From IMG/VR virus record IMGVR_UViG_3300044835_000040, positions 32,001-96,000 of that record: 64,000 bases of DNA; one strand, 5' to 3'. This DNA comes from a virus. The translations under genes and the position numbers were made by a program. The notes beneath the pieces were generated by a model. That model was not told where the DNA came from, searched no databases, and saw only the letters and a list, made by a program, of their open reading frames with translations. Position 1 is the first letter of the stretch, and every line of letters begins with the position of its first letter. Positions 1 through 64,000 of this stretch are shown piece by piece.

Positions 1-1
1 G

Positions 2-172
2 GAGCTGACGGGTCACGAGATCTCGATCCACGACGTGCGCATGAGCGCGGGCGAGCGCTTCTGGGCGATCTGCAGCTGTCAGTGGCGGGGCGTGTCGAGC
101 GAAGCACGCGCGGATGCCGTCGGTGATGCCGAGGCTCACATCGCGACGCAGCGTCTCCGTCAGCGAGGCTGA
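2..172 (+). CDS. Partial (5'-truncated) small hypothetical protein, possible zinc-binding motif
   Basis: Open frame from window start ELTGHEI...WAICSCQWRG...AEAHIA, stop TGA 170-172. Confidence 0.5.
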   Translation, partial: ELTGHEISIHDVRMSAGERFWAICSCQWRGVSSEARADAVGDAEAHIATQRLRQRG

Positions 173-181
173 TCCGTCGTC

Positions 182-985
182 TTGCCCGCTAATCTGCGCT
201 TCATGGCGGTGGAGGAGGCGGCGACGGAGATCTTTGACCATGAGGTGCCGGGAGCGATCAAGTGCAAGTCCCCCGGATGCCCGAACTGGTTCATGCGCGC
301 GGGCAACCGCCACCGGTACTGCAAGGCCGAGAACTGCACCTACCGCCGAGGTGCGGCGCTCGCACGCGAGGTGCAAGAGGCGGGCGGCGCTTCACTGGAG
401 CTGCTGTTGCGGCTGCAGGACGAGGAATCCGGCGAGGTGGGGCCGGACCTGCTCGGCGCTCGCCGTGTCGCGGTGCAAGAAGCGCTGCGTGCCGGTGACC
501 TGCAGGCACTGTTCGGCGCGCTCGTGGACGAGGCCACCGCGTGTGTCTGGTTCGCTGACCGGGCCGCGGCGGGGAAGCTACCGAGGCGGCTCCAGATCGC
601 GGGGCCGCCGCCGTTCGCCGGGATGCAGGCGCCCGCGCAGAGGCCGGTCGGGCTGGCGCAGGCGGTGCTCTCGTCGCACAAGCGGACGTTCTATCTCGCG
701 GAGAAACGCTGTGAGCTGCTGTGGCGGATGCTCGACGCGCGCGATGAACAGACCGCGGCGGAAGTCGGCGTAGCGGCGACGGCGGGCGGCATCCAGGAGC
801 CGGAGGCGCAGGAGAACCTGGAGCTGAAGCGCGTCGCGTACGCGCAGGCCGAGGCGGCATACACGGCGATCGAGATGGCGTGGCGGGAGCGAGCTATCGC
901 GCTGAGGGACCTGTCGGGCGCGGTCGAGTCGGCCGCTGGACCGTCTGGCCCTGGACCGTCTGGTCCGAGAGCCTTGGCTGCATAG
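182..985 (+). CDS. Hypothetical protein with CGNR-like zinc finger
   Basis: CKSPGCPNWF...RHRYCKAENC motif; start uncertain. Confidence 0.55.
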   Translation: MPANLRFMAVEEAATEIFDHEVPGAIKCKSPGCPNWFMRAGNRHRYCKAENCTYRRGAALAREVQEAGGASLELLLRLQDEESGEVGPDLLGARRVAVQEALRAGDLQALFGALVDEATACVWFADRAAAGKLPRRLQIAGPPPFAGMQAPAQRPVGLAQAVLSSHKRTFYLAEKRCELLWRMLDARDEQTAAEVGVAATAGGIQEPEAQENLELKRVAYAQAEAAYTAIEMAWRERAIALRDLSGAVESAAGPSGPGPSGPRALAA

Positions 986-1275
986 TGCCCCAGCCGCTAC
1001 TCGAACCGGCTGTGCTCGTGTCGGAGAACTGCACGGCCTGCAAAGGCACCGGCACGCTCGAACGCAAGGAGTCGCGCTCGACATGCGGTGACTGCGACGG
1101 GTCGGGTCGCCGGATCTCCGAGATGCCGGTGAGCGAGGTGTACGAGCTGGCGCGTCGTCGCGCTGAGCGGCTGGTCGCGCCGCCGCCGTCGGCAGCTCGC
1201 GAGGAGGCGCTTCGCGTGACGCGAGCGGAGGCGACCAGCGAGGACTCCCCGCACGGCGAGGAGGTCGGCACGTGA
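985..1275 (+). CDS. Small protein with DnaJ-type CxxCxGxG zinc finger
   Basis: CTACKGTG and CGDCDGSG; GTG at 985 overlaps the upstream stop. Confidence 0.6.
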   Translation: MPQPLLEPAVLVSENCTACKGTGTLERKESRSTCGDCDGSGRRISEMPVSEVYELARRRAERLVAPPPSAAREEALRVTRAEATSEDSPHGEEVGT

Positions 1276-1661
1276 TCGCGATGCGGATGGAGGGCGTCTC
1301 TGACGAGGAGGCGTACGTGGCGGCGATCGGCTCGATCCTGGACATCTCGACGGAGCGGATCCCGAGGTTCCACGGGATCTCGGCGGGGATGGAGTGGAAT
1401 GCGTGGCTCGGCTCGAAGCTGAACCTCGCAGCGTGGGAATTCTCGAACTTCTCGGCGGTGCCGCCGGGGCTGTGGCTGCTGCGGATCAAGTCGCCGTATC
1501 CGGCCTACGACATGCACACGCTGGTGATGCATGGGCAGCTGATCGTGCACGACCCGCACCCGGAACCGCAGGACATCGATCTGTCCGATGTGGGGCTTGT
1601 GGGCATCGTGCTGTTCCCGTTGGATCCGTCGCTGCCTTCGGGTCGACTGGCGCTTGACTAG
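1272..1661 (+). CDS. Phage hypothetical protein, papain/C39-like remnant
   Basis: AAIGSIL...HTLVM...IVHDPHP pattern; GTGA overlap and GGAGG RBS. Confidence 0.5.
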   Translation: MIAMRMEGVSDEEAYVAAIGSILDISTERIPRFHGISAGMEWNAWLGSKLNLAAWEFSNFSAVPPGLWLLRIKSPYPAYDMHTLVMHGQLIVHDPHPEPQDIDLSDVGLVGIVLFPLDPSLPSGRLALD

Positions 1662-1698
1662 AGCGACCGATGGTCGCTATACTGGTCGTGCAACCGAT
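1654..1698 (+). promoter_or_regulatory. Sigma70-like promoter with palindromic operator in the spacer
   Basis: TTGACT 1654, 18-nt spacer, TATACT 1678; AGCGACC-GAT-GGTCGCT 1662-1678; GCAACCGAT at 1690. Confidence 0.75.
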
Positions 1699-1713
1699 CG
1701 AAGGAGGGCAGTG

Positions 1714-1818
1714 ATGAGGAGTCAGGCTCAGCGCGACGCGCAGCAGAAGGCTTCGCGCGTCGATCGCGAACAGCAGGAAGCCAGGCGGACTCTCGCTCGG
1801 CTAAAGGGGCGTGGCTGA
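1714..1818 (+). CDS. Small basic hypothetical protein (34 aa)
   Basis: AAGGAGG RBS at 1701, directly after promoter, TGATG coupling to next gene. Confidence 0.5.
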   Translation: MRSQAQRDAQQKASRVDREQQEARRTLARLKGRG

Positions 1819-2111
1819 TGCCCGCGAATCTGACGACCGTAGCGCGCGAGAAGGCCCGCGCGCTGCCGAATCCGAGGGTCGACGAGCTGAGCTATGGGCT
1901 GGTCGCGTGGCCGGGTCGTCGCGACTGGCGTGCCTACACGGGCATCACCTGCCCCGACCGGAATGGCAAGGTGACGCTGAAGAACGGCGAGGCGACCGTG
2001 ATGATCTGCGACGCGAACGAGATGGTCGACCTGATCGAAGTCGCGGCCGAGCCGATGGACACCGTGCAGGCCGTCGACGGCCCCTACGAACTGGATCACC
2101 GCGACCGGTGA
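1818..2111 (+). CDS. Hypothetical protein
   Basis: Coupled start, GC-rich third positions. Confidence 0.6.
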   Translation: MPANLTTVAREKARALPNPRVDELSYGLVAWPGRRDWRAYTGITCPDRNGKVTLKNGEATVMICDANEMVDLIEVAAEPMDTVQAVDGPYELDHRDR

Positions 2112-2150
2112 TCGCGCCGGGGCGCCCGCTAGGGTGCGACCCAGTGCGAC

Positions 2151-2612
2151 ATGGCTGACGGGATCTACGACCCTCTGACCGATGAACTGCGGTCTGTCCC
2201 GTGCCCGGCCGGGGACCAGATCGCGGACGTGCGGGGCACGCAGTACGCCAACTGCCCCGGTGTGCGATGCCGGGTCACGCACGACGTGCTCGACATCGCC
2301 GCGTCGGCGAAGGTGCTCGTGAAGTGGTGCTGCAACGAGGCGGGCGGCGACGGCGGCTTCAGCGAGTGCCCGGTGTGGCGCTACGAGAAGGAACGCCTGG
2401 AGGAAGGCCGTCACTCGATGGGCGACGAGCGCGAGAAGGAGAAAGTCGACGAGCGGCAATGGCGCCACGACCTGACGGGCTCGGAGTACGGCGACACCTC
2501 CGAGCTGGACGTGATCGAGCAGCGCGTGCAGGAAGGCATCCAGGAGATGCACGAAGCGGGCGCGTCGGGCCTGATCGGCAAGACCGGCACCAGCGACTCG
2601 ATCGGCTCGTAG
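2151..2612 (+). CDS. Cys-rich hypothetical protein
   Basis: CP...CPGVRC...WCC...ECPVW, acidic C-terminus. Confidence 0.6.
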   Translation: MADGIYDPLTDELRSVPCPAGDQIADVRGTQYANCPGVRCRVTHDVLDIAASAKVLVKWCCNEAGGDGGFSECPVWRYEKERLEEGRHSMGDEREKEKVDERQWRHDLTGSEYGDTSELDVIEQRVQEGIQEMHEAGASGLIGKTGTSDSIGS

Positions 2613-2648
2613 CAGTCCTTTCGGGGACCGGTGGCATCATGGGCCGCC

Positions 2649-4835
2649 GTGGGCCGCATGTCTGCCATCAGGGAGTCCGCTGAACGCCTGACGGGCGTCA
2701 GCACGATCCCGCTGACGGAGCGCCACCGTCTCGAAGAGGCCGAGCAGGAGATGCGCGGCAAGACGCGCGAGTTGCAGGATCTCGCGTACAGCATCCTCGA
2801 CTACGCGCAGGGCGCTCCGCAGGAGATGAAGGCGCAGGAGCGCCGGAACCTCGCGCAGAAGGCGCGCGTGGTCTGGCAGCAGGATCCGCAGTACGGCGGC
2901 ACGATCAACCTGCTGAACGAGTTCGTGCTCGGCCGCGGGATCCCGAAGCCGCAGGCCGTCGACGAAGCGGCCCAGGACGAGATCGACGAGTTCTGGGCTG
3001 ACCCCGATAACCAGCGGATCCTGACGACGCACGCTGCGCAGGTCCGGCTGAACACCGACCTGTCGCTGCAGAGCAACATCTTCCCGCTCGTCTATGACGA
3101 AGGCGAAGACGGGCAGGTCAAGCTCGGGCTGCTCGATCACGACACAGTGGAAAACGCGGTCCGTGACCCCGACGCTCGACTGCGGGTCCTCTACTACTTC
3201 ACGAAGTCCTACAACCGCGAATGGGACGTGCAGAAGCACACGTACGTGGTCTCCAAAGACCGCGAAAAGCTGCGCTACTACGAGGAGTTCCGCAATCTCC
3301 AGGACGCTGAACGCGACGCTGAGGCCGGGATCCGCAAGGAGGACCTGCCGCAGATCCCGCCGGATCTGATCGGCCGCGGTCGTGTGGTGCATGTCGCGAT
3401 CAACCGAACGATGGAGCAGGCGTTCGGGATCCCGGAGATCGCCCGCACGATTCGCTGGCTGACTGCGTACAACGATCTGATGCGCGCGCGTGTCGACATG
3501 GCGAAGGCGGCGTCGTCGATCATCATGCGCAGGAAGCTGAAGGGCGGCGCTGCGGGGATGACGCAGCTCGCGTCGCAGGCGCTGCTGCAGGCGAACACGG
3601 TGCCGCAGGCGCCCGTCGACCCGACGAGCCTGGGGCAGGCGCCGAAGCCGGGGTCGATCTTGGAGGAGAACGACTGGGTCGAACATCAGCCGTTCACGCT
3701 GCCGTCGGGGTCTTCCTCGGCGATGCAGGATGCGCAGATGATCCGCTCGCAGTACTCGGTCGGCACCGGCTGGCCGCAGTCGTATCTCGGTGACCCGTCA
3801 GCGACGGATCTCGCGACGGCGACGACGCTGGAGCTTCGCGTGCTGAAGATGGTCGAAGCGCGTCAGCAGGTGCTGGAGGATCTGATCTCGGTGCTGATCA
3901 ACCACAAGATCAAGCGCGCGCTCGAAACGAAGAAAATCTCGAAGTTCAGGACGATGACGGCCGAGGAGAAGAAGCGCGCACGGATGAAGGCCGAAGCCGA
4001 ACGCGAGGCCGAAGGGCTGCCCGCGCCCGGCACGCCCGCGCTCGCTGCGCAGGTGCAACAGGCGGCCGCGAACGGGCTGCGTGCGCTGCACATGGTCGAC
4101 AGCACCGACGAGGAAGAGGACGAGGCGCCGCCGACTGGCATGGTCGCTCGCGACTTCACCTTCCAGGTCTCGATGCCTTCGCCGCTGCGTCGTGCGATGG
4201 GCGATCTGATCAACGGCGTGTCGATCATCGCGAAGACGTTCGACCCGAACGCGTCGAACATGGAGCTGTCGCGGACGCTGCTCGGGATCGCGCTCGGCGA
4301 GGGCCTGGAAGTCGAGGATCCCGGCGCCGCGGTCGAGCGGATCTTCCCGGAGGGGTATGTCGACCCGATGGTGCAGGCCGCGCAGCAGCAGGCCGCCGCG
4401 CAGACGCCGGAAATGCCTCCGGGCAGCTTCTCCCCGGAAGACCAGCCGGGCTTCGGCTCGCCCGCGTCGGCATTCGGGCGGCCGGGCACGCCGCAGGGCG
4501 AGGGCAACCCGTACAACGCGAAGCAGAAAGCACGGGACCCTTCGGAATCGATGCAGCAGGCCGCGGTCGAGGAGATCGTGCACAAGGCCGCCGACGCGCT
4601 CGCGGACAGGCGGCTGCTCGTGCTGCACGCGCGTGGCGGGGAGCGTCTGACGCCGGAGGTGATGGAGGCGGTCGTGAAGCGCGCGGTCGCTCGCCAGTCG
4701 CCGACGCCCGGCGGGCGCTTCACGGGCACGCAGATCGGCGGGTCGCGTGCGGTTATGGCCGAGGTGATGGCGGACGGGATTCTCGGCGAGGCGTTCGCGA
4801 AGGCGCTCGGGTCGCTGGAGATGACCGAGCACTGA
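2649..4835 (+). CDS. Portal protein
   Basis: About 730 aa at the head of the structural module; RNLAQKARVVWQQDP..INLLNEFVLGRG, AFGIPEI, GWPQSYLGD..ATDLATA portal-like segments; start placed at GTG 2649 (leaderless), 2631 or 2658 possible. Confidence 0.8.
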   Translation: MGRMSAIRESAERLTGVSTIPLTERHRLEEAEQEMRGKTRELQDLAYSILDYAQGAPQEMKAQERRNLAQKARVVWQQDPQYGGTINLLNEFVLGRGIPKPQAVDEAAQDEIDEFWADPDNQRILTTHAAQVRLNTDLSLQSNIFPLVYDEGEDGQVKLGLLDHDTVENAVRDPDARLRVLYYFTKSYNREWDVQKHTYVVSKDREKLRYYEEFRNLQDAERDAEAGIRKEDLPQIPPDLIGRGRVVHVAINRTMEQAFGIPEIARTIRWLTAYNDLMRARVDMAKAASSIIMRRKLKGGAAGMTQLASQALLQANTVPQAPVDPTSLGQAPKPGSILEENDWVEHQPFTLPSGSSSAMQDAQMIRSQYSVGTGWPQSYLGDPSATDLATATTLELRVLKMVEARQQVLEDLISVLINHKIKRALETKKISKFRTMTAEEKKRARMKAEAEREAEGLPAPGTPALAAQVQQAAANGLRALHMVDSTDEEEDEAPPTGMVARDFTFQVSMPSPLRRAMGDLINGVSIIAKTFDPNASNMELSRTLLGIALGEGLEVEDPGAAVERIFPEGYVDPMVQAAQQQAAAQTPEMPPGSFSPEDQPGFGSPASAFGRPGTPQGEGNPYNAKQKARDPSESMQQAAVEEIVHKAADALADRRLLVLHARGGERLTPEVMEAVVKRAVARQSPTPGGRFTGTQIGGSRAVMAEVMADGILGEAFAKALGSLEMTEH

Positions 4836-4888
4836 GCGTCCGTGGCCGCCGGTAGGCTCGCGGCCACAAGTCAACCTGGAGGTGCGAG

Positions 4889-5368
4889 ATGACGGTGCTG
4901 GTTCAGCCGGTGATGGCCGAGGAGGAGGCGCAGGCAGCGGTGACTGTCCTGCGGGCGGTCGAGCAGAGGCGGATCCTCGTGGAGCACGACGAGGAACGGA
5001 TACGTCACGCGATCGAGGCGATCGAGCACGCGCCGAGGCACGACCCGGAGAAGCCGCGTCCGGCGGCCGCGCGGCACGGTGACCCGTCCACGTCGAAGGA
5101 GGCAGCGAAGGCCGTCACGCCGCGCGCGGGCAGCCAGAGGGCGCTGCTGCTGGAGCAGTTCGTGCGCGTCGGCGATCGTGGCCTGACGGCGTACGAGGCG
5201 GGCGGGCTCGCGCTCGGCTACAAGGGCTGCTACTGGAAGCGCGTCGGCGAGCTGGAGGACGAAGGCTGGATCGTGCACGACGGTCGCGAGCGCGTCTCCC
5301 CCGAGTCGAACGCAAACCGCAGGGTGTTCGTCGCGACCCCGGCTGCGCACGCGTGGCGGGCCGCCTGA
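4889..5368 (+). CDS. Winged-HTH DNA-binding protein
   Basis: ARHGDPSTSKEAA then GLTAYE...WKRVGELEDEGWI, a pattern common in actinophage HTH proteins; RBS GGAGGTGCGAG. Confidence 0.65.
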   Translation: MTVLVQPVMAEEEAQAAVTVLRAVEQRRILVEHDEERIRHAIEAIEHAPRHDPEKPRPAAARHGDPSTSKEAAKAVTPRAGSQRALLLEQFVRVGDRGLTAYEAGGLALGYKGCYWKRVGELEDEGWIVHDGRERVSPESNANRRVFVATPAAHAWRAA

Positions 5369-5371
5369 CGA

Positions 5372-5391
5372 TAGGACGCCTGCCGTAGATT
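5372..5391 (+). promoter_or_regulatory. Late-type promoter (TAGG-N10-TAnnnT) upstream of candidate sRNA
   Basis: CTGACGATAGG-acgcctgccg-TAGATT; same architecture at 5497, 6620, 19496, 22415, 28563, 46484. Confidence 0.65.
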
Positions 5392-5397
5392 GATCTT

Positions 5398-5487
5398 GCT
5401 CGGTCCCGCCCCGAGCACCCCCCGGACCCGGCGCCCGCGCATAGGAATCTCGCACCTCCTGTCGCGCGGCGCCGGGTCCCCTTTCTG
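5398..5487 (+). ncRNA. Candidate anti-RBS small RNA (two hairpins)
   Basis: Hairpin 1 GCTCGG/CCGAGC 5398-5416; hairpin 2 perfect 12-bp stem 5424-5435/5468-5479 enclosing ATCTCGCACCTCCT (5447-5460), the reverse complement of the shared RBS motif; CCTTTCT tail; no ORF. Confidence 0.6.
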
Positions 5488-5496
5488 ACCTGACGA

Positions 5497-5516
5497 TAGG
5501 AGCTGGCGCTTAGGCT
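5497..5516 (+). promoter_or_regulatory. Late-type promoter, leaderless start of 5524
   Basis: TAGG-N10-TAGGCT, GTG 7 nt downstream. Confidence 0.65.
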
Positions 5517-5523
5517 CTATCTC

Positions 5524-6093
5524 GTGAGCGCCAGAGACGAGCAGACAGGTCCCGCCGAGCCGCTTCTGACGCTGACGCAGGGTCAGCTGGTGAAGCTGGT
5601 GAACGATGCGGCGCTCGCGGCCGCTGAGAGGATAACGTCGCGCTATCGCCTGAAGCTCGCGTTCTGGGCGTTCCTCGCGGGCGCACTGGCGTCTTCGGCG
5701 ATTGCGATTCCGGTCACGCTGATCGTGTCGCACGATGCTGCGGCGAGCGCGGCTCGGCAGGCGAACTTGAACGCGTCGGCGAACTGCCGCAACATCTCCA
5801 GTCTCGCGACGATCGAGGAAACGACCTACCGGGAATCGGCACTCCAGACACGGGCGTTTGCGCAGAAATCGAGCGACCGGTTCGGGCTAACCAAAGAGCA
5901 GTTCGCGCAGCTGATCGCGGCGAATGAACGGCGTGAACAGATCAGGGTCGCGAAGCTGCAGGCCATCGCAGCATCCGAATGCGGGGCCAAGGTACAGACT
6001 CCCGAAACGCGCATTTCTACAACTCCGAGCAAGAAGCCGGGCACCACGACGAAACCGTCCAGTTCGACGCGTACGTCCAAGCCCGGTCACTAG
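5524..6093 (+). CDS. Membrane protein with coiled coil and two Cys
   Basis: TM segment LAFWAFLAGALASSAIAIPVTLIV; T/S/K-rich tail. Confidence 0.65.
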   Translation: MSARDEQTGPAEPLLTLTQGQLVKLVNDAALAAAERITSRYRLKLAFWAFLAGALASSAIAIPVTLIVSHDAAASAARQANLNASANCRNISSLATIEETTYRESALQTRAFAQKSSDRFGLTKEQFAQLIAANERREQIRVAKLQAIAASECGAKVQTPETRISTTPSKKPGTTTKPSSSTRTSKPGH

Positions 6094-6107
6094 GGGGCTA
6101 TGCCCCG

Positions 6108-6311
6108 ATGGGGCTGCTGCTCATAGCTTTGATCGTCGTGCTCGTCGGATCGGCGTCGGTGATCGTCTCGATCGTTCATCGCCGTCGGCACGAAGCCAAA
6201 CGCCAGGAGGACCTAGCGCAACGCGCCGCGAAGACGGCGGTGGGCCTAGCCGTAGAAAGGCTGCGAGGGGATGACGACGAGTGGCATCAGCAGGCGCACA
6301 GCCACTCCTGA
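6108..6311 (+). CDS. Small single-TM membrane protein
   Basis: MGLLLIALIVVLVGSASVIVSIV followed by HRRR. Confidence 0.5.
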   Translation: MGLLLIALIVVLVGSASVIVSIVHRRRHEAKRQEDLAQRAAKTAVGLAVERLRGDDDEWHQQAHSHS

Positions 6312-6622
6312 TCGCGCTGATCGCGGCTGTCGGTACGGGGCTGCCGACGCTCGCGTACACGATCTGGCGCGGGCGGAAACTGGGGCCGAAGGAGGAAGAC
6401 GCGATCGTGACGCGCACCGCTCACGATGCCGTCGAGGCGATGGATACAGTGCTGACGGCCGCACGACGCGAGCGCGAGGAAATGCAAGACAAACTGGACG
6501 CCGCCCTACGCAAGATCGCTGAGCTGGAGCGGTGTCGTGCGGAGGATGCAGAGCACATCGAGACCCTGGAGCGTCGCGTCGAGTACCTGGAGGGTGAAGT
6601 CGAGACCCTGAAGGCGTCTTAG
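6281..6622 (+). CDS. Membrane protein with C-terminal coiled coil (holin-associated-like)
   Basis: N-terminal TM, heptad-rich C-terminus. Confidence 0.6.
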   Translation: MASAGAQPLLIALIAAVGTGLPTLAYTIWRGRKLGPKEEDAIVTRTAHDAVEAMDTVLTAARREREEMQDKLDAALRKIAELERCRAEDAEHIETLERRVEYLEGEVETLKAS

Positions 6623-6639
6623 GGCGCTGGCCGTAGACT
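6620..6639 (+). promoter_or_regulatory. Late-type promoter, leaderless start of 6646
   Basis: TAGG-gcgctggccg-TAGACT, ATG 6 nt downstream. Confidence 0.7.
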
Positions 6640-6645
6640 GGCTGG

Positions 6646-9156
6646 ATGGCTCAGCCTGTCGCCGAAGAACAGACCGTAGCCGCCCAGCAGCTCGAAGCTG
6701 AACCTCCTCCGCAGTCGCACGTCGCGGCCGTTGCTGCTGCGGCTGCCGCCGCCGCGCTCGTGACCGGCGCGCCGTCGGCGCCGACTGCGCCGTCGAAAGC
6801 CGCGGTGCGCGCTGCGACGAAGACGCTGCTCGACGGTGTGGACGCGCTGTTCCGAGCGCGCCGTCACGGGTTCGCCACGTACATCACGACGACGGCGCAG
6901 CACCAGATGCCCGGCATCGGCGCGGACAGGGTGAGCATGTTGGCCGCGGAGGAGATGCGCAACGAGGCTGAATTCCAGCGCAAGCAGCGCCAGCGTCTCG
7001 CCGAGGAGCTGCCGCAGGCGCTGCTGATCGCCGACCCGGCCAAGCGCGCTGAAGCCGTCGCGAACATCCTCGAACGCGAGAAGCGCTACATCGGCCAGCG
7101 CGAACAGGCCGCGGCACAGCGGCTGGTCGCCGCGCTCGAAGACGACCTGCTGAAGGCTGCGTCGCCGCTCGGCGCGTACTGGAAGCTCTCGCCGCTCGTG
7201 CGTGAACACTGCCTGCGGTGCCTCGCGATGGCAGGGAAGTTCTGGCCGTGGGAGGTCCTTGAAGCGCATCGGATGCCTGTGCACCCGAACTGCCAGTGCT
7301 CGAAGCTGAGCTTGGACGAGGCGGTGAACCAGGGCCTGATGACGCAGGACCAGATCCCGGCGAAGGGCGACGCCATCGCGCTCGCGACGCGACTGATGAG
7401 CGAAGCGGGGAGGCTCGAAGAGGCGCTGACGCACGAGGAGCAGCACGAGCTGGTCTCCGGCATGGAGCTGCAGGTGGTGGAGGCGTCGCTGCGCGAGATC
7501 CTGCGGTGGGGGAAGGGCACCGAGCATGGCGGCGAGTTCAAGCCGAAGTCGGGCGGCAACCCCGGCGCGGCGGTGCAGAAGGCGGCGCACCAGCTGCGTT
7601 TCGAGACGGCGCCCGCGGCGAGCGGCCGCACGGTGAAGCTGAAGGGCGAGTCGCATTGGATCCCGAAGGGCGAGGACTGGCAGCACAAGATCGGCTCGAA
7701 CGAGTACAGCTCGCCGTGGGGGACGACGCGGATCTACCGCAACGGGCAGCTGCTCTCCCAGAGCCATCACGACCTGACGGGCACGACGCCGATCGCGACG
7801 AAGCCGCACGATGGCGGCCCGTCGTTCTTCCCGGAGCTGGGCAGTCACGGGTTCGTGGGGCCGTACGTGCCGCCGCCGGAGCCGAAGATCACGCCGCGCC
7901 CGGCGCCGAAGGGTCTGGGCAAGGTGGGCATCCCGGACTACTCGGGCCGCAAGCTGGAGATCGGCAAGAGCGCGGGCGGCTCGACGGGCGCCAAATGGGC
8001 GTTCGACAAGAAAGGCAACCGGTGGCTGGTCAAGACCTACAAAGGCAACCAGGACCGTGTGGCGAGCGAGCTGCTGGCGAACGCGATCTACCGGGACCTG
8101 GGCGCGAAGGTCGCTCCGGCGGGCACCTACTACGCGAAGCTGGACGGCAAGCCGATCGTCGCGCTCACGTACCCGACGCTGGAGGGCGAGATCCGCAAAA
8201 TCAACTCGCCGAGCCGGGACCTGGGCAAGCACTACATGGCGGACGCGCTCGTCGCCAACTGGGACTTCGTGGGGCTCGCCGACGACAACGTGCTGTGGGG
8301 GCCTGACGGCAAGCCCGCTCGGCTCGATCAGGGCGGCACGTTCCAGTTCCGTGCGCAGGGCGCGCCGAAGCCCTACGGCGGCGTCCCGACTGAGGCGTGG
8401 ACGATGTTGCAGCCGAAGGGCCAGGGCTTCGGCAAGGTCGACGTGAGCGAGTCGGAAATGCGCGGGCAGGCCGCCAAGATCGCGGAGACGCTGACGCCGA
8501 CGCGCATCAAGCAGCTCGTGATGGCCGCACCGTTCGCCGACACGAAGATGGCGGGTGAGGTCGAAGCGGCGCTGAGGGAACGCGTGCAGTGGATGCGCGA
8601 CTTCAGCACGGGCGACGTGTCGCTGCCGCAGCCGTTGACTGGCGGTGAGATCGGCAAGCAGCTGCACGAGCACCAGCGGAACCTGGGGGCGTCCCCGGAG
8701 CAGCACAACGCGCTCGCGCGCTACACGAGCGACGAGGCTCTGCAGCGCCGGATGCAGGAACGGCTCCGCGCTGGGGAGAAGCTGTCGCTGGTGCAGAACG
8801 AGATGCGCAAGGGCATCGACAATCTGCTCGGGCGCGCTGCGACGCCGGAAGACCTGACGGTGTACCGGACGATGGATCCAGGGCAGCTCGGGGACCTGAG
8901 CAAGCTGGAGGGCAAGATCGTCAAAGACAAGGGCTTCGGTGGCGCCACGTCCTCGCGCGCGGCGGCGTCCGCGGCGCCGGGGATGCTGCAGATCCATGTT
9001 CCCGCCGGGTCGCGAGTCCTTCACGTGCACAGCCTCGAAGGCGTCGACAAGACCGACCCGCACAGCGAGCTGATGTTGCCTCGCGGCTCGCGGATGCGGG
9101 TGAAGGAAGTCGAGCGCCGCGGCAGCAAAACGATCGTCCACACGGTGCTCGTCTGA
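6646..9156 (+). CDS. MuF-like head morphogenesis protein fused to HipA/PI3K-like kinase and VIP2-like ADP-ribosyltransferase
   Basis: MuF CLRC...PVHPNCQC; kinase GGSTGA, WLVKT, SELLAN, NWD...DNVL, RLDQGG; ART YT, VYR, KGFGGATS, SELMLPRG. Confidence 0.8.
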   Translation: MAQPVAEEQTVAAQQLEAEPPPQSHVAAVAAAAAAAALVTGAPSAPTAPSKAAVRAATKTLLDGVDALFRARRHGFATYITTTAQHQMPGIGADRVSMLAAEEMRNEAEFQRKQRQRLAEELPQALLIADPAKRAEAVANILEREKRYIGQREQAAAQRLVAALEDDLLKAASPLGAYWKLSPLVREHCLRCLAMAGKFWPWEVLEAHRMPVHPNCQCSKLSLDEAVNQGLMTQDQIPAKGDAIALATRLMSEAGRLEEALTHEEQHELVSGMELQVVEASLREILRWGKGTEHGGEFKPKSGGNPGAAVQKAAHQLRFETAPAASGRTVKLKGESHWIPKGEDWQHKIGSNEYSSPWGTTRIYRNGQLLSQSHHDLTGTTPIATKPHDGGPSFFPELGSHGFVGPYVPPPEPKITPRPAPKGLGKVGIPDYSGRKLEIGKSAGGSTGAKWAFDKKGNRWLVKTYKGNQDRVASELLANAIYRDLGAKVAPAGTYYAKLDGKPIVALTYPTLEGEIRKINSPSRDLGKHYMADALVANWDFVGLADDNVLWGPDGKPARLDQGGTFQFRAQGAPKPYGGVPTEAWTMLQPKGQGFGKVDVSESEMRGQAAKIAETLTPTRIKQLVMAAPFADTKMAGEVEAALRERVQWMRDFSTGDVSLPQPLTGGEIGKQLHEHQRNLGASPEQHNALARYTSDEALQRRMQERLRAGEKLSLVQNEMRKGIDNLLGRAATPEDLTVYRTMDPGQLGDLSKLEGKIVKDKGFGGATSSRAAASAAPGMLQIHVPAGSRVLHVHSLEGVDKTDPHSELMLPRGSRMRVKEVERRGSKTIVHTVLV

Positions 9157-10736
9157 TGGAATGGGACTTCCCGCTCCAGGTCGAATCTGACCGCGGCGGC
9201 GCCGGTCGCGACGACCCCGACAACCTGCTCGGCCCGGTCGCCACGGCGGTGCTCGACCCGGCGCCCGTCGTCGGCGAGATGCCGGAGGAGGAGCTGGCCG
9301 ACCCCGACTGGGGCGAAGCGGATCTGGATCTCCCGGAGGAGGCGGGGCCGCCGACACCGCGGCGCGTGCTGGAGGCGTTCGCCGAGTCGCTGCATCCTCG
9401 CGACCGGCTCGGAGAGTGGGCCGGGATCGGCTTCAAGGGCATCATCGACAAGCCCCTCGACGAGCCGCCGCTACCGCGCGGCCGTGTCAGCTCGGGGATG
9501 GTGCTCCGGGAGCCTGACGGCCGGACGTGGGTCTTCGAGCCGAAGGGTCACTTCGGCGGCTACGAGCACACGTTCCCGAAGGGGATGGTGGAGAAGGGCT
9601 ACTCGCCGCAGCAGAACGCGCACAAGGAGCTGTTCGAGGAGACCGGCCTGCGCGCGGAGATCACCGGCCACCTCGGCGACTACAAGGGCACGACCGGCGT
9701 CACGCGCTTCTACACGGCGACGCGTACCGGTGGCGAGCCGCTGCCGCCCGATCCGACGCCGTTCGTGGAGGGCAGCCGGGAGTCAGCAGCGGTGAAGCTC
9801 GTCACGCCGGAGGAGGCGCATGGCCTGCTGAACATGCCGCGCGACAAACGCGTGCTGAAGGACGCGCTGGCGGTGCAGGAGGGCACGTTCATGGAGGGCC
9901 TGCACCCGCGCGACCGCAATGGCAAATGGATGGACGCGGCGAGCAAAATCGCAGCGCACGGCAATCCCGCGGAGGTGGACACGCTGAGCGTCCACGCCCC
10001 CGGCGGGCAGCTCTCCCCGGAGCGCGAGGCGCTTCATCGGCAGATCATCCACGAGGCCATCGCCAACTCGGCTGAGCAGTCGCATCCCACGGCGTTGTTC
10101 ACCGCGGGCGGCGCTGCGTCGGGGAAGTCCTCACTGGTCAAGCAGCTGCACACGCCGATCGACAGCATCATGGTCAACCCGGATCTGATCAAGGAGAAAC
10201 TGCCGGAGTACCATCTGCTCCGCGAATCCGGGCACAAGGACATCGCCGCGCACGCGACGCACGAGGAGTCCAGCCACATCGCTGCGCAGATCGCCTCGAT
10301 CGCGATCAAGGGCCGCAGGAACGTGATCATCGACGGCGTGGGGGACAGCCAGTCGAGGAAGTTCGTCGGCAAGCTGCAGGCCGCGCACGATGCTGGGCAT
10401 CAGGTGACGGTCCGCTACGCCCACACGCCGGTCGACGCGGCGCTGGCGCGCGAGGACAGACGCCGCGAGCGCACCGGCCGCGCTGTCCCGCATGGCGTGC
10501 TCGAACATGCTCACCGCGAAGTCGCGCAGCGGTATCACGATGAGGTGCAGCATCTTCGCGGCGTCAAAGTCGAGATCTACGACACGAACGGGAAAGCCAA
10601 CTCGCAGGGCGACCGGCCCGCACCGAAGCTGATCGCCGAACACACGCCGGGTGGTGAGCGCGTCGTCAAGGACCGCGAGAAGTACGCTGAGTTCGTCGCG
10701 AAGCGACACCCGGCCGTCACGACCGCAGGCGAATGA
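9156..10736 (+). CDS. Nudix hydrolase plus zeta-toxin-like P-loop kinase fusion
   Basis: Nudix box GMVEKGYSPQQNAHKELFEETG; GGAASGKS Walker A, NPDLIKE, VIIDG, RxxRTGRxVP. Confidence 0.8.
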   Translation: MEWDFPLQVESDRGGAGRDDPDNLLGPVATAVLDPAPVVGEMPEEELADPDWGEADLDLPEEAGPPTPRRVLEAFAESLHPRDRLGEWAGIGFKGIIDKPLDEPPLPRGRVSSGMVLREPDGRTWVFEPKGHFGGYEHTFPKGMVEKGYSPQQNAHKELFEETGLRAEITGHLGDYKGTTGVTRFYTATRTGGEPLPPDPTPFVEGSRESAAVKLVTPEEAHGLLNMPRDKRVLKDALAVQEGTFMEGLHPRDRNGKWMDAASKIAAHGNPAEVDTLSVHAPGGQLSPEREALHRQIIHEAIANSAEQSHPTALFTAGGAASGKSSLVKQLHTPIDSIMVNPDLIKEKLPEYHLLRESGHKDIAAHATHEESSHIAAQIASIAIKGRRNVIIDGVGDSQSRKFVGKLQAAHDAGHQVTVRYAHTPVDAALAREDRRRERTGRAVPHGVLEHAHREVAQRYHDEVQHLRGVKVEIYDTNGKANSQGDRPAPKLIAEHTPGGERVVKDREKYAEFVAKRHPAVTTAGE

Positions 10737-13700
10737 GCGAGCTAGAGACCGTCATCCCGCACGACAGTGCGGACTACCTGGAGCGCAAGCCGATCCGGTA
10801 CAGCCGCAAGACGATCGTGCTCGACGACGGCTCGCAGTACGACCTGAACGCGCCGGGGCCGTTCGACCCGGCGACGACGCTCTACCAGACGCCGCTGGAT
10901 CCGGTCCTGGAGGCCGCGGTGTTCGAGACGGAGCTGCACCCGCGCTGGCCGAAAGGCTCCGGGCTCCGCTCGGGCGAGTTCATGCGCGTCGGCGAGCACT
11001 TCAAGAGCAGCGGCGTGGAGTGGGAGATCAGCCACATCGTCAAAGGCCACATCATCGCTCACCGGTACGCGACGCAGAAATCGGACGGGCCGCAGACGAA
11101 GACGTTCGAGGTGACGATGCATCCCGGCGAGGGGCACGCGCACGTCTCGGCGATTGAAGAGTTCGTGCAGGCGCCCGTGCCGAAGGGCAGCAAGTCTGGC
11201 GGCGGCACGGTGACGATCGTCAGCCCGTACGTCGACAGCAAGACGCACGACCCGTCGATCGCGGTCCCCTCCACGTCGAAGATCACGCCGGAGGAGTGGC
11301 AGCGGTTCGGGCGGCTGGATCAGCTTGTCTACGTCGAGCACCAGGAACGCTTCGGCGAGTACAAGGACTCGACGCAGACGCAGGCGCTCGTCGACGCGGC
11401 CTACCAGAAGTTCTCGAAGGCGGCTGCCGACATGGCGCGCAGCGCCTACCAGTCGCAGTACGGATCCTCCTCCGGGCACACGCTCTCGCTCGCGGATGGT
11501 CAGATCCACGGTGCGGCGCCGGAGCTGCGCGCTGAGGCGGTCGCGCTGCTCGGCGAGCACGCCGCGGCGGTGCAGTGGGATCTAATGAACCGCACGCACT
11601 CGCCGGACATCACGCTCTCGCACAAGTCCGGGCACGACAAGAGCTGGTGGCAGCAGAAAATCACCGACAAGCTGCCGGTGTTCTCGACGCTCTCGCAGGC
11701 GTGGGCGTACAAGAAGGGCGGCTTCGGCGGGCACGGCATGGTGACGCCGATGGCGATCCGGCATCTCGTGCTCTCGACGCAGAGCGCGAAGGCGTCCTCG
11801 TCGGCGTCCTCGTTCGCTGGGGAGAAAGAGGTCGCGACGCCGTACCGGTGGATCCCGGACGAGAGGTCGCTGCCGATCTCCGACGGCGATGGCTCGCAGG
11901 TCAAAGGGCTGAACTGGCTGGCTGGCGCGACGACGGTCCCGACGGGCGGCTCGGTCGCTGAAGCGCTCGTCGACTCGATCAAGAACGGGACGTATCTCGC
12001 GCCGGTCGCGCAGCCGCCGCAGATCACGATGGATGGCGCGAGCGGCAAGACATGGATCGATCCGCCGCCGGAGGCCGCCGACCCGAAGTTCGAGGGCGTC
12101 ACGCTGCCGACGGAGTATGGCGCGAAGATCCCGCCCGCGGACCTGCCGAAGGGCGTGCCGTGGAACAAGGTTGACGCTGCTGGCAACCCGGTCGCGCAGA
12201 CCGGTGAAGAGGCTGGCGCGCACGTCGGGCAGTACTTCATGGGGCTGGCTGGGACGCTCTACTGGATCGGCCCGGACCCCGGCGCTTCGGGCGGCTACCC
12301 GTACCACATCTTCAAGATCCAGAACGGCGAATTCACGTCGGAGAACTTCGGCTACAACGCCAACCAGCCGGGCTACTACACGAACAAGTCGTTCGACATC
12401 AGCAACTGGCTGGAGGTGCAGAACAAAGCGCCGGGCTTCGAGCCGTCGCTGTGGGGCGAGTCGCTGGACGCGAAGTTCCTGGAGACGTTCCAGCCGGGCG
12501 AGAAGTTCCTGCTGAACGGTACGGCGTGGGAGGTGATGCCGGGCGGCAACGGCGTGCAGGTCCCGGTGATGGATCTCAACTCGGGGCTGAAGGGCAAGAT
12601 CAACGGCACGTACAAGACGAGCTATCTCGTCCCGAAGGGCGAGGGCAGCAAGACGATCGATATGCCGTCGCCGGAGCACCAGAAGTTCCAGGAGGGCCAG
12701 TGGGTCAAGTCGGCGTTCGGTAAGGGGCTGGTCACGAAGGTCGAAGGCACCGAGGGCGTGGGGCAGCTCGTGACGGTCGAGCATGTTGGCGGTCCGTCGT
12801 CGATGAAGGCCGCGGAGTTCCCGGCGAAGGAGCTGTCGCTGTGGCCGCAGCAGGTGGGCGTGCCTGCGCTCGGGTCGACGTTCGAGCACGAGGGCAAGAA
12901 GGCGACCGTCACGAAGATCATGGCGTCCGGCAAGATCCAGGCGAACCTGAAACCGGGCAAGCTGCAGCTCTCCCCGCAGGACTTCGCTTCAGCGCACGGC
13001 CACCACGTCGTGCCGATCAGCTCGCTGCAGATCGAGCCGCAGAAGACGAAGCTGAAGGACATGGCGCCGGGGGACCTGTTCCACGGCTCTGCGGGCAACC
13101 AGACGATCCGGCCGTATCAGGTCGTCTACAAGGGCGAGGGCAGCAAAACGGTGTACGTGCAGAACCTCGACAACGGGCACGTCGAGGAGCTGTCGCGCAA
13201 CGTCAGCTACCGCCGTCTGACGCCGGTCGCTTCGGACTCCCAGATCCCGCACGATGATCAGCCGAAGGGCGCGCCGGTCAACCTGACCGGGCCGGGCGGT
13301 GTCGGTGCGGCGTGGGACCCCGCGAAGTTCGAGCCGGGGCCGTCGATCACCGCGCAGAACATGGCGGTCGGCGACTACTTCACGGGCACCTACAACGGCA
13401 TCGTCTACCAGAAGACCGAGGATACGCCGACGCACTCGAAGGTCGTCGTCGTCGACTCTGTGGGCACTGGCACCGAGGGCCAGCTACTCGAAATAGCGCA
13501 CGGCGGGACCCCGGCTCCGTTCGAGACGCTGGTGCCGAAGGCGCAGGGACCGCCGCCGGAGATCGCGTCGCCGAGCACGTTCGTGCCGGGCGACTACAAC
13601 TTCGGCCCGAAGGTGCACATCAAGGACATGCCGCTCGGCACGATCTTCCAGACCGAAGACGGCGAGCGGCACGTGATCTCGAAAGACGACGGTGGCGACA

Positions 13701-16354
13701 AGACGCTGCTCAGCCTCGACGACGGGCACGTCATCACAGTCGACAAGACGATGCTCGATGCCTCTCCGGAGGCAGTCCACACGACGCTCGTCCCGGACAC
13801 TCCGCAGCTGAGCACGCACAGCGATGGCTGGCAGACGGGGCAAACGCAAACGTCGAGCGTCGGTCATCTCGCGATCGGTGACCACTTCAAGTCCGCTTCG
13901 CCTGGGAACAACATCTTCGAGGTCACCGGGCCACCCGACGGGGAGGGCTTCGTCCCGGCGAAGCTGGTGGCGTCGTCGATGCTCAAACCGGTGATCGGGA
14001 AGGAGCTGCAGTTCCAGAAGGAGACGGTCGTGAGCACCGCTCACCCGATCCCCGGCAGCAAACCGGCGGCGCTGGAAGTCGAGGACCATTCGGTGCTCGC
14101 GGGGCCGCAGGCGACGCCGTTCGACCCGTCGAGCTACATCGAGAGCGACAAGATCAAAATCGGCGACATGGCGCCGGGCACGGTCTTCAAGACGGACTCG
14201 GTGAAGAAAGGGTCGCAGTACTACAAGCTCTCCGACGACGGCCAGCACACGACGAACCTACTGACGGGGAAGGTGTTCCCGGCGAAGCCGAAATGGCACG
14301 GCACGGTGATGGAGAAGCAGCGCACGCCGCACGTCGAGCACGAGTACACGCATCCGCCTAACTCGGCTGACCCGCCGGAAGACAGCGCGCCGCCGGAGTT
14401 CAAGTCGGTGCCGGGCACCATCGGCGCGCTGAGCAAGGGCGATACGTTCAAGGTGCCGGAGGGCTACTTCCAGGCGGGCAAGGAGTTCAAGGTCCACGAC
14501 ACCACGCCGCAGTGGCACCCGCCTGTGGGCCACCTGTCCGGCTACCACACGATTGAGGTGTCGAGCGCGGACGGCGTGTCGTCGATGGCGACGAACCTGA
14601 AGCTCGATCCGGCGCCGGAGGATCACGCGGACGGCACGGTGCTGAAGGACAAGGCGACGAACGTCACGCCGTACGCGCAGCTGAGCAAGGGCGACACGAC
14701 GACGGTCGAGGCGCTGCGCAAGGGCGACACGTTCTCGATCGCCACGTTGCCGGGGGTCTTCGAGGTCATCAAACCGGCGGGCAGGCCGAGCGACAACCTG
14801 GACGACACGACGAGCTACGCGGACGTGCAGGCGATCGAGGGCAGCGGCGCGCACATCGAAAACTTCTCCCTGCATCCGACGGGAGCGGTGCAGCTGCAGC
14901 AGAAGGCCGAGCACGTGATGCCGGTGTCGGTGCCGCAGACGTTGATCGACTCGCTGCCGGAGGCCGTCGAAAACGGCAAGCTGCAGGGGTTCAAGCAGGC
15001 GTCGGCCGGGGCGTACATCTTCACGCCGATCGAGAAGCTGCCCGCGGGCGCCATCGCCGAAGACGCGGCGGGCAAGAAGTGGCTCGTGAAGCAGCCGGGC
15101 GCGGTGCCGGTGCTGAGCAACGGCCTGTACAACTACCGCGTCCACGACCCGTCGATCAAACTGGCCGACACGGCGCAGGCGGCGTTCGGGCCGCAGGCGC
15201 CGTTCCAGGACTGGGCGGATCCGCTCGCGACCGAACCGGGCACGATGGAGCAGAAGGCCGCGAAGGCTGATCTCGTGCCGAACGCCGCGGAGATGCCGAT
15301 CGCGGGCCTGCACATCAAGGAGGGCGACTTCCTGCAGTGGAAAGGCAACGTCGCGAAGGTGCTGCCGCCGGACAACGCGAACGTGAAGGTCGAAGACGTG
15401 GTGACCGGCAAGCACTCCTACCTGTCGCAGTTGATCGTGCCGGAGAAGATCTCGCCGGGGCACACGGTCCCGGCGCCGGAGCCCGCGCCGCCGGAGCCGG
15501 AAGTGACCGCAGAGCTACCCGCTGCGCCAACGCAGTTCACGCACGCCGTCAAGGCTACGCAGTTGGCGGTAGGCGACAAGTTCACGCTCGCACCCGGTAG
15601 CGGGCACGTCTACACGGCTGGGATGGTCGGCTCAGAGATGGCGAAATACAAGGGCGACCACGGCGAGTGGCATAGCGCGATGGGCACGGTCTACACGCAG
15701 CCGGAGGCGGCTGCCGCGACAGCACCGGCCGCCGAGCCGCCGAAGGCCGCTGTAGATCCTGCCGAGCCACAGCCGGTACACACGGTCGAGGACATGGCGC
15801 CGCACCAGGAGGTGCCGCAGATCAGCGGCACGCAGATCCCGGATGCGCTGGCGCCGTTTGGGTCGCCGAAGGGCGCTGGTGGCGTGTACTCCCACATCCC
15901 GCTGAAGGAGCTGCAGGTCGGCCAGATGTTCACCGACAAGTCGGGCGAGGACTTCCAGGTGATCGGCCACCAGGGCGACAAGACGATCTACCGCTCGATG
16001 ACGACGAGCGCGCAGTTCTCGGCGGCCAGCTCGGGCAAGGTCAAGCTCACGGCGCTGCCGCCGGAACCGGGGCCGCACCTGAAGCCGGTGATCGCGGACC
16101 TGACCGCGAAGTACGGGTCGCTGGAGAACGTGCCGAAGCTCTCGCTCGAAGACGCCGCGACGAGCACGTCGGGCACGGGCGGCAAGGCGTCCAACCCGCG
16201 GCTCGGGCATCTGAAGTACGGCCAGATGGCGATGGACGGCCAGGGCCACAAGGTCGTGTTCCTCGGCAGCTGGCTGAACCGTGCGCTGGTGCTCGACGTG
16301 GCGGGCCAGCCGAAGCTGGCGCCCGCGGGCACGCGCGTCAAACTCCTCGGCTGA
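10733..16354 (+). CDS. Giant (1873 aa) polyvalent-type protein with about 16 SH3/KOW-like repeats and possible ART-like N-terminal domain
   Basis: Recurring [LM]xxG[DT]xF units; HPR tag near N-terminus; STLS...GEKEV. Confidence 0.75.
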   Translation: MSELETVIPHDSADYLERKPIRYSRKTIVLDDGSQYDLNAPGPFDPATTLYQTPLDPVLEAAVFETELHPRWPKGSGLRSGEFMRVGEHFKSSGVEWEISHIVKGHIIAHRYATQKSDGPQTKTFEVTMHPGEGHAHVSAIEEFVQAPVPKGSKSGGGTVTIVSPYVDSKTHDPSIAVPSTSKITPEEWQRFGRLDQLVYVEHQERFGEYKDSTQTQALVDAAYQKFSKAAADMARSAYQSQYGSSSGHTLSLADGQIHGAAPELRAEAVALLGEHAAAVQWDLMNRTHSPDITLSHKSGHDKSWWQQKITDKLPVFSTLSQAWAYKKGGFGGHGMVTPMAIRHLVLSTQSAKASSSASSFAGEKEVATPYRWIPDERSLPISDGDGSQVKGLNWLAGATTVPTGGSVAEALVDSIKNGTYLAPVAQPPQITMDGASGKTWIDPPPEAADPKFEGVTLPTEYGAKIPPADLPKGVPWNKVDAAGNPVAQTGEEAGAHVGQYFMGLAGTLYWIGPDPGASGGYPYHIFKIQNGEFTSENFGYNANQPGYYTNKSFDISNWLEVQNKAPGFEPSLWGESLDAKFLETFQPGEKFLLNGTAWEVMPGGNGVQVPVMDLNSGLKGKINGTYKTSYLVPKGEGSKTIDMPSPEHQKFQEGQWVKSAFGKGLVTKVEGTEGVGQLVTVEHVGGPSSMKAAEFPAKELSLWPQQVGVPALGSTFEHEGKKATVTKIMASGKIQANLKPGKLQLSPQDFASAHGHHVVPISSLQIEPQKTKLKDMAPGDLFHGSAGNQTIRPYQVVYKGEGSKTVYVQNLDNGHVEELSRNVSYRRLTPVASDSQIPHDDQPKGAPVNLTGPGGVGAAWDPAKFEPGPSITAQNMAVGDYFTGTYNGIVYQKTEDTPTHSKVVVVDSVGTGTEGQLLEIAHGGTPAPFETLVPKAQGPPPEIASPSTFVPGDYNFGPKVHIKDMPLGTIFQTEDGERHVISKDDGGDKTLLSLDDGHVITVDKTMLDASPEAVHTTLVPDTPQLSTHSDGWQTGQTQTSSVGHLAIGDHFKSASPGNNIFEVTGPPDGEGFVPAKLVASSMLKPVIGKELQFQKETVVSTAHPIPGSKPAALEVEDHSVLAGPQATPFDPSSYIESDKIKIGDMAPGTVFKTDSVKKGSQYYKLSDDGQHTTNLLTGKVFPAKPKWHGTVMEKQRTPHVEHEYTHPPNSADPPEDSAPPEFKSVPGTIGALSKGDTFKVPEGYFQAGKEFKVHDTTPQWHPPVGHLSGYHTIEVSSADGVSSMATNLKLDPAPEDHADGTVLKDKATNVTPYAQLSKGDTTTVEALRKGDTFSIATLPGVFEVIKPAGRPSDNLDDTTSYADVQAIEGSGAHIENFSLHPTGAVQLQQKAEHVMPVSVPQTLIDSLPEAVENGKLQGFKQASAGAYIFTPIEKLPAGAIAEDAAGKKWLVKQPGAVPVLSNGLYNYRVHDPSIKLADTAQAAFGPQAPFQDWADPLATEPGTMEQKAAKADLVPNAAEMPIAGLHIKEGDFLQWKGNVAKVLPPDNANVKVEDVVTGKHSYLSQLIVPEKISPGHTVPAPEPAPPEPEVTAELPAAPTQFTHAVKATQLAVGDKFTLAPGSGHVYTAGMVGSEMAKYKGDHGEWHSAMGTVYTQPEAAAATAPAAEPPKAAVDPAEPQPVHTVEDMAPHQEVPQISGTQIPDALAPFGSPKGAGGVYSHIPLKELQVGQMFTDKSGEDFQVIGHQGDKTIYRSMTTSAQFSAASSGKVKLTALPPEPGPHLKPVIADLTAKYGSLENVPKLSLEDAATSTSGTGGKASNPRLGHLKYGQMAMDGQGHKVVFLGSWLNRALVLDVAGQPKLAPAGTRVKLLG

Positions 16355-16413
16355 CGCAGCGACCATCGGTCGCTATACTCTGTCTCGCAACCGATCAACT
16401 GGAGGTGCGAGAT
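16351..16413 (+). promoter_or_regulatory. Operator-containing promoter plus conserved leader and extended RBS
   Basis: CTGACG-17-TATACT; AGCGACC-ATC-GGTCGCT 16358-16374; GCAACCGAT 16387; GGAGGTGCGAGAT 16401. Confidence 0.75.
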
Positions 16414-16630
16414 GAAGGTAGACATGCTGATGCGGACAAAGGACCAGCCGATCCTCGTGGACGTGCAGGTGCGCGAGTCGAGCCACCGGCCGGGCAGGCT
16501 GAAGGTCTCGTTCGTGGTGCTCGACGCCGAGGGCGCCCCGCTCATAGCCAAGCGCAACAGCAAGCCGTCGACGGTGCCGCTGCCGCTGAACGACCGCGGC
16601 ATGGCTGACTTCAGGCTGGAGATGAACTAG
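16412..16630 (+). CDS. Hypothetical protein
   Basis: Strong RBS and promoter. Confidence 0.65.
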   Translation: MKVDMLMRTKDQPILVDVQVRESSHRPGRLKVSFVVLDAEGAPLIAKRNSKPSTVPLPLNDRGMADFRLEMN

Positions 16631-16885
16631 ATGCTGTTCGTCCTGGGCCTGATCCTGCTGCTGGTCGCGCTGGTCGCGTTCGCGATCGGGGGGGCGCTCA
16701 TCCTGAGCATCTTCGCGGTCGTGATGACGCTGGTGTCGGCGCTCGCGAAGCTGTTCGAGATCGCGTTCGACGGCATCGGTGCGAACCGCCGCTTCCGCCG
16801 CGTGCGCGAAGTGACCGCCCGCCCGCCGGAGCAGCTGGAGCGCTCGGCGCACGACCCGTCAGCTAGCCGTGCTTGGAGGCGATGA
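16631..16885 (+). CDS. Small membrane protein
   Basis: About 40-residue hydrophobic N-terminus. Confidence 0.6.
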   Translation: MLFVLGLILLLVALVAFAIGGALILSIFAVVMTLVSALAKLFEIAFDGIGANRRFRRVREVTARPPEQLERSAHDPSASRAWRR

Positions 16886-17286
16886 CGATGTGGTGCATGT
16901 ATCCCGGCAAAGGCTTCTACAGCGCGGTGGAGAGCAAGAAGGACCCGCAGGTTCTGGAAATCAGGGCGCGCGTGCGCGCAGACCTGAACCGGCTGAAGGC
17001 TGACCACATCCCCGATCTGCGGATCATCAAGGGCGGCGGCACCGACTACCAGCTCCGCGGCTTCACGACGCGGCCGAAGTGGGCGAAGGCCGTTGCGGCG
17101 ATGGCGATCGACATCGACTACACGAACTTCAAGGACGCCGTGACCGCCCGGCAGGGCCATCGGCGCCACGACGTGTACATGCGCGTGTGGAGTGCGCTGT
17201 GGGGGCTGGTCGAGCCGAAGCCGCGCAAGCGGCAGCAGCGCTTCACCTACGCCGACGAGGACGAGGCCGCACGCTGGGCGCTTTAG
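16882..17286 (+). CDS. Conserved-looking hypothetical protein
   Basis: GFYSAV...IRAR...GTDY...IDYTNFK pattern; GGAGG RBS. Confidence 0.65.
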   Translation: MTMWCMYPGKGFYSAVESKKDPQVLEIRARVRADLNRLKADHIPDLRIIKGGGTDYQLRGFTTRPKWAKAVAAMAIDIDYTNFKDAVTARQGHRRHDVYMRVWSALWGLVEPKPRKRQQRFTYADEDEAARWAL

Positions 17287-17318
17287 GGCGTCCGGTGTGT
17301 GGGTATCCTCCTGCTGAG

Positions 17319-17594
17319 ATGGCGATCACCACCGAGAGGGCTGCCGAGCTGCGCACCTTCCCCCTGAAAGACCGGTGGTCGCCCGAGGAGTCGCTGGCGC
17401 TGATCGAACACGTCGACGGCACGGACGTGATCGACGGGATCCCGCTGCCGACGTACGTGCAGACCGAGGCCGATCGCGTCCGGTGGGCGAACGCCGTCAG
17501 GGTCGCTTCGCAGATGAGCGAGGAACCCGTCTCCTCTCCGCTGGTGCAGCAGCTCGCGCGCACACTGTTCGAGGACCGGGACACCTACAGCTGA
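17319..17594 (+). CDS. Hypothetical protein
   Basis: ATG 9 nt after TATCCT -10-like hexamer; GC-rich third positions. Confidence 0.55.
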   Translation: MAITTERAAELRTFPLKDRWSPEESLALIEHVDGTDVIDGIPLPTYVQTEADRVRWANAVRVASQMSEEPVSSPLVQQLARTLFEDRDTYS

Positions 17595-17595
17595 G

Positions 17596-17901
17596 ATGGC
17601 TGTCGCGCTCCGGCCCGTCGCACCTCTGCCGCCACCGCGGGGGACCGTGCCAGAGCAGCTGAGGGTCGTGCTGGCGCGCTTGCGCGCGGACGGGCTGCTG
17701 TTCGAGCAGGCGTGGATCGAGTCGTGGGACCTGATCGCGTGGCCGCTCTCCCAGCGCGAAACGCTGGAATGGGAGAAGGCGCTCGAAGGCACGAAGGAGA
17801 CGTGGCGCGCGCGGTACGAACGCTGGGATCAGACGCCGGAGGAAAAGGCCGTCGCGGGGCTGGGCGCAGCGCTCGAAGCCGCGCTCGCCGACGCTGCCTG
17901 A
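17596..17901 (+). CDS. Hypothetical protein (Trp-rich)
   Basis: Adjacent to upstream stop, consistent codon bias. Confidence 0.55.
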   Translation: MAVALRPVAPLPPPRGTVPEQLRVVLARLRADGLLFEQAWIESWDLIAWPLSQRETLEWEKALEGTKETWRARYERWDQTPEEKAVAGLGAALEAALADAA

Positions 17902-17965
17902 GCGACCGATGGTCGCGCTCGTGTGATAGACTCTAGGGTGCAACCGATCCTGGAGGTACGACATG
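17901..17965 (+). promoter_or_regulatory. Operator plus extended -10 promoter and conserved leader
   Basis: AGCGACCGATGGTCGC 17901; TGaTAGACT 17924-17932; GCAACCGAT 17940; GGAGGTACGACATG. Confidence 0.7.
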
Positions 17966-18178
17966 AAGGGCAGAGCGAAGGCGTGCGACAAGTCCCTGGA
18001 GGCGCTGCTTCGGCAGGCTGAAGGCAAGGGCTGCGCGATCTCTGGCGGCGGGAGCCGTCACTTCAAGATCCTCGTGCCGGGCGCGGGTATCGTGATCACG
18101 CACTCCACCGGCTCGGACAAGCGGGCGCACAAGAACACCGTGGCGCGACTGAAGCGCATGGGCGTGACCGTCGCGTAG
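17963..18178 (+). CDS. HicA-like mRNA interferase (solitary)
   Basis: 71 aa; GGSRHFKI...IVITHSTGSDKRAHKN...LKRMG. Confidence 0.65.
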   Translation: MKGRAKACDKSLEALLRQAEGKGCAISGGGSRHFKILVPGAGIVITHSTGSDKRAHKNTVARLKRMGVTVA

Positions 18179-18181
18179 GGA

Positions 18182-18256
18182 TTGACAGACGCACGATCGG
18201 TGAGCTACCATCGGTCGCACTAAGCAACCGATTCACGAGGAAAGAAGGTGCGAGAT
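18182..18256 (+). promoter_or_regulatory. Sigma70-like promoter with partial operator and conserved leader
   Basis: TTGACA-18-TACCAT; ACCATCGGTCGC 18207; GCAACCGAT 18224; AGGTGCGAGAT 18246. Confidence 0.7.
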
Positions 18257-19424
18257 GAAGGCAGCAAAAGACATCGTGACGCTGGCGCAGGAGCTGAAAG
18301 ACCGCGCGGAGCGCAAGAAGGACCTGATCGTCGACGACAGGCAGATCACCGTCCTCACGACGCCGGGCGAGAAGGCGAACGAGACGGAGGTGCTGCTGCG
18401 CGAGCCCGCCGTCGGTGACGTGCTGGGGCAGACGATCGCGACGCTGGCGCCGCAGCGGATGTTCACGACGCAGCTCGGGCAGCACCTCGGCGTGCGCACG
18501 GACCTGCTCGACCGGCTCCGTGCGGAGCACCCGGTCCAGCACGATCAGCTCGTCAACGGGCTGCTCGACCGGATGCACATCGAGAAGAAGGACAAGCAGA
18601 AGCACATGGTCCGCACTTACGCCGACCCGGATGGCGGCGTCGGTGTCGCTCGCGCGCTGCTCGGCGAGGGCTACCGTCGGATCGACAACGAGGACATCGC
18701 CGAGGCCGCGCTGCCGGTGATCCTGAACGAGATCCCGACGGCTGTGGTCGACACGTGCGAGCTGACCGACACGAAGATGTACATCAAGGTGCTCGTGCCC
18801 GGAATGCAGATCAGCCTGAAGGAACTGGTCGAGCCGGGCCACCACAAGTTCCTCGACCCGAACAGCCCTGACTACGTGCAGGCGGGGTTCGTGCTGAAGA
18901 ACAGCGAGGTGGGCGGCGGTGCGCTCTCGATCGAGCACATGCTGTTCCGGCTGGTCTGCCTGAACGGCCTGATCCGCGGCAAGGCACTCTCGCGTCGTCA
19001 CGTCGGTCGCCGGAACGTCGAGGTGGCCGAGGACTACACGATCTACAGCACCGAGACCGTCGAAGCTGACGACAAGGCGCTGATGATGAAGGTCCAGGAC
19101 GCGGTGCGCCACACGGTCAACGAGGAGAAGTTCCGTGAGATCGCACAGCAGTTCGCGAGCACGGTGGCGACCGTCGAGATCGAGCAGCCGATCGAGCGGA
19201 TGCAGGTGCTGGCCCCGAAGATCGGCCTGACCCTCGGCGAGGGTCAGAGCGTCCTGGAGAAGCTGCTTGCGGGCGGCAACAAGACGCAGTTCGGGCTGAT
19301 CAACGCGATCACCGCCACGGCGCAGACGGTCGAGTCCTACGACCGCAGCGTCGAGCTGGAGGAGATCGGCGCGCAGGTGATGGACCTGAGTGGTGCCGAG
19401 TGGGGGGCGCTGGTCACCGCGTAG
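18255..19424 (+). CDS. DUF932-family protein
   Basis: RALLGEGYRRIDN and LKNSEVGGGA...FRLVCLNG signatures. Confidence 0.8.
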   Translation: MKAAKDIVTLAQELKDRAERKKDLIVDDRQITVLTTPGEKANETEVLLREPAVGDVLGQTIATLAPQRMFTTQLGQHLGVRTDLLDRLRAEHPVQHDQLVNGLLDRMHIEKKDKQKHMVRTYADPDGGVGVARALLGEGYRRIDNEDIAEAALPVILNEIPTAVVDTCELTDTKMYIKVLVPGMQISLKELVEPGHHKFLDPNSPDYVQAGFVLKNSEVGGGALSIEHMLFRLVCLNGLIRGKALSRRHVGRRNVEVAEDYTIYSTETVEADDKALMMKVQDAVRHTVNEEKFREIAQQFASTVATVEIEQPIERMQVLAPKIGLTLGEGQSVLEKLLAGGNKTQFGLINAITATAQTVESYDRSVELEEIGAQVMDLSGAEWGALVTA

Positions 19425-19466
19425 CGATGTGCCCTAGTATTCGGGGCGGAACACACGAGGGACCGG

Positions 19467-19486
19467 GGGGCGCTTACGAGCGCCCC
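19467..19486 (+). terminator. Hairpin, probable terminator ending the early island
   Basis: GGGGCGCT-TACG-AGCGCCCC; weak U tract. Confidence 0.5.
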
Positions 19487-19495
19487 TCAGTCTGT

Positions 19496-19515
19496 TAGGA
19501 GCGCGGCTTTACCAT
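19496..19515 (+). promoter_or_regulatory. Late-type promoter, leaderless start of 19522
   Basis: TAGG-agcgcggctt-TACCAT, GTG 6 nt downstream. Confidence 0.65.
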
Positions 19516-19521
19516 CGGGCT

Positions 19522-21372
19522 GTGCCGAGCACCATCCGTGCAGTCCGTCGCCAAGTCCGCGAGGCCGTCGCAAGCGGCAGTCCTCGTTCGGCGCGGACCC
19601 TGAAGCACGAACTGCCGGGCGGCGAAGTCGCCGAGCGGTACACGAGCCGCGACTACACGCACGTGACGACCAGCACCGGGCATTCCTCGGAGCCGCTGGC
19701 CGGTCACGGCAAACGGAGGGTCGTCGGCTGGCACACCTCACACGCGGCTGCGTCTCACCGTGGCCGTCAGATGGAGCGCGGCGGCTGGCTTGGCGTTCTC
19801 GTCGAGCCGGTCTGTCCGCCGCCGGGCGCGCCGCCAGCGCCGAAAGATCCTGAAGCGCCCGCGGGGACGACCCCGCCGACCGCGCCCGCCGCGGGACCCG
19901 TCACCGAGAACCAGGAGGTTGCCGTGCAGTCGACCAGTGAGATCGCAGCTGAGATCGCCTTGCGCGCGCTGGGCGGCGACGAGGCGTTCGAGCCGGTCGA
20001 GGAGGCCGGGTTCGAGGAGTCGCTTCATCCGCGGGACCGGACGGGCAAGTTCGGGATCAGCGGCCTGAAACCCGGCCACGTCGTGCAGTTCTCGCACAAG
20101 TCGCCGCGCGGGTTCCTGCAGGGCCGCATCACGGGCAAGGGCAAAGATCACGTCACGGTCAAGCTGACCGATCCAGGGACCAATCAGAACGAGATGCGCG
20201 TACACCACATGCGTCTCCGTTCGGTGCTCGTGCCCGGCGCTGGCACCGGCAAAGCGGGCACGCCGCAGGCCGACAAGTACATCCCGATCGCCGGGGTGCC
20301 GTACTCGGAACCGGGCCTGCCGAAGGGCGCGCCACGCGGCAGCACGATCGTGTCGAAGTCGACGAGCCCTGCTGCCGTCGCGGCTCGTGCGGCTGCCGCC
20401 CGGAAGGGCGCGAAACTGCCATCGCCCGCGCAGCGCAAGCAGAATGAGCTGGGCGCAATCATTGACGCGCACCAGCACAAAGGCCCCGGCGGCGACGCCG
20501 CTATGCCTTCGACGGTGCGCGATGCGCTGACGGGAATCAAGCCGGGGGAGACGAAGACCGTCGCCGGGGCGAAGGTCACGAAGCACCCGACGAAGGGGAC
20601 GTACTCGGTCGAGGGGGATCACAACCTCGCCTCGCCGTGGGTCGCGATGCAGTCGATCAAGGAACACCGTGTCGAACGGGCCGAGAAGGGCGCGGGCAAA
20701 GGACCGCTCCACGAGACGTACAGCTTCGGTGGCGTTCAGACGAAGCTCGGCGACATCATCGGGACGCTGCAGAAAGAAGGCCATTCGCAGCAGCACATCG
20801 ACCGTTACGTGCAGGGACTGAAAGCCGGGCGGCAGGTCAAAGAGGCGGTCGAGCAGGCCGTCGGCGACGTGCTGGAGGCTGGCTCGCTGGCGAAGGCGTC
20901 GTCGCCGGAGCCGTTCTCCACGTCGAAAACGTCGAACTGGGTCGCGCGGGCGGGCGGCCTGCCGCCGTACGTGCAGCACATCGCTCACGACCTGATGGAG
21001 GACAAGGATCACCCGCGCACGGAGAGCGAGGCGATCCGGCTGGCGCTCGGCATCGTCAAATCGCCGCCGAAGAACTGGAAAGCCGAAGCGCGCGCCGCTG
21101 CCAAGAAGGCGGTCGCTGAATGGGAGGCTAAAAAGGGCGCGTCGAAGGTGAAGGAGGCTGCCGGGGAGGAGATCACGGAGGCCGACTACGAGGTCGCCGC
21201 CGCGGTGCCGATCGAGGAGGCCGAAGACGCCAAGGCCAAGGCATTCTGCGTCGCGGATCGCGCCAAGGTGACGCCGACGGACAAGGGTCGCTGTCCGAAA
21301 TGCGGGCGCAAGCTCGGCAAGGCCGTCTCGGAGGCTGTGGTCGAGGCGGTGCGGGAGAGCATGTCGGCGTGA
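19522..21372 (+). CDS. Multi-segment head-associated protein (HPR tag, many V/I-x-E-A sites, C-terminal zinc ribbon)
   Basis: VEEAGFEESLHPRDRTGKF; NWVARAGGLPPYVQHIA domain; RCPKCG. Confidence 0.7.
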   Translation: MPSTIRAVRRQVREAVASGSPRSARTLKHELPGGEVAERYTSRDYTHVTTSTGHSSEPLAGHGKRRVVGWHTSHAAASHRGRQMERGGWLGVLVEPVCPPPGAPPAPKDPEAPAGTTPPTAPAAGPVTENQEVAVQSTSEIAAEIALRALGGDEAFEPVEEAGFEESLHPRDRTGKFGISGLKPGHVVQFSHKSPRGFLQGRITGKGKDHVTVKLTDPGTNQNEMRVHHMRLRSVLVPGAGTGKAGTPQADKYIPIAGVPYSEPGLPKGAPRGSTIVSKSTSPAAVAARAAAARKGAKLPSPAQRKQNELGAIIDAHQHKGPGGDAAMPSTVRDALTGIKPGETKTVAGAKVTKHPTKGTYSVEGDHNLASPWVAMQSIKEHRVERAEKGAGKGPLHETYSFGGVQTKLGDIIGTLQKEGHSQQHIDRYVQGLKAGRQVKEAVEQAVGDVLEAGSLAKASSPEPFSTSKTSNWVARAGGLPPYVQHIAHDLMEDKDHPRTESEAIRLALGIVKSPPKNWKAEARAAAKKAVAEWEAKKGASKVKEAAGEEITEADYEVAAAVPIEEAEDAKAKAFCVADRAKVTPTDKGRCPKCGRKLGKAVSEAVVEAVRESMSA

Positions 21373-22397
21373 GCGCGCGGGAGATCGCCGAGGCCGCGAC
21401 TCTGCGGATCCTGGAGCTGAGCGCGGACCAGATCCGCGCGAACGCTGTGCGGACGGTCGTCTCGGGCGCGCCGCCGCCGCAGCTGAAACAGCGGGGCCGG
21501 ACGGGCGCCGCGGCGTTTCAGCCGGGGAAGCACGCGCGTGGGCCGGGCGGCAAATTCGCGTTCGAGGGCGGCCGCGGTGCGCACGCGGCGAAGACCCCGA
21601 AGTCGCCGCAGGAAATCAAGCAGTTCCAGAAGGAATACGCGTTGCCGCAGACCGGCAAGATGGACGCCGCGACGCGGGCGACGGTCGCCTCCCCGCCGCC
21701 GCAGTCGGTGGGGCAGCTGGCGAAGTCCGAAGCGGCGAAGAAGGCGAAGGCGGAAGCCACGAAGCGCCAGGAATCGCGGGCGAAAACGAACGCCAAGCGC
21801 AAGGAAGAAGGCAAGCCGCCGGTCGGCACGAAAGCGACGGGCGCCAGCTCGCGCAGCGCCAGCGGCACCTCGACGGGCGGCACCGGCACGGGGTCGAGTC
21901 GCAGCACCTCTCGCTCGGGCAGCTCGCGTAGCTCGTCGTCGAGCGCGGCTGCCCGCACGGAAGCTGCGGCTGAAGCGGCCGAACGCAAGGGCGCGACCGC
22001 GCGGCACGCCATCGGCAAGGCGATGTCGGGGATCTCCTGGACGGGGAGGCTGAACGTCAACGAAAACCTGCAGGTAGGCAAGGGCATGGAAAAGGGCCAG
22101 CCGCCGTCACCGGCCGTCGGCCTGCTGCAAGCCAAGCTGGTCAACCTCGGCTTCAATGTCGGCTCGACGGGCGTGGACGGGAAGTTCGGTCCGGCGACGC
22201 AGATGGCGATCAAGATCCTGCAGCGCGAATACGGGATCAAGCCGACGGGTATCGTCGAATCGGCCACGCTGCAGCTGCTGGAAACGCTGACCGAACGCGC
22301 GCAGAAGTGGCAGAAGCACGGCATCATCGCCGCGGCGATCGTGCCCGGTGAGACCTTCGCGGCGCAGACGCGTCGTGTGCTCGCCGTGCTCAGCTGA
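21369..22397 (+). CDS. Peptidoglycan-binding-domain protein in the head module
   Basis: IKQFQKEYALPQTGKMD and LLQAKLVNLGF...VDGKFGPATQMAIKILQREYGIKPTGIV; FQPGKHARGPGGKF tag; GTGA overlap. Confidence 0.75.
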   Translation: MSAREIAEAATLRILELSADQIRANAVRTVVSGAPPPQLKQRGRTGAAAFQPGKHARGPGGKFAFEGGRGAHAAKTPKSPQEIKQFQKEYALPQTGKMDAATRATVASPPPQSVGQLAKSEAAKKAKAEATKRQESRAKTNAKRKEEGKPPVGTKATGASSRSASGTSTGGTGTGSSRSTSRSGSSRSSSSSAAARTEAAAEAAERKGATARHAIGKAMSGISWTGRLNVNENLQVGKGMEKGQPPSPAVGLLQAKLVNLGFNVGSTGVDGKFGPATQMAIKILQREYGIKPTGIVESATLQLLETLTERAQKWQKHGIIAAAIVPGETFAAQTRRVLAVLS

Positions 22398-22414
22398 GAG
22401 CCCATTCGTGCGTT

Positions 22415-22434
22415 TAGGAAATCGCCGTTAGCTT
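22415..22434 (+). promoter_or_regulatory. Late-type promoter, leaderless start of protease
   Basis: TAGG-aaatcgccgt-TAGCTT, ATG 7 nt downstream. Confidence 0.7.
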
Positions 22435-22441
22435 TCGGTCC

Positions 22442-23791
22442 ATGCCAACTGACCGCGAGCAGCGCACCATTCAGGAGACGGACGGTTCGGTCCTCACCGT
22501 CGAGGAGTCGGCCGGGAAGAAAACGCAGGACGGCACCGTCCTCGTGCACCTGATGCGCCCGTGCCTCGGCAAAGGCCGCGGCCGTCACATCTACGAGGCG
22601 CAGATGCTGGAGCGGGAGACCAACGCTGGCCGCTTCAAGAACTGGCCGATGTACGTCGACCACCGGTCGCCGGAGGCGGCGCGCAAGGCTCAGGGCCTGC
22701 CGCGTTCGCTGCGCGATCTCGGTGGGCGCGTCGTCGAGGCGTGGTGGGACCCGCAGGTCCCCGCGGACAAGGAGGCCGGGTTCGGCGCGGGCGCGGTCGT
22801 CGCCGAGGCCAAGCCGGTGCCGTGGGTCAAAGAGCTGATCGACCACGACCCGCAGCTGGTCAATGTCTCGCTGAACACCTTCGCGACGGGCGTCGTCCCG
22901 CGCACGATGGGCGGGCGCCCGGCCTACGTGGTCGAGGGCTTCGCCGATGAGGGCAGTGCCGACTGGGTGACGAAGCCCGGTGCAGGTGGCCGTGTCGTAG
23001 AGCTGCTGGAGGCCGCGATGGACGCGGCCGACGCCGAGGACGAGCCGGTGCTGGAGACCGTCTCCGACGAGGATCTTGCAGACCACATCCGTCGCCACCG
23101 GCCAGAGCTGGCCGAGGCACTGACAACCCCGACGCCGGGAAGCGGCGAGGAGGACATCATGGAGACCGAGCAGATCCAGGAGGCCACGCTGGAGGTCCTG
23201 CAGTCGGACGCCGGTAAGGCCGCCATCACCGCTGTCGTGTCGGAGGCTGCGACCGACGCTGTGTCGGAGGCCCTGAAGAACGTCCTCCCGGAGGCGATCG
23301 GCGCTGCCGCCGCCACGATCGAGGAGGGCGCTCGCGTGGCCGCCAACCAGGAGGTCCGTCGTGGCCGCCTGACCGAGCAGGCCCGCAAGGAGATCGCCGA
23401 GGCGAAGCTGCCCGAGAAGTTCGAGGCCGCTTCGGTCAAGCGCGTCACCGAGGCCATCGCCTCGATCGACGACAAGCGCGACCCCGAGGACGAGAGCAAG
23501 GTCACCGAGTCGGCCGAGGATCAGGTCAAGGCCCTCGTCGAGACCGAGATCAAGGATCAGAAGGACCTGATCGGGTCTGTCGCTCCGACGCGCGTCTCGA
23601 ACCCCGGCGGCGGCTCCGACGACACCGTGACCGAGGAGGACGGCGAGGTTTCGCCGTACCTGGACTCGGTGATGGAGACCGCGGGCGTCGACATGGAGGC
23701 CGCCTACGGCGTCAAGAAGGTCGACGCGGCGAAGCCCGCCGAGAAGGACAAGGGCGACGCAGAGGCCGACAAGGAGACGGCCGCGGCCTAG
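22442..23791 (+). CDS. Prohead maturation protease with scaffolding C-terminus
   Basis: MYVDH, RSLRDLGG, VSLN, SADWVTKPGAGGRV; acidic helical C-half; position before capsid genes. Confidence 0.8.
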   Translation: MPTDREQRTIQETDGSVLTVEESAGKKTQDGTVLVHLMRPCLGKGRGRHIYEAQMLERETNAGRFKNWPMYVDHRSPEAARKAQGLPRSLRDLGGRVVEAWWDPQVPADKEAGFGAGAVVAEAKPVPWVKELIDHDPQLVNVSLNTFATGVVPRTMGGRPAYVVEGFADEGSADWVTKPGAGGRVVELLEAAMDAADAEDEPVLETVSDEDLADHIRRHRPELAEALTTPTPGSGEEDIMETEQIQEATLEVLQSDAGKAAITAVVSEAATDAVSEALKNVLPEAIGAAAATIEEGARVAANQEVRRGRLTEQARKEIAEAKLPEKFEAASVKRVTEAIASIDDKRDPEDESKVTESAEDQVKALVETEIKDQKDLIGSVAPTRVSNPGGGSDDTVTEEDGEVSPYLDSVMETAGVDMEAAYGVKKVDAAKPAEKDKGDAEADKETAAA

Positions 23792-23839
23792 CGCCGGGGC
23801 GTCACGACCAGGACATCCTGAGAGGAGACACAGAGCACC

Positions 23840-24232
23840 ATGACCGTCATCCGCCCCGGCCGCGGCGTCCACATCATCGCCAACAAGGCCATCGAACACG
23901 CGAAGCCTCACTACCAGGGGGGGCTGATCGGCATCGCTCAGAAGCAGGACGAGCCGAACCAGTTCGCCTCTCTCGCCGAACGCCAGAAAATCGCGTCCGG
24001 CGTCAAGTACTTCCTTCTGACGAAGGGTGAGACGGAGGTGGTGGCGCTCGGCGGCGCGACCCTCGGCCAGCCGGTCTTCATCAACATGGCGACCGACGCT
24101 CTCACCCTGACGCAGGGCACCGCGGAAACGCAGCCGTTCGGCCGCGTGACCGCCCTGCCAAGCACTTTCGGTCTGCCTGCGACGCTGATGCGCGTCGACA
24201 TGGACCTGAAAGACGACGTGACGGTCAAATAG
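23840..24232 (+). CDS. Capsid decoration/cement protein (DUF2190-like)
   Basis: 130 aa beta-rich protein between protease and capsid; GLIGIA, GQPVF. Confidence 0.65.
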   Translation: MTVIRPGRGVHIIANKAIEHAKPHYQGGLIGIAQKQDEPNQFASLAERQKIASGVKYFLLTKGETEVVALGGATLGQPVFINMATDALTLTQGTAETQPFGRVTALPSTFGLPATLMRVDMDLKDDVTVK

Positions 24233-24291
24233 GCCGCGACGAACCCAACTCACGACCAACTCGACACGAGACACACAGAGGAGATACCGGA

Positions 24292-25380
24292 ATGACCGCA
24301 ACAGCAAGAGGCAGCCGGTACGGCCGTTGGGGTCGTTCGCTGCAGATCTTCGAGGCGTTCTCCGAATGGGGCAACGACCCGCGGGTCCAGGCCGCCGTTC
24401 AGGAGACGGAGACGCGAGCCGACTTCGCCGAATTCCTGATGGGCGCGATCCGTCAGACGATGCTCAAAGGCTACCTGTACGCGGCCCCGCAGTGGGACAA
24501 ATACATGGGGGTCGAGAGCGCGATCGACTTCCGCGAACACCGCAGCAAGGGTCTCGCGGGGATGTCTGGCATCCACCACGTCGGGGAGCTGGGCGAGTAC
24601 AAGGACATGCGGCGCGCCCGCAGGCCGGTCGCGGCATACGCCGTGGACACCTACGGCGCCACGTACTCGATCTCGCGGCACCTGATCATCAACGACGACA
24701 TGCGTCAGATCATGTCGACGACGCCTGAAGAGATGGGCAAGGCGATGGGCCGCTTCCTCGCGCGGACCGCTGTCGCTCTGATCGAAGGCAACCCGACTGC
24801 GCCTGACGGCAAACCCGTCTACAGCGTGGAACGCGGCAACGAAACGACGGAAGCCCTCTCGGAGGAATCTCTCGCGCTGATGTTCTCGGCGATGGAGAAC
24901 CAGTTCGACGAGAACGGCGACCAGATCACGCTGACGCCGCAGCTGCTGGCGGTCAAGAGCCTCACGCTGCAGCTGATCGCCAAGCGGATCGTCCGGTCGC
25001 AGGAGACCGGCACGAACATCACGTACACGGGCGGCACTGCCGGAGTCGGAACGACGCGGTTCGACAAGGGCAACGCCAACCCGCTCGCTGGGCTGCTGGA
25101 CGAGAACGAAGGCGTCATCCGGGACCCGTACTTCCAGGACCCGAACGACTACTACCTGTTCGCCAGCGCGGCCGATACTCCTGCGTTCATCATGGCGTTC
25201 CTCCAGGGCAACCGCGACCCGTTTCTCGGGATGCGCAACCCGGAGGCTCGCTCGGCGCTGCCGGGTGGCACGGACGACCCGTACTCGTTCGAGATCGACA
25301 CGATCGACTTCAAGATCCGGCACGACTTCGGCGCGGCTGTCGTCGAACCTCGCGCAACGGCTCGCGGCAAGGTGCCGTGA
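24292..25380 (+). CDS. Major capsid protein (Mu gpT-like, HK97 fold)
   Basis: VGELGEY, YAVDTYGATYSISRHLIINDD, IDFKIRHDFGA. Confidence 0.85.
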   Translation: MTATARGSRYGRWGRSLQIFEAFSEWGNDPRVQAAVQETETRADFAEFLMGAIRQTMLKGYLYAAPQWDKYMGVESAIDFREHRSKGLAGMSGIHHVGELGEYKDMRRARRPVAAYAVDTYGATYSISRHLIINDDMRQIMSTTPEEMGKAMGRFLARTAVALIEGNPTAPDGKPVYSVERGNETTEALSEESLALMFSAMENQFDENGDQITLTPQLLAVKSLTLQLIAKRIVRSQETGTNITYTGGTAGVGTTRFDKGNANPLAGLLDENEGVIRDPYFQDPNDYYLFASAADTPAFIMAFLQGNRDPFLGMRNPEARSALPGGTDDPYSFEIDTIDFKIRHDFGAAVVEPRATARGKVP

Positions 25381-25431
25381 GCCGAGACCCCCGGCAACCA
25401 CTACTTCAGGTCACGAGAGGAGCACACACAC

Positions 25432-26142
25432 ATGTCAGATACCGCTCTGCCGGGCGTCACGCTCGACCCTAAGAACGAGAGCGAGCTGGAGGCGGCGTTC
25501 GGCGTCACCTCCAACGCGGAGGAGCTGGTCCGCCAGAACCGTTCGCGTTACACCACGGAGCATCGGGCTGCGCTGACGCAGCAGGTCGACGTGGGTCTCA
25601 CGAGCGAGCTGTACGTGGGCAACCCCGAGCTGAAGCTGGACCCTGTGTCCGGCTCGATCGCCTGGGACTACGGCGCTTCACGGCAGCTGAAGTCGGAGCT
25701 GACGGACGCCGTGGGTCACGAGATCGAGGCGGCGGTCGTGCGCGGCTCGGGCAGCCGGGCCGTGATCAGCTACGTCTACCCCTCCGGCCGCGGTTCGCTG
25801 GAGAAGGACGTGATCCCGTTCGCGCAGGTGTTCGGCACGGCTGAGCAGAAGGCCAGCGCCAAGAAGGACGCGACGCCGACCGAGGCCGCGAACAGCGTGC
25901 TCGGCGACGCCGAGACCGAGGCGGGCAAGCTGATCTCCGAGGCCAAAGCCGAGGCGGCGAAGGTCGTCCAGGACGCCAAGGACGAGATCGCGAAGCTGAT
26001 CTCCGAGGCCGAGGCCGAGGCGCAGAAGATCCGCGAAAAGGCCGCGGAGGAGGCGCCGAAGGTCGCGGAGGAGGCCGCCGCTGAGGCCGCGAAGGGCGAG
26101 GGTGGCAAACCCGCCAAACGTGGCGGCAGGAAAGCGTCCTAG
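25432..26142 (+). CDS. Virion-associated hypothetical protein with Ala/Glu/Lys coiled coil
   Basis: GAGAGGAG RBS; duplicated KLISEA heptads. Confidence 0.65.
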   Translation: MSDTALPGVTLDPKNESELEAAFGVTSNAEELVRQNRSRYTTEHRAALTQQVDVGLTSELYVGNPELKLDPVSGSIAWDYGASRQLKSELTDAVGHEIEAAVVRGSGSRAVISYVYPSGRGSLEKDVIPFAQVFGTAEQKASAKKDATPTEAANSVLGDAETEAGKLISEAKAEAAKVVQDAKDEIAKLISEAEAEAQKIREKAAEEAPKVAEEAAAEAAKGEGGKPAKRGGRKAS

Positions 26143-26175
26143 CCGGGCGGCCACTGGGCCGTGATGAGTCGTTTC

Positions 26176-26203
26176 CGACGGGGCGCCCGAGTGCGCCCCG
26201 TCG
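26176..26203 (+). terminator. Hairpin after the capsid operon
   Basis: CGACGGGGCGC-ccgagt-GCGCCCCGTCG 11-bp stem. Confidence 0.45.
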
Positions 26204-26217
26204 TCGTCTGAGGAGCC

Positions 26218-26874
26218 GTGATGCAAGCACCTACCCCCGCCGAAATCCGTAGCTGGACCCCTCAGATGAACTGGGCGGAATACGACTACGAGGCGCCGCA
26301 CACGTCGACGGCGATCGACCCGTTGGTGCTGGAGGTGGGACTGGCGTGCGATTACGTGGCGTGGGTCTCGGGCCGTCCGTTGGACGCGACGATGCCTCCG
26401 GCGCTCGAACGCGCGGCGCAGAAGGCGGTGGTGCTGCGCACGATCCAGCAGGTGATCCAGGAGTCCGGCGAACAGCAGGAAGACCTGTTTGCGGGCACGA
26501 CGCTGAAAGGCTTTAGCGTGACGGGCTACGCCGAGCAGTATGTCGAGGTCGGCGAGGCCGAGCAGGCTCACCGCAAGGGGATGATGATCAACCCGCAGCC
26601 GGAGCTGAACCGGCTGCTGTGGATGCTCGTGACGCCGCAGCAGCTCGGCTGGTGGCGGGCGTTCCTCTCGGAAGGCGGGATCCCTGCGTACGGCGTGGTG
26701 GAGATGGACTGGAGCGGCGCGAACCGCTACGGCGGCTACGCGGGCATCATGGAGGGCGGCCTGCCGGGTGACTACCCCGGCTATGGCGGCTTGGAGGGCG
26801 AGGGCTGGCCGGGGCTGGGCGCTTGGCCTGCGATGGGGAGCTACCCCGGAATGGTGCTTGGCGGTGGGATATGA
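26218..26874 (+). CDS. Probable head-tail adaptor
   Basis: Synteny; LKGFSVTGYAEQY; Gly/Tyr/Pro-rich tail. Confidence 0.6.
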   Translation: MMQAPTPAEIRSWTPQMNWAEYDYEAPHTSTAIDPLVLEVGLACDYVAWVSGRPLDATMPPALERAAQKAVVLRTIQQVIQESGEQQEDLFAGTTLKGFSVTGYAEQYVEVGEAEQAHRKGMMINPQPELNRLLWMLVTPQQLGWWRAFLSEGGIPAYGVVEMDWSGANRYGGYAGIMEGGLPGDYPGYGGLEGEGWPGLGAWPAMGSYPGMVLGGGI

Positions 26875-27434
26875 GCCTCCGGTCTGCGTGCGTGGATCAG
26901 GCTCGCGCGGTCTACGAGGTCGAGGACGTGACGCAGCCGTGGATCGAGGGCGAACCGGAGTCTCAGCAGGAGCTGGGGCCGTGGTTCGCTTGCCGGTTGA
27001 CAGTCGCGGAGCCGACTGAGGGGACGGGCATCGCGGGGATGCGTGGGCTGGCGGGCCGCGGCTATCACCGCCTGGAAGGGACCGCCAAACTGCTGATGCT
27101 GAACGTGTTCGTCGACGGTTCGTCGGTCACCGACGACACGCCAGGGATCGGGCATTTCATCGCGTTCGACGACGGCATGATGCTGCAGGTCAAGAGCACG
27201 GCGTCGCCGGATGAAGTCTGGCATGTCGCGTCGGGGATCATGCCGATCCGCAAGAAGCGCGGCCGAGCGATCGGCTACCAGTGCGAGCTGCGGCGCGCCC
27301 GCGAGCCTCGTGTCACCACGGGCGTGCTACCGGCGGCGGGGACGCCGGAGCCGGAACCGCTCGTCGGCGTGGTGCGCGAGCGTGCGCGAGGGATCCTGGA
27401 CATCCCGCCGGAGGATCGGGAGGTCGGGTACTGA
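26871..27434 (+). CDS. Probable head-tail stopper
   Basis: Synteny; GPWFACRL; ATGA overlap. Confidence 0.55.
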   Translation: MSLRSACVDQARAVYEVEDVTQPWIEGEPESQQELGPWFACRLTVAEPTEGTGIAGMRGLAGRGYHRLEGTAKLLMLNVFVDGSSVTDDTPGIGHFIAFDDGMMLQVKSTASPDEVWHVASGIMPIRKKRGRAIGYQCELRRAREPRVTTGVLPAAGTPEPEPLVGVVRERARGILDIPPEDREVGY

Positions 27435-27961
27435 TGGGCTACACGCAGAAGGGCGACCTTGTGGCCTTGTTCGACCCGGAGCTGGCACGCCGGACGGTCC
27501 GCCTGATGGCCGAGCGGGGCGGCGAGGCGCTGCTGGTGCGGGTGACCGATAACACGCCGGTCTCCTATCACGGGCTCGCGCTGCAGTACGGCGGCTTCGG
27601 GCATGAGCTTCAGCGCGCGCCCGGCACGTTGAAGCGCAGTTGGCGCAAGCATCCGGCGGAACCGTCGCACGATCGCGTGAACGGCGGCTGGCGGGTGGAG
27701 GTCGACTCGTCTGACCCGATCGCGGCGTACGTGGAGTGGGACACGCGGCCGCACGTGATCATGCCGAAGCTGCCGGGCGGCCGGTTGCGCTTTAGGACGT
27801 GGCCGACGGGGGAGGTGGTGTACGCGAAGGTGGTGCACCATCCTGGGACGACGGGCCAGCACATGATGGGGCTGGCCGTGCACGCGATCCAGCTTGGCTT
27901 CGAGGAGATCGTCTCGCCGGAGCTGCACGAGTGGGCGCGGCGCGCGGAGGCGAAAGCGTAG
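27434..27961 (+). CDS. HK97 gp10-like neck protein
   Basis: NTPV, GTLKRSW, AAYVEWDTRPHVI, VHHPGT. Confidence 0.75.
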   Translation: MGYTQKGDLVALFDPELARRTVRLMAERGGEALLVRVTDNTPVSYHGLALQYGGFGHELQRAPGTLKRSWRKHPAEPSHDRVNGGWRVEVDSSDPIAAYVEWDTRPHVIMPKLPGGRLRFRTWPTGEVVYAKVVHHPGTTGQHMMGLAVHAIQLGFEEIVSPELHEWARRAEAKA

Positions 27962-28549
27962 ATGCGGAATCAGGAAGATGCGATCCGGTCGGTCCGTCGC
28001 TACGTGGGTAGCGCGCTCGGCTCACCGCCGTGGCGGGTGCGGATGAGGATGGACGGCCGGTTCCAGCGGCCGACGGCGCTGGTGCAGGACACTTCGCCTG
28101 CTGGCTGGACCGCGGGCGGCGTGGAGACTGTGGCCGGGGGGATGCAGCTGTCGATCCAGCTGTTCCCGCCGATCGCCAGCTCGGGCACCGAAAACCAGCT
28201 GCTCGCGCAGCGTGCCGCGGATCAGCTGTCGGACGCGATCATCATGGGCGTGGTGGACGCGCACGACTCGTCGGTGCGCGGCTACAGGGAGCTGATCCCG
28301 CTCTGGAGCTACACCGATGAAGACGGCGATCCGCTGCCGCTCGGGATGCGAGCGACGAAGCGCACCCCGAAGGATTTCCTGCGTGTGATGCCCGGATGGT
28401 CGTTCCAGGCGATCCCCGAGGCGCCCGACGATCAGCTGTTCGTCGCCCTCGGAGACTTGCGCGTGCAGTGGTTCAGGAACGCGGGGCTGGCCGAAGATGG
28501 CGCCCTGTTGCAGAGCGTGCCGATCGACGTGAAATCTACTGTCGGGTAG
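27962..28549 (+). CDS. Probable tail terminator
   Basis: Synteny between gp10-like and sheath. Confidence 0.55.
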   Translation: MRNQEDAIRSVRRYVGSALGSPPWRVRMRMDGRFQRPTALVQDTSPAGWTAGGVETVAGGMQLSIQLFPPIASSGTENQLLAQRAADQLSDAIIMGVVDAHDSSVRGYRELIPLWSYTDEDGDPLPLGMRATKRTPKDFLRVMPGWSFQAIPEAPDDQLFVALGDLRVQWFRNAGLAEDGALLQSVPIDVKSTVG

Positions 28550-28562
28550 ACCTGCAGGCTTT

Positions 28563-28582
28563 TAGAAATGCTGGGCTACCCT
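28563..28582 (+). promoter_or_regulatory. Late-type promoter for sheath operon
   Basis: TAGA-aatgctgggc-TACCCT. Confidence 0.5.
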
Positions 28583-28649
28583 CCGACGGACACCTGCTGG
28601 AACGCGCCGAAGTCGACGTGACCGAGATCGTCTGAGAGTGAGAGACCAC

Positions 28650-29102
28650 ATGGCAGAGACAACTTCACCGGGCAGCAAACGGAGTCGCGCGAAAGCGAAG
28701 GGCTCTGAGGAGGAGAACGCTGCCACGGAGGCGTCGGAGGAGACGACCGGTGTCGAGACTCAGGATGCCGAGCAGGACGCTTCACAGGGCGACGGCGAGA
28801 GCAGCGCCGATGCTCAGGCGGGCGACGGCGAGCAGACGCCGGAGCCGCCCGCGGCATCCGACCCGCAGGGCGCTGGCCCGGCCGATGCGGGTGAGGCAGT
28901 TGATGTGAGCGAGGGCGGGGAGGTCTCCCACGCCGTGCTGCTCGCCAACCCCCAGCTTCTCGGTGACTACCCGCCGGAAGCGGTGCGAGGCGTCCTGTCG
29001 GGCGCAGCTGACCCAATCAGCGTCGGGGACGCCAGGACGGCCGTCGCGTCGTTCCTGGAGAGCCCCGTCGTGCCCGAGCCTACATCGACTGAGGAGGCGT
29101 AG
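28650..29102 (+). CDS. Acidic hypothetical protein preceding sheath
   Basis: Low-complexity N-half; position typical of small pre-sheath genes. Confidence 0.6.
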   Translation: MAETTSPGSKRSRAKAKGSEEENAATEASEETTGVETQDAEQDASQGDGESSADAQAGDGEQTPEPPAASDPQGAGPADAGEAVDVSEGGEVSHAVLLANPQLLGDYPPEAVRGVLSGAADPISVGDARTAVASFLESPVVPEPTSTEEA

Positions 29103-29108
29103 CCCGAG

Positions 29109-30608
29109 ATGAGCGGAACCTTCAACCCGACGGCGCTGCCCGATCTACCGGGTGTGTACACGCGTTACTCGGCGGCACCGTCGACCGCGCTGCCGCCTTC
29201 GCCCGGTGGGATCGTCGCGGTCCCGATCGTCCACGACTGGGGGCCTGCGAACACGCTCGTGTTCGTCCCGTCGTTCGGCGAATTCGAGAACATCTTCGGC
29301 GAAGACGACACGGTTGGCCGCCGTGCGATCTTCGATGCGTTCCGCGGTGAGGGCCTGGAGGGGCTGGGCGGCGCCTCCGGCGTGTACGTCGTGCGGATGG
29401 CGGCGAGCACCGCTGCGGCGGGCGCGGTCATCCTCAAAAATCCCGCCAAAGCGGCAGCGGTCTCGATCAAAGCCCGCTACAAAGGCACGCGCGGCAACCG
29501 GCTGCAGATCCTCGCCGGGCCGGTCGTCGAAGGCAAACAGACGATCACGATCCTGGACGGCACTGCCGAACTGGAATCGTTCACGATCGTGCTGGCCGAA
29601 AGTGGCTCGCTGCAGAACCTCGTGAGCACCATCAACGCGGTTTCGCTGTGGGTCGAAGCGTCGCTGACGGCCGAGGGTTCGACGGGGCTGGAACCGGCCA
29701 CGTCGCCGCTCACGGGCGGCCTGGACGGCTCGACGGGCCTGACGGGCACGGACTGGCTGAGCAACGCGAACCTGCTCAACAATGTCGACTTCGCGATCTT
29801 CGCGCCGTACGACCTGCCGTGGGAACCGGGCGAACCGGGTGTCGCGGTCAGGGCGACGATCAACTCGCTGAAGGCGTGGCGTGCCGAACAGGCCAAAGGC
29901 GGCCACCGGTTCGAGATCGTGTTCGGCGGCGCGCTCGAAGAGGACCCGGCGACCGCGATCCTGCGCGCGCAGGAACTGAACGACTCGCCCGTGATGACGG
30001 TCGGCGGGCCGGGTGTGCTGGACGAACTGTTCGGCAAGCGCTCCAGCTCGCAGCTCGCTCCCCGGTACGCCGGGATCCGCGCGCAGCGCGGGGAGACCGA
30101 GAACGCCGACTTCGCTCGGCTCTCGGGCTGCGTCCCGCTCCCGAAGTCCAGCGGCGCGGGCGTCACGTTGACGGAGGTCGAGTCGATGGTGCACGCGGGC
30201 GTGATCTCGCTGCAGCGTGACCGGTACGCCCCGGCGCCTTGCCGGATCGTCAAGGAGGTCACGACGTGGGCACCCGCGCCGCGGACTCCTGCCGAGGCCG
30301 AAAAGCCTCGGGCGATCTACGGTCGGCCGAAGAACGTGATGTCGATGCAGCAGTTCGCCAACGAAGCGGAGGAGCTGCTGGAGACCACGATGATCGGCAA
30401 GACGGTCGTGAACGATGCGACGCGGGCGGCTGCGGCCGCACGGGTGCTGACGCTCGGGCAGAACCGCATCAAATCGGGTGCTTTCCAGGCTGGCTTCAAG
30501 GTCACTCCGGAACCCGGATCGAACAGCGATGAGTTCATCAAGCTGGCGATCGAAATTCCGTTCGGGCGGGCGCTGGCGCAGCTGTTCCTCGACGCCACCG
30601 TGAGCTAG
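29109..30608 (+). CDS. Tail sheath protein
   Basis: LPGVY, DWGP, ARYKGTRGN, LTGGLDG; 499 aa. Confidence 0.9.
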   Translation: MSGTFNPTALPDLPGVYTRYSAAPSTALPPSPGGIVAVPIVHDWGPANTLVFVPSFGEFENIFGEDDTVGRRAIFDAFRGEGLEGLGGASGVYVVRMAASTAAAGAVILKNPAKAAAVSIKARYKGTRGNRLQILAGPVVEGKQTITILDGTAELESFTIVLAESGSLQNLVSTINAVSLWVEASLTAEGSTGLEPATSPLTGGLDGSTGLTGTDWLSNANLLNNVDFAIFAPYDLPWEPGEPGVAVRATINSLKAWRAEQAKGGHRFEIVFGGALEEDPATAILRAQELNDSPVMTVGGPGVLDELFGKRSSSQLAPRYAGIRAQRGETENADFARLSGCVPLPKSSGAGVTLTEVESMVHAGVISLQRDRYAPAPCRIVKEVTTWAPAPRTPAEAEKPRAIYGRPKNVMSMQQFANEAEELLETTMIGKTVVNDATRAAAAARVLTLGQNRIKSGAFQAGFKVTPEPGSNSDEFIKLAIEIPFGRALAQLFLDATVS

Positions 30609-30639
30609 TTCACACGATCTCTAGAGAGGACTGACACAC

Positions 30640-31221
30640 ATGAGCGCAAGGCCCGGAATCGTCCCCCTCACTCCGCAGGAGAACGCGACCCTGAACGAAG
30701 CCCTGTGGCGGATCGGCGGGATGCACGGCCGCGTTCTCGACGCGAACGGCAACCTGCTGCACGAGGCGATCTCGCTCGCTGCTGACGTGAACATCGGGAA
30801 AATCTCGGTGGCTCTCGCGGGCACCGACCGAACCGGCTTCAAGCCGGGCCGTCAGACCCGTGAAGGTACGTTGACGGTGCAGAAGCTCGACACCGCCTGG
30901 GAGATGCAGGTCTACAAGTGGATGTCTCTCACGCTGGATGAACAGCGCGAAAAACGAGGCACGAACGAAGCGCTGATGCGCCCGTTCTCGCTGATGATCG
31001 AACACGACGATCCCGGCGCGCTCGGCCTGGAGAAGTGGCAGGTCGACGGGTGCTTGATCTGGCAGATGGGGATCGCGATGAACATCGGCGAAGAACTGAT
31101 GCAGAAACAGATCCCGATCACCTGGGAGCGCGAGACGCCGCTGAACGCGTTCGTGCGCACCGGGTCCATCGAACCGAACGGGCTGCCCGCGGTCAGATAT
31201 GTGGGGGCTTTGGACGGCTGA
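30640..31221 (+). CDS. Tail tube protein (XkdM-like)
   Basis: Follows sheath; GTLTVQK, DDPGALGLE. Confidence 0.8.
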   Translation: MSARPGIVPLTPQENATLNEALWRIGGMHGRVLDANGNLLHEAISLAADVNIGKISVALAGTDRTGFKPGRQTREGTLTVQKLDTAWEMQVYKWMSLTLDEQREKRGTNEALMRPFSLMIEHDDPGALGLEKWQVDGCLIWQMGIAMNIGEELMQKQIPITWERETPLNAFVRTGSIEPNGLPAVRYVGALDG

Positions 31222-31751
31222 TGCCTGACGGCGAGCGCATCGAGCGTCGTCGGCGCATCGCCCGTGAGAGTTACCACCGCTGTCGCGAGCAGAAAGGGCT
31301 ACCCCGCCGCGGGTCCAATCCTGAGCTGTTCATCGGCACGGGCGAGTTCGTCAATGACGGCTGGCTGAGCGGCTTCATCGACGGCGAGGGCGCGTTCGGC
31401 GGTCACCAGCACCGCTCCGGCGCGTGGGAACCGCGCTTCACGCTGACGCAGCGTGACGATGACTACGCTCTACTCCGGCGCATCGCTGCCGAGCTGGGCG
31501 GCAATCTCTACGTCCAGAAGGCCCGCGGCGCCTCGCGCCCTGTCGCTCGCTGGCATTGCGCTAGCAAGGCGTCGATGCTGCGGCTGGTCGAGTACCTGGA
31601 TCGGTTCCCGCTGAGGTCGCGCAAGCGGCATGAGTACGAACTGTGGCGCTCCGCGGTGCTGATCTATTCGGCCGAGGGTCGGAATGCTCCCGAGCTAAAC
31701 GATCTCGGCCACCGGTTCGTCGCGCTTCGCGACTACCGGGGGAGGGCGTAG
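31221..31751 (+). CDS. Free-standing LAGLIDADG homing endonuclease
   Basis: WLSGFIDGEGAF, FTLTQRDDD, YLDRFPLRSRK. Confidence 0.85.
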   Translation: MPDGERIERRRRIARESYHRCREQKGLPRRGSNPELFIGTGEFVNDGWLSGFIDGEGAFGGHQHRSGAWEPRFTLTQRDDDYALLRRIAAELGGNLYVQKARGASRPVARWHCASKASMLRLVEYLDRFPLRSRKRHEYELWRSAVLIYSAEGRNAPELNDLGHRFVALRDYRGRA

Positions 31752-32044
31752 TGGTCGACTCGGCCGCCGTCCTGCTGGAGCTGCGCGGCCGACTCGCCGA
31801 GAAGCCGTCGTGGGGGCGCCAGGACCTACTGGTCCTGATCGCCGAGCTGGAAGTGCAGCACCGTGTCGACGAGGACGAGTTGGAACGGGCGCTTCGGCTG
31901 GTCCAGCCGACGTTGATGGACACGCTTTTCAACAGACTTCCCGCGCTCGCGCGGGCTGCAATGGTCGCACCGGCCCCTGACGACGGCGAGCAGATCGCTG
32001 ACCGTGATGCACAGGGCGACCGCCATTCGATCGCCGTCGGTTGA
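31751..32044 (+). CDS. Hypothetical protein
   Basis: GTG overlapping the LAGLIDADG stop. Confidence 0.5.
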   Translation: MVDSAAVLLELRGRLAEKPSWGRQDLLVLIAELEVQHRVDEDELERALRLVQPTLMDTLFNRLPALARAAMVAPAPDDGEQIADRDAQGDRHSIAVG

Positions 32045-32060
32045 CGGCACGGAGGTAGAC

Positions 32061-32741
32061 ATGTCAGAGGTCACAGAGGAGCCGCGCACAGCGGCCGAGA
32101 TCGCCGAGGAGGCGGGTGCCGCGCAGGAGCGGGACGGCTCGCAGGAGGCTCAGGACGCCGAGCGCGACGAGGGCGGCAAGTCGGGTGTGCCGGAGCACCT
32201 GAAGCGCGCTGCTCGTGAGGCACGCGAGAACGCCGACGGCGACGTGGTGGTGCTGGAGGACGACCCGTCGATCGAGGCTCGCGACGCCGCGGCGCGCGGA
32301 GACGCGACGCCGGACGAGTGGGCAGAGACGACCGAGTGGCTGCTGAGCGACGAGCCGACGGAAGTCATCACCCGCAAGCTCCGCGTGCGGATCGGTGGCT
32401 CGGACGAGGACCCGCGGTTCGCGAGCTTCATCGTCGGCGCGATCTCGATGGACACGATCCGGCTGGCCGAGCGTGACGCGAGCGGCGCGAATCGCGCTCA
32501 GCGTCGTGGCGGGACCGGCAACCAGAAATACGACGAGCAGCGCGCGAACCTGCGGGTGATCGTCGAGGCGACGCTGAAGCCGGACCTGAAGGAGATCTCG
32601 GGCGCGAAGGGCGTCGCGGATCCGACGGAGCTGCTGCAGAAACGGCTGTCGCACCGGCCGGGTGTGATCGCGCAGATCGCCGGTCAGGTGATGGCGATCA
32701 GCGGGTTCGATGACAACGATGTGGTCGCCGCGGGGCAGTGA
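32061..32741 (+). CDS. Tail assembly chaperone (XkdN-like)
   Basis: ATLKPDL...ELLQKRL...PGVI...ISGFD; GGAGG RBS. Confidence 0.75.
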   Translation: MSEVTEEPRTAAEIAEEAGAAQERDGSQEAQDAERDEGGKSGVPEHLKRAAREARENADGDVVVLEDDPSIEARDAAARGDATPDEWAETTEWLLSDEPTEVITRKLRVRIGGSDEDPRFASFIVGAISMDTIRLAERDASGANRAQRRGGTGNQKYDEQRANLRVIVEATLKPDLKEISGAKGVADPTELLQKRLSHRPGVIAQIAGQVMAISGFDDNDVVAAGQ

Positions 32742-32992
32742 TCCGGGCGGGTCGAGAGGCGACGCGGTTGTTCCTCGTCTGGAAGGCGTCCGGTACGGAT
32801 CCGTACCGGCTGTACAACGGCCTGGACGAGGACTACCGCCCCCTTGGCGACCCGACGGCCCCGCGACGCCCTCCGCTGTACCCGGAGCGGGTGCGTGCCT
32901 TCCTCTATGCGTGCGGCGAGCGCGCGCGAGAGATGGAAATCGAGGATGCGAAGATGCAGGCGACGATCATTGCGAACGCGATCGGTGGCTAG
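32738..32992 (+). CDS. Second tail assembly chaperone ORF
   Basis: -1 frame relative to upstream chaperone; RAFLYAC. Confidence 0.65.
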   Translation: MIRAGREATRLFLVWKASGTDPYRLYNGLDEDYRPLGDPTAPRRPPLYPERVRAFLYACGERAREMEIEDAKMQATIIANAIGG

Positions 32993-33573
32993 TGCCGGAA
33001 TCGCCCATGCACGATGTTGCTGATCGTCGCCTGCGAGACGCCGAAGCGTTTCGCGAGATCGCGCTGCCGGATAGCACCGGCTGCGTAGGTCTCGCGGATC
33101 GTGACGACATCGGCGTTCGAGAGCTTGCAGGTGCGGTGTTCCTGCAGGCCGTCGCGGAGTATGCGCCAGATGGTCTTTTCGCTCAGCCCGAATCGGGCGG
33201 CGAGGGCGAGCTGCGTGACGCCACCCTGCGAGTAGGCGCGGCATACCGCAAGAGCGTCGGCCTGGGAGTAGGCGGGAAGGCTCCGTCGCCCGCCAGGACT
33301 GGCGTTCGTGAGCGCGTAGCCACGGTTGCGCAGTCGGCGGATCCACCGGCACTCCGCGGTGTCGAGATCGCGTACATCGACCGCGACCTGCTGGAGAATC
33401 TGGACGCGGGGCGGCCCGCCGAGGGAGCGAAGCCATCGGCAGACGAGCCGCGATCCACGGCGAGCCGTACCGAGGTGCTGACGCAGGCGCTCGTCCACAC
33501 GGCCGGTCGTCTGCCCGACGTAGCGGGGCTGGCCTGTCGCGGGATCACAGAGTGCGTAGATCGAGCCGACCAC
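32989..33573 (-). CDS. GIY-YIG endonuclease with C-terminal HTH repeats
   Basis: IYALCDP...RYVGQT...RLRQH...AECRWI...LTN; two LAxRFG[LV]S HTH motifs. Confidence 0.85.
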   Translation of the reverse strand: MVGSIYALCDPATGQPRYVGQTTGRVDERLRQHLGTARRGSRLVCRWLRSLGGPPRVQILQQVAVDVRDLDTAECRWIRRLRNRGYALTNASPGGRRSLPAYSQADALAVCRAYSQGGVTQLALAARFGLSEKTIWRILRDGLQEHRTCKLSNADVVTIRETYAAGAIRQRDLAKRFGVSQATISNIVHGRFRH

Positions 33574-33603
33574 GGCGTCATCGTCTCAGGCGAGGCGGCG
33601 TAG

Positions 33604-36600
33604 ATGGCCGCGAGCGTTGTCGGCAGTTTCGAGATCATCGACAAAGCGTCGCGGCCGATCAAAGGCATCCGTGACGCGGCGATCGAGGCGGATCTCGCGG
33701 TCAAAGATCTCGGGCGGTCGCTCGACAAGGTAGGCACGCAGAAACAGCTGTCGATGATGTCGAACACGGGGGAGAAGATCCGTCGTCTCGCGACCGATGC
33801 TGATCAGGCGGCGGAATCCTCCGATCACGTGGCGCGGAACCTGGAGCGCGTCGGCGCGCCGCAGCTGGCGAACAACCTGAACACGACGAACCGGTCGATC
33901 GCGAACACGTCCAGTGCCGCGAAAACGGCTGAGCGTGACGTGGGCGACATGAGCGATCGGGTCGACGTGCTCGGCAAACGCAGCGAGAAGGCGGCCGGTG
34001 GGCTGCGTGGTCTGAGCGCCACGCTGCCGGGGCTGAAAGCGGCGCTGGTCGCGACGCTGGTGCCGCTGGTCGGCTTCGCTGCGCAGGGCATCGGCTCGCT
34101 GCTCGCGGGCGTTACGTCGCTGCTGCCGAAGCTGACGGATCTGACGGGGATGTTCGGTCCGATGGGGGTCGCCTTCACCGGCATGGGCGTGGCGATGATC
34201 ACGACGAAGCTGGCCTTCAACGATCTCGCCAAGGCGATGAACGGCAACAAGAAAGCCCTGGAAGAATTGACGCCGCAGGGCAAGGCGTTCCTCGCGACGC
34301 TGAAGCTGTACAAGCCGGTGCTGCAGGAGATCCGCAGCTCGGCGCAGGAAGGGCTATTCCCCGGCTTGAACGTCGCGGTCCGTCAGCTCGCGAGCGCGCA
34401 GCCGGTGCTGAGTCAGATCGTGAAGGGGATGGGCAGTACCCTCGGTGGCTTCGCTGCGAACGCGAGCAAACAGTTCACCGGGACGGGCTTCTTGACGGAC
34501 TTCCAGGCGATCACCGAAGGCGGCCAGCGGACGGTCGGGCGCTTCGGCGAAGCTCTGCTGCATCTCGCCAACGTCGCCCGGAACTTCCTGACGGCGGCGC
34601 TGCCGTTCACGGACTGGCTGACGCACACGCTGGTCCACTTCAGCGTGCTGGCCGAACGGTCGAGCACGGCCGCGCGGGAGACGGGTCGCCTCGGCGAAAT
34701 GTTCCAGCGGACGCAGAGCGCGCTGACGACCTTCGGCGGGATCCTGAAGAACGTCTTCGACATCGTGAAAGCGGTCGGGCACGCGTCTCGCTCGATGGGC
34801 GAAGGGCTGTGGGAAAGCATCGATCGGACGACGAAGAAGTGGGCTGACTTCCTGTCGGGCGGGCAGGGCCAGAATGACATGGTGAGCTACTTCACGCGGA
34901 TGCAGCCGGTGCTGCACTCGGTCGGCAAATTCTTCGGGGATCTCGTCAAGGGCCTTGGCGAACTGGCAGGCGGGACCGGTGCGCAGGCGGCCTTCCGTCA
35001 GCTCGATGAAGCGATCCCGTCGCTCGTCAAAGGCATCAGCACTCTGACCGAAGCCTTCGGTCCGTCGGTGATCTTGGCGTTCTCCGAAGCGGTGAAGCTG
35101 ATCGGCACGCTGGCGTCGGACAGCGGTCCCGTCGGCGGCATGTTGCACCTGTTCGCTGGCGTGCTGCAGACGGTGAACAGCCTGATCAAACAGATCCCGG
35201 CGCTTGGCATCTTGATGAGCACCGCGCTCGCGGCGTTTGGTACGGCGGCGATCCTCGGGCGGATCACGGGGATGGAGAACGCGGTCGGCAAACTGGCCCG
35301 CTCGTGGTTCGGCGTGACCGGCGCGGCGAACGAGGCGGCTGCGGCCGAGTCGCGCGCGGCAGGCGTCGGTGTCTCTGGTGGCGTGGCTGCAGCGCGGGGT
35401 CGTTACCCGGCGGCGCCCGCGGCCGGGTATTCGCGTGCGGCGACGGCAGCTGAGTCGGGGAGCCAGAATAGCTTCGCGGGTCTGATGATGACGGGCGCGG
35501 CGGGCGGCGCGGCGTTGAAACAGCGTGCGGGGTCGCTGATCAAGGGGCTCCCGTCGGCGGCTCTCGGCGGGCTGGCCGCGGGCGCTGAGTTCCTTGCGCC
35601 GCTGATGGTGCTGCAGGGGATCTTCGGCGCGGTCGGTGGGCAGGGCGGCGTCGGCGAACGGGCGGCGTCGGGGCTGAATGCGGGGACGTTCGGGCTCTCG
35701 GGGCTGCTGGGAGGTCCGTTCGTGCCGCACCCGGACATCGGGGGAGGAGCCGCGGCGGAACGGTCACAGGCGGCGTTCATGCGGTCGTTCGCGACGGGTC
35801 GGGGATCGTCGGTCAACCTCGGTGGCGGGATGCCGACCTTCGAGCTGGCAGGCGCGAAGCGGCCGGGCTTCAACGCAGTCACTGGCGCGTTCACCGGGCA
35901 GGGCGTGACGGGCCGGATCGCTCAGAATCAGATCTCGTCGCTACGCACGGAATCTCACGCCAACGAACAGGCGCTGCAGGGCAAGTTCGGGCATCAGAGC
36001 ACGACCGAACAGGGCTTCACGCGGGGGCAGCTCTCCGCGGAGATCACGGCGCTGCACGACTACGAAGGGTATGTGCAGTCAGCCATCGCGAAGGCGCGCA
36101 CGCACGGCACCGAACTGGCTCAGGGCTTCGGCACGGCGTACAGCATCTACGAACGGAGCTATGGCCCGCAGAAGGCGTTCGCGAAGACGAGTAGCGAAGT
36201 GCTGGGCTCGATGAAGCATCTCGGCCCGCAGGGCAAACAGGCCCTCGGGGCGGGGGTGCTGAGCTGGGCGAAGGAACTGGAGGCGCGCGAACCGGCGCTG
36301 CGCAAGCCGATCGAAGCGTGGATCAAATCGGTCGAACACGGCATGGACGGCATGGGCCAGCACGTGCGGATCGTCAACGGCGAAATCTTCTCGAACACGA
36401 ACAGCAAATGGCCTGAAATCGCGAAGGCGATCGAAGGCCCGGCAGCGCACGCTGAATACGTGACGCGGGGGATCTTCTCCCGGATCTTCCAGGACGCGGT
36501 GGCGCAGCTCGAAGCCCTCGGCTACAGCAAAACGTCGGCGACGGCGCTGATCAAAGGCGTCGAGCATGGTGAAGTCAAGGCGAACGAAATCTCCAACGCG

Positions 36601-38082
36601 AACAGCCTCGCGCGCAACAACACTCTGAGTAACAACGCGACGAACCATCGTGGCGCGAAAAAACACGCTGGCGGTGGGCGCATCGGCGGGCACGGCCTGC
36701 AGGACTCGGTGCCGCTGCAGTTCGGGATGGCGGCGCCGGGGGAGCTGGTCGTCAACCGTCACCAGGAGCGGCTGGTCAACGGACTCCTGCACCGCTTCGG
36801 TACGAGCCTCGGGCAGGTCGTCTCCTCGCACCCGTGGCCGCACAACGCGGGCTTCGCCTCTGGCGGATTCGTACCGAGCATGGCCTACCCCGGCGCACAG
36901 GGCAGGATCGACCAGGGCGTCGACTACGGCGCGGCTGGTCCGGTCCGGGCGATCCTGCCGGGCACAGTCCATTCGGTCGGCCTGTGGCCGGGCTGGCCGG
37001 GCACGGGCGGCCTGACGTACTCGACGGGTCGCGGCGGCGTGTACGTGATGGAGGACTTCGCTCCAGGGGCCGGGATGCGGCCGGGTATGCACGTCAATGC
37101 AGGGCAGGTCATCGGCGCGGCGACGGGCGGCTCGTCTGGTATCGAGACCGGTTGGACCAACTCCAGCTTCTCGGGGCCGATCGTGCGCTACGGCAGCGCA
37201 GCCGACGGTACGCCCATGTCGGGTGGCAAGAACTTCGCGCGGTTCCTCGGTGGCGGACCGGGCGGTGGCGTGGCGGGAAGCACCGCGCTCGGGGCTGGCG
37301 TGATGGCGCAGATCAAACTGGCGCGCCAGAAAGCGACGGGCGGGATCCCGTCGGCGCTCGCGACAGCGGCGTACAACTCGATCGCGCTCGGTGCGGAAAA
37401 ACGGATCAACTCGAAGATCGGCGCGGCTGGCGGCACGGGGATCGGGGGGCTGCCGGGCTCGACATCGCCGGGCGGCTCGCACGCGGCGAACGAAGCGCTC
37501 GGCCGCCAGATGATGCTCGCAGCGGGCTGGCCCGCGTCGCAGTGGCCGTCGCTGCAGAAACTGTGGACGCAGGAGTCGGGCTGGGACGCGAACAGCGTCA
37601 ACTCCAGCTCGGGCGCGTACGGGATCCCGCAGTCGCTCGGGCACGGCAACCCGTTCCCGCTCGGTGTCGCTGGCCCGCAGATCCAGTGGGGTCTGAACTA
37701 CATCAAGGAACGCTACGGCTCACCGTCGGGGGCGTGGGCGCATGAGGTCTCGAACAACTGGTACGGCGCGGGCGGGCGGATCCCGTCGTGGGGCGGCTGG
37801 AACAAGATGGGCGGCTCGGGCGTCTTCAACAAACCGACGCTGATCGGCGTCGGGGACGGTCACGGCGCGGAGAAAGTCTCGATCACGCCGCACACGCAGG
37901 CCGCTGGCCGCGGCGGGCGCGGCGGGACGGGCGGCGTGCAGGTGGTGTTCCAGCCGGGGTCGATCATCGTGCAGGGTGCTGATGAGAAAGCGGCGCAGGA
38001 ACTGGTCGACAAGGTGATGCACAAGCTGGCCGGTGAGCTGGAGAACATGGACATGGAGTCGGAAGGATCGATTAGCCAATGA
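33604..38082 (+). CDS. Tape measure protein with M23-like and lytic transglycosylase domains
   Basis: 1492 aa helical Ala/Gly-rich; RIDQGVDY; LWTQESGW...SSGAYGIPQ...YIKERYGSP. Confidence 0.9.
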   Translation: MAASVVGSFEIIDKASRPIKGIRDAAIEADLAVKDLGRSLDKVGTQKQLSMMSNTGEKIRRLATDADQAAESSDHVARNLERVGAPQLANNLNTTNRSIANTSSAAKTAERDVGDMSDRVDVLGKRSEKAAGGLRGLSATLPGLKAALVATLVPLVGFAAQGIGSLLAGVTSLLPKLTDLTGMFGPMGVAFTGMGVAMITTKLAFNDLAKAMNGNKKALEELTPQGKAFLATLKLYKPVLQEIRSSAQEGLFPGLNVAVRQLASAQPVLSQIVKGMGSTLGGFAANASKQFTGTGFLTDFQAITEGGQRTVGRFGEALLHLANVARNFLTAALPFTDWLTHTLVHFSVLAERSSTAARETGRLGEMFQRTQSALTTFGGILKNVFDIVKAVGHASRSMGEGLWESIDRTTKKWADFLSGGQGQNDMVSYFTRMQPVLHSVGKFFGDLVKGLGELAGGTGAQAAFRQLDEAIPSLVKGISTLTEAFGPSVILAFSEAVKLIGTLASDSGPVGGMLHLFAGVLQTVNSLIKQIPALGILMSTALAAFGTAAILGRITGMENAVGKLARSWFGVTGAANEAAAAESRAAGVGVSGGVAAARGRYPAAPAAGYSRAATAAESGSQNSFAGLMMTGAAGGAALKQRAGSLIKGLPSAALGGLAAGAEFLAPLMVLQGIFGAVGGQGGVGERAASGLNAGTFGLSGLLGGPFVPHPDIGGGAAAERSQAAFMRSFATGRGSSVNLGGGMPTFELAGAKRPGFNAVTGAFTGQGVTGRIAQNQISSLRTESHANEQALQGKFGHQSTTEQGFTRGQLSAEITALHDYEGYVQSAIAKARTHGTELAQGFGTAYSIYERSYGPQKAFAKTSSEVLGSMKHLGPQGKQALGAGVLSWAKELEAREPALRKPIEAWIKSVEHGMDGMGQHVRIVNGEIFSNTNSKWPEIAKAIEGPAAHAEYVTRGIFSRIFQDAVAQLEALGYSKTSATALIKGVEHGEVKANEISNANSLARNNTLSNNATNHRGAKKHAGGGRIGGHGLQDSVPLQFGMAAPGELVVNRHQERLVNGLLHRFGTSLGQVVSSHPWPHNAGFASGGFVPSMAYPGAQGRIDQGVDYGAAGPVRAILPGTVHSVGLWPGWPGTGGLTYSTGRGGVYVMEDFAPGAGMRPGMHVNAGQVIGAATGGSSGIETGWTNSSFSGPIVRYGSAADGTPMSGGKNFARFLGGGPGGGVAGSTALGAGVMAQIKLARQKATGGIPSALATAAYNSIALGAEKRINSKIGAAGGTGIGGLPGSTSPGGSHAANEALGRQMMLAAGWPASQWPSLQKLWTQESGWDANSVNSSSGAYGIPQSLGHGNPFPLGVAGPQIQWGLNYIKERYGSPSGAWAHEVSNNWYGAGGRIPSWGGWNKMGGSGVFNKPTLIGVGDGHGAEKVSITPHTQAAGRGGRGGTGGVQVVFQPGSIIVQGADEKAAQELVDKVMHKLAGELENMDMESEGSISQ

Positions 38083-38963
38083 CGATTACCGTTGGACCAG
38101 GGCATCCATCTTCGGGCGGCGCTGTGGGCGCTGACACTCGTGCGTCGCAGGCGTCGGCGGTCGCGAAGCCGACGACGATCTTCAAGCGCTCGGACACGCC
38201 GTTCCTGGGCGGCGGCACCGAAGTGATGATCTCGCTGGAGCCGGGCTACACGAAGTCGGGCTGGCTGGGCGTGCCGTTCCGCTTTCAGTTCCCGCCGCTC
38301 GACAAATGGGACAAGACCCGCTCCGCGAGCTGGCCGGGCTTCATGGTGGTCGGCGGTGCGAAGGGTCCTCGCGAACGAGCGCGCCACGAAGGCCCGAAGC
38401 TGCAGACGGTCACGTTCAAGGCGATGTTCTTGAACTGGGAGCCGGGCTTCGAGGTGTGGGCGCCTGACGAACTGGAGCCGCAGCTGGCGGCCGCGGAACT
38501 GGAAGCTCTGTGCCAGGAAGGCGTGAAGTTCCGGCTGCGGATTCGCAACGCCGAACTGTACGACTACGACGACGTGAACATGATCGCGGTGATCACGCAG
38601 GCGGACGTGAGCGAGGAAGCGGGCGAGCCAGACACTCGCTACATGCAGCTCGCCTTCCAGGAATGGGAGCCGTCGGCGCAGGAATCGAAGTCGGTGAAGC
38701 AGGCGCTCGGGCCGTGGACGTTCAAGCCGGTGAAGGGCGGCAGCGAGAACCTGTACGGGCTGAGCAAGAAGTACTACAAAACGACGGCGCTGTGGCGGCT
38801 GATCGTTGCTGCGAACCCGTCGCTGAAGAACGTGCCGCCGTCGTCGACGGCGCTGTACAACTCGACGGGGGGGCACTCGATCAAGATCCCGCCGAAGCCG
38901 ACGCCGGGCGACACGACGGGTGCTGCTGCCGGTGAACCGCAGACGACGGTGATCACTCTCTGA
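38079..38963 (+). CDS. Tail tube initiator / LysM-like baseplate protein
   Basis: Post-TMP position; NLYGLSKKYY...WRLIVAANP...IKIP. Confidence 0.7.
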   Translation: MTITVGPGHPSSGGAVGADTRASQASAVAKPTTIFKRSDTPFLGGGTEVMISLEPGYTKSGWLGVPFRFQFPPLDKWDKTRSASWPGFMVVGGAKGPRERARHEGPKLQTVTFKAMFLNWEPGFEVWAPDELEPQLAAAELEALCQEGVKFRLRIRNAELYDYDDVNMIAVITQADVSEEAGEPDTRYMQLAFQEWEPSAQESKSVKQALGPWTFKPVKGGSENLYGLSKKYYKTTALWRLIVAANPSLKNVPPSSTALYNSTGGHSIKIPPKPTPGDTTGAAAGEPQTTVITL

Positions 38964-40216
38964 TGGCGTCCGCGCAGGCCACTCGCCGCTCTGAGCCGCC
39001 GCCCGTGACGAAGCCGGGCGCGGCGCCGCTGATCATGGGCGATGAGCGCTTCTCGGTCGGGCTGAAACCGCTGAAGGCGGGTCCGCTGACGGGGATCGAC
39101 GACTCGGTGACGGACTTCTCCTGGGAAGACCAGAACGCTGAAATGACCGGCAGTCTCGCGATCACGGATCCGACGGGCTCGCTGCGTGTAATACAGGGCC
39201 AGCAGATTGTCTGCTCGTGGACGCCGACGCCGGGTGGAGCGATGGACGAACTGTGGACGCTGCGCGCTGACTCACCGGAAATCGGCCGTCAGCAGCAGAC
39301 GCTCTCGATCGCGTTGCTGAGTGGTCTCGCGCAGGCGAACAAGGGCACCGACAACTACAGCTTCAAGAAGGGCAAGCGCAAGCCGCACGGCTGGACATGC
39401 GATGAAATCGGTCGGGAGGTCGAGAAGCGGACGCACATCCCGATCGGCAAGCTCGCGAAGGGCAGCCACCGGATCGTCAACCTCGTGAAGCACGCGGCGA
39501 AACCGCTGGATGTGATCGTCGCCGCGTATCAGGCTGAGCGTCGCGCGACCGGGCGCCTGTTCTTCGTCTACTGGGACGGCAAGCTGAACATCGTGCCGTT
39601 GTCCCCGTCGGGGCAGCTATTGCGGTTCGCTGGGGAGATCATCGACGCGAACCTGAAGGAGGCGATGCGCGCGGACTTCGCGACAGCGATCACTGTGCGC
39701 GCGACGACGAAGGGCAAGGAACGGGTCAACAAAGCGGGCCACAAAGTGAAAGTGGCTCGGTCGAGCAAGAAGATCCACGTGACGGTGCAGAGCGCCGCTG
39801 GGATCCGCCAGTACGGCTACGTGCACCGCGAAGTCAAAGCGCCCGACGTGCAGACGGTGGCGCAGGCGAGGGCCTACGGGCTGAAGCAGCTGGCGAAGGT
39901 CGTCAATCCTGAACGGACATTCACGGTGACGGTGCCGATCATGCCGACGTTGCGCCGCGGGATGGCTTTCAACGTCAACTGGGAGTCGCAGGGCCTGACG
40001 CAGACTTGCTATGTCGCTGGCCTGTCGCATTCGGTGGCGCCGTCGAGCGCGACGACGGCGGTCACGGCGACGTTCACGAACCCGTTCAAGGACTCCAAAG
40101 CTGCGGCGGACGCGAAGGCACGGGCGACGACAGCGAAGGCGCGCGGCCGGACGGGCGGCACCGAAGCGCCCGCGACGACCGGCGGTAGCAGCGCTCAGGC
40201 GCAGAGGAGGTACTGA
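38963..40216 (+). CDS. Baseplate hub protein (XkdQ-like)
   Basis: Synteny; GIRQYG, YVAGLSHS. Confidence 0.7.
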   Translation: MASAQATRRSEPPPVTKPGAAPLIMGDERFSVGLKPLKAGPLTGIDDSVTDFSWEDQNAEMTGSLAITDPTGSLRVIQGQQIVCSWTPTPGGAMDELWTLRADSPEIGRQQQTLSIALLSGLAQANKGTDNYSFKKGKRKPHGWTCDEIGREVEKRTHIPIGKLAKGSHRIVNLVKHAAKPLDVIVAAYQAERRATGRLFFVYWDGKLNIVPLSPSGQLLRFAGEIIDANLKEAMRADFATAITVRATTKGKERVNKAGHKVKVARSSKKIHVTVQSAAGIRQYGYVHREVKAPDVQTVAQARAYGLKQLAKVVNPERTFTVTVPIMPTLRRGMAFNVNWESQGLTQTCYVAGLSHSVAPSSATTAVTATFTNPFKDSKAAADAKARATTAKARGRTGGTEAPATTGGSSAQAQRRY

Positions 40217-40872
40217 TGGGGCAGGAGGTCTTCAGTCGGGTGCTGGTCTCGAATGTGCAGCCGACGCGGCTGCTCGTCGGCAACGAGGATCGGAAGGTCG
40301 ACATCGTGGTGCTGAACACGAGCGCGTCGATCGTCGAAATCTTCGATCGTGCGCACGCCGCGGCGGGGGAAGGGTTCCCGCTGGCGCCCGGCGGCGAATA
40401 TCGCGCGACGGCGAAGGGGTCGCTGAAGCTGTGGGGCCTGTCGCTCGGCTCGAACGAAGTCGTCGTGGCCGTCAGCCGCACTGTGGTGGAACGCGTCGCG
40501 ATTGTCTGGGAATTCAAGGGGCCTGTGGAAGACATGATCATCGCGCGGTTGCCGTTTCCCGAAGCGCAGGATCAGCTCCGCGGCGCAGTGGAGTCGAAGT
40601 CCCGGACGCTCGCGAGCTGCGAATGGCATGGCGCGAACAGCAACCTCGGCGACCCGGAGCGCACGTCCTTCGCGATGGTCAACGAGAATGGTCCGCTGAC
40701 GGGGCTTGTCGGCGAGCGGATCGCGGTGAGCTTCGGTGCGCGGCAGGTCTTCGCGTACGTGCATCGCAGTGCAGCGCTGGACAGTGACCTGAGCGTGACG
40801 CGGCGTCTGTTCATGGCGCTCGCGCCGCTCTCGACTACCAGCTTGGATGTGACCGTCGGCGTGGTGCTGTAG
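40216..40872 (+). CDS. Hypothetical baseplate-region protein
   Basis: Coupled start; synteny. Confidence 0.6.
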   Translation: MGQEVFSRVLVSNVQPTRLLVGNEDRKVDIVVLNTSASIVEIFDRAHAAAGEGFPLAPGGEYRATAKGSLKLWGLSLGSNEVVVAVSRTVVERVAIVWEFKGPVEDMIIARLPFPEAQDQLRGAVESKSRTLASCEWHGANSNLGDPERTSFAMVNENGPLTGLVGERIAVSFGARQVFAYVHRSAALDSDLSVTRRLFMALAPLSTTSLDVTVGVVL

Positions 40873-42855
40873 ATGCCGGGCGGGGGCGAACGGCTGAAAG
40901 ACGCGGTGCGTAGCACGCTGGAGCGGTCCGCGAGGTATCACGCGGAGGGCCGCAGCTTCATCGCTGACATCCTCGCGCCGGGTCCTCCGGTGCTCGCCGA
41001 GATCCATGAGAGCAACATCGAACTGGAGGAGGGCGAGAACCTGCATCTGTCGCAGGCGGTCCGCCAGTACGACGCGGACTATGGCCTGGAAGCCGACGAC
41101 AACCTGCTCGTGGTCCACGTCGGTGAAGGCAACTTCCATGCGGATGCGGTGCTGAGCGACAACGATGTGGCGCCCCATGCCAAAGTCGGCGAAGCGGGCG
41201 GTGGCGCGACCGGCCCAGCGGGAGCGACGGGCGCGGCGGGCGCGACGGGCGCCGCAGGTGCGCCAGGCGGCGTAGGGGCCACCGGTCCGCAGGGTACGGA
41301 AGGGGCACAAGGCGCGACAGGTCCGGCTGGTGGAGCTGGCGCCACGGGAGTCAAAGGGGCGACAGGCACCGCGGGCGCGGCGGGTGCTACGGGTGCTCAG
41401 GGGGCATCGGGCGCGGCTGGTGGCGCCGGACCAACGGGGCCAACGGGTGCGACAGGACCAGTAGGCGCCACGGGTGCGGGGACGACAGGCGCGACGGGCT
41501 CGGCAGGCCCTGCTGGCGCCACGGGGCCAGCAGGAGCGACGGGAGCTGGCACGACGGGCGCGACTGGGCCGACGGGCGCCACCGGCACGGTCGGTGCGAC
41601 TGGTGCTGGCGCGGCGGGTGCCACTGGGTCGACCGGCGCGACAGGTGTCGGTGCGACTGGTGCCACGGGTCCGTCGGGGATCACGGAAGCCCTCCCGGCG
41701 GCGGGTGTGCCGTCGCTACAGCCGCAGCTACTCGCGTCGACGGTGCTGGGCGAGAACTTCCCTCTGTACCGGACGAACGGGAACACCGAACTGGCTCTGA
41801 CGAGCGGGCAGGCGGTGATCGTGCCGGGGCCGACGATTCAGGCAGGGAAGACCGTCTCCTCGGTCTCGCTGGTGCAGGCCGTGAAACCGACGACGCAAAC
41901 ACACGCGTGGGTCGCGATCCTGACGTTGACCGGCGAAGTGCTGGCAGTAAGCGCGGATGCAACCTCGACTCCGTGGACATCGACAGCGAACGCGGAGGCC
42001 AAGGTCGCGCTCGCTGCGAGCTGGACGCCTTCGGCCGAGACGGCGACGCTGGTGGCGATCATGTCGGCGGCGACGACCCCGCCGAAACTGCTCGGCGTCT
42101 CAGCGGCTGGCGTCGCCGCCGCGGCGTTCTCGCCGATCTACGCGGGGAACAGCCCGACGACCGGCTCGACGACGCCGCCTGCGGTCGGCGCGTCGATCGT
42201 GCTGCCGACAGCGGCGGGAACGGTCGTGCCGTATATCCGATTCAACTCGGAAGTCTTGGCTGCCCCGACCTACCGCGGTGAAGCGCTCGCGAACGCGACG
42301 GCAGTCACGTCGCTGACGGCTCCGACGCCGTTCGCGGGCACGACATCGACGGACATGCTGGTGATGGACGTGACGATCGAAGTGACGAGCGGGTCGCCGC
42401 CGACGGTGACCACGCCGTCGGGCTGGACCCTCGTCAATACGCGGCAGGCCGTCGGGGTGTTCGCTCGCTACACGTTCTGGAGGATCTACGAAGGCGCTGC
42501 GATGCCGAAAGTCGAAGCGAGCGCGTCCTGCGAAATCACGATCCGGCTGCACTCGATCGCGGGCGCCAAAACGGTCAACGCGCACAAAGGCTACGAAGAA
42601 CTTACGCCTACGTCGAGCGTCGTCACGGTCCCGTCGATCACCACGACCGTCGAAAACACACTGCTGCTGATGATGGTCGGCAATAACTTCGGCTTCTCGT
42701 GGACGACCCCGGCGGGTTGGGCTTCGCAGAACACGTCAGCGGAGATGCACCTGTTCTCGAAGACGCAGGCGACGGCGGGCGCGGTCGGCACCACGGCGGT
42801 CAAAGAGGCTGCGACCGCGCAGGTGGCTGCCGCGATCATGGCCGTCGCTCCGTGA
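40873..42855 (+). CDS. Spike-like N-terminus plus collagen-like fibre plus beta-rich head domains
   Basis: Position of baseplate spike; about 160 aa G-X-Y repeat; TTPSGWTL and TTPAGW domains. Confidence 0.75.
41200..41680 (+). repeat. Collagen-like GAT/GPA/GPT triplet repeat
   Basis: Repeated GGCGCGACG-type 9-mers encoding Gly-Ala-Thr and Gly-Pro-X. Confidence 0.9.
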
Positions 42856-42877
42856 TCTGTCGGGGCCGGGACGTAGG

Positions 42878-43162
42878 TTGACGGACGTGAAGCGAGGTCC
42901 GTACCGCAAACGTCCCGTCGCCGCCCGGTTCTGGAGCAAGGTCGACAGCTCTGGCGGCCCGGACGCCTGCTGGCCCTGGACGGCCCGCGTCGCTGAGATA
43001 GCTGCGAGGCAGCGAGGGAAGACGCACTGCCCGCGCGGGCACGCCTACGACGCGGAGAACACCTATGCCCCCCCGTCGCGCCCGACGGCCCGCTACTGCC
43101 GCCGCTGTGCGCGGGCGCGTAGGCGGCGACGGAAGGAGGAGGCGTCGTGCGCTTCCAGGTAG
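42878..43162 (+). pseudogene. HNH homing endonuclease remnant lacking the HNH core
   Basis: RFWSKVD...CWPWT joined almost directly to KTHCPRGH...RYCRRC. Confidence 0.6.
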
Positions 43163-44211
43163 TCGGATTGCCCCACACTGCGTGCTTGGACGAGTTCTCG
43201 TGGTGCGCCTACACCATGAAGGTAAAACGCTTTGCGACGATGATGACCGAGCGCGGGCACACGGTCTATCTCTACACGGCGCCGGAAAGCGATGCTGTCT
43301 GCCACGAGATCATCGGGGTGACGCCGCAGCCACCGGACGCTCGGGTGACCGAGCCGGAGTGGACTCAGCACTACTGGCGGATTATGAACGGCCGGACGAT
43401 CGCGGAGATGAGCGAGCGGATTGAGGAACGGGACATCATCTGCCTGATCGGCGGGCTGTGCCAGCAGCCGATCGCCGGGGCGTTCCCGTCGCATCAGTGC
43501 TGCGAGTTCGGCATCGGCTACTCGGGCACGTTCGCGCCTTACCGGGTGTTCGAGAGCTACGCGTGGATGCACGCTGTGTACGGCGAGCAGCAGCAGGCGA
43601 TGGCCGCCAACGGGATGTTCTACGACGCGGTGATCCCGAACTACTTCGACGTGGAGCAGTTTCCGCTCGGCGCGGGCGACGGCGGCTACCTGCTGTTCGT
43701 GGGTCGCATGATCCAACGCAAGGGGCTGGATGTCGCTGTCGAAGTCGCGAAGCGCACGGGCCTGCCGTTGAAGCTGGCCGGGCAGGGCGAGCCACCGGAG
43801 TACGGCGAGCATGTCGGCGTCGTCGGTCCGCGGGAGCGCGCGGAGCTGATGGGCGGCGCGGTGGCGTTGCTCGCGCCGACGCTGTACGTCGAGCCGTTCG
43901 GGGGTGTGGCGGTCGAGGCGCAGCTGTGCGGCACGCCGGTCCTGTCGACCGACTGGGGCGCGTTCACCGAGACGGTGCTGCCGGGCGTCTCGGGCTATAG
44001 GCCGAGCACGCTGGCCGAATGGGCTGATGCTGTCGAGCGGGTGCCGCATCTCGACCGTCGTGAGATCCGTGAGCGCGCGATCGGTCTCTACAGCACGGAG
44101 GTCGTCTCGGGGATGTATGAGGCGTACTTCGAGCGGCTGCAGGGTCTGTGGGGCGTTGGCTGGCCCGCTGAGAAGGGCGAGCTGGACGAGCTGCTGGCCG
44201 CAGTCCGCTAG
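43147..44211 (+). CDS. GT4-family (GT-B) glycosyltransferase
   Basis: VIPNYFD, YLLFVGRMIQRKG, EPFGGVAVEAQLCGTPVL. Confidence 0.9.
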   Translation: MRFQVVGLPHTACLDEFSWCAYTMKVKRFATMMTERGHTVYLYTAPESDAVCHEIIGVTPQPPDARVTEPEWTQHYWRIMNGRTIAEMSERIEERDIICLIGGLCQQPIAGAFPSHQCCEFGIGYSGTFAPYRVFESYAWMHAVYGEQQQAMAANGMFYDAVIPNYFDVEQFPLGAGDGGYLLFVGRMIQRKGLDVAVEVAKRTGLPLKLAGQGEPPEYGEHVGVVGPRERAELMGGAVALLAPTLYVEPFGGVAVEAQLCGTPVLSTDWGAFTETVLPGVSGYRPSTLAEWADAVERVPHLDRREIRERAIGLYSTEVVSGMYEAYFERLQGLWGVGWPAEKGELDELLAAVR

Positions 44212-44231
44212 AGCACCCGTGGGAAGATCGC

Positions 44232-44750
44232 GTGGTGGCTGAGAGTCAGACACCGGAACTGATCCCGCCGGTCCCCGCGCCTACGCCGGAAGGCTTCAGC
44301 CCGGACGCGGCGACGCTCCCGACGGTCGTGGTCAAAGACGCCTCGGCGCCGCCGCCGCTCGGGCGGACGTGGGCGTTCGATCTACGCAAGGGCGAATTCG
44401 TGCGCATCGGCTCGCAGGGGCCGCGTGCGATCTACGGTGCGATCACGCTGCTGCAGTGGATCGAGAAGTGCCTGCACACCGAACGCGGCGCGCTACCGAT
44501 CCATCCGCCGGGCTACGGCCTGGAGGACCCGCAGTCGATCTACGGCCGTCCGATCCGGGACCTGTCGAAGCAGGAGCTGCAGCGCAAGATCCAGGACGCG
44601 CTAACGTTCCATCCGAGGATCGCGGCGGTCGCGAACCTCCAGCTCGTGCGTCGTGAAGAGGCGGCGTTCTGCACGTTCCAGGTGCAGACCGATCCTCCGC
44701 TCGATGCTGAGCAGCTGCTGACGATTCGACTCGCGGTGGGGGCTGGCTGA
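44232..44750 (+). CDS. Baseplate wedge protein (gp25/XkdS-like)
   Basis: WAFD, QWIEKCLHTER, IQDALTFHPRI; start may be 44235. Confidence 0.8.
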   Translation: MVAESQTPELIPPVPAPTPEGFSPDAATLPTVVVKDASAPPPLGRTWAFDLRKGEFVRIGSQGPRAIYGAITLLQWIEKCLHTERGALPIHPPGYGLEDPQSIYGRPIRDLSKQELQRKIQDALTFHPRIAAVANLQLVRREEAAFCTFQVQTDPPLDAEQLLTIRLAVGAG

Positions 44751-45934
44751 TGGCGTCGCTCGTCGAGTGGGTTCCGCTTCGCGCTGAGACGATCGACACG
44801 ATCCGTGCCAGGGTTGACGCGAACGTCAACGCGGGCCTGGATGAATCGGATCCGCGTTGGCAGGAGACGGTCGGCGGCGGCTTCTTCTACGACCACACGC
44901 AGTCGATGGCGCTGGAGGCCGAGCAGCTGTGGGACTTCGGTTCGACGGAGCTGCCCGCGTCGTTCTTCCTGCCGTTCAGCTGGGGGATCTATCTCGACTA
45001 CTGGGGCGAACTGCTGAACTTGCCGCGCAAGGCGGCGGTCGCGGCGACGGGTGAGGTCCGGCTAACGAACGCGTCCAGCCTGGATCAGGTGATCGCCCGT
45101 GGGCTGGAGGTCGCTGCTCCGGCGACGACACCGGAAGACTCGCCGATCGCGTTCGAGACCGCCGAAACGGTGACGGTGCCGAAAGAAGGCAGCGTGCTCA
45201 CGCGAGTCGAAGCGGTGGATGTCGGTAGCGGCTTCAACGTCTCAGCGGGCGCGGTCGGCCAGATCACTTCTCCGTCGCAGGAACTGGCGGTGACGAACGA
45301 AGACGCGATCTCTGGTGGCGCGGACGAGGAGCTGGACGAGCCGTACAAGGATCGGCTGCTGCTGGAGTTCCAGGGATCGCGCGGCGGTGGCACGAGGGAC
45401 GACTACATCGCGCAGACGCTGGCGCTCGGCAGCGTCGGCAGCGTGGTGGTGCAGCCGCACTGGGCGGGTCCGAACACGGTCCGGCTGATCATCTCCGACA
45501 CGAACAACCAGCCGCTCTCTCCGGCGGTGATCGAAGCGGTGCAGATCTTCTGGGATCCCCCGGCAGAAACGGGGCTCGGTGCGGGCGAAGCCCCGATTGA
45601 CGCTGAAGTGACCGTCGCCACGGTGACCGTCACCACCGTGAACGTCGCCGCGAAGCTGGAGCTGGAACCGGGCTTCACGCTCGACGGCGCGGGCGGCACG
45701 GTGAACGTCACCGAAGCCGTCTCGACGGTGCTGACGACGTACTTCCACTCGCTGACCGCGGGCGAGCGCGTGCAGCTGAACCGTGTGCTGGCGGCCTTCC
45801 TGTCGATCGAGGGTGTGTACGACGTGCACGTCAAAACGCTGAAACTGAACGGCACCGAAGCGGACGTGATCGTGACGGCGCTGCAGTCGGCTCAGCTCGG
45901 GACCGTCACGCTCGAATCCGAACCAGCGCCGTAG
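44750..45934 (+). CDS. Baseplate J-like protein
   Basis: YLDYWG...RKAAVAATG, GGADEELD, GGTRDDY, PHWAGPNTV. Confidence 0.9.
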   Translation: MASLVEWVPLRAETIDTIRARVDANVNAGLDESDPRWQETVGGGFFYDHTQSMALEAEQLWDFGSTELPASFFLPFSWGIYLDYWGELLNLPRKAAVAATGEVRLTNASSLDQVIARGLEVAAPATTPEDSPIAFETAETVTVPKEGSVLTRVEAVDVGSGFNVSAGAVGQITSPSQELAVTNEDAISGGADEELDEPYKDRLLLEFQGSRGGGTRDDYIAQTLALGSVGSVVVQPHWAGPNTVRLIISDTNNQPLSPAVIEAVQIFWDPPAETGLGAGEAPIDAEVTVATVTVTTVNVAAKLELEPGFTLDGAGGTVNVTEAVSTVLTTYFHSLTAGERVQLNRVLAAFLSIEGVYDVHVKTLKLNGTEADVIVTALQSAQLGTVTLESEPAP

Positions 45935-45937
45935 GCC

Positions 45938-46480
45938 GTGCCTGGACCGCTCGAAGCTCTCTCTGATCGCGGGCAGCGCATGGTGGAGGTGCTGTGGCCC
46001 CCGTCTCAGGAGGACCCGTCTGTCGTCGCGATCATGCGCGCGATGGCGGATGAGCTGGACGCCATCGAAGATCTGATGCTGACGATCCGGGAACAGGCGT
46101 GGCCGCACAAGGCTGACGACACAGAGGGGCTGCTGGCGATCCACGAGCGGATGCTGGGGATCCCGATCAAACCGGAGGGCGTGTCGCTCCCGTCGCGCCA
46201 GGATGCAGCGCGCTCGGCGATCCAGTCGCGGCGTGTCGGCTCGGCGAAACACTGGGTCGATCGCTTCAACGCGCTGATGAGCGGCAACCCGTGGAGCTAC
46301 AAACGCAACTCTCCCGGCCGGGGGCAGCTGACGATCACCATCCCCTACAGCGAACACTCCTACTCGGCGTCGCAGGTGATCAAGCTCGCCGAACGCGTGA
46401 CGCCTGCGCACATCGAACTGCTCGTCGCCTACGAATCGGGCTGGCTGGCGGGCATCTCGCGCGTCGGCGATCCCCTCTGA
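45938..46480 (+). CDS. Baseplate/tail protein I-like (DUF2313-like)
   Basis: GLLAIHERMLGI, VTPAH; follows J. Confidence 0.75.
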   Translation: MPGPLEALSDRGQRMVEVLWPPSQEDPSVVAIMRAMADELDAIEDLMLTIREQAWPHKADDTEGLLAIHERMLGIPIKPEGVSLPSRQDAARSAIQSRRVGSAKHWVDRFNALMSGNPWSYKRNSPGRGQLTITIPYSEHSYSASQVIKLAERVTPAHIELLVAYESGWLAGISRVGDPL

Positions 46481-46483
46481 CGA

Positions 46484-46503
46484 TAGGGCCCCGCAGGTAG
46501 CCT
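46484..46503 (+). promoter_or_regulatory. Late-type promoter for tail fibre genes
   Basis: CTGACGATAGG-gccccgcagg-TAGCCT, GTG 8 nt downstream. Confidence 0.65.
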
Positions 46504-46511
46504 CGTAGGCC

Positions 46512-47738
46512 GTGCCTGCTTACCCGACTCCTGACGAGCTGATCCAGCTCCACCATGCGGATCCGGTCCCTGCAGCGTTCTTCGATGTCACACAGGAGGT
46601 GCTGGGCACCCTCGGCCGCCTGGACCTGACGCTCGCGAACGCGACGACGCTGAAGGCGAACGCGGGGCCGGGTGCAGACAAGGCCGGGATGGGGATCAAA
46701 GGCCAGCTGCGCTTCGTCACCGCGAACGTCGAACAGTCGATGCCGGGCGGCTCGGCGGCAGGCCGGTACAACATCTACGTCACGACCGGCGCGACGCTGA
46801 TCGCCGGGGAAGAAGACACGACGGATTACAGCTGGCAGCTGGCGATCATCAAAGAAGGAGGCGGCGCGCCCGGCACCGCGTACTTCAAGCTCGTCGGCTA
46901 CCTCGACTACTCGGGCACCGCGATCACCCGTCTCGTGCAGATCTTCGGACGCCGGGACGACGCGCCGAAGGCGGCCGTCTCTCCCAGTGTCGGCGTCCCG
47001 GCGCTGGAGGCGATCATGCCAGCGTCCTCCACGGCCAACCCGATCCAGGCCCTCGTCGGCGGCACGCCGGTCTTCAGCGTCGGTCCGACGGGCGCACTCG
47101 CGATCACGAGCGGGCTGACGGCCGCGAACGCAGCGCTCGGCAAAAACGACCGCAACGCGCTGACGCTGACCGGGGCTGCGGCGGGGATGACACTCGGCGG
47201 CGACACGCAGCTCTACCGCTCGGCGGCGAACCTACTGGCGACGCCGGGGTCGCTCGCAGCGGGCGGGTTCCTGCAGGCCAACCAGGACGCGTTCGTCGGC
47301 GGCGTGCTGCATCTCGGCGCGTTCGGCGGGACGCTGTTCGACACGCAGCTCGAACGGACGGCCGTGAACACGCTGAAGACGCCGGGCGTGCTGCAGGTCG
47401 GCGGCAACCTCGCGCTGGTCTCGAACACGGGCGCGCTGCTGTTCGGCGCGGCGGGCGACACGAACCTGTACCGCTCGGCAGCGGGCGTGCTGAAGACCGA
47501 CGGGCAGTTCGTCGTCGCTGGCGGGCTGACGATCACCGGCTCGACGGCGTACGAAGGCACCGCGTTCGGCATCTTCGGTGTCACGCCGATCGGGCGCCGC
47601 ACCGGCTGGGGCGCACCGTCGCCGCCCGGCGGCGCGAAACGCACGCCGCTGATGTACGGGTCGACGTTCGCGAACCTGATCGACGAGTTCGAGACGCTGA
47701 AGGCCGACCTGATGGCCTACGGCTGGCTGGGCGCCTGA
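46512..47738 (+). CDS. Tail fibre protein
   Basis: Three DTxLxRxAxxxLxTxG repeats; position after baseplate. Confidence 0.7.
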   Translation: MPAYPTPDELIQLHHADPVPAAFFDVTQEVLGTLGRLDLTLANATTLKANAGPGADKAGMGIKGQLRFVTANVEQSMPGGSAAGRYNIYVTTGATLIAGEEDTTDYSWQLAIIKEGGGAPGTAYFKLVGYLDYSGTAITRLVQIFGRRDDAPKAAVSPSVGVPALEAIMPASSTANPIQALVGGTPVFSVGPTGALAITSGLTAANAALGKNDRNALTLTGAAAGMTLGGDTQLYRSAANLLATPGSLAAGGFLQANQDAFVGGVLHLGAFGGTLFDTQLERTAVNTLKTPGVLQVGGNLALVSNTGALLFGAAGDTNLYRSAAGVLKTDGQFVVAGGLTITGSTAYEGTAFGIFGVTPIGRRTGWGAPSPPGGAKRTPLMYGSTFANLIDEFETLKADLMAYGWLGA

Positions 47739-48913
47739 TGCTGTTCGACGAACTTCACGGCACTGACGACATCGCCATCGCGATCTCGACGAAAGGCACG
47801 CTCGCCGCGCGGCCCGGCGCGGGCACGATGGGCCGCTTCTACCACGCGACCGACGTGGGCGCGCTCTACCGTGACACCGGCACGACGTGGGAACTGGTGT
47901 CGGTCGTCGGCGGCGCTGGCGCGTTCTCCTCGCGGCCCGCGGCGGGGATCCTCGGCCGGTACTACGAAGCGACCGATCAGCAGGTCCTCTACCGCGACAC
48001 GGGGTCGGCGTGGCAGGCGATCGTCTTCCCGCTCTCGGGGCTGCTGTCGGCTCGCCCGACCCCGGCGGTCTCGGGGCGCCAGTACCTCGCGACCGACGTG
48101 AAGGTGGTCTACGTCGACAACGCATCGGCGTGGGAACCGCTCCCCGCGGTGCTGACGCCGGGGCTGCTGTCGGCACGACCGGCATCTGCGGTCGAGGGAC
48201 GGTTCTTCCGGGCGACGGACGTGGCGACGCTCTACCGCGACAACGGCGGTGGCTGGGACAACATCCTGCTGAATGGTGGCGCCAGCTCGGGCACGCTCGC
48301 TGGCCGTCCGGCGGCCGGTGTGCTCGGGCGCTGGTATCTGACGACCGACACGAACACGCTCTACCGCGACAACGGCGCGGCGTGGGAAGTGCCCGGCGGC
48401 GAACCGGGCGAACTGATCTTCTCGGCAGCGCTGACCGTCCCCGGTCGGGTGCTGAAGTGCGAAGGGCAGCCGGTGTCTCGCGGGACCTACGCGGCGCTCT
48501 GGAAGGCGCTCGGCGAAACCTCCTCCAAATGGGGCCAGGGCGACGGCGTGAACACGTTCAACGTGCCGGACTTCCGGGAACGCGTCCCGATGGGAGCGGG
48601 CGGCACGCCTGCGGTGGGAGTGAAAAGCGGGTCGACTACGACGACCCTGGAAACGGTCCACATGCCGAAACACAAGCACGGTGTGGCGCCGTACCTGTTC
48701 GGAAACGGCGACTTCGGCAACCTCGGAAACAGGACCGCTCCGGGATTCGTCGTTCTGCTCGTCGCCAGTAGCGGCTATCAGGGGGCGCCCGGTGGTCCCG
48801 GCTACGTCGGCGACGCGATCAACGGCGACGCCGACGTGGAAGAAGTCGGTGGCGGCCAGCCGCACAGCATCATGCAGCCGTCTACGGTCTGCAACGTCTG
48901 GATCCGCTACTAG
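47738..48913 (+). CDS. Tail fibre with five tandem repeats and tail-collar domain
   Basis: 5x RPxxxxxGRxYxATD...LYRDxGxxW; LKCEGQPVSRGTYAALW...GDGVNTFNVPDFRER. Confidence 0.8.
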   Translation: MLFDELHGTDDIAIAISTKGTLAARPGAGTMGRFYHATDVGALYRDTGTTWELVSVVGGAGAFSSRPAAGILGRYYEATDQQVLYRDTGSAWQAIVFPLSGLLSARPTPAVSGRQYLATDVKVVYVDNASAWEPLPAVLTPGLLSARPASAVEGRFFRATDVATLYRDNGGGWDNILLNGGASSGTLAGRPAAGVLGRWYLTTDTNTLYRDNGAAWEVPGGEPGELIFSAALTVPGRVLKCEGQPVSRGTYAALWKALGETSSKWGQGDGVNTFNVPDFRERVPMGAGGTPAVGVKSGSTTTTLETVHMPKHKHGVAPYLFGNGDFGNLGNRTAPGFVVLLVASSGYQGAPGGPGYVGDAINGDADVEEVGGGQPHSIMQPSTVCNVWIRY

Positions 48914-48923
48914 CTTGTCGGGC

Positions 48924-49229
48924 GTGAGCGAGCTGACGATCCCTGACGTGGGCGGCCGGGACGCGACGGTGAAGGTGCTGACGCAGATGCTGTATGTGGC
49001 GGCGATGGAGCGCCGCAAGCTGGATCTGACTCGGGTCGCGAACGGTCACAGTGAGGGGGATCCCGTGGCGGGCGAGGAGCCGTTGCGCGATGACGGCACG
49101 GTGAACAGCTACGAGCTGCGGCTGGGGGAGCTGTCCGAGCAGGAGCGGAGACTGGCTGAGGCGTACCCGGAGGAGATCGAGATCGTGCGCGAGCACGTTC
49201 GTAAGCGAGACAAGGAGACGGGCAAGTGA
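48924..49229 (+). CDS. Hypothetical protein
   Basis: GTG start, GTGA overlap with endolysin. Confidence 0.55.
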   Translation: MSELTIPDVGGRDATVKVLTQMLYVAAMERRKLDLTRVANGHSEGDPVAGEEPLRDDGTVNSYELRLGELSEQERRLAEAYPEEIEIVREHVRKRDKETGK

Positions 49230-50167
49230 ATCCGAGCGAGTGGACAAGGCGGGGCGTCCTCGGCTGGCTGACGCTGATGTTGCTGATCCTTGTCGTGCCT
49301 CTGGCCGTGCAGGGCTGCGGCGGTACGAAGACGGTCACACGGACGGTCGTCCAGCCGCCGACCGCGGCGATCAACAAGCTCGTCGACGAAGGCAAGCTGG
49401 TCCCGGCGGACAAGATCAAACTGGGGCCGGAATCGGGCGCCCGCCCCGACGGCTACAAAGCGGCCGCGCCGCCATCGAGCGTGCTGCGCACGCTGACTGG
49501 CTCGCAGATCCACCTGTCGCATCGCGGCGCTGTGCTGATCGAGGGCTTCGAGGGCTGGGCGTCGTGCCCCTACTGGGACGCGTACGGCGGGGTGTGGACG
49601 CGCGGCTACGGCGAAACCGAAGGCATCCACGCTGGCTCGGCCTGCATCAGTCGCAGCTTCGGGGAGCGGAATCTGATCTACCGCGCTGAACGCTTCTACG
49701 GCTTCGCGATCAAGCGGCTCGGCACGAGCTTCAACCAGAACGAGATCGACGCGCAGTTCTCCTTCCTCTGGAATCTCGGTGCGGGCATCGACCCGCCGGG
49801 CAGCACGCTCGCGCGCGGGTTCCAGCATCACAATGCTTCGGGGATCCTCGGCTACGACCGTGCTGGCGGCGTCGTGCTGGCGGGGCTCGTGACCCGCAGG
49901 CAGGCCGAGTACCGGCGCTTCAACGAACCGGCGCACGAAGAAACTCAGGCGCAGCGTCGTGCGCGGATCCACAACGAACGCGTCGCGAAACTGCACCACG
50001 ACTACCACTACCGGTCGCAGCTCGACCGGGCGCTGAAGGGCGCGAAGTGCCTGCATGGCTATGACCACTACACGAAGTCGCACCGCCGGTTCTGCAACGT
50101 CGAGCGGGCGCGTCACGGCGCGACGAACCGGGACATCAAGCGGCTCCGGGCGCTCGGCATCCGGTGA
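49226..50167 (+). CDS. GH24 lysozyme endolysin with Tat/lipoprotein-like signal
   Basis: FEG...YWD...WTRGYG catalytic triad, GLVTRRQAE; N-terminal TRRGVLG, hydrophobic stretch, VQGC. Confidence 0.85.
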   Translation: MNPSEWTRRGVLGWLTLMLLILVVPLAVQGCGGTKTVTRTVVQPPTAAINKLVDEGKLVPADKIKLGPESGARPDGYKAAAPPSSVLRTLTGSQIHLSHRGAVLIEGFEGWASCPYWDAYGGVWTRGYGETEGIHAGSACISRSFGERNLIYRAERFYGFAIKRLGTSFNQNEIDAQFSFLWNLGAGIDPPGSTLARGFQHHNASGILGYDRAGGVVLAGLVTRRQAEYRRFNEPAHEETQAQRRARIHNERVAKLHHDYHYRSQLDRALKGAKCLHGYDHYTKSHRRFCNVERARHGATNRDIKRLRALGIR

Positions 50168-50754
50168 GTGAGGCCGTGGCGATCCTGCTGACCGCTGCGC
50201 TGAGCGTCGCGCTGGCGACCGGCGTCGGCTACGCGATGCTCCGCGCCTACGAGGCGATGCCGCTGAGCGGCGGCCGCATGGCGTTCAAGCGTCGCGTCAG
50301 TGCGGTGCCGGTCGACCAGTGGCCGGAATGGGCGCGGTTGGCCTTCGAGTGGTGCGTGGCCGCCGACGGGCGTTGGCCGTACGTCTACGGCGGCGGGCAT
50401 AACGCGCGCTTCGCACCGGACGGCGGGACCCACAAACTCTCGATCAACGGCTACGACTGCTCGGCGATCATCTGCGCGGCGCTGCGCCGGGCGCACATCC
50501 TGAATCACCCGTCGGGGCCGTTCGGCACGCACGAACTGGAACGGGAGTGGGGCGTCTCGGGCGTCGGCGAGTGGGTCACGGTGTGGGTCTTCAACGGGAC
50601 GATCAACGGCGTCCCCGTCGAACACTGCGTCTTCGAGTTCTCGAAGGCTGACCGGGCTCACCGCTACTTCATGGCGTTCTTCACGGGCGGCCCGCGCTGC
50701 GGGTTCCTGAGCAGCTTCGACACGAGCCATTACCACGCACGCCACAAGGCGTAG
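50164..50754 (+). CDS. NlpC/P60-like cell-wall peptidase with N-terminal TM
   Basis: PYVYGGGH...GYDCS...EH. Confidence 0.75.
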   Translation: MSEAVAILLTAALSVALATGVGYAMLRAYEAMPLSGGRMAFKRRVSAVPVDQWPEWARLAFEWCVAADGRWPYVYGGGHNARFAPDGGTHKLSINGYDCSAIICAALRRAHILNHPSGPFGTHELEREWGVSGVGEWVTVWVFNGTINGVPVEHCVFEFSKADRAHRYFMAFFTGGPRCGFLSSFDTSHYHARHKA

Positions 50755-50764
50755 GGGGGGACTG

Positions 50765-52336
50765 ATGATCACCGTCACAGCGAAAGCCGCAGCGGCCGCC
50801 GATGGGAAGTCGTTCACGATCACGTGGACGCCGAGCAGCACCGAACGGCTCGCGGAATTCCTGATCCACTACCGCAAGAAGGGCGTGGCTAGCTGGTCGA
50901 CCGTCAGGGTATCTGCGGCGGCTCGCTCGCAGCTACTGGAAGTCGCGCCGGGCGAATACGAATGGCAGGTCCGCGCGGTCGAAGCGGGCGGTCTTGCCTC
51001 CGGCACGGTGACGGTCGCGGCGCCCGTGGTGCAGGAAGGACCGACGCTGATGAGGACGGCGGACGAGTCGGGGGTCGTGGTGTCTGCGGTCCCGGCCGCG
51101 GCGGTCGCGGTGAACTTCGCGCAGATGAAGGACACGAGCGCGACCGGCATCATCTACACGCCGAAAGGCGTGAGGGTCGGGGCGACGTTTACGCCGCAGT
51201 CGATCACGCCGGTCGTGGACGCGATCGGTGTGGACGCCGCTGGCAAAGAGGTCGGGGTGTGGCAGTCGAGTCTGCCGGGGCATTCGCGGATCACGACGGT
51301 CCCGATACCCACGCCGACACCGACGCCTGAACCGCCAGCGCCTGCGGGGATGCGGTGGCTGGGGCTGCACGGCGGCAACTGGGGCTCGCAGGCACCGATC
51401 GACATCGGGGGCATGGGCGTGAAGAGGGTCCGGCTGCCGTCGGGGAGGCTATCGGCCGAGGCTGCGGGCTACAAGGCGCAGGGCTTCGAGATCATCGGGA
51501 TCTTCGGCGAAGGCGGCTCGCTCGGGTCTCTCGCGGCCGGAGCTGCGGGCTACGCCGAAGGCGTCGCTGAAGCGGCCGTGAAGTACGACCTGCTCGCGGT
51601 CGAGGTGACGAACGAGTGGGGCGGCAACTGGTTCTGGTCGGACGCGGGGAACATCCCGGCGATGCGGTCGCTGATCAAGGCGACCCGCGAAGCGATCGAT
51701 CGTGTGGGCCACAGGGCGAAGGTGCTTGGCTCGTTCGACGGTGGCAAGGGCGGCAACGAAGGCGTGAGCTTCGGCGAAAGGGCGCACGCGGAAGGCGTGT
51801 TCGCGCCGTGCCACGGCGTCACCGTGCACCCGTATGGCGGCAGCTCGGGCGGCAACGGCGGGGGGGGAGGGGACCGGCACAAGTGCCTGCGGGCGATCGA
51901 AGTGACGGGCCTGGATCTGTGGGTCACGGAGCTGGGCTGGCCGACGGGCACGGGCTCGACGGGCGACTCGCAGTCGTGGTCGGAGGCGCAGCAGGCGGCG
52001 AGCTACGCGTCGTTCATCGTGTTCTTCGAGGCGACTCCGCGCTTCGTGTGCCTGATCTTCTACGGCTACAAGAACACGTCGGATTCCGGCGCCGACCAGT
52101 ACGGCGTGGAGATGCACGACAGCAGTCGCCACAAGCCCGCGTTCGCGGTGCTCGGCAACGCCTGCAAGGCGCTCGCTGCGAAACAGGCGATGCTCCCGGC
52201 GCTGGCTGGGATGCTCGAATGCGAGATGCCGCCGGTCGACGAGCAGCAGCCGGGCACGGAGGAATTCGCGTGGGGGCTGGGGGAGAAGCTGACCCCGCAC
52301 CAGCTGGCTGATCGCGCTCACGCGTCGATGCGGTAG
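50765..52336 (+). CDS. FN3-like domain plus clan GH-A glycoside hydrolase
   Basis: TITW...YEWQVRA; VTNE acid/base, VHPYG, WVTELGW nucleophile; PT linker. Confidence 0.75.
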   Translation: MITVTAKAAAAADGKSFTITWTPSSTERLAEFLIHYRKKGVASWSTVRVSAAARSQLLEVAPGEYEWQVRAVEAGGLASGTVTVAAPVVQEGPTLMRTADESGVVVSAVPAAAVAVNFAQMKDTSATGIIYTPKGVRVGATFTPQSITPVVDAIGVDAAGKEVGVWQSSLPGHSRITTVPIPTPTPTPEPPAPAGMRWLGLHGGNWGSQAPIDIGGMGVKRVRLPSGRLSAEAAGYKAQGFEIIGIFGEGGSLGSLAAGAAGYAEGVAEAAVKYDLLAVEVTNEWGGNWFWSDAGNIPAMRSLIKATREAIDRVGHRAKVLGSFDGGKGGNEGVSFGERAHAEGVFAPCHGVTVHPYGGSSGGNGGGGGDRHKCLRAIEVTGLDLWVTELGWPTGTGSTGDSQSWSEAQQAASYASFIVFFEATPRFVCLIFYGYKNTSDSGADQYGVEMHDSSRHKPAFAVLGNACKALAAKQAMLPALAGMLECEMPPVDEQQPGTEEFAWGLGEKLTPHQLADRAHASMR

Positions 52337-52400
52337 GTGTTCGAGCACGTCCGGTGGCCGCGCTAGTTTCACCGCTACTGCGACTACTGGAGGTGCGAGA

Positions 52401-53657
52401 ATGGCGGGTGTGACGGAGCAGCAGGAGCCTGACGTGGTGGCCGGGGAGGACTCGGCCGAGGAGCAGGCGAGGGTGCGTGCGCAGCAGGCGGCGGGGCAGC
52501 TGATGGCGCCGGGCGATGCGACGCTCCCCGCGCGTCATCGCTACGCGGCGGCGCAGGTGCAGGTGATCAAGGGCACGGTCGCCAAGAAGCTGACGGACAT
52601 CGAGCTGGCGTGGTTCCTGGAGGTTGCGGCCCGCTACAGGCTGGACCCGCTGCTGAAGGAGATCTTCGCGGCGAAGTTCGAGGGCGACAGCGGACCCGTG
52701 ACGATCTTCGCTGGTCGTGATGGGCTGCTGAAGGCGGCTCGCGACACGGGGCGCTTCGTGCGGATGGAATCGCACACGGTCTGCGAGAAAGACGTGTTCC
52801 GCAAGGTCGTCGACACGGCCGCGTCGATCGAGGAGGACCGGGAGGTCCTGACGATCCACCACGAGACGAAAGGGATGGGCTCGGCCGCGCGCGGGCCTAT
52901 CGTCGGCGCGTATGCGCTGGTGTGGACGACCAGCTCGCCGCACCCGTGGTACTCGGAGGCGACGTGGGAGGAGTACGGCCAGCGCAAGCAGGAGACGAAC
53001 AGCAAGAAGGACACGCTTTGGACGCTTGACAGCTCGAAGGGGTTCCCGTCGGCGATGATGGTGAAGGTGCCGGAGTCCTACACGCTGCGCAAGGCGTGCG
53101 GGCTGACGGGGCTGGTTGGCGAAGACGAGATCCGCCAGCAGCTCGACGAGGAGCCGGAGCGTCCGGCGCTGTCGGGTAGCGGCGCGACGCCGACGGTCGA
53201 GTACCCGGAGGACGAGCGCGGCGAACGGCTGAAGGCGCTGGTCGGGCGCGCGAACGAGCTGGTGCCGGGGTCGTGGCGTGACGCGAAGGTCGCGGTCGAG
53301 CTGGGCGTCGGTGACGAGGCCGCGATCGAAGCGCTGATCGGCAAGGTGGGACGATTTATCGCGACGCGCTCGCCGAGCGACCCGTTGCTGATGGTCGCGG
53401 CCACCGCGGAGGACGAGCCGGAGGCCGAGGAGCCGCTGCCGCACGTGGAGTGGGACGCTGACGCGTACCGCAACGTGCAGCTCGCGGTCGCGAACATCGA
53501 CGAGCGCCTGGAGGACCCGGAGCTGACTGAGCAGGCGCGTGTGGTGGTCGAAGGCGAACGCGCTGAGGGCGGCCGTCTGCTGCTCGCGTACGAGGCCGTG
53601 ATGCCGGAGGCCGCTGAGCCGGTCGAGGAGCAGGTCGACGGCCCGACTGAGCTGTAG
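52401..53657 (+). CDS. RecT/Bet-like single-strand annealing protein
   Basis: LDPLLKEIF, GRDGLLKAA, IVGAYA, PSAMMVKVPESYTLRKA. Confidence 0.8.
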   Translation: MAGVTEQQEPDVVAGEDSAEEQARVRAQQAAGQLMAPGDATLPARHRYAAAQVQVIKGTVAKKLTDIELAWFLEVAARYRLDPLLKEIFAAKFEGDSGPVTIFAGRDGLLKAARDTGRFVRMESHTVCEKDVFRKVVDTAASIEEDREVLTIHHETKGMGSAARGPIVGAYALVWTTSSPHPWYSEATWEEYGQRKQETNSKKDTLWTLDSSKGFPSAMMVKVPESYTLRKACGLTGLVGEDEIRQQLDEEPERPALSGSGATPTVEYPEDERGERLKALVGRANELVPGSWRDAKVAVELGVGDEAAIEALIGKVGRFIATRSPSDPLLMVAATAEDEPEAEEPLPHVEWDADAYRNVQLAVANIDERLEDPELTEQARVVVEGERAEGGRLLLAYEAVMPEAAEPVEEQVDGPTEL

Positions 53658-53659
53658 TC

Positions 53660-55264
53660 GTGGTCGCAGTCAAGACGGACTACCGCGCGGAGGACGTTCC
53701 GTTCCCGCGAGCGATGACCCGCTTCCCGATGCTGCGCCAGTCGCTGCTCGGCGCGTTCGACCTGTGCGCGCTGGAGGCGATCTTCGAGGCCGAAACCGGC
53801 TACGTCGGCGGGCTCGATGATCCCGAACGGATGGAGTGGTCGTCGCACCCGCAGGGGCGCGGTCAACTTTTCCATAGGTGGGCCGCGAGGCTGCTGACGT
53901 TGCTTTCCTCGATCGGGCACGACCAGCTGAAGGACGACGTGGAATGCCCGCAGTGTGGGCTGGAGCCGAACTTGGAGCTGCAGGAGGGCGACCAGCCGTT
54001 CCAGGAGGGCAACGCGTGCCCGCACTGCCGGACGCCGCTGGAGATGAAGGCGCTGACGAACGTGGCGCTGGATCTGCTGATCGAGGTCGCGCGTCAGCAC
54101 GACGTGCCGGTGGAGGAGATCGTGAAGGTGCCGCAGAGCGAGCTGAAGGACCTGGAGTGGATCGTCTGCAAGTTCGCGAAGGAGCAGCGGTTCACGATCG
54201 TGAACCTGTACGGCGTCGAGGAACGGCTGATGGCGACGTTGGAGTACCCGAACCCGAAGGGCGGCGTGGTGCAGCGGGTGCTGACGGGGCAGCTCGACGC
54301 GCTGTTCAGCGAGGCGACGGAGGTCGAGGGCCGGTATCACGCGACGGTGATCGACTACAAGGACACGTGGGCGATCCCCGGCCCGTCGGAGATCTCCTCG
54401 GACGGATACTGGCAGCAGCGGTTCTACGCGTGGCTGGTGATGCGCAACCATCCGACGGTCGACAGCGTGACGTTGAAGGAGGTGTACGTCCGCTTCAAAT
54501 CGGGCGACTCGGGTGAGGACAACCATCGCTCGGCGACGATCACGCGTGAGCGGCTGCCGCTGATCGAAGCGCAGCTGTCGGTCGTGGCTGAGGGCTTCGA
54601 CCGGGCGTGGGACGCGTTCGAGGAGGAGCGTGAGCTGAGTGCCGAATGGGACTCGGACGAGGAGCTGCGTGACTCGCTGAGCGAGCGGATGGCGGTCGTG
54701 AGGCGTCGCGCGGCCGCGCTGCGGCGCCCGTCGCCGGGGTCGCACTGCAACTACTGCCCGAAGCCGGGGCAGTGTCCGATCGCGCCGTCGGTGCGTGTGC
54801 ACGGCGCGATCCAGACGCAGGAGGACGCCGAACGCGTCGTCGGCGAGCTGACGGTGTTCAAGCGCGCGGTCAAGAGCAGGGAGACGGCGGTGAAGGGCTG
54901 GCTGGAGCGCCCCGACACGGAGCGCGCGACGAAGGTCACGAAGTCAACGGAGGACCTGAAAACGTACAAAGACCGTCCGCCTGGGCTGCCCGAGGGCGTG
55001 CCGGTGAAGGCCGCGAAGGGCCAGAAGGCGTACGCGATGGTGGAGGGGACGCGCACCTCGGCGCCGAAGCGGGAGAAGGTCGAGGAGCTGCTGGCCGCGG
55101 CCGCGCGCGGGGTGCCGGTCGATCTCGACGAGTACTACCGGACGGGCGGCTCGTCGACGTTGCGGCTGGTCGAGCCTGCTGTGCCGGTAGACGGTGCCCC
55201 GGATCCTCTCGTCGAACAGGCCCTCGCCGAAGCCGAAGATCGACTGGCACAGTCGGTTGGCTGA
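53660..55264 (+). CDS. Cas4-like PD-(D/E)XK exonuclease with zinc-ribbon insertion
   Basis: GQLD, IDYKD, QQRFY, HCNYC...CP; insertion CPQC...CPHC. Confidence 0.8.
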   Translation: MVAVKTDYRAEDVPFPRAMTRFPMLRQSLLGAFDLCALEAIFEAETGYVGGLDDPERMEWSSHPQGRGQLFHRWAARLLTLLSSIGHDQLKDDVECPQCGLEPNLELQEGDQPFQEGNACPHCRTPLEMKALTNVALDLLIEVARQHDVPVEEIVKVPQSELKDLEWIVCKFAKEQRFTIVNLYGVEERLMATLEYPNPKGGVVQRVLTGQLDALFSEATEVEGRYHATVIDYKDTWAIPGPSEISSDGYWQQRFYAWLVMRNHPTVDSVTLKEVYVRFKSGDSGEDNHRSATITRERLPLIEAQLSVVAEGFDRAWDAFEEERELSAEWDSDEELRDSLSERMAVVRRRAAALRRPSPGSHCNYCPKPGQCPIAPSVRVHGAIQTQEDAERVVGELTVFKRAVKSRETAVKGWLERPDTERATKVTKSTEDLKTYKDRPPGLPEGVPVKAAKGQKAYAMVEGTRTSAPKREKVEELLAAAARGVPVDLDEYYRTGGSSTLRLVEPAVPVDGAPDPLVEQALAEAEDRLAQSVG

Positions 55265-55277
55265 TCTGGCGACACTG

Positions 55278-55730
55278 ATGGAGCGCATCGAAGCACGCAG
55301 CGTGCGCACCGATGATGGCTGTCTCGTCTGGACGGGCGCGCGCAAACCGACGCGGACTGGAGAGCCGGGCTACGGGTCGATCAGGATCGATCCCGGTCAC
55401 ACGGCGCAAGTGCATCGCGTCGTGTACGCCTTCCATTTCGGGCCGCCCGTAGGGATGGTGCTTCATCGTTGCCACAACCGCCCCTGTCACGAGCCGACGC
55501 ATCTATACGACGGCACCGCTATCGATAACGAGCGCGACGCGATCGAGCGAGGAACGGCCGTGTTCCCGATCTCACCGAACCTCGGCATCACGCATTGCGG
55601 GCACGGTCACGAGCTGACCGGTGCAAACCTGCTTCGCTACAAGCGGCCAGATGGCCGTGTGGAGCGTGTCTGTCGGCCCTGTAAACGCGCGCGCGCTAGG
55701 ACCCTCTACGCGAAGGCGAGCCATCGGTGA
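55278..55730 (+). CDS. HNH homing endonuclease
   Basis: CLVWTG, GYG, VHR, VLHRCHNRPC..PTHL...N, THCGHGH, CRPC. Confidence 0.85.
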   Translation: MERIEARSVRTDDGCLVWTGARKPTRTGEPGYGSIRIDPGHTAQVHRVVYAFHFGPPVGMVLHRCHNRPCHEPTHLYDGTAIDNERDAIERGTAVFPISPNLGITHCGHGHELTGANLLRYKRPDGRVERVCRPCKRARARTLYAKASHR

Positions 55731-56167
55731 AGCGCGGCAAGCCGTTGGAGCGCCGCAAGCCGCTGGCGCGCGGGGACAGCCAGCTGGGGCGCTCGGAGCT
55801 GAAGCGCAAGGGCAGCGGCTTGAAAGCGCTGCGGCCCGACAAGCGCTCGAAGGAGGAGGTCGCGCTACGCAAGCGGTGGGAGGTCGCCGCCGGTCGCTAC
55901 GACGGCCACCATGCACTCCGCAGGAGCGTGATCGAACGGCTCGCTGCCGACGCCGGGCTGCCGGTGATCGAGACGGCATGGGATCTTGCGTGGATGATCC
56001 ACCTCACGCGCGATGCGCACGAGCGCCACACAAACCGCTCCAGGCGGCTGCCGTTTAGTGTCGTGCCGGAACGTGCGCGTGAGGCCGCGAACGCGCTGGA
56101 CGACGCGCTGGAGGCCGCGGGGCGCCCGCGTACGGCGATGCTGCAGTTGCGGCGGGAGTACTCGTGA
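55727..56167 (+). CDS. Hypothetical basic protein (degenerate HNH/NinG-like)
   Basis: MKRGKPLERRKPL; DGHH...HERH. Confidence 0.5.
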   Translation: MKRGKPLERRKPLARGDSQLGRSELKRKGSGLKALRPDKRSKEEVALRKRWEVAAGRYDGHHALRRSVIERLAADAGLPVIETAWDLAWMIHLTRDAHERHTNRSRRLPFSVVPERAREAANALDDALEAAGRPRTAMLQLRREYS

Positions 56168-56481
56168 GCGAACTGCTGAAGCGGGTGCCGGTCATCTCGC
56201 CGTCGATCCCGTCGCAGCTGTGGATGGTGTTCATGGAAGCCGTCTGCAAGCGCTACGGGCACAACTGGCGGCCGTACGGCAAACCGCTGCGGTTCGGTCA
56301 CCGCGAGTACTGCGTCCGGTGCCTACGGCAAGCTGTCGAGCTGGCGGACGGGAGAGTCGAATGCTCCAAGGCTGACGTGATGGCCGCGGATCCGGATCTC
56401 GCGGAGGCTCTGTATCAGGCGCGGTGGGGCGAACTGCCTCGGCAGCGGCTGACGAGAGGCGAATGGCCGGTAGCCGACTAG
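56164..56481 (+). CDS. Hypothetical protein with zinc-finger-like motif
   Basis: CKRYGHNW...YCVRC. Confidence 0.55.
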   Translation: MSELLKRVPVISPSIPSQLWMVFMEAVCKRYGHNWRPYGKPLRFGHREYCVRCLRQAVELADGRVECSKADVMAADPDLAEALYQARWGELPRQRLTRGEWPVAD

Positions 56482-56491
56482 GAGGTGCGAG

Positions 56492-58246
56492 ATGGTGGTG
56501 ACTGAGGAGCTGAAGGTTTTCCGGGGGATCGGGATCCCGGTCGGGCTGGCCGCGACGATGAAGTACGCGGTGCTCGCGAAATCCGGTGGCGGCAAGACGT
56601 ACTGCGCGCTGAAGTTCGAGGAGCAGATGTGCGACGCGGGGATGTTCTTCGTGGTGCTCGATCCCGTCGGCAAGCACTGGGCTCTGCGCGCGGGCGCCAA
56701 CGGCGAGGAGCGCGGCGGCAAGCGCGACGTGTACGTGCTCGGCGGGCTGCATGGCGATGTGGAGCTGTCGCCGTCGAGCGGAGCGTTGATCGCTGACACG
56801 GTGGTCGACCATCCGGGCCGCTACGTGCTCGACGTGTCGACGTTCGAGAGCGACGCTGAACAGGACCGCTTCGCGACGGACTTCGCCAAACGGCTGTTCC
56901 GGCGGAAGGCCAAAGACCCCGGCTACCCGTTGATGCTGGTGCTGGAGGAGGCCGAGTCGTTCATCCCGCAGGTGCCGCGCGGGAACCAGTCGGTGATGCT
57001 CGGCGCGTTCGGGAAGATCGCCCGGCAGGGACGCAACCACGGGCTCGGGCTGTTCATGGTCGCGCAGCGCAGCGCAGCGCTGAACAAAGGCGTGCTGTCG
57101 CAGGCGGATGTGCTGATCGCGAAAGAGATGAGCCACAACAGGGACCTGAACGCGATCGACGAGTGGGTCGAGGCGAACGGCACGAAGCAGGAGCGCGACA
57201 CGCTGATCGGCTCGCTCGCATCGCTCGGCGTCGACGAAGCGTGGGTCTGGTCGCCGTCGTGGCTGCGGTGCTTCACGCGTACGAAGGTGCTGCGCCGGAC
57301 GACGTTCGACAGCTCGGCGAGCGTGGAACATGGCACCTCGATGAAGGCGGTGAAGCTGACGCCGCTGAACGTGGCTGAGCTGGGCAAGCACATCGCGGAG
57401 ACGGCTGAGCGCTCGAAGGCCGAGGACCCGCGCGAGCTGCGCAAGAAGCTCGCTGCGCGTGACGCCAGGATCACTGAGTTGCAGAAGCTCGTCGAGGAGC
57501 AGCCTCTGCGCGTGCCGGAGAAGGTGGAGGTGGAAGTGCCGATGGTGCCGGATGAGGTGCTGAAGCTGCTGGGCGAGGCGATCGGCAGCGCGCACTCGCA
57601 GGCCGGGCGCCTGGAGGATCTGCGGACACTGGCCCGCAACGCGAACGCAGCGCGTCCCACGCTGGCCGCTGAGCGCCCTGTGCGCCCGGCGCCCGTCCGG
57701 AGGACCACTCCCCCGCCTGCACCGGCTCCGGCCCGGCACGCGCCCCGGAACGGTGCGCAGGCGGACGATGGAGAGGCCAAGCCGCTGAAGAAGGCCGAAC
57801 GGGCGATCCTCGCGGTGCTGGCGCAGTTCCCTGACGGCCGCACGGCGAAGCAGCTCGCGATGCTGACGGGCTACAGCCCCACGTCGGGCGGGTTCAACAA
57901 TGCGCTCGCGCGCCTACGGTCGATGGAGCTGATCGACAGGGGCCAGCCGATCCGGATCCTGCCGTCCGGGATGGCTGAGATCGAGGGGGAATACGAGCCG
58001 TTGCCGGAGGGCGAGGCGCTGTGGGGCCACTGGCTCTCGAAGCTGAAGCTCGCCGAACGGACGATCCTGCAGGCGCTTCGCTCCGGTGATGGCCTGACGA
58101 GCGAGCAGCTGGCTGAGGCGACCGGGTACTCGGGCACGAGCGGCGGCTTCAACAATGCGCTGTCGCGGCTGCGGTCGCTGGAACTGATCGAGCGCGGCCA
58201 GCCGATCGTGCTGTCGGCCGAGTTCGCGGAGTCGGTGGCGGCGTGA
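56492..58246 (+). CDS. HerA/DUF87-like ATPase with tandem C-terminal winged HTH
   Basis: AKSGGGKT, VVLDPVG, LVLEEA, GRNHGLG...AQR; duplicated GYSxTSGGFNNALxRLRS. Confidence 0.8.
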   Translation: MVVTEELKVFRGIGIPVGLAATMKYAVLAKSGGGKTYCALKFEEQMCDAGMFFVVLDPVGKHWALRAGANGEERGGKRDVYVLGGLHGDVELSPSSGALIADTVVDHPGRYVLDVSTFESDAEQDRFATDFAKRLFRRKAKDPGYPLMLVLEEAESFIPQVPRGNQSVMLGAFGKIARQGRNHGLGLFMVAQRSAALNKGVLSQADVLIAKEMSHNRDLNAIDEWVEANGTKQERDTLIGSLASLGVDEAWVWSPSWLRCFTRTKVLRRTTFDSSASVEHGTSMKAVKLTPLNVAELGKHIAETAERSKAEDPRELRKKLAARDARITELQKLVEEQPLRVPEKVEVEVPMVPDEVLKLLGEAIGSAHSQAGRLEDLRTLARNANAARPTLAAERPVRPAPVRRTTPPPAPAPARHAPRNGAQADDGEAKPLKKAERAILAVLAQFPDGRTAKQLAMLTGYSPTSGGFNNALARLRSMELIDRGQPIRILPSGMAEIEGEYEPLPEGEALWGHWLSKLKLAERTILQALRSGDGLTSEQLAEATGYSGTSGGFNNALSRLRSLELIERGQPIVLSAEFAESVAA

Positions 58247-58446
58247 TCCCTGAGCAGCGCGTCGCGCGGATGATGGCGCACCTGATCGCGATTGGGCTGG
58301 TCAACGCGGAGGACATCGAAGCTGCCGTCGATTCCGCGGTCGGGATGGAGCTGGGCCAGGACGTGTCGAAGCCGGAGGGCTGTGCCCCGAGCCCGATGCG
58401 CCGGGCGTTCGTCTGTGAGCAGGCGTCGCGGCTTCTGCGTCGCTAA
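58243..58446 (+). CDS. Hypothetical protein
   Basis: GTGA overlap. Confidence 0.45.
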   Translation: MIPEQRVARMMAHLIAIGLVNAEDIEAAVDSAVGMELGQDVSKPEGCAPSPMRRAFVCEQASRLLRR

Positions 58447-58573
58447 GCAGGAACGTCCGACCCGTCTGCAGAAATAGTGCCGGTGAGTGCGGGGTCGATG
58501 ACTCCGTGGCGGGACTCCCGATGGCACTATCTCGCGGCGTCCCGCCGTCTATGCAACCGAAAGGCAGGCGCGC

Positions 58574-59119
58574 ATGAGCGCAGCGACACAGGAGGCGGGT
58601 ATGGCAGACGCGATGACGGACGAGGAGCGAGCGGCAGCAGAGGCCGAGGCCGCAGCGAACGGCAACGGCAGCGACGGCGAGGCCGCGGGCGGTGAGCGGC
58701 AGACGCTGGAGCAGCTGGCCGCGGATGACCCGGACGCCGACGACGAGACCGAGCAGTTCACGCTGTTCGGCAGCCAGTCGAAGATCAACAGCAAAGTCGG
58801 CGGGCCGAAGGTCACGGCGTCCGCGACGCGCTTCACCGCGAAACGCCAGCCGATCCCCGGCCAGTTCGAGCTGGGCGAGACGGTCCGCGGCACGTGGGTC
58901 GGTCGTGTGAAGGATCTGCAGTTCCCGTCGAAGAAGAACAGCGACGGCAGCTACGAGGTGACCCGTGTGCATGTCGTGGAGCTGGAGCGGATCTCGCAGG
59001 CCGAGGACGTGCCGGAGGAGTTCGCGATCCTCGACGGTCGCGGCCGTGCTGCTGAGGACGGCGAGCTGGCGAAAGCTCTCGCTCGGGTCAAGGAGCTGGA
59101 AGCTCTGCTCGAAGCGTAG
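58574..59119 (+). CDS. Hypothetical acidic protein
   Basis: Codon bias; alternative start 58601 after AGGAGG. Confidence 0.6.
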   Translation: MSAATQEAGMADAMTDEERAAAEAEAAANGNGSDGEAAGGERQTLEQLAADDPDADDETEQFTLFGSQSKINSKVGGPKVTASATRFTAKRQPIPGQFELGETVRGTWVGRVKDLQFPSKKNSDGSYEVTRVHVVELERISQAEDVPEEFAILDGRGRAAEDGELAKALARVKELEALLEA

Positions 59120-59220
59120 GACCCCTGGAAATAGCTCGACCCCGCGTCCGGCCTGGGAGGGCTGATGGGACGGCGGGGTCGAGGTTCATGCCAACTACTC
59201 GCGAGGGAGAGGCTGACTTG

Positions 59221-59454
59221 ATGAAGGATAGTGGTACGCCGGACGGATCGAAGAAGCGCCTGACGGTCACCGCGGGCGAGCGGAGGATCATCGCTCACGC
59301 GCTGCGGACACTGGCCGCAGCGGAACGACCGGACGAGGACCGCCGGGCGTACCTGCGCACCGGCTACGGCACGCTAGAGGGCGATGTGCGGTGGCGGCGT
59401 GAGGTCGAGCGGCACGAGATGCGGCTGGCGTTGGCCGAAAGGTTCGAGCGGTGA
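59221..59454 (+). CDS. Hypothetical protein
   Basis: GGAGAGG RBS, GTGA overlap with initiator. Confidence 0.5.
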   Translation: MKDSGTPDGSKKRLTVTAGERRIIAHALRTLAAAERPDEDRRAYLRTGYGTLEGDVRWRREVERHEMRLALAERFER

Positions 59455-60218
59455 GCATCGCTGGCCCGAACTACACGCAGGTGCCGCACGCGCTGCTCGA
59501 CGACGTGCTGCCGGACATCGACACGCTCGCGGAGCTGAAGGTCGCGATGGTGATCGTGCGGGCCACCTTCGGCTGGCAGAAGCAGGAGGAGGTGATGAGC
59601 CTGACGCGGCTGGAGAAGCTGACGGGGATGCGCCGCGAAAGCGTCGTCACCGGCCTGCGCAAGGCGGTCGCCCGCGGCTACGTCAAGAAGGTCGCCGTGG
59701 GTCGCGGATTCGCCTACGGCCTGATCGTGGATGGAGTCGTGGCGGTCCGGGGAGCGGACCAGTCGCAGGGGTCCGGAGACCGGACCATTGATAGTCCGCA
59801 GACCGGACTGCTGGATAGTCCGGAGACCGGACCCCAGTTAAAGAAAGACAGAAAGAAACCCTCCGGGGGAAAGAAACGCCAGGAGGAGATCAAGTTCGAG
59901 GAGGGAAGTGCTGAGGAGGAGGTGTTCAGTCGGCTGACGACGTTGGCGGGGGTCAAGCGCTGCGCTGTGCCGTCGAAGGCGTCGGTGAAGGCGGTGCTCG
60001 ATGCGTACCCGACGATCGACCACGCGTCGCTGCTGACGGACCTGGAGTACTGGGCCGAACACGGTGCAGGGACCCGTCGGCAGATCAAGAGCCTCGCTGG
60101 CACCTACCGCACCTTCGCCAAGCGCGCGTTCGATGACCTGAGCCGTTCGGGGGTGTCTGTACACTTGGAGGACGACGGAAAACCCGAGAGAGACTGGAAC
60201 GCGACGGTCAAAGGGTAA
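59451..60218 (+). CDS. Lambda O-like replication initiator
   Basis: NYTQVPHALLD, ELKV...RATFGWQK, HTH; internal iterons; DnaC-like gene follows. Confidence 0.85.
   Translation: MSIAGPNYTQVPHALLDDVLPDIDTLAELKVAMVIVRATFGWQKQEEVMSLTRLEKLTGMRRESVVTGLRKAVARGYVKKVAVGRGFAYGLIVDGVVAVRGADQSQGSGDRTIDSPQTGLLDSPETGPQLKKDRKKPSGGKKRQEEIKFEEGSAEEEVFSRLTTLAGVKRCAVPSKASVKAVLDAYPTIDHASLLTDLEYWAEHGAGTRRQIKSLAGTYRTFAKRAFDDLSRSGVSVHLEDDGKPERDWNATVKG
59744..59858. repeat. Replication origin: four 17-bp palindromic iterons plus A-rich tract
   Basis: RGTCCGG-AGA-CCGGACY-like copies at 59744, 59770, 59793, 59817, then TTAAAGAAAGACAGAAAGAAA. Confidence 0.75.
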
Positions 60219-60228
60219 GGACTCGAAC

Positions 60229-61035
60229 ATGCGGACGATGGACCCGACAGTCGAGCAGGCACGCACCGAGGAGGACGAGCGGATCGTCTCGCCGTGCCCG
60301 GAGTGCGGCACAGACGTGGAGCGGGTGCTGCCCGCTGGGACGATCGTGTCGCTGGCGAAGCTGATGCGCGGGATGGCGCTGACGTGCACGGACTGCTCGG
60401 AGCGCCTGGACGAAGAGGAGGAGGCGCGCAAAATCCGCATGGAACGCCAGGGGCGTGAGGAGCGGTGCGAGCTGCCGCCGCTGCTCCGTGGGCTGAGCTG
60501 GGACGGGTACAGCGTGGAGCGCCCCGGCGCGGCCGCGGCGGTCGATGCTGCTCGGGAGTGGGCTGCTGGTGAGCACGCGAAGCGCGGGCTGCTGTACGTC
60601 GGCCCGGTCGGGGTCGGCAAGACGACGCTGGCGGCTATCGCGATGTGGGCTGCGCTCGACAGGATCGGTGTGCGGTACGTCAACGTCGCGGAGCTGGCGG
60701 TGAAGATGACGGCTGCGTTCGGTGACAAGGATCGGCAGGCTGCGCTGCGGGTGCTGACGGGCCGCGGTCCGGTGGTGCTCGATGACCTGGACAAGGTGAA
60801 CCCGTCGATGCAGGTGCTGTCGCATCTGTACACGGCGATCGATGGCCGGGTGCAGGCGGGCACGTCGATGATCGTGACGACGAACATGGACCCGCAGGCT
60901 CTGCTGGAGAAGTTCAGCAAGGTCCGGCAGGGTGATGACGCGAGTGAGCGGCGTGTGGCCGCGGAGGCGATCGTCGACCGGCTGGTGGGGCACTGCTCGA
61001 TCTTCCGGATCACGGGCGGCTCGGGCCGCGTCTGA
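60229..61035 (+). CDS. DnaC/IstB-like AAA+ helicase loader
   Basis: CPEC...CTDC; GPVGVGKT; VVLDDL; IVTTN; IVDRL. Confidence 0.85.
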   Translation: MRTMDPTVEQARTEEDERIVSPCPECGTDVERVLPAGTIVSLAKLMRGMALTCTDCSERLDEEEEARKIRMERQGREERCELPPLLRGLSWDGYSVERPGAAAAVDAAREWAAGEHAKRGLLYVGPVGVGKTTLAAIAMWAALDRIGVRYVNVAELAVKMTAAFGDKDRQAALRVLTGRGPVVLDDLDKVNPSMQVLSHLYTAIDGRVQAGTSMIVTTNMDPQALLEKFSKVRQGDDASERRVAAEAIVDRLVGHCSIFRITGGSGRV

Positions 61036-61277
61036 TGGACGCCTACACAAACGATGTTCGTAACTGCGCTCGCTGCGGCGGCGATCACGACGGCGTGGTG
61101 TTCGAGCCGTTGACACGACCGGTCGCGCGCGGCGGCGACCGCGAGGACTCGTTGCTCTACACGCACTGGGCGGCCTGTCCGACGAACGGCGAGCCGATCA
61201 TATCGCTGGCGCGCCCGCGCACGCCGCCGGGTCCTCCTTCGCCCCCGAAGCCGGACCGTCACCGCCCGATCGGCTGA
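61035..61277 (+). CDS. Hypothetical protein
   Basis: CARCGGDH...THWAACPTNGEPI. Confidence 0.6.
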   Translation: MDAYTNDVRNCARCGGDHDGVVFEPLTRPVARGGDREDSLLYTHWAACPTNGEPIISLARPRTPPGPPSPPKPDRHRPIG

Positions 61278-61441
61278 TGCCGGACTGGGGCTACACGCGG
61301 GGCGGCAACTGGTACGACGGGCTCCCCACACGGGTCTACCGCGGGTTCTACGGGCTGTCCTCGCAGCAGAAGATCGTGGAGAGCCAGCGCGACAAAGGCA
61401 AGCTCGCGGTGTTCCCCGACTGTAAGCGGCTGTGGTGGTGA
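61277..61441 (+). CDS. Small hypothetical protein (54 aa)
   Basis: TGATG coupling; MPDWGYTRGG...KRLWW; below ORF-track cutoff. Confidence 0.45.
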   Translation: MPDWGYTRGGNWYDGLPTRVYRGFYGLSSQQKIVESQRDKGKLAVFPDCKRLWW

Positions 61442-61521
61442 AGCGGGCTCTCCCGACGCTGCTGGTCGCGTCGCTACTGGTGCTGGCCGCCGCGGCCGCG
61501 ATCTTGCTGCAGCATCTCTGA
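61438..61521 (+). CDS. Tiny hydrophobic peptide (27 aa)
   Basis: GTGA overlap; MKRALPTLLVASLLVLAAAAAILLQHL. Confidence 0.35.
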   Translation: MKRALPTLLVASLLVLAAAAAILLQHL

Positions 61522-61641
61522 CGGCCGGTAGGATCCAGCTCGGACGGGCCGCGCATGGTGTGCGGGAGATCCCGTAACCCGTCCCCAAAGTCGCGGCATG
61601 AAACAGAGCGGCCCGTCCGTTCACTCGCGTAGGGTCGGCCG

Positions 61642-62265
61642 ATGACTCCCCTGCTGGAGCAGCAAGAGCTGCTGGAGGTGCCACCGGAGCGGACCGTCGC
61701 GTTGCCGACGACGATCAGCCCGACGGCGGGCTGGTGGGGCGTCGACATATCCACCGCTCGCTACAACATCGGGTTCATCGACCGCGACGGCCAGCGCGGT
61801 GTGCACAGCGTGAAGCTCGGCGCGGCGAACGACAACGAGGGCGAGCGGCTGAACCGCTTCCAGCGGCAGATGTGCACGCTCACGGAGACGATGCTCGCCG
61901 AGCCGGGCGTCCCGTTGCCGGGCGTGGTGTTCGTGGAGCAGCCGGGCGGGCAGACGGTGATGCCGATCCTCTGGTACGCGGCGGGGATCGCTGCGCAGGC
62001 GATCTACCAGACGGTCAACCGGATCCACGGCTACGTGCCGCGTGTGGAGACGATGCCGCCGTCGAAGTGGAAGAAGATCGCGGTCGGCAGGGGGAACATC
62101 TACAAGCCCGCGCGCAAGAAGGGCCAGCCGCCACCGCCGATCGACGCGTACCCGGTGTGGGTCTGGGCGCGCACGCTGGGGATGCCGGAGACGGGCAGCT
62201 GGGATGACGCTGACGCGTATGGCGTCGCGGAGGCGGCGCGCAAGACGATAGGGATTGCTCGCTAG
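61642..62265 (+). CDS. RuvC-like Holliday junction resolvase
   Basis: WGVDIS, VFVEQP, PSKWKK, DDADA. Confidence 0.8.
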   Translation: MTPLLEQQELLEVPPERTVALPTTISPTAGWWGVDISTARYNIGFIDRDGQRGVHSVKLGAANDNEGERLNRFQRQMCTLTETMLAEPGVPLPGVVFVEQPGGQTVMPILWYAAGIAAQAIYQTVNRIHGYVPRVETMPPSKWKKIAVGRGNIYKPARKKGQPPPPIDAYPVWVWARTLGMPETGSWDDADAYGVAEAARKTIGIAR

Positions 62266-62274
62266 CCTTCGCGC

Positions 62275-62475
62275 ATGTCCAACGTAGACAAGAGCGCGCT
62301 CCCCGCGCTTCAGATCAGGGATCAGGGCTTCGAGCTGCGCCAGCACCCGACGGAAACGGGTCCGGCCGACTACATCGGTCAGGGCACGCCGTCGGAGCAG
62401 GCGCGCGACCGCGCGCAGGAGGCGGCTGTCGCCGCGTGTCCTGCTCATCGCGTGGTCGTCGGCACGATGAGCTGA
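62275..62475 (+). CDS. Hypothetical protein
   Basis: ORF fills the gap; weak support. Confidence 0.4.
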   Translation: MSNVDKSALPALQIRDQGFELRQHPTETGPADYIGQGTPSEQARDRAQEAAVAACPAHRVVVGTMS

Positions 62476-62537
62476 CGGTGGCGCCGCCGGGGGCGGCTGC
62501 TACTGTCTCGCGCTGCAACCGATCGCTGGGAGGTGTG

Positions 62538-62987
62538 GTGCTCACCGCTGATGAGGAACGCGCGAAGGCGCGTGCTCGCTATCACCGTCGTAAGGCTGAA
62601 GACCCCGAGCGGGTCGCGCGGCAGTCTCGTGAATCGAGCCGTGCGTATCGCAGGGGTCCGCATCGCGAGATGGTGCTGAGCATCGAAGCGATGCGGCTTC
62701 GAGGGCACTACGCTCGCGCGACGCCTGAGCAGAAACAGGCGATACGGCTGCGGTCGAGGCGCAAAGGCGCTGCCCGTCCCGACGCTGAGTACGGCGTGCA
62801 GGGCGATCCTTGCTGTTACTGCGGCGCTCGGATGGAGCACGTGGATCACGTGGACCCTGTTGCTCGTGGTGGAGGCGGCGGCTGGGAGAACCTAACCGCC
62901 GCCTGCGCGCCGTGCAACCTCACGAAGGGCGCACGCACGCTGCTCGTGTACCTCGTCGAAAGGAGGCGTCCCACGACAACCCGATAG
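62538..62987 (+). CDS. HNH endonuclease
   Basis: CCYCG, VDHVDPVARGG, NLTAACAPCNLTKG; GCAACCGAT leader and GGAGGTG RBS. Confidence 0.8.
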   Translation: MLTADEERAKARARYHRRKAEDPERVARQSRESSRAYRRGPHREMVLSIEAMRLRGHYARATPEQKQAIRLRSRRKGAARPDAEYGVQGDPCCYCGARMEHVDHVDPVARGGGGGWENLTAACAPCNLTKGARTLLVYLVERRRPTTTR

Positions 62988-63088
62988 GTCGCTGCGCGCA
63001 CGAGGGATGCAAAGCGCGCCGGGGGAAGTCCCGTACCCCGAAGGCAAGCGGCCGGGCTGACGATGCAAACAACCCTGGAGGTCTGTTC

Positions 63089-63727
63089 ATGTTGGGACGA
63101 CGCTCAGTCGTCGCGTTCGCCGTCGTGGCTGCACTGGTGGGCGTGGTAGGAGCGCCGGGCGCGGGGTCTGCGGACACCGCGATAGTCGCACCGCCGTTGT
63201 CGCCGACGCTGGCGCCGACGGTGCTGGAAGTGAAGGTCGTGAGGCCGCCGCACAGGAAGATCGTGCATCGGCGGTTCGTGCCGTGGTCGGAGCCGTCGTT
63301 TGCTCAGGCGCAGCAGATCATCACGATCGAGGCCGAACGCGAGGGTGTGTCGCGGGCCGGGTTGGAAAACCGGCTGATGTGCGAGAGCAAACTCGTGTGG
63401 TCGGCCAAGAACGGCCAGTACGAAGGGATCGGGCAGTTCGCCTCGGAGACGTTCGGCCGGGGGATGGGCTCGATCGGGTCGCGGCGTGTGGAGGTGCGCG
63501 AGGAACGCGTGCGGCGTGTCGTGGCGAAGCGGGTGCACGTGATGAGCGACGGCAGCGAAGTCGTCGTCGCGCGCTGGCGCGTGAAGCAGGTCGTGGTGTA
63601 CATCGAGCGGGGAATGATCCCGCGCGACCCGCCGCTGACGCACGCGTGGGCACAGGTACGGATCGCCGCGGAGGCCATCGCCGGAAGGTCGGCTGTGTCG
63701 TCCTCGGAGTGGTCGTGTAGCACCTGA
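63089..63727 (+). CDS. Secreted lytic transglycosylase/Rpf-like protein
   Basis: Signal peptide MLGRRSVVAFAVVAALVGVV; LMCES...NGQYEGIGQF. Confidence 0.65.
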   Translation: MLGRRSVVAFAVVAALVGVVGAPGAGSADTAIVAPPLSPTLAPTVLEVKVVRPPHRKIVHRRFVPWSEPSFAQAQQIITIEAEREGVSRAGLENRLMCESKLVWSAKNGQYEGIGQFASETFGRGMGSIGSRRVEVREERVRRVVAKRVHVMSDGSEVVVARWRVKQVVVYIERGMIPRDPPLTHAWAQVRIAAEAIAGRSAVSSSEWSCST

Positions 63728-63799
63728 GAGGAGACGGGTTGGTCGGCGGCCAGGGATGGCGCCGACCGGTCGTTTCGCCAGCACTGGAGCCAGATTCGG

Positions 63800-63872
63800 A
63801 GCGACCGTCTGTCGCACGCGACTTGACGCGTTCGATAGAATGTTAGTGCAACCGATTCTTGTGGAGGTGCGA
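63800..63872 (+). promoter_or_regulatory. Degenerate operator, -10, conserved leader and RBS
   Basis: AGCGACCGTCTGTCGC 63800; TAGAAT 63836; GCAACCGAT 63848; GGAGGTGCGA 63863. Confidence 0.65.
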
Positions 63873-64000
63873 ATGGCGACTCTCGAAGTCGTGCAGGACG
63901 AGCGGGCAGCAAGGGCGAGGCTGCGTCATCTGCAGAAGGCGCGCAAGGCAGCGGAGCGGGCGCGCGAGCGCCGACGCCGCGAGGACGAGCGCGCGAGGTC
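63873..64000 (+). CDS. Partial (3'-truncated) Arg-rich protein
   Basis: ATG after the shared RBS; open to window end. Confidence 0.55.
   Translation, partial: MATLEVVQDERAARARLRHLQKARKAAERARERRRREDERAR

Follow-up and report, generated by a model that had tools for sequence, protein, structure and literature searches.

A conserved two-hairpin unit of a soil phage carries the complement of a start motif repeated across the phage's own genes: a candidate regulatory RNA

In a soil phage with a 129-kb genome of 68% G+C, a short non-coding unit was found in which a conserved hairpin presents at its apex the only reverse copy of a motif that otherwise stands, in one orientation, at the start sites of many of the phage's own genes. 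With a probability that we put at roughly 0.55, slightly better than even, the unit is read as a small RNA gene that shuts off the motif-bearing genes as the virion genes come on. "The window" below denotes the whole 64,000-nt stretch analysed, and coordinates are those of the window.

A conserved two-hairpin unit behind a putative virion-gene-type promoter

The preliminary description had placed an ORF-less unit with two hairpins between two copies of a late-type promoter. Its coordinates and letters agreed with the sequence, and the + strand RNA of 5398 to 5487 folded into two hairpins followed by CCTTTCT, as had been described. The following features were distinguished.

5372 to 5391, + strand: P1, a promoter-like element, TAGGA-N9-TAGATT, a consensus-level match whose -10 ends 7 nt before hairpin 1
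5398 to 5416, + strand: hairpin 1, from the fold, with a 6-bp stem and a 7-nt loop, TCCCGCC
5424 to 5479, + strand: hairpin 2, from the fold, whose base stem of 12 bp is perfect, with inner stems and an apical loop above it
5447 to 5460, + strand: the anti-motif ATCTCGCACCTCCT, complement of the start motif AGGAGGTGCGAGAT, with 5447 to 5456 inside the apical loop
5480 to 5487, + strand: a short pyrimidine tail, CCTTTCTG, directly 3' of hairpin 2, its 3' end undefined
5497 to 5526, + strand: P2, the second promoter copy, TAGGA-N9-TAGGCT, and gene 5524-6093, starting leaderless with GTG at 5524

The minimum free energy of the 5398-5487 RNA was -54.6 kcal/mol (z = -6.8), and none of 200 shuffled sequences was as stable. 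The apical loop of hairpin 2 comprises 10 nt, ATCTCGCACC (5447 to 5456), in a whole loop region of 32 nt. In the upper stem, 5457 to 5462 are paired with 5441 to 5446; the CCUCC part of the anti-motif is sequestered there in the fold, which counts against the proposed small RNA. No target was evident for hairpin 1, and the complement of its loop, GGCGGGA, was not enriched at gene starts. A search of 4800 to 6200 against Rfam 15, 6C included, with matches reported up to E = 10, identified no family and returned only chance snoRNA matches (E = 2.5 and 4.7). The description of the unit as ORF-less held in part: a 32-codon TTG frame (5390 to 5488) and minus-strand shadow frames are present, but none is conserved in the close relatives L001 and L044, and no ORF across the unit is common to the three sequences. 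Directly upstream of the unit lies gene 4889-5368.

P1 belongs to a class, TAG[GA][AG]-N9-TANNNT, that has 11 members on the + strand of the genome and none on the - strand, compared with a mean of 1.4 in 50 shuffles. For 8 of the 11, a start codon 6 to 8 nt downstream opens an ORF of at least 40 codons, and the class mostly drives leaderless virion genes, in agreement with the late type earlier ascribed to P1. The use of GAGAGGA-type ribosome-binding sites (RBSs) by capsid and tail genes was likewise borne out. A consensus scan detected no sigma-70 consensus promoter at the unit. On the 3' side, a consensus scan of 4000 to 7000 found no canonical U-tract terminator after hairpin 2: in place of the short loop and U-tract of an intrinsic terminator there are the 32-nt loop region and the tail CCUUUCU. 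The 3' tails also differ in L001 and L044, and with neither a canonical terminator nor a conserved tail, the RNA could read on past hairpin 2.

The close clade consists of three sequences, the window, L001 and L044. Amino acid identity to the window is 77% for the portal protein and 44% for the neighbouring gene in L001, and 56% and 32%, respectively, in L044. Both relatives keep the promoter in the layout of P1, hairpin 1 with the loop TCCCGCC and hairpin 2 with CGCACCTCC, and the arrangement seen at P2 (-10, 7 nt, then GTG) was found in them as well. The hairpin 1 stems differ among the three while the loop stays. The base stems of hairpin 2 are unrelated yet perfect, with 12 bp in the window, 14 in L001 and 16 in L044, and MAFFT left these unrelated stems unaligned. 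One pair of the upper stem is A-U in the window, G-C in L001 and G.U in L044, so that compensatory change was observed across three homologues, which are too few for a formal covariation statistic. Fold z values for the window, L001 and L044 were -6.8, -5.3 and -4.5 on the + strand and -4.3, -4.6 and -2.2 on the - strand. The L044 loop, CCCGCACC, pairs imperfectly with the sole motif copy visible on its 4.3-kb contig. In G001 the motif has six forward copies and one reverse copy, the latter being the loop; that there are only six counts against the proposal.

A portal protein search returned 37 relatives, of which 14 have at least 55% identity. In the phage collection, a nucleotide search with 4800 to 6200 gave no match, and portal tblastn gave only matches below 24% identity. 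Nothing was found in the first metagenome scan or among viral contigs queried with the portal relative P0003. The pattern TCCCGCC-N25-55-CGCACCTCC occurred in at least 119 stretches; the hairpins were present in none of those listed, and the matches were attributed to chance. A tighter version of this pattern returned L001's contig and two chance matches. L065 was considered as a close relative and rejected.

The repeated start motif and its predicted pairing with the loop

The start motif is AGGAGGTGCGAGAT, or AGGAGGUGCGAGAUG as RNA; the window's motif is also written AGGAGGTGCGAGATG. At up to two mismatches, it occurs 18 times on the + strand of the 129-kb genome, 17 of these copies abutting ATG or GTG, and once on the - strand, where the sole copy is the apex of hairpin 2 (5447 to 5460). 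For the 13-mer at up to one mismatch, the counts by strand are 16 and 1. From base composition, an exact 14-mer is expected 1.5e-4 times per given strand. Being repeated and asymmetric, keeping one orientation and standing within a few nt of start codons where the RBS is placed, the motif shows the pattern of a start-associated sequence (SAS); it also belongs to a promoter-operator-leader cassette.

The sites proposed earlier in the window were recovered at graded strength: the match is exact at 56480 and, on the - strand, at 5447 to 5460; the sites at 4877, 16400 and 18243 deviate at one position, that at 52388 at two and that at 17951 at three; and the site at 63863 matches over 10 nt. At up to three mismatches the window count is unremarkable (13 sites versus an expected 7.6, and a count of 13 was attained in 2 of 100 shuffles), and the strict copies carry the weight. 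The genes bearing the motif are non-structural, as had been stated, but several of them (4889 and, in window coordinates, -3708 and -553) fall within the region of the virion genes, which counts against the proposal. The predicted targets in the window are as follows.

4877 to 4891, + strand: gene 4889-5368, matching at 13 of 14 positions, duplex -28.6 kcal/mol, a PHROG of unknown function
16400 to 16414, + strand: gene 16412-16630, with the start motif behind a full promoter-operator-leader cassette
18243 to 18257, + strand: DUF932 gene 18255-19424, with the motif at its start
52388 to 52403, + strand: RecT-family gene 52401-53657, with the motif at its start
56480 to 56494, + strand: gene 56492-58246, with the exact 14-nt motif at its start
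63850 to 63875, + strand: a weaker predicted target of 10 nt, also the best target of a second antisense RNA

Gene 56492-58246 encodes a MarR-type HTH; its HerA/DUF87 match is weak and below threshold. The second antisense RNA is a promoter-terminator unit of the same genome, just outside the window, with a single-stranded 25-mer antisense to the whole conserved leader.

In the manner of the seed of a base-pairing small RNA, the 10-nt apical loop lies inside a 14-nt complement to 17 start sites. Pairing of the apex at -25 kcal/mol or below was predicted for 13 of the 134 called initiation regions, whereas 300 shuffled apices averaged 0.08 such regions and never exceeded 2. At -18 kcal/mol, the apex reached 31 of 134 regions and shuffled apices a mean of 7.5, RNAduplex energies being generous in G+C-rich RNA. 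When all hairpins of the genome whose perfect stem measures 9 bp or more were ranked by complementary genome sites, the loop of hairpin 2 came first among 44, with 14 sites versus 8 for the next.

Loops and start motifs in other phage lineages

It had been predicted that the loop would co-vary with the repeated RBS motif of each genome, and this held in a lineage with a different motif. Three distant relatives (G003, G004 and G005), in which the repeated start motif is CCCGACCGAGGAG, lack the window's motif and carry instead 26 to 32 copies of CCGACCGAGGAG. In G003 and G004, the reverse CCGACCGAGGAG copy without a gene start sits in a hairpin loop, CTCCTCGGTCGGGA; in G005 there are two reverse copies without a gene start, and the exact one occupies the loop CTCCTCGGTCGGGA. 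The loops are the exact complement of these genomes' own motif, with TGTATCCT before the hairpin and a U-tract terminator after it, and each unit has the order promoter, hairpin, terminator. The anti-motif hairpin ranked first among 66 hairpins in G004 and among 46 in G005. Three further sequences (L256, L259 and L265) keep the loop on quite different stems, and the two subgroups of this second family were not alignable by MAFFT. The -10 of the RNA in G003, G004 and G005 resembles the -10 of its targets, and hence "late" timing is not general.

In cluster K mycobacteriophages, the available text of Pope et al. (2011, PMC3203893) describes the SAS as an asymmetric sequence of 13 to 14 nt that takes the RBS position in many non-structural genes, keeps one orientation, often comes after an inverted-repeat promoter and is more conserved than pairing with 16S rRNA requires. 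Cluster EF Microbacterium phages also have SAS, according to the available text of PMC7302621. In the same test of co-variation, the lone reverse SAS of cluster K1, long noted, was found in the loop of a covarying hairpin and is complementary to the phages' own start motif. In this hairpin, 96% of cells were paired, compared with 35 to 46% when slid, with 6 compensatory pairs and many G.U pairs compatible with the + strand only. It lies within the Adephagia 92-93 gap, some 170 nt upstream of the first late gene and without a terminator after it; late transcription is reported to start in this gap (RNA-seq, available text of PMC11373665). Judged by sequence, the window system is an analogue of the cluster K SAS and not a member: the motifs differ (AGGAGGTGCGAGAT versus the consensus GGGATAGGAGCCC), and the phages are unrelated. 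The papers searched gave no role for the SAS and tied no RNA to the reverse site.

Among 11 cluster K loci taken from 145 matching records, the anti-SAS loop was absent in 5 (Amohnition, Amgine, SirPhilip, Pixie and Yuna). A test set beforehand failed in the Microbacterium phage AnnaSerena, which has 10 sense SAS (up to one mismatch) and no antisense copy (up to two); its five antisense matches at three mismatches look like chance. The search of G011, G002 and G008 turned up no hairpin whose loop is the complement of a repeated start motif, and G002 and G008 are without a dominant start motif. The preliminary description had held that retention of the motif without a complementary hairpin would speak against the RNA. 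Such retention was found in some lineages, namely G011, AnnaSerena, Pixie and TM4, TM4 being a motif-bearing phage without such a hairpin in the available text of Pope et al. (2011, PMC3203893). That some genomes rich in the motif lack an antisense hairpin indicates that the motif has a role independent of the RNA.

Proposed action, alternative readings and known systems

In the mechanism proposed, the virion-gene-type promoter at 5372 to 5391 would produce an RNA that starts with hairpin 1 and runs into hairpin 2, whose apical loop would expose CUCGCACC while the adjoining CCUCCU is held in an upper stem of 4 to 6 bp. The loop may nucleate on the phage-specific GGUGCGAG of the motif AGGAGGUGCGAGAUG, carried by about 17 phage mRNAs, and pairing would then spread in trans across the Shine-Dalgarno sequence (SD) and the start codon (14 bp), excluding the 30S subunit. 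Small RNA duplexes over the SD and start codon block initiation in known cases. Virion genes, with leaderless starts or GAGAGGA-type sites, would be spared, and the non-structural motif genes turned down. Because the two sets of genes differ in this way, we infer that the RNA lowers the motif genes when the virion genes come on, that is, represses them at the late switch.

The hairpin might instead be a cis-acting leader or attenuator of a longer late transcript and not a free small RNA. Abundant motif mRNAs would then open or reshape hairpin 2, the amount of early message timing read-through into the virion genes, or the leader would sponge these messages. The K1 hairpin, which precedes the first late gene in the late-start gap and has no terminator after it, fits such a leader, as does hairpin 2 of the window, which has no U-tract and separates upstream genes from virion genes. 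In the window, however, P2 and a leaderless GTG follow the unit directly, so that read-through RNA would bury a start that has no SD, and in G003, G004 and G005 the hairpin is succeeded by a strong terminator and convergent genes, leaving nothing downstream to control; we regard a leader as unlikely. A factor-independent terminator or insulator, with the loop motif left over from an inverted RBS cassette or selected apart from pairing, appears quite improbable. It would account for the long G+C-rich stem immediately downstream of a gene and for a fold that is stable on both strands, and stem covariation is expected of terminators also. It sits poorly, however, with a loop of 23 to 32 nt that preserves its core across changing stems, with the recurrence of the loop-to-motif relation, under other motifs, in two further lineages, with the promoter-like element 7 nt before hairpin 1 in the window, L001 and L044, and with the conservation of the unit, hairpin 1 included, as a whole.

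We likewise give little credence to an RNA whose pairing with the motif has a positive effect or alters stability, for instance by protecting short 5' leaders from 5'-end-dependent decay or by directing processing, or to one that targets host SDs in general, as host shut-off. CACCUCCU reproduces the core of the anti-SD and should be able to pair with any strong SD; by itself it reaches -12 kcal/mol or below on 20 of the 134 phage initiation regions, and in G004 the motif stands at the very 5' end of short leaders. The generic CCUCC, however, is tied up in the upper stem, what the loop exposes is the complement of the phage-specific spacer, and the duplex spans both the SD and the start codon. 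That the motif is a DNA-level site, bound by protein in either orientation, with the inverted copy as another site or a cruciform, would suit its place in a promoter-operator-leader cassette, and protein binding was favoured for the extended SAS of cluster K (available text of Pope et al., 2011, PMC3203893). This is very improbable: the strand bias is extreme, 18 to 1, the inverted copy invariably sits in the loop of a hairpin, and the G.U pairs of cluster K fit one strand only, as RNA. The odds are slimmest that the minus-strand copy is simply the RBS of a small minus-strand gene. The motif is followed there by ATT CCT ATG, which opens a 70-codon frame with a GC3 of 0.87, but the frame lies antisense to the 3' part of gene 4889-5368 and is absent from L001 and L044, and the genome is otherwise read on the + strand.

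Beyond the small RNA proposed for the window, we suggest tentatively, and at somewhat less than even odds, that start-associated motifs of actinobacteriophages are handles of an RNA translational switch in several unrelated lineages, here the window's clade, the G003, G004 and G005 clade and cluster K1, in which loop and motif co-evolve. A structured RNA or a late-transcript leader would silence or retime all motif genes at once. Such a private anti-Shine-Dalgarno code would explain the SAS puzzle of 2011 and its "single reverse site", and it offers a testable mechanism for the cluster K SAS, whose role was called unknown from 2011 to 2025. It also yields a genomic rule, that a lone reverse copy of a repeated start motif should be checked for a hairpin loop, and suggests a portable way to shut a gene set off together. 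Cluster K phages are engineerable and used in therapy, and RNA-seq exists for them.

Masking of an RBS by an antisense RNA is a familiar mechanism. In the literature searched, no viral RNA was found that is directed at a motif common to dispersed genes of the same virus. The c4 antisense RNA of P1 and P7 and the sar RNA of P22 are structured phage RNAs whose loops block the RBS of a phage message; theirs is one adjacent operon, whereas the single loop of the present unit would address about 17 dispersed genes. In 6C of actinobacteria and RsaE/RoxS of Firmicutes, C-rich hairpin loops pair with the G-rich SDs of several mRNAs, and C-rich-loop small RNAs of Gram-positive bacteria have no obvious need for Hfq. 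Those RNAs are cellular, whereas the unit is viral, and its complementarity extends over 14 nt, including the spacer and start codon. The T4 endoribonuclease RegB provides a phage precedent for switching off early messages through the Shine-Dalgarno sequence; RegB, however, is a protein nuclease that cuts GGAG, whereas the present unit is a candidate antisense RNA.

The candidate RNA unit and the motif it complements

The genome is a single virus contig of 129,070 bp (68% G+C) whose coding potential lies almost entirely on the + strand, and the window covers its bases 32001-96000; its only listed sequencing run is labeled as a soil metagenome. A 155-nt gap separating the genes at 4889-5368 and 5524-6093 holds the candidate sRNA gene (5372-5487, +), in which folding of RNA 5398-5487 gave two hairpins:

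5398-5416, + strand: hairpin 1, with the loop UCCCGCC
5424-5479, + strand: hairpin 2, closed at its base by a perfect 12-bp stem, with inner stems above it and the 10-nt loop AUCUCGCACC at its apex

The minimum free energy was -54.6 kcal/mol (z = -6.8), with equally good folds in 0 of 200 shuffles, and no Rfam family matched the unit. The apex of hairpin 2 (5447-5460) is exactly complementary to AGGAGGTGCGAGAT, the 14-nt ribosome-binding and start motif common to many genes of this phage. At up to 2 mismatches, the motif was found in the whole genome 18 times on the + strand, directly adjoined by ATG or GTG in 17 cases, and once on the - strand, the sole - copy being the apex itself; the chance expectation for an exact 14-mer on a given strand is 1.5e-4. 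At up to 3 mismatches in the window alone, 13 matches versus 7.6 expected are unremarkable, and the signal is that of the strict copies and their strand bias, not of the loose window count. When 44 perfect-stem hairpins of the genome were ranked by genome sites complementary to their loops, hairpin 2 came first with 14, the runner-up having 8. The fold, the genome-wide counts, and this ranking bear out, with small corrections, the structured unit and motif-complementary apex of the preliminary description.

Many motif copies form the 3' end of a larger, early-type promoter-leader cassette. In it, a TTGACA-like box upstream and a TATACT-like box downstream flank the palindrome GCGACC-N3-GGTCGC, which is likely an operator; the leader GCAACCGAT and then GGAGGTGCGAGATG follow.

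Window 16340-16414, 18180-18257, and others: cassette copies
Genome 1869, 28282, 48402, 50245, 101793, 112592, 122966: cassette copies

The motif occurs without the cassette at 4877, 52388, and 56480. The conservation of the motif's spacer, remarked on earlier, is accounted for in part by the membership of many copies in this one promoter-leader module. Genes with the motif include those for a RecT-family protein, a DUF932 protein, and an ATPase/MarR-type HTH protein. The capsid and tail genes 23840, 24292, 25432, and 30640 have GAGAGGA-type sites. The commonest 11-mers in the whole genomes of this phage and its relative G001 were GGCGCGACGGG / GGCGCGACCGG (17-20 copies, one strand), probably Gly-Ala-Thr-type repeats in coding sequence.

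The leader itself is complemented by a second candidate sRNA just past the window end:

G000:C1:98223-98352 (window 66223-66352): TTGCGG-17-TATAGT, two hairpins, and a terminator that has a GCAA loop and a U-tract

A single-stranded 25-mer in this unit is antisense to the conserved leader over its full length (GCAACCGAT...GGAGGTGCG). Against 13 sense copies of the leader on the + strand, its complement is found on that strand once (the leader pattern once on the - strand), within this unit; the best target of the RNA is 63850-63875. No homologue was seen in G001.

The putative promoter of the unit at 5372 matches a second class, TAG[GA][AG]-N9-TANNNT, found 11 times on the + strand and 0 times on the - strand (mean of 1.4 in 50 shuffles):

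Window 5372, 5497, 6620, 19496, 22415, 28563, 46484, 62249, + strand: class 2 promoters
Genome 6707, 24987, 98972, + strand, beyond the window: class 2 promoters

A start codon lies 6-8 nt after 8 of the 11, and the genes behind these promoters are therefore leaderless; they fall mostly in the virion module and include the MuF-like gene at 6646 and those at 19522, 22442, 46512, and 5524. The unit's putative promoter has no start codon behind it. Gene 6646-9156, leaderless and behind a promoter of this class, encodes a MuF-like protein of 836 aa whose C-terminal part is an ADP-ribosyltransferase domain (Pfam ADPrib_exo_Tox, E = 2.3e-10).

Loop and start motif in related phages

The window's own family comprised three sequences: the window, L001 (an IMG/VR contig, G001; portal 77% and neighboring gene 44% aa identity), and L044 (a 4.3-kb metagenome contig; 56% and 32%, respectively). 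Both relatives share the window layout of TAGNN-N9-TAGNNT, 7-8 nt, hairpin 1 with the UCCCGCC loop, and hairpin 2, behind which stand another -10 and a GTG start that is leaderless. Their hairpin 2 carries CGCACCUCC at its apex; the L044 loop deviates (CCCGCACC), pairing imperfectly with the sole motif copy on its short contig. The hairpin 2 stems of the window, L001, and L044 are perfect over 12, 14, and 16 bp with mutually unrelated sequences, and the upper stem GGRA/UCCY shows A-U, G-C, and G.U variants, G.U being compatible with the + strand alone. For the window, L001, and L044, fold z-scores were -6.8, -5.3, and -4.5 on the + strand and -4.3, -4.6, and -2.2 on the - strand, and the three had no reading frame in common. 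In G001 the 13-mer form of the motif occurred 6 times forward and once in reverse, the reverse copy again being the hairpin loop.

Ten large relatives (portal 36-48%) lacked the motif: five had no match, and three of the other five had one single-mismatch match each. Whole genomes were compared for six of the ten (G002, G003, G004, G005, G008, and G011). In G003, G004, and G005, 26-32 copies of CCGACCGAGGAG lie immediately 5' of start codons. Reverse copies were RBSs of minus-strand genes, except for one in G003, one in G004, and two in G005 (one exact, one with a mismatch). In each genome, the exact exceptional copy is part of a long hairpin and lies inside its 27-nt loop (CUCCUCGGUCGGGA). 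The hairpin is located 3' of the same tail-fiber-like gene, with TGTATCCT plus 6-7 nt before it and a strong U-tract terminator behind. Therefore, the loop follows each genome's own start motif, and the co-variation that had been proposed as a check was recovered with a different motif. This loop type ranked first by complementary sites among 66 hairpins in G004 (28) and 46 in G005 (29). One stem pair changes from A-U in G004 to G-C in G005, and three further contigs, L256, L259, and L265, share this loop and differ completely in their stems, -10 box, and terminator. For G011, with 22 copies of CCGACCAAGGAG, a complementary hairpin was looked for and not found, which counts against generality; G002 and G008 had no dominant start motif.

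In G004 (L197-L203), many motif copies (contig positions 28418, 49723, 91784, and 97688, for example) come directly after TAGGTG and a short hairpin whose loop is of GAGA type, recalling the "extended SAS" of cluster K mycobacteriophages. At ~68720 on the minus strand of G011:C1, a promoter-leader of the usual G011 kind and a near-copy of its start motif stand before a hairpin, and no ORF comes after them; the locus possibly yields an RNA carrying the sense motif.

Start-associated sequences of cluster K and EF phages

The 13-bp start-associated sequence (SAS) of cluster K, GGGATAGGAGCCC, was described by Pope et al. 2011 (PMC3203893), and its role is still termed unknown in papers from 2024 and 2025. 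In the right 40.8 kb of Anaya, 16 forward copies and 1 reverse copy were found (shuffle mean, 0.73). The reverse copy lies in a 10-nt apical loop; its hairpin stands in the gp96-gp97 gap of 385 nt, with another long hairpin before it. The 121-nt region had matches in 145 cluster K records. Of the 11 cluster K loci examined, 6 showed this anti-SAS loop; the loop of Amohnition is related and C-rich, and Amgine, SirPhilip, Yuna, and Pixie lack it. Across 8 sequences, 96.0% of cells in the two-hairpin structure were paired versus 35-46% when slid, 6 pairs changed on both sides, and the covariation score exceeded all 500 shuffles. Several pairs took the G.U form in 4-6 of these sequences, where the opposite strand would give A.C. 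Part of the records call the gap that holds the two hairpins a hypothetical protein (for example, L269 92-415, Validus gp103; L274 85-412, Amgine gp95) and others do not; the conserved structure suggests that these calls are doubtful.

The hairpin position in Adephagia is the 92-93 gap (58447-58878), where published RNA-seq places a late transcription start (PMC11373665). Adephagia lends independent support to the idea that an anti-start-motif RNA is produced together with late transcripts, though in that phage it may be a leader and not a free sRNA. When the Microbacterium phage AnnaSerena (cluster EF, SAS GGGAAAGGACCCC) was tested in the same way, the result was negative. Just before gene 20 of AnnaSerena (MH271292, ~11321-11350), the RBS GAAAGGAC has GTCCTT a few bases on its upstream side, which could mask it in cis.

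Proposed action and alternatives

The comparisons show the fold, its conservation, its complementarity to and co-variation with the start motif, and the class that its promoter-like element matches; how the RNA acts we infer as follows. The exposed loop CUCGCACC is complementary to the phage-specific stretch of the motif (SD end and spacer), and the generic CCUCC is kept in the short upper stem of hairpin 2, an arrangement that would give the phage's own motif preference over an ordinary SD. From there, the duplex could lengthen to 14 bp over the SD and AU(G). In base-pairing sRNAs, a duplex across the SD and start codon stops initiation. Apex pairing at ≤-25 kcal/mol was found for 13 of 134 called initiation regions, whereas 300 shuffled apices averaged 0.08 such regions and reached at most 2; looser thresholds gave no discrimination.

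Late shut-off of the motif-bearing genes, as originally put forward, is the best reading (probability of roughly 0.55), preferred in view of the sRNA precedent, the class of the promoter, and the late transcription in Adephagia; motif-bearing lineages without a complementary hairpin speak against its generality. A cis-acting leader or attenuator that senses motif mRNAs, to which the possible leader in Adephagia is relevant, appears rather unlikely; it would suit a hairpin 2 that has no U-tract behind it, but here a second promoter copy and a leaderless GTG come next, and in G003, G004, and G005 a strong terminator does. A plain terminator would draw on the long stem of hairpin 2 and is improbable beside the motif-tracking loop. 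A positive or host-directed role, which would use the same complementarity, is no more probable, as the generic CCUCC is the paired part and the duplex would cover the SD and start codon. That the motif is a DNA site is very unlikely given its strand bias (18 to 1) and the presentation of the inverted copy in a hairpin loop. Least credible is a reverse motif belonging to a minus-strand gene; the frame in question is absent from L001 and L044.

Late shut-off by such an RNA would represent a multi-gene, motif-tracking, virus-encoded form of regulation, which, like its link to the SAS, was not found in the literature searched (the ZoeJ RNA-seq paper lying outside its scope); the class of mechanism, antisense masking, is already known.

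Follow-up and report, generated by a model that had tools for sequence, protein, structure and literature searches.

Between its portal and head-protease genes, an uncultured phage of about 130-150 kb encodes large proteins in which one short peptide recurs in front of unrelated modules, several of them enzymes. What does this peptide do there? Since hundreds of cargo proteins in phages share it and each copy here stands just after a likely cut site, the enzymes are probably separated by cleavage and taken into the capsid, to be injected from there. The genes of the window (the whole 64,000-nucleotide stretch that was analysed) on which the argument rests are the following.

2631..4835, + strand: portal protein (phrog_10963 portal, E 9.9e-26; weak Phage_portal_2 match)
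6646..9156, + strand: MuF-like N-terminal domain, tag 1, unassigned middle domain, C3-like ADP-ribosyltransferase (ART)
9156..10736, + strand: acidic leader, tag 2, NUDIX, tag 3, zeta-toxin-like kinase
10733..16354, + strand: giant protein of 1873 residues (leader, tag 4, body)
19522..21372, + strand: protein of 616 residues with many putative cut sites, tag 5, a short beta-rich segment and CxxC...CxxC at the C-terminus
21300..22397, + strand: peptidoglycan-binding protein (PG_binding_1, two stretches, E 2.5e-20) with degenerate tag 6
22442..23791, + strand: predicted prohead protease (about residues 1-180; T4 gp21 5jbl_A, Z 10.9) and helical scaffold-like C-terminal half
24292..25380, + strand: major capsid protein (Phage_capsid_4, E 9.1e-31), with I-F-E-A at residues 19-22 and V-Q-E-T at about 35-38

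Cargo genes of the head module

The cargo genes are late head genes, with the portal on one side and the protease and capsid protein on the other, and they place unrelated enzyme domains in one polypeptide. The 9156..10736 protein combines NUDIX (residues 110-232) and Zeta_toxin (305-481), and the 6646..9156 protein joins an ART (ADPrib_exo_Tox, residues 676-825, E 2.3e-10) to other regions. The ART, NUDIX, zeta-toxin and peptidoglycan-binding domains named in the preliminary description were all recovered with Pfam. A kinase that it had placed ahead of the ART is not supported, as no Pfam or PDB profile matched it and BLASTP against an ORF with a PI3/PI4-kinase hit was nonsignificant. PDB profile matches of the C-terminal module of the 6646..9156 protein are ARTs only, and a Pfam search of its residues 1-665 gave no match (E<=1). 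Its MuF match is weak (hhalign against five MuF segments, E 0.013, probability 3.3) and spans the W...C..C...HPNCxC core. The giant protein has neither a Pfam nor a PHROG match, and self-BLAST detected no internal repeats in it; the 19522..21372 protein has no Pfam family. The gene at 21300..22397 likely starts at the GTG at 21369, and I-A-E-A lies close to the N-terminus of its product.

The cargo cassettes are mobile among relatives. The Nudix-zeta gene is missing from relative G001, in which its leader stands at the front of the giant protein instead; this orthologue of the giant protein bears IEAAVWKSDLHPRWPKGTPERGGEF. In P0058 and P0059 a homologous NUDIX module lies within the middle domain. 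Among cultured phages, megablast of positions 6646-16354 gave no match and the capsid protein found relatives at about 25-28% identity only. The sole cultured-phage relative of the zeta module, the MuF-zeta 'head morphogenesis' protein of cyanophage PSS2, carries no tag. In the AF2 model of the Nudix-zeta protein the zeta domain is confident and both tags show a small R-to-W/F bridge, while pLDDT falls below 50 in residues 1-75 and 236-259, for which a shallow alignment may be the sole cause.

Six tag copies and the residues that precede them

The pattern F-x-E-x-L-HPR-x(3-11)-G-[KE]-[FW] is represented by four strict and two degenerate copies in five genes, each in frame on the + strand and each preceded or not by a putative cut site as follows.

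7474..7539, + strand: site V-V-E-A and degenerate long tag 1, SLREILRWGKGTEHGGEF, without HPR
9366..9419, + strand: site V-L-E-A (residue 71) and tag 2, FAESLHPRDRLGEW
9873..9929, + strand: site V-Q-E-G (residue 240) and tag 3, TFMEGLHPRDRNGKW, at the NUDIX/zeta junction
10904..10981, + strand: site V-L-E-A (residue 58) and long tag 4, AVFETELHPRWPKGSGLRSGEF
19996..20052, + strand: site V-E-E-A (residue 159) and tag 5, GFEESLHPRDRTGKF
21516..21557, + strand: degenerate tag 6, FQPGKHARGPGGKF, without an adjacent cut site

The preliminary description had reported six copies in five genes between portal and protease, five of them directly after V-x-E-A/G; all six are where it had placed them, and tag 6 is indeed the exception. 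In its bare form, HPR.{2,12}G.[FW], the peptide is not rare by chance in a genome this rich in GC: the six-frame translation of 129 kb contains 5 matches, and 30 codon shuffles averaged 2.9. Four of these five, however, fall in genuine reading frames, in four genes and no more than 10.7 kb apart, and have F-x-E-x-L ahead of HPR; E..[LIVM]HPR was seen three times against 0.43 expected. The called ORFs (about 27,000 residues) contain V-x-E-[AG] 41 times in total.

Judged by conservation, both degenerate copies are genuine tags, because tag 1 is kept in 6/6 homologues of its protein down to 40% identity (invariant E279, A280, R287, G291, G295, G296 and F298) and tag 6 reads HFNSSLHPHGQHGRF (SLHPHGQHGRF) in the G001 orthologue. 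The cut site preceding tag 1 is likewise kept in 6/6 homologues, and the G001 orthologue of the 19522 protein has no tag. The window copies diverge at synonymous sites; recent duplication or gene conversion was ruled out on this ground, and the tag is thus conserved as a peptide and not as a recombination footprint.

A protease of the gp21 fold and its predicted site

The portal named in the preliminary description has a PHROG match, and the protease is supported by its fold only. The 22442-23791 protein has no Pfam or PHROG match, and none of its 53 homologues (0/53) carries a Pfam domain; residues H74, S143, E165 and D174 are invariant among homologues (n=32). In a wide VIA-align search with the AF2 model (pLDDT 76), the N-terminal domain (model residues 3-178) matched T4 gp21 5jbl_A at Z 10.9 and an rmsd of 3.3 A, with 137/165 residues aligned. 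It was the only match at Z >=8, the second-best (Z 7.4) falling on the helical half, while Foldseek of the model against the PDB gave no E below 0.09. The model supports the view that the gene encodes a prohead protease of the gp21 fold.

If so, its specificity may be legible in its own scaffold. The scaffold-like halves of 32 protease homologues contain [VIL]-x-E-[AG] 218 times against about 45 by shuffling (4.8-4.9 times), and [VIL].E[ST] 88 times against 21 expected, with 4-10 sites per protein in all 32; as these homologues share descent, the counts overstate the sample size. Control motifs reached 0.42 to 1.14 times expectation: 0.4-1.1 times when Glu was swapped for K, R, D or Q, 0.65-1.1 times with K/R, L/I/V or E at P1', and 0.43 times with A/M at P3. 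The excess is therefore position-specific, since altering any motif position abolishes it. Within the window, enrichment is limited to the protease-scaffold protein (13 [VIL]xE[AG] sites against 2.3 expected) and the 19522 protein (9 against 1.8; 0/500 shuffles reached 9).

In the effector proteins the sites gather at module junctions. The MuF-ART protein has them at residues 204, 223, 257 and 277 and has none in 280-836; the Nudix-zeta protein has them at 71 and 240, immediately ahead of its tags, with one more at 298 in the zeta region. Near the N-terminus of the capsid protein, phi-x-E-[AS] is kept in 38/38 relatives, and neither the scaffold nor the capsid-protein sites are accompanied by a tag. 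In relatives P0067, P0068 and P0074, phi-x-E-[AG] lies 0-5 residues ahead of the tag aromatic in 10/12 tags; of the remaining two, one has L-Q-E-A five residues farther upstream and the other L-R-E-I. Judging from these sequence statistics, [VIL]-x-E-[AG] behaves as expected of the site of this protease, for which it is our prediction.

The tag in other phages

A tag profile matched 879 cluster representatives (E<=1e-3) among 1.84 billion, and every one of the best 150 of the 879 is multi-tag, with 2 to 16 matched stretches. The general form is [WFY]-x-E-x-LHPRxxxGKF followed by a Gly-rich linker. Viral contigs yielded 97 stretches with E-x-L-HPR-x3-GKF, a pattern that left position -2 free, and W, F or Y occupied that position in 58 of 70 tags. 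The logo of these 70 shows an invariant core, then [ATS]-x-[KG]-x-G-G, with Gly at +16 in 43/70; a Gly/Ser-rich tether is usual behind the tag elsewhere but present in only some of the window tags. Elsewhere the tag occurs in ORFs that fuse portal or MuF to ART, zeta, NUDIX, InPase and topoisomerase IB, and further to poly(A) polymerase, SNF2 and GNAT domains. The phages that carry it, the window phage included, have portals of different families (Portal_Mu, Phage_portal_3 and that of the window phage). No Pfam family covers the tag, a 30-residue tag peptide matched cultured phages in tblastn at E>=2 only, and a literal literature search for LHPR-, LHPRD-, LHPRG- and HPRxxxG-type peptides returned none that was relevant.

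The preliminary description had suggested a tag profile across phages to see whether the preceding residues follow the protease specificity of each phage. They do follow the lineage: the tag is near-constant, whereas the residues ahead of it vary with lineage. The 8 residues ahead of the aromatic are alike in 31.4% of 765 within-protein pairs against 4.4% of 65,665 between-protein pairs, a likeness that may come in part from a longer repeat unit evolving in concert, and not from a separate site, since the tags of a single protein also resemble each other at variable positions. Regions farther upstream are alike in 2.9-4.7% of pairs within proteins and 1.8-2.2% between. On the 102-kb contig behind L057-L059, [LMF]-[AG]-D stands upstream at a fixed spacing, so that the upstream residues are indistinguishable there from a longer tag. 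A test in a second lineage yielded nothing, as the viral-contig relative of multi-tag P0072 has neither tags nor the upstream motif.

Many stand-alone genes carry the tag 4-13 residues after the sole possible start codon. It is natively N-terminal in about 11/24 ORFs with short upstream frames, and also in five Isoptericola paralogues. These native N-terminal tags fit a cleavage that would create a tag-first N-terminus. A scan of bacterial genome contigs was mostly noise, with an aromatic at -2 or -1 in 14/80 loci and about 35/80 representing a single unrelated recurrent 'DH-EILHPRPVAGKF' reading; for this reason no phylum-wide host range is claimed from it.

A proposed cut site followed by an address

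We infer a two-part grammar on capsid cargo, the cut site first and an address peptide second, and put its probability at roughly 0.5. The lineage-specific part would be the gp21-fold protease, fused to its own scaffold and cleaving behind the Glu of [VIL]-x-E where the next residue is small. This enzyme would break down the scaffold half and the 19522 protein, trim the N-terminus of the capsid protein, and sever the head-module precursors at the sites ahead of tags 1 to 5. In this way the MuF-like domain would be parted from the ART module, leaders stripped and NUDIX separated from the zeta kinase. Each freed module would then start with its tag, the aromatic lying 2-4 residues from the new N-terminus. 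The widespread part would be the peptide itself, [WFY]-x-E-x-L-HPR-x3-G-[KR]-[FW], which in the stand-alone cargo genes of other phages natively follows the initiator Met with the same geometry. As an address it might hold cargo to a common receptor inside the procapsid, or guide its exit with the DNA. The idea that cleavage exposes the tag, already put forward in the preliminary description, gains from the gp21 fold, the motif excess, the conserved capsid-protein site, the lineage-dependent residues ahead of the tag and the native N-terminal tags, and does not extend to tag 6, with no site beside it. Two points speak against an address: portal- or MuF-fused cargo could enter the capsid without one, and the phages that share the peptide have unrelated portals and capsid proteins, so that an obvious common receptor is absent.

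The second of these points would suit a tag acting at or after ejection, as a leading peptide that threads cargo into the portal/tail channel or docks injected proteins to a conserved host factor, for example a chaperone, ejection being an option that the preliminary description had named beside packaging: conservation over different portal families and capsid proteins argues against a lineage-specific head partner, and the tag does occupy the N-terminus or the predicted new one. We nevertheless regard this as unlikely. The tag is also found on the peptidoglycan-binding protein and on the giant protein without enzyme domains, for which cytoplasmic action is not required, and a packaging role is equally compatible with all observations made here.

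Slightly less probable still is that the tag merely says 'cut here', as an exosite, recognition or self-processing element at junctions with no role after the cut. Its location at module boundaries of portal and MuF fusions, where cargo needs freeing to leave, would agree with this, as would the presence in multi-tag proteins of one tag per junction (median spacing 265 residues). However, the stand-alone genes with a tag just behind their only start codon need no cut, scaffold and capsid-protein sites do without a tag, and it is the residues ahead of the constant tag that change with lineage and here match the motif enriched in the scaffold. Finally, the tag could be involved in neither processing nor addressing. 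It would then be a joint conserved between domains, as a structural cap or a mini-hairpin, with V-x-E-A closing the helix before it, and would be kept because the modules of polyvalent proteins are shuffled at such joints. The mobile cargo cassettes and the modelled R-to-W/F bridge are in keeping with it, but we consider this improbable, given the peptide-level conservation, a site-to-tag spacing that ranges from 0 to 5 residues, and a position-specific 4.8-fold scaffold excess and capsid-protein site conservation for which helix ends would not account.

Returning to the cut site and address, we tentatively extend the proposal to tailed phages of several bacterial phyla, which could share [WFY]-x-E-x-LHPRxxxG[KR][FW] as a portable N-terminal address, each pairing it with its own protease site. 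The choice of proteins that are capsid-bound and injected is largely obscure in tailed phages other than T4. Injection is assumed for polyvalent and MuF-fused effectors, for which, to our knowledge, no sorting signal has been defined. The tag is short, searchable and uncatalogued, and it predicts cut positions in precursors in a testable manner. If the proposal is true, any enzyme behind a site and a tag would be an independently released, packaged and injected effector, and phages would have a general plug-and-play grammar of protein delivery, whose universal receptor might be, for example, the portal, the DNA or the exit channel. It would also give a sequence rule for injected effectors, for example counter-defence enzymes, in metagenomic phages, make the specificity of a head protease readable from the phage's own genome, and provide a portable label by which foreign proteins could be brought into phage heads, a use that the capsid targeting sequence (CTS) has in T4.

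Comparison with known systems

Encapsulin cargo-loading peptides are short conserved sequences on a flexible tether that mark unrelated enzymes for an HK97-fold shell; most sit at the C-terminus, and their binding partner is the shell protein. The phage tag is likewise short, conserved, tethered (in the viral-contig tags) and found on unrelated cargo, but it is N-terminal or internal.

Packaging and injection have been proposed for polyvalent and MuF- or portal-fused effectors (Iyer et al., 2017, PMC5512222; Jamet et al., 2017, PMC5576092). The window phage shares with those described there multi-enzyme head-module proteins beside or fused to portal and MuF, with ART, zeta, NUDIX and InPase domains, and differs from them, as so described, in that its cargo pairs the peptide with a lineage-specific cut site. 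In word searches, neither main text mentions the peptide, which the supplements of Iyer et al. may list, and 'conserved motif', 'linker' and 'cleav' are absent from the main text of Jamet et al.

In the giant phages phiKZ, 201phi2-1 and SPN3US, a gp21-like protease processes head and ejection proteins at S/A-X-E, according to the passages cited (PMC9026906). Many of their head proteins are cleaved behind the Glu of a minimal motif, as is predicted here, and redundant sites occur in the propeptides; a shared post-cleavage peptide is not reported in those passages. Unlike the giant phages, the window phage has only about 130-150 kb and a protease fused to its scaffold.

The closest parallel is with T4, whose gp21 cuts after L/I-X-E, as first observed at a Glu-Ala bond (PMC9026906), and is described as shredding the scaffold and trimming the internal proteins and Alt (PMC9026906, PMC9958956). 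The window phage resembles this IPI-III/Alt system, as outlined in those sources, in its gp21-fold protease, predicted cut after hydrophobic-x-Glu, site-rich scaffold and ADP-ribosyltransferase cargo. By eye, the four leaders preceding window cut sites lack the common motif that a T4-like CTS would provide, and the tag, unlike the CTS, occurs far beyond one phage group. In T4 as described, the address of IPI-III and Alt is the CTS, which precedes the cut and is discarded once gp21 has removed it; the peptide shared here lies behind the predicted cleavage point and would be retained by the cargo.

Genomic context of the head module

The IMG/VR virus record comprises 129,070 bases, is estimated to be 86% complete and has a GC content of 0.66-0.69; the window corresponds to its bases 32001-96000, and coordinates are counted from the window start. 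Comparison at the DNA level with cultured phages revealed no close relative, and among these phages the relatives of the major capsid protein are only ~25-28% identical. The genes of the head module are as follows.

2631-4835, + strand: portal protein (phrog_10963)
6646-9156, + strand: 836-residue protein with a C3-like ADP-ribosyltransferase at its C-terminal end (MuF-ART)
9156-10736, + strand: protein with NUDIX and zeta-toxin-like kinase domains (Nudix-zeta)
10733-16354, + strand: giant protein of 1873 residues without family (no Pfam or PHROG match)
between the giant protein and the 19522 protein, + strand: small ORFs and a DUF932 protein
19522-21372, + strand: 616-residue protein without family
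21300-22397, + strand: protein with two PG_binding_1 domains
22442-23791, + strand: 449-residue protein (protease-scaffold; no Pfam or PHROG match)
between the 22442-23791 gene and the capsid gene, + strand: small protein
24292-25380, + strand: major capsid protein (Phage_capsid_4)

The "kinase" label on the 6646-9156 protein is putative, and its "MuF" label is weakly supported. Inside the head module, the DUF932 (phrog_1362) protein is located at 18255-19424, while upstream of the portal a small ORF (880-1275) has a weak match to the DnaJ-type CXXCXGXG zinc finger (E 5.2e-5, under the Pfam cut-off). The giant protein contains about ten loose hydrophobic-x-x-G-D-x-F motifs, which may mark small beta-barrel units; BLAST detects no internal repeats in it.

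Six tag copies in the window

The preliminary description had reported six copies of a tag peptide (HPR-x-G-K-F) in five of these genes. All six were found in frame and where it had located them, and the whole 129-kb record holds no further in-frame copy. Four copies are strict, with L-HPR and G-[KE]-[FW] after F-x-E (His codons starting at 9393, 9903, 10937 and 20026), and two are degenerate, namely LRWGKGTEHGGEF at 7504 (tag 1, in MuF-ART) and KHARGPGGKF at 21531 (tag 6, in the PG-binding protein). Taken alone, the pattern is not rare in such GC-rich DNA (5 occurrences in the six-frame translation vs. a mean of 2.9 in codon shuffles), so the case for the tag rests on frame, clustering, shared flanks and relatives. 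Both degenerate copies are real: tag 1 is kept in all six homologues, at identities down to 40%, and the position of tag 6 reads SLHPHGQHGRF in the orthologue from the phage relative G001. Synonymous positions vary between the copies, indicating conservation of the peptide itself rather than recent copying at the DNA level. V-x-E-[AG] was also said to stand directly before five of the six tags, which holds (0-3 residues from motif to Phe); the called ORFs, ~27,000 residues in all, contain only 41 occurrences of this motif. In the AlphaFold2 model of Nudix-zeta (m0be78bb05bf6) an identical isolated bridge is seen in both of its tags, from the HPR Arg to the final Trp (R82-W88 and R252-W258), which hints, at low confidence, at a mini-hairpin.

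Module exchange is visible in the sequences of relatives. In G001, whose portal is 77% identical, the Nudix-zeta ORF is absent, and the acidic leader VES..G.AGRDDPDNLLG, carried by Nudix-zeta in the window, precedes the tag of the giant protein (L005+L006, about 7225-12567). Between leader and tag, a two-enzyme cassette thus seems to have been either inserted or lost. In two homologues of the 6646-9156 protein (P0058 and P0059) a homologous NUDIX module lies within the unassigned MuF-ART middle domain, with no tag beside it.

A probable gp21-like prohead protease and its putative sites

None of the 53 homologues of the 22442 protein has a Pfam domain. Alignment of 32 of them revealed a conserved N-terminal domain of ~190 residues with H74, S143, E165 and D174 invariant. 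In the AlphaFold2 model (mean pLDDT 76) this domain is beta-rich and mostly above 90, while the C-terminal half is long and helical. A Foldseek search of the PDB with the model found nothing. In a structural alignment covering 48,161 PDB representatives, the best match was the T4 gp21 capsid assembly protease (5jbl_A; Z 10.9, rmsd 3.3 A, 137/165 residues, spanning 3-178 of the model). No other chain had Z >= 8, and all lower rows (Z <= 7.4) align to the helical half alone. According to the relevant passages of two papers (PMC9026906, PMC9958956), gp21 cleaves after Glu in L/I-X-E, as first observed for a Glu-Ala bond in gp22, a scaffold protein; it shreds scaffold proteins, takes short N-terminal peptides off internal proteins and Alt, and shortens the capsid protein by 65 residues.

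Across the 32 homologues, the C-terminal halves hold 218 [VIL]-x-E-[AG] sites vs. ~45 expected when each sequence is shuffled (4-10 per protein, in every protein) and 88 [VIL]-x-E-[ST] vs. 21 expected, although the sequences are homologous and the counts are not independent events. The excess of [VIL]-x-E-[AG] is gone on changing any motif position.

Control motifs in the C-terminal halves of 32 protease homologues (observed/expected)
[VIL].D[AG]: 0.42
[VIL].Q[AG]: 0.53
[VIL].K[AG]: 0.52
[VIL].R[AG]: 1.07
[VIL].E[KR]: 0.88
[VIL].E[LIV]: 1.14
[VIL].EE: 0.65
[AM].E[AG]: 0.43
motif order reversed: 0.66

This pattern is the signature of a putative site with hydrophobic P3, Glu at P1 and a small P1' residue, and not of helix composition. 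Within the window, two proteins alone are enriched in sites: the protease-scaffold protein (13 vs. 2.3 expected) and the 19522 protein (9 vs. 1.8), with no shuffle out of 500 reaching the observed count in either case. The nine putative sites of the latter suggest that it is a second core protein, either scaffold-like or sacrificial. At its C-terminal end lies a CxxC...CxxC zinc-ribbon-like stretch with weak Pfam hints, and its G001 orthologue is without the tag-bearing middle part. In the capsid protein an N-terminal phi-x-E-[AS] is kept in all 38 relatives, typically as R-L-L-E-A-Y-K-E-W ~20 residues from the start, and most of them have a second L-E-E-A slightly downstream.

In the effector proteins the putative sites sit at junctions. 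MuF-ART has them at residues 204, 223, 257 and 277 and none in 280-836; Nudix-zeta has two, at 71 and 240, each directly before a tag and with predicted cuts after E73 and E242, and a third at 298; in the giant protein one lies at 58, preceding tag 4, with four others over 1,815 residues. The AlphaFold2 model of Nudix-zeta is confident for the zeta domain, with pLDDT <50 at both junctions (1-75, 236-259), which weakly supports their accessibility; owing to the shallow alignment, the model of the NUDIX part is poor as well. PF14550, an XkdF-like S78 phage protease domain, is fused to the kinase in five homologues of the zeta part (P0212, P0213, P0216, P0217, P0220), and these fusions are another link of this kinase to head maturation.

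Distribution of the tag in other phages

HPRxxxG-type peptides had been noted to recur in other phage head proteins. The back-translated pattern E-x-L-HPR-x3-GKF matched 97 stretches in IMG/VR, from which 80 loci were fetched and 77 distinct tags obtained, with ~7 chance matches by a rough estimate. W, F or Y stands at -2 relative to the Glu, where the pattern prescribed no residue, in 58 of the 70 tags with enough flank. Downstream of GKF follows [ATS]-x-[KG]-x-G-G, with Gly at +16 in 43 of the 70; positions further upstream show no general conservation in this set. Several contigs carry 2-6 copies each. Of the 74 tag-carrying ORFs, some are fused to a portal (Portal_Mu, Phage_portal_3) or to MuF and others stand alone. 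Among the domains they carry are ADP-ribosyltransferases, zeta toxin, NUDIX, InPase, topoisomerase IB, poly(A) polymerase, SNF2 helicase, GNAT, SAM lyase, PBECR3, 2H and PG_binding. No listed Pfam-A stretch overlaps the tag in the window proteins or in these ORFs, which are the phage-type polyvalent proteins described by Iyer et al. (2017; PMC5512222).

A search of 1.84 billion cluster representatives with a profile built from 76 tags matched 879 proteins at E<=1e-3 (112 at E<=1e-10); a single tag scores below threshold, so 879 is a floor. Each of the best 150 of these has 2-16 matched stretches, and a regular expression found 483 tags in them, with a median of 265 residues from tag to tag, or roughly one tag for each domain. 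Tags may also be N-terminal by nature: in ~11 of 24 tag ORFs with short upstream frames the sole possible start codon lies 4-14 residues before the Glu. Five paralogues of Isoptericola croceus q2 start M-S-T-F-T-E-D-L-HPR..GDGKF (L168, L169, L194, L195, L216), four of them within ~7 kb, and this cultured actinobacterium is a possible experimental system. Oerskovia merdavium Sa2CUA9 and Desulfovibrio cuneatus DSM 11391 are further candidate tag-bearing strains. A scan of bacterial genomes with the tag DNA pattern gave mostly noise. The recurrent 'DRAG[LM]DH-EILHPRPVAGKF' (L159, L161, L177 and ~30 more, in many alpha- and betaproteobacterial genomes) fits the DNA pattern without the aromatic residue and the tether; it was rejected as a tag and is probably a different reading frame of a conserved gene.

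Residues upstream of the tag

The residues before the tag track lineage as far as tested. In the best 150 of the 879 proteins, eight-residue regions before the aromatic residue were compared for at least 3 of 4 identical residues, shifts allowed, and similarity within proteins exceeded that between proteins.

Similar pairs by region before the aromatic residue (within protein; between proteins)
-8 to -1: 31.4% (765 pairs); 4.4% (65,665 pairs)
-18 to -11: 4.4%; 2.0%
-28 to -21: 2.9%; 2.2%
-48 to -41: 4.7%; 1.8%

The motifs differ among proteins: V-P-[LIF]-[SE]-L-[ANS] in P0072, which also has it twice without a tag, x-x-F-[SA] in P0111, V-A-A-G-D-F in P0099, T-A-A in P0062 and N-L-A in P0061. 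Only 42 of the 483 tags have phi-x-E-[AG] at 0-5 residues from the aromatic. Of these 42, 22 fall in eight proteins, four of which bear the MuF-like WPW.V signature of the window lineage; the remaining 142 proteins have it before 20 of 460 tags vs. an expected background of ~2%. Relatives with the protease family of the window have the same prefix at 6 of 12 tags (strict regular expression, reachable loci), and several more have I or V as the fourth residue. The tags of one protein are alike at variable positions too, so a longer unit evolving in concert could account for part of the upstream signal. The spacing between upstream residues and tag is fixed in one other phage. In the window lineage the spacing between site and tag varies (0-5 residues), and scaffold and capsid protein provide independent ties to the motif. 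In a second lineage, the viral-contig relative of P0072 carries neither tags nor an upstream motif.

A proposed two-part arrangement and its relation to known systems

The most likely reading of these sequences is a two-part grammar, with a lineage-specific protease site first and a widespread, tethered address peptide ([WFY]-x-E-x-L-HPR-x3-G-[KR]-[FW]) behind it. Cleavage after Glu by the prohead protease would create the new N-termini A-F, G-T-F, A-A-V-F and A-G-F, placing the aromatic residue at position 2-4, a predicted geometry much the same as that of native N-terminal tags. We give the protease-site part a probability of roughly 0.7, while for the tag serving as an address the odds are about even. 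Alternatively, the tag may act in ejection or after injection. Its presence on portal- and MuF-fused cargo fits a need to free the cargo and is neutral on the address. No description of the tag peptide was found in the literature searched by the literal motif, nor did word searches of the main texts of Iyer et al. (2017; PMC5512222) and Jamet et al. (2017; PMC5576092) bring up a mention of it. Effectors of the polyvalent and MuF-fused kinds are already known, as is processing of the T4 type, which uses a capsid targeting sequence.
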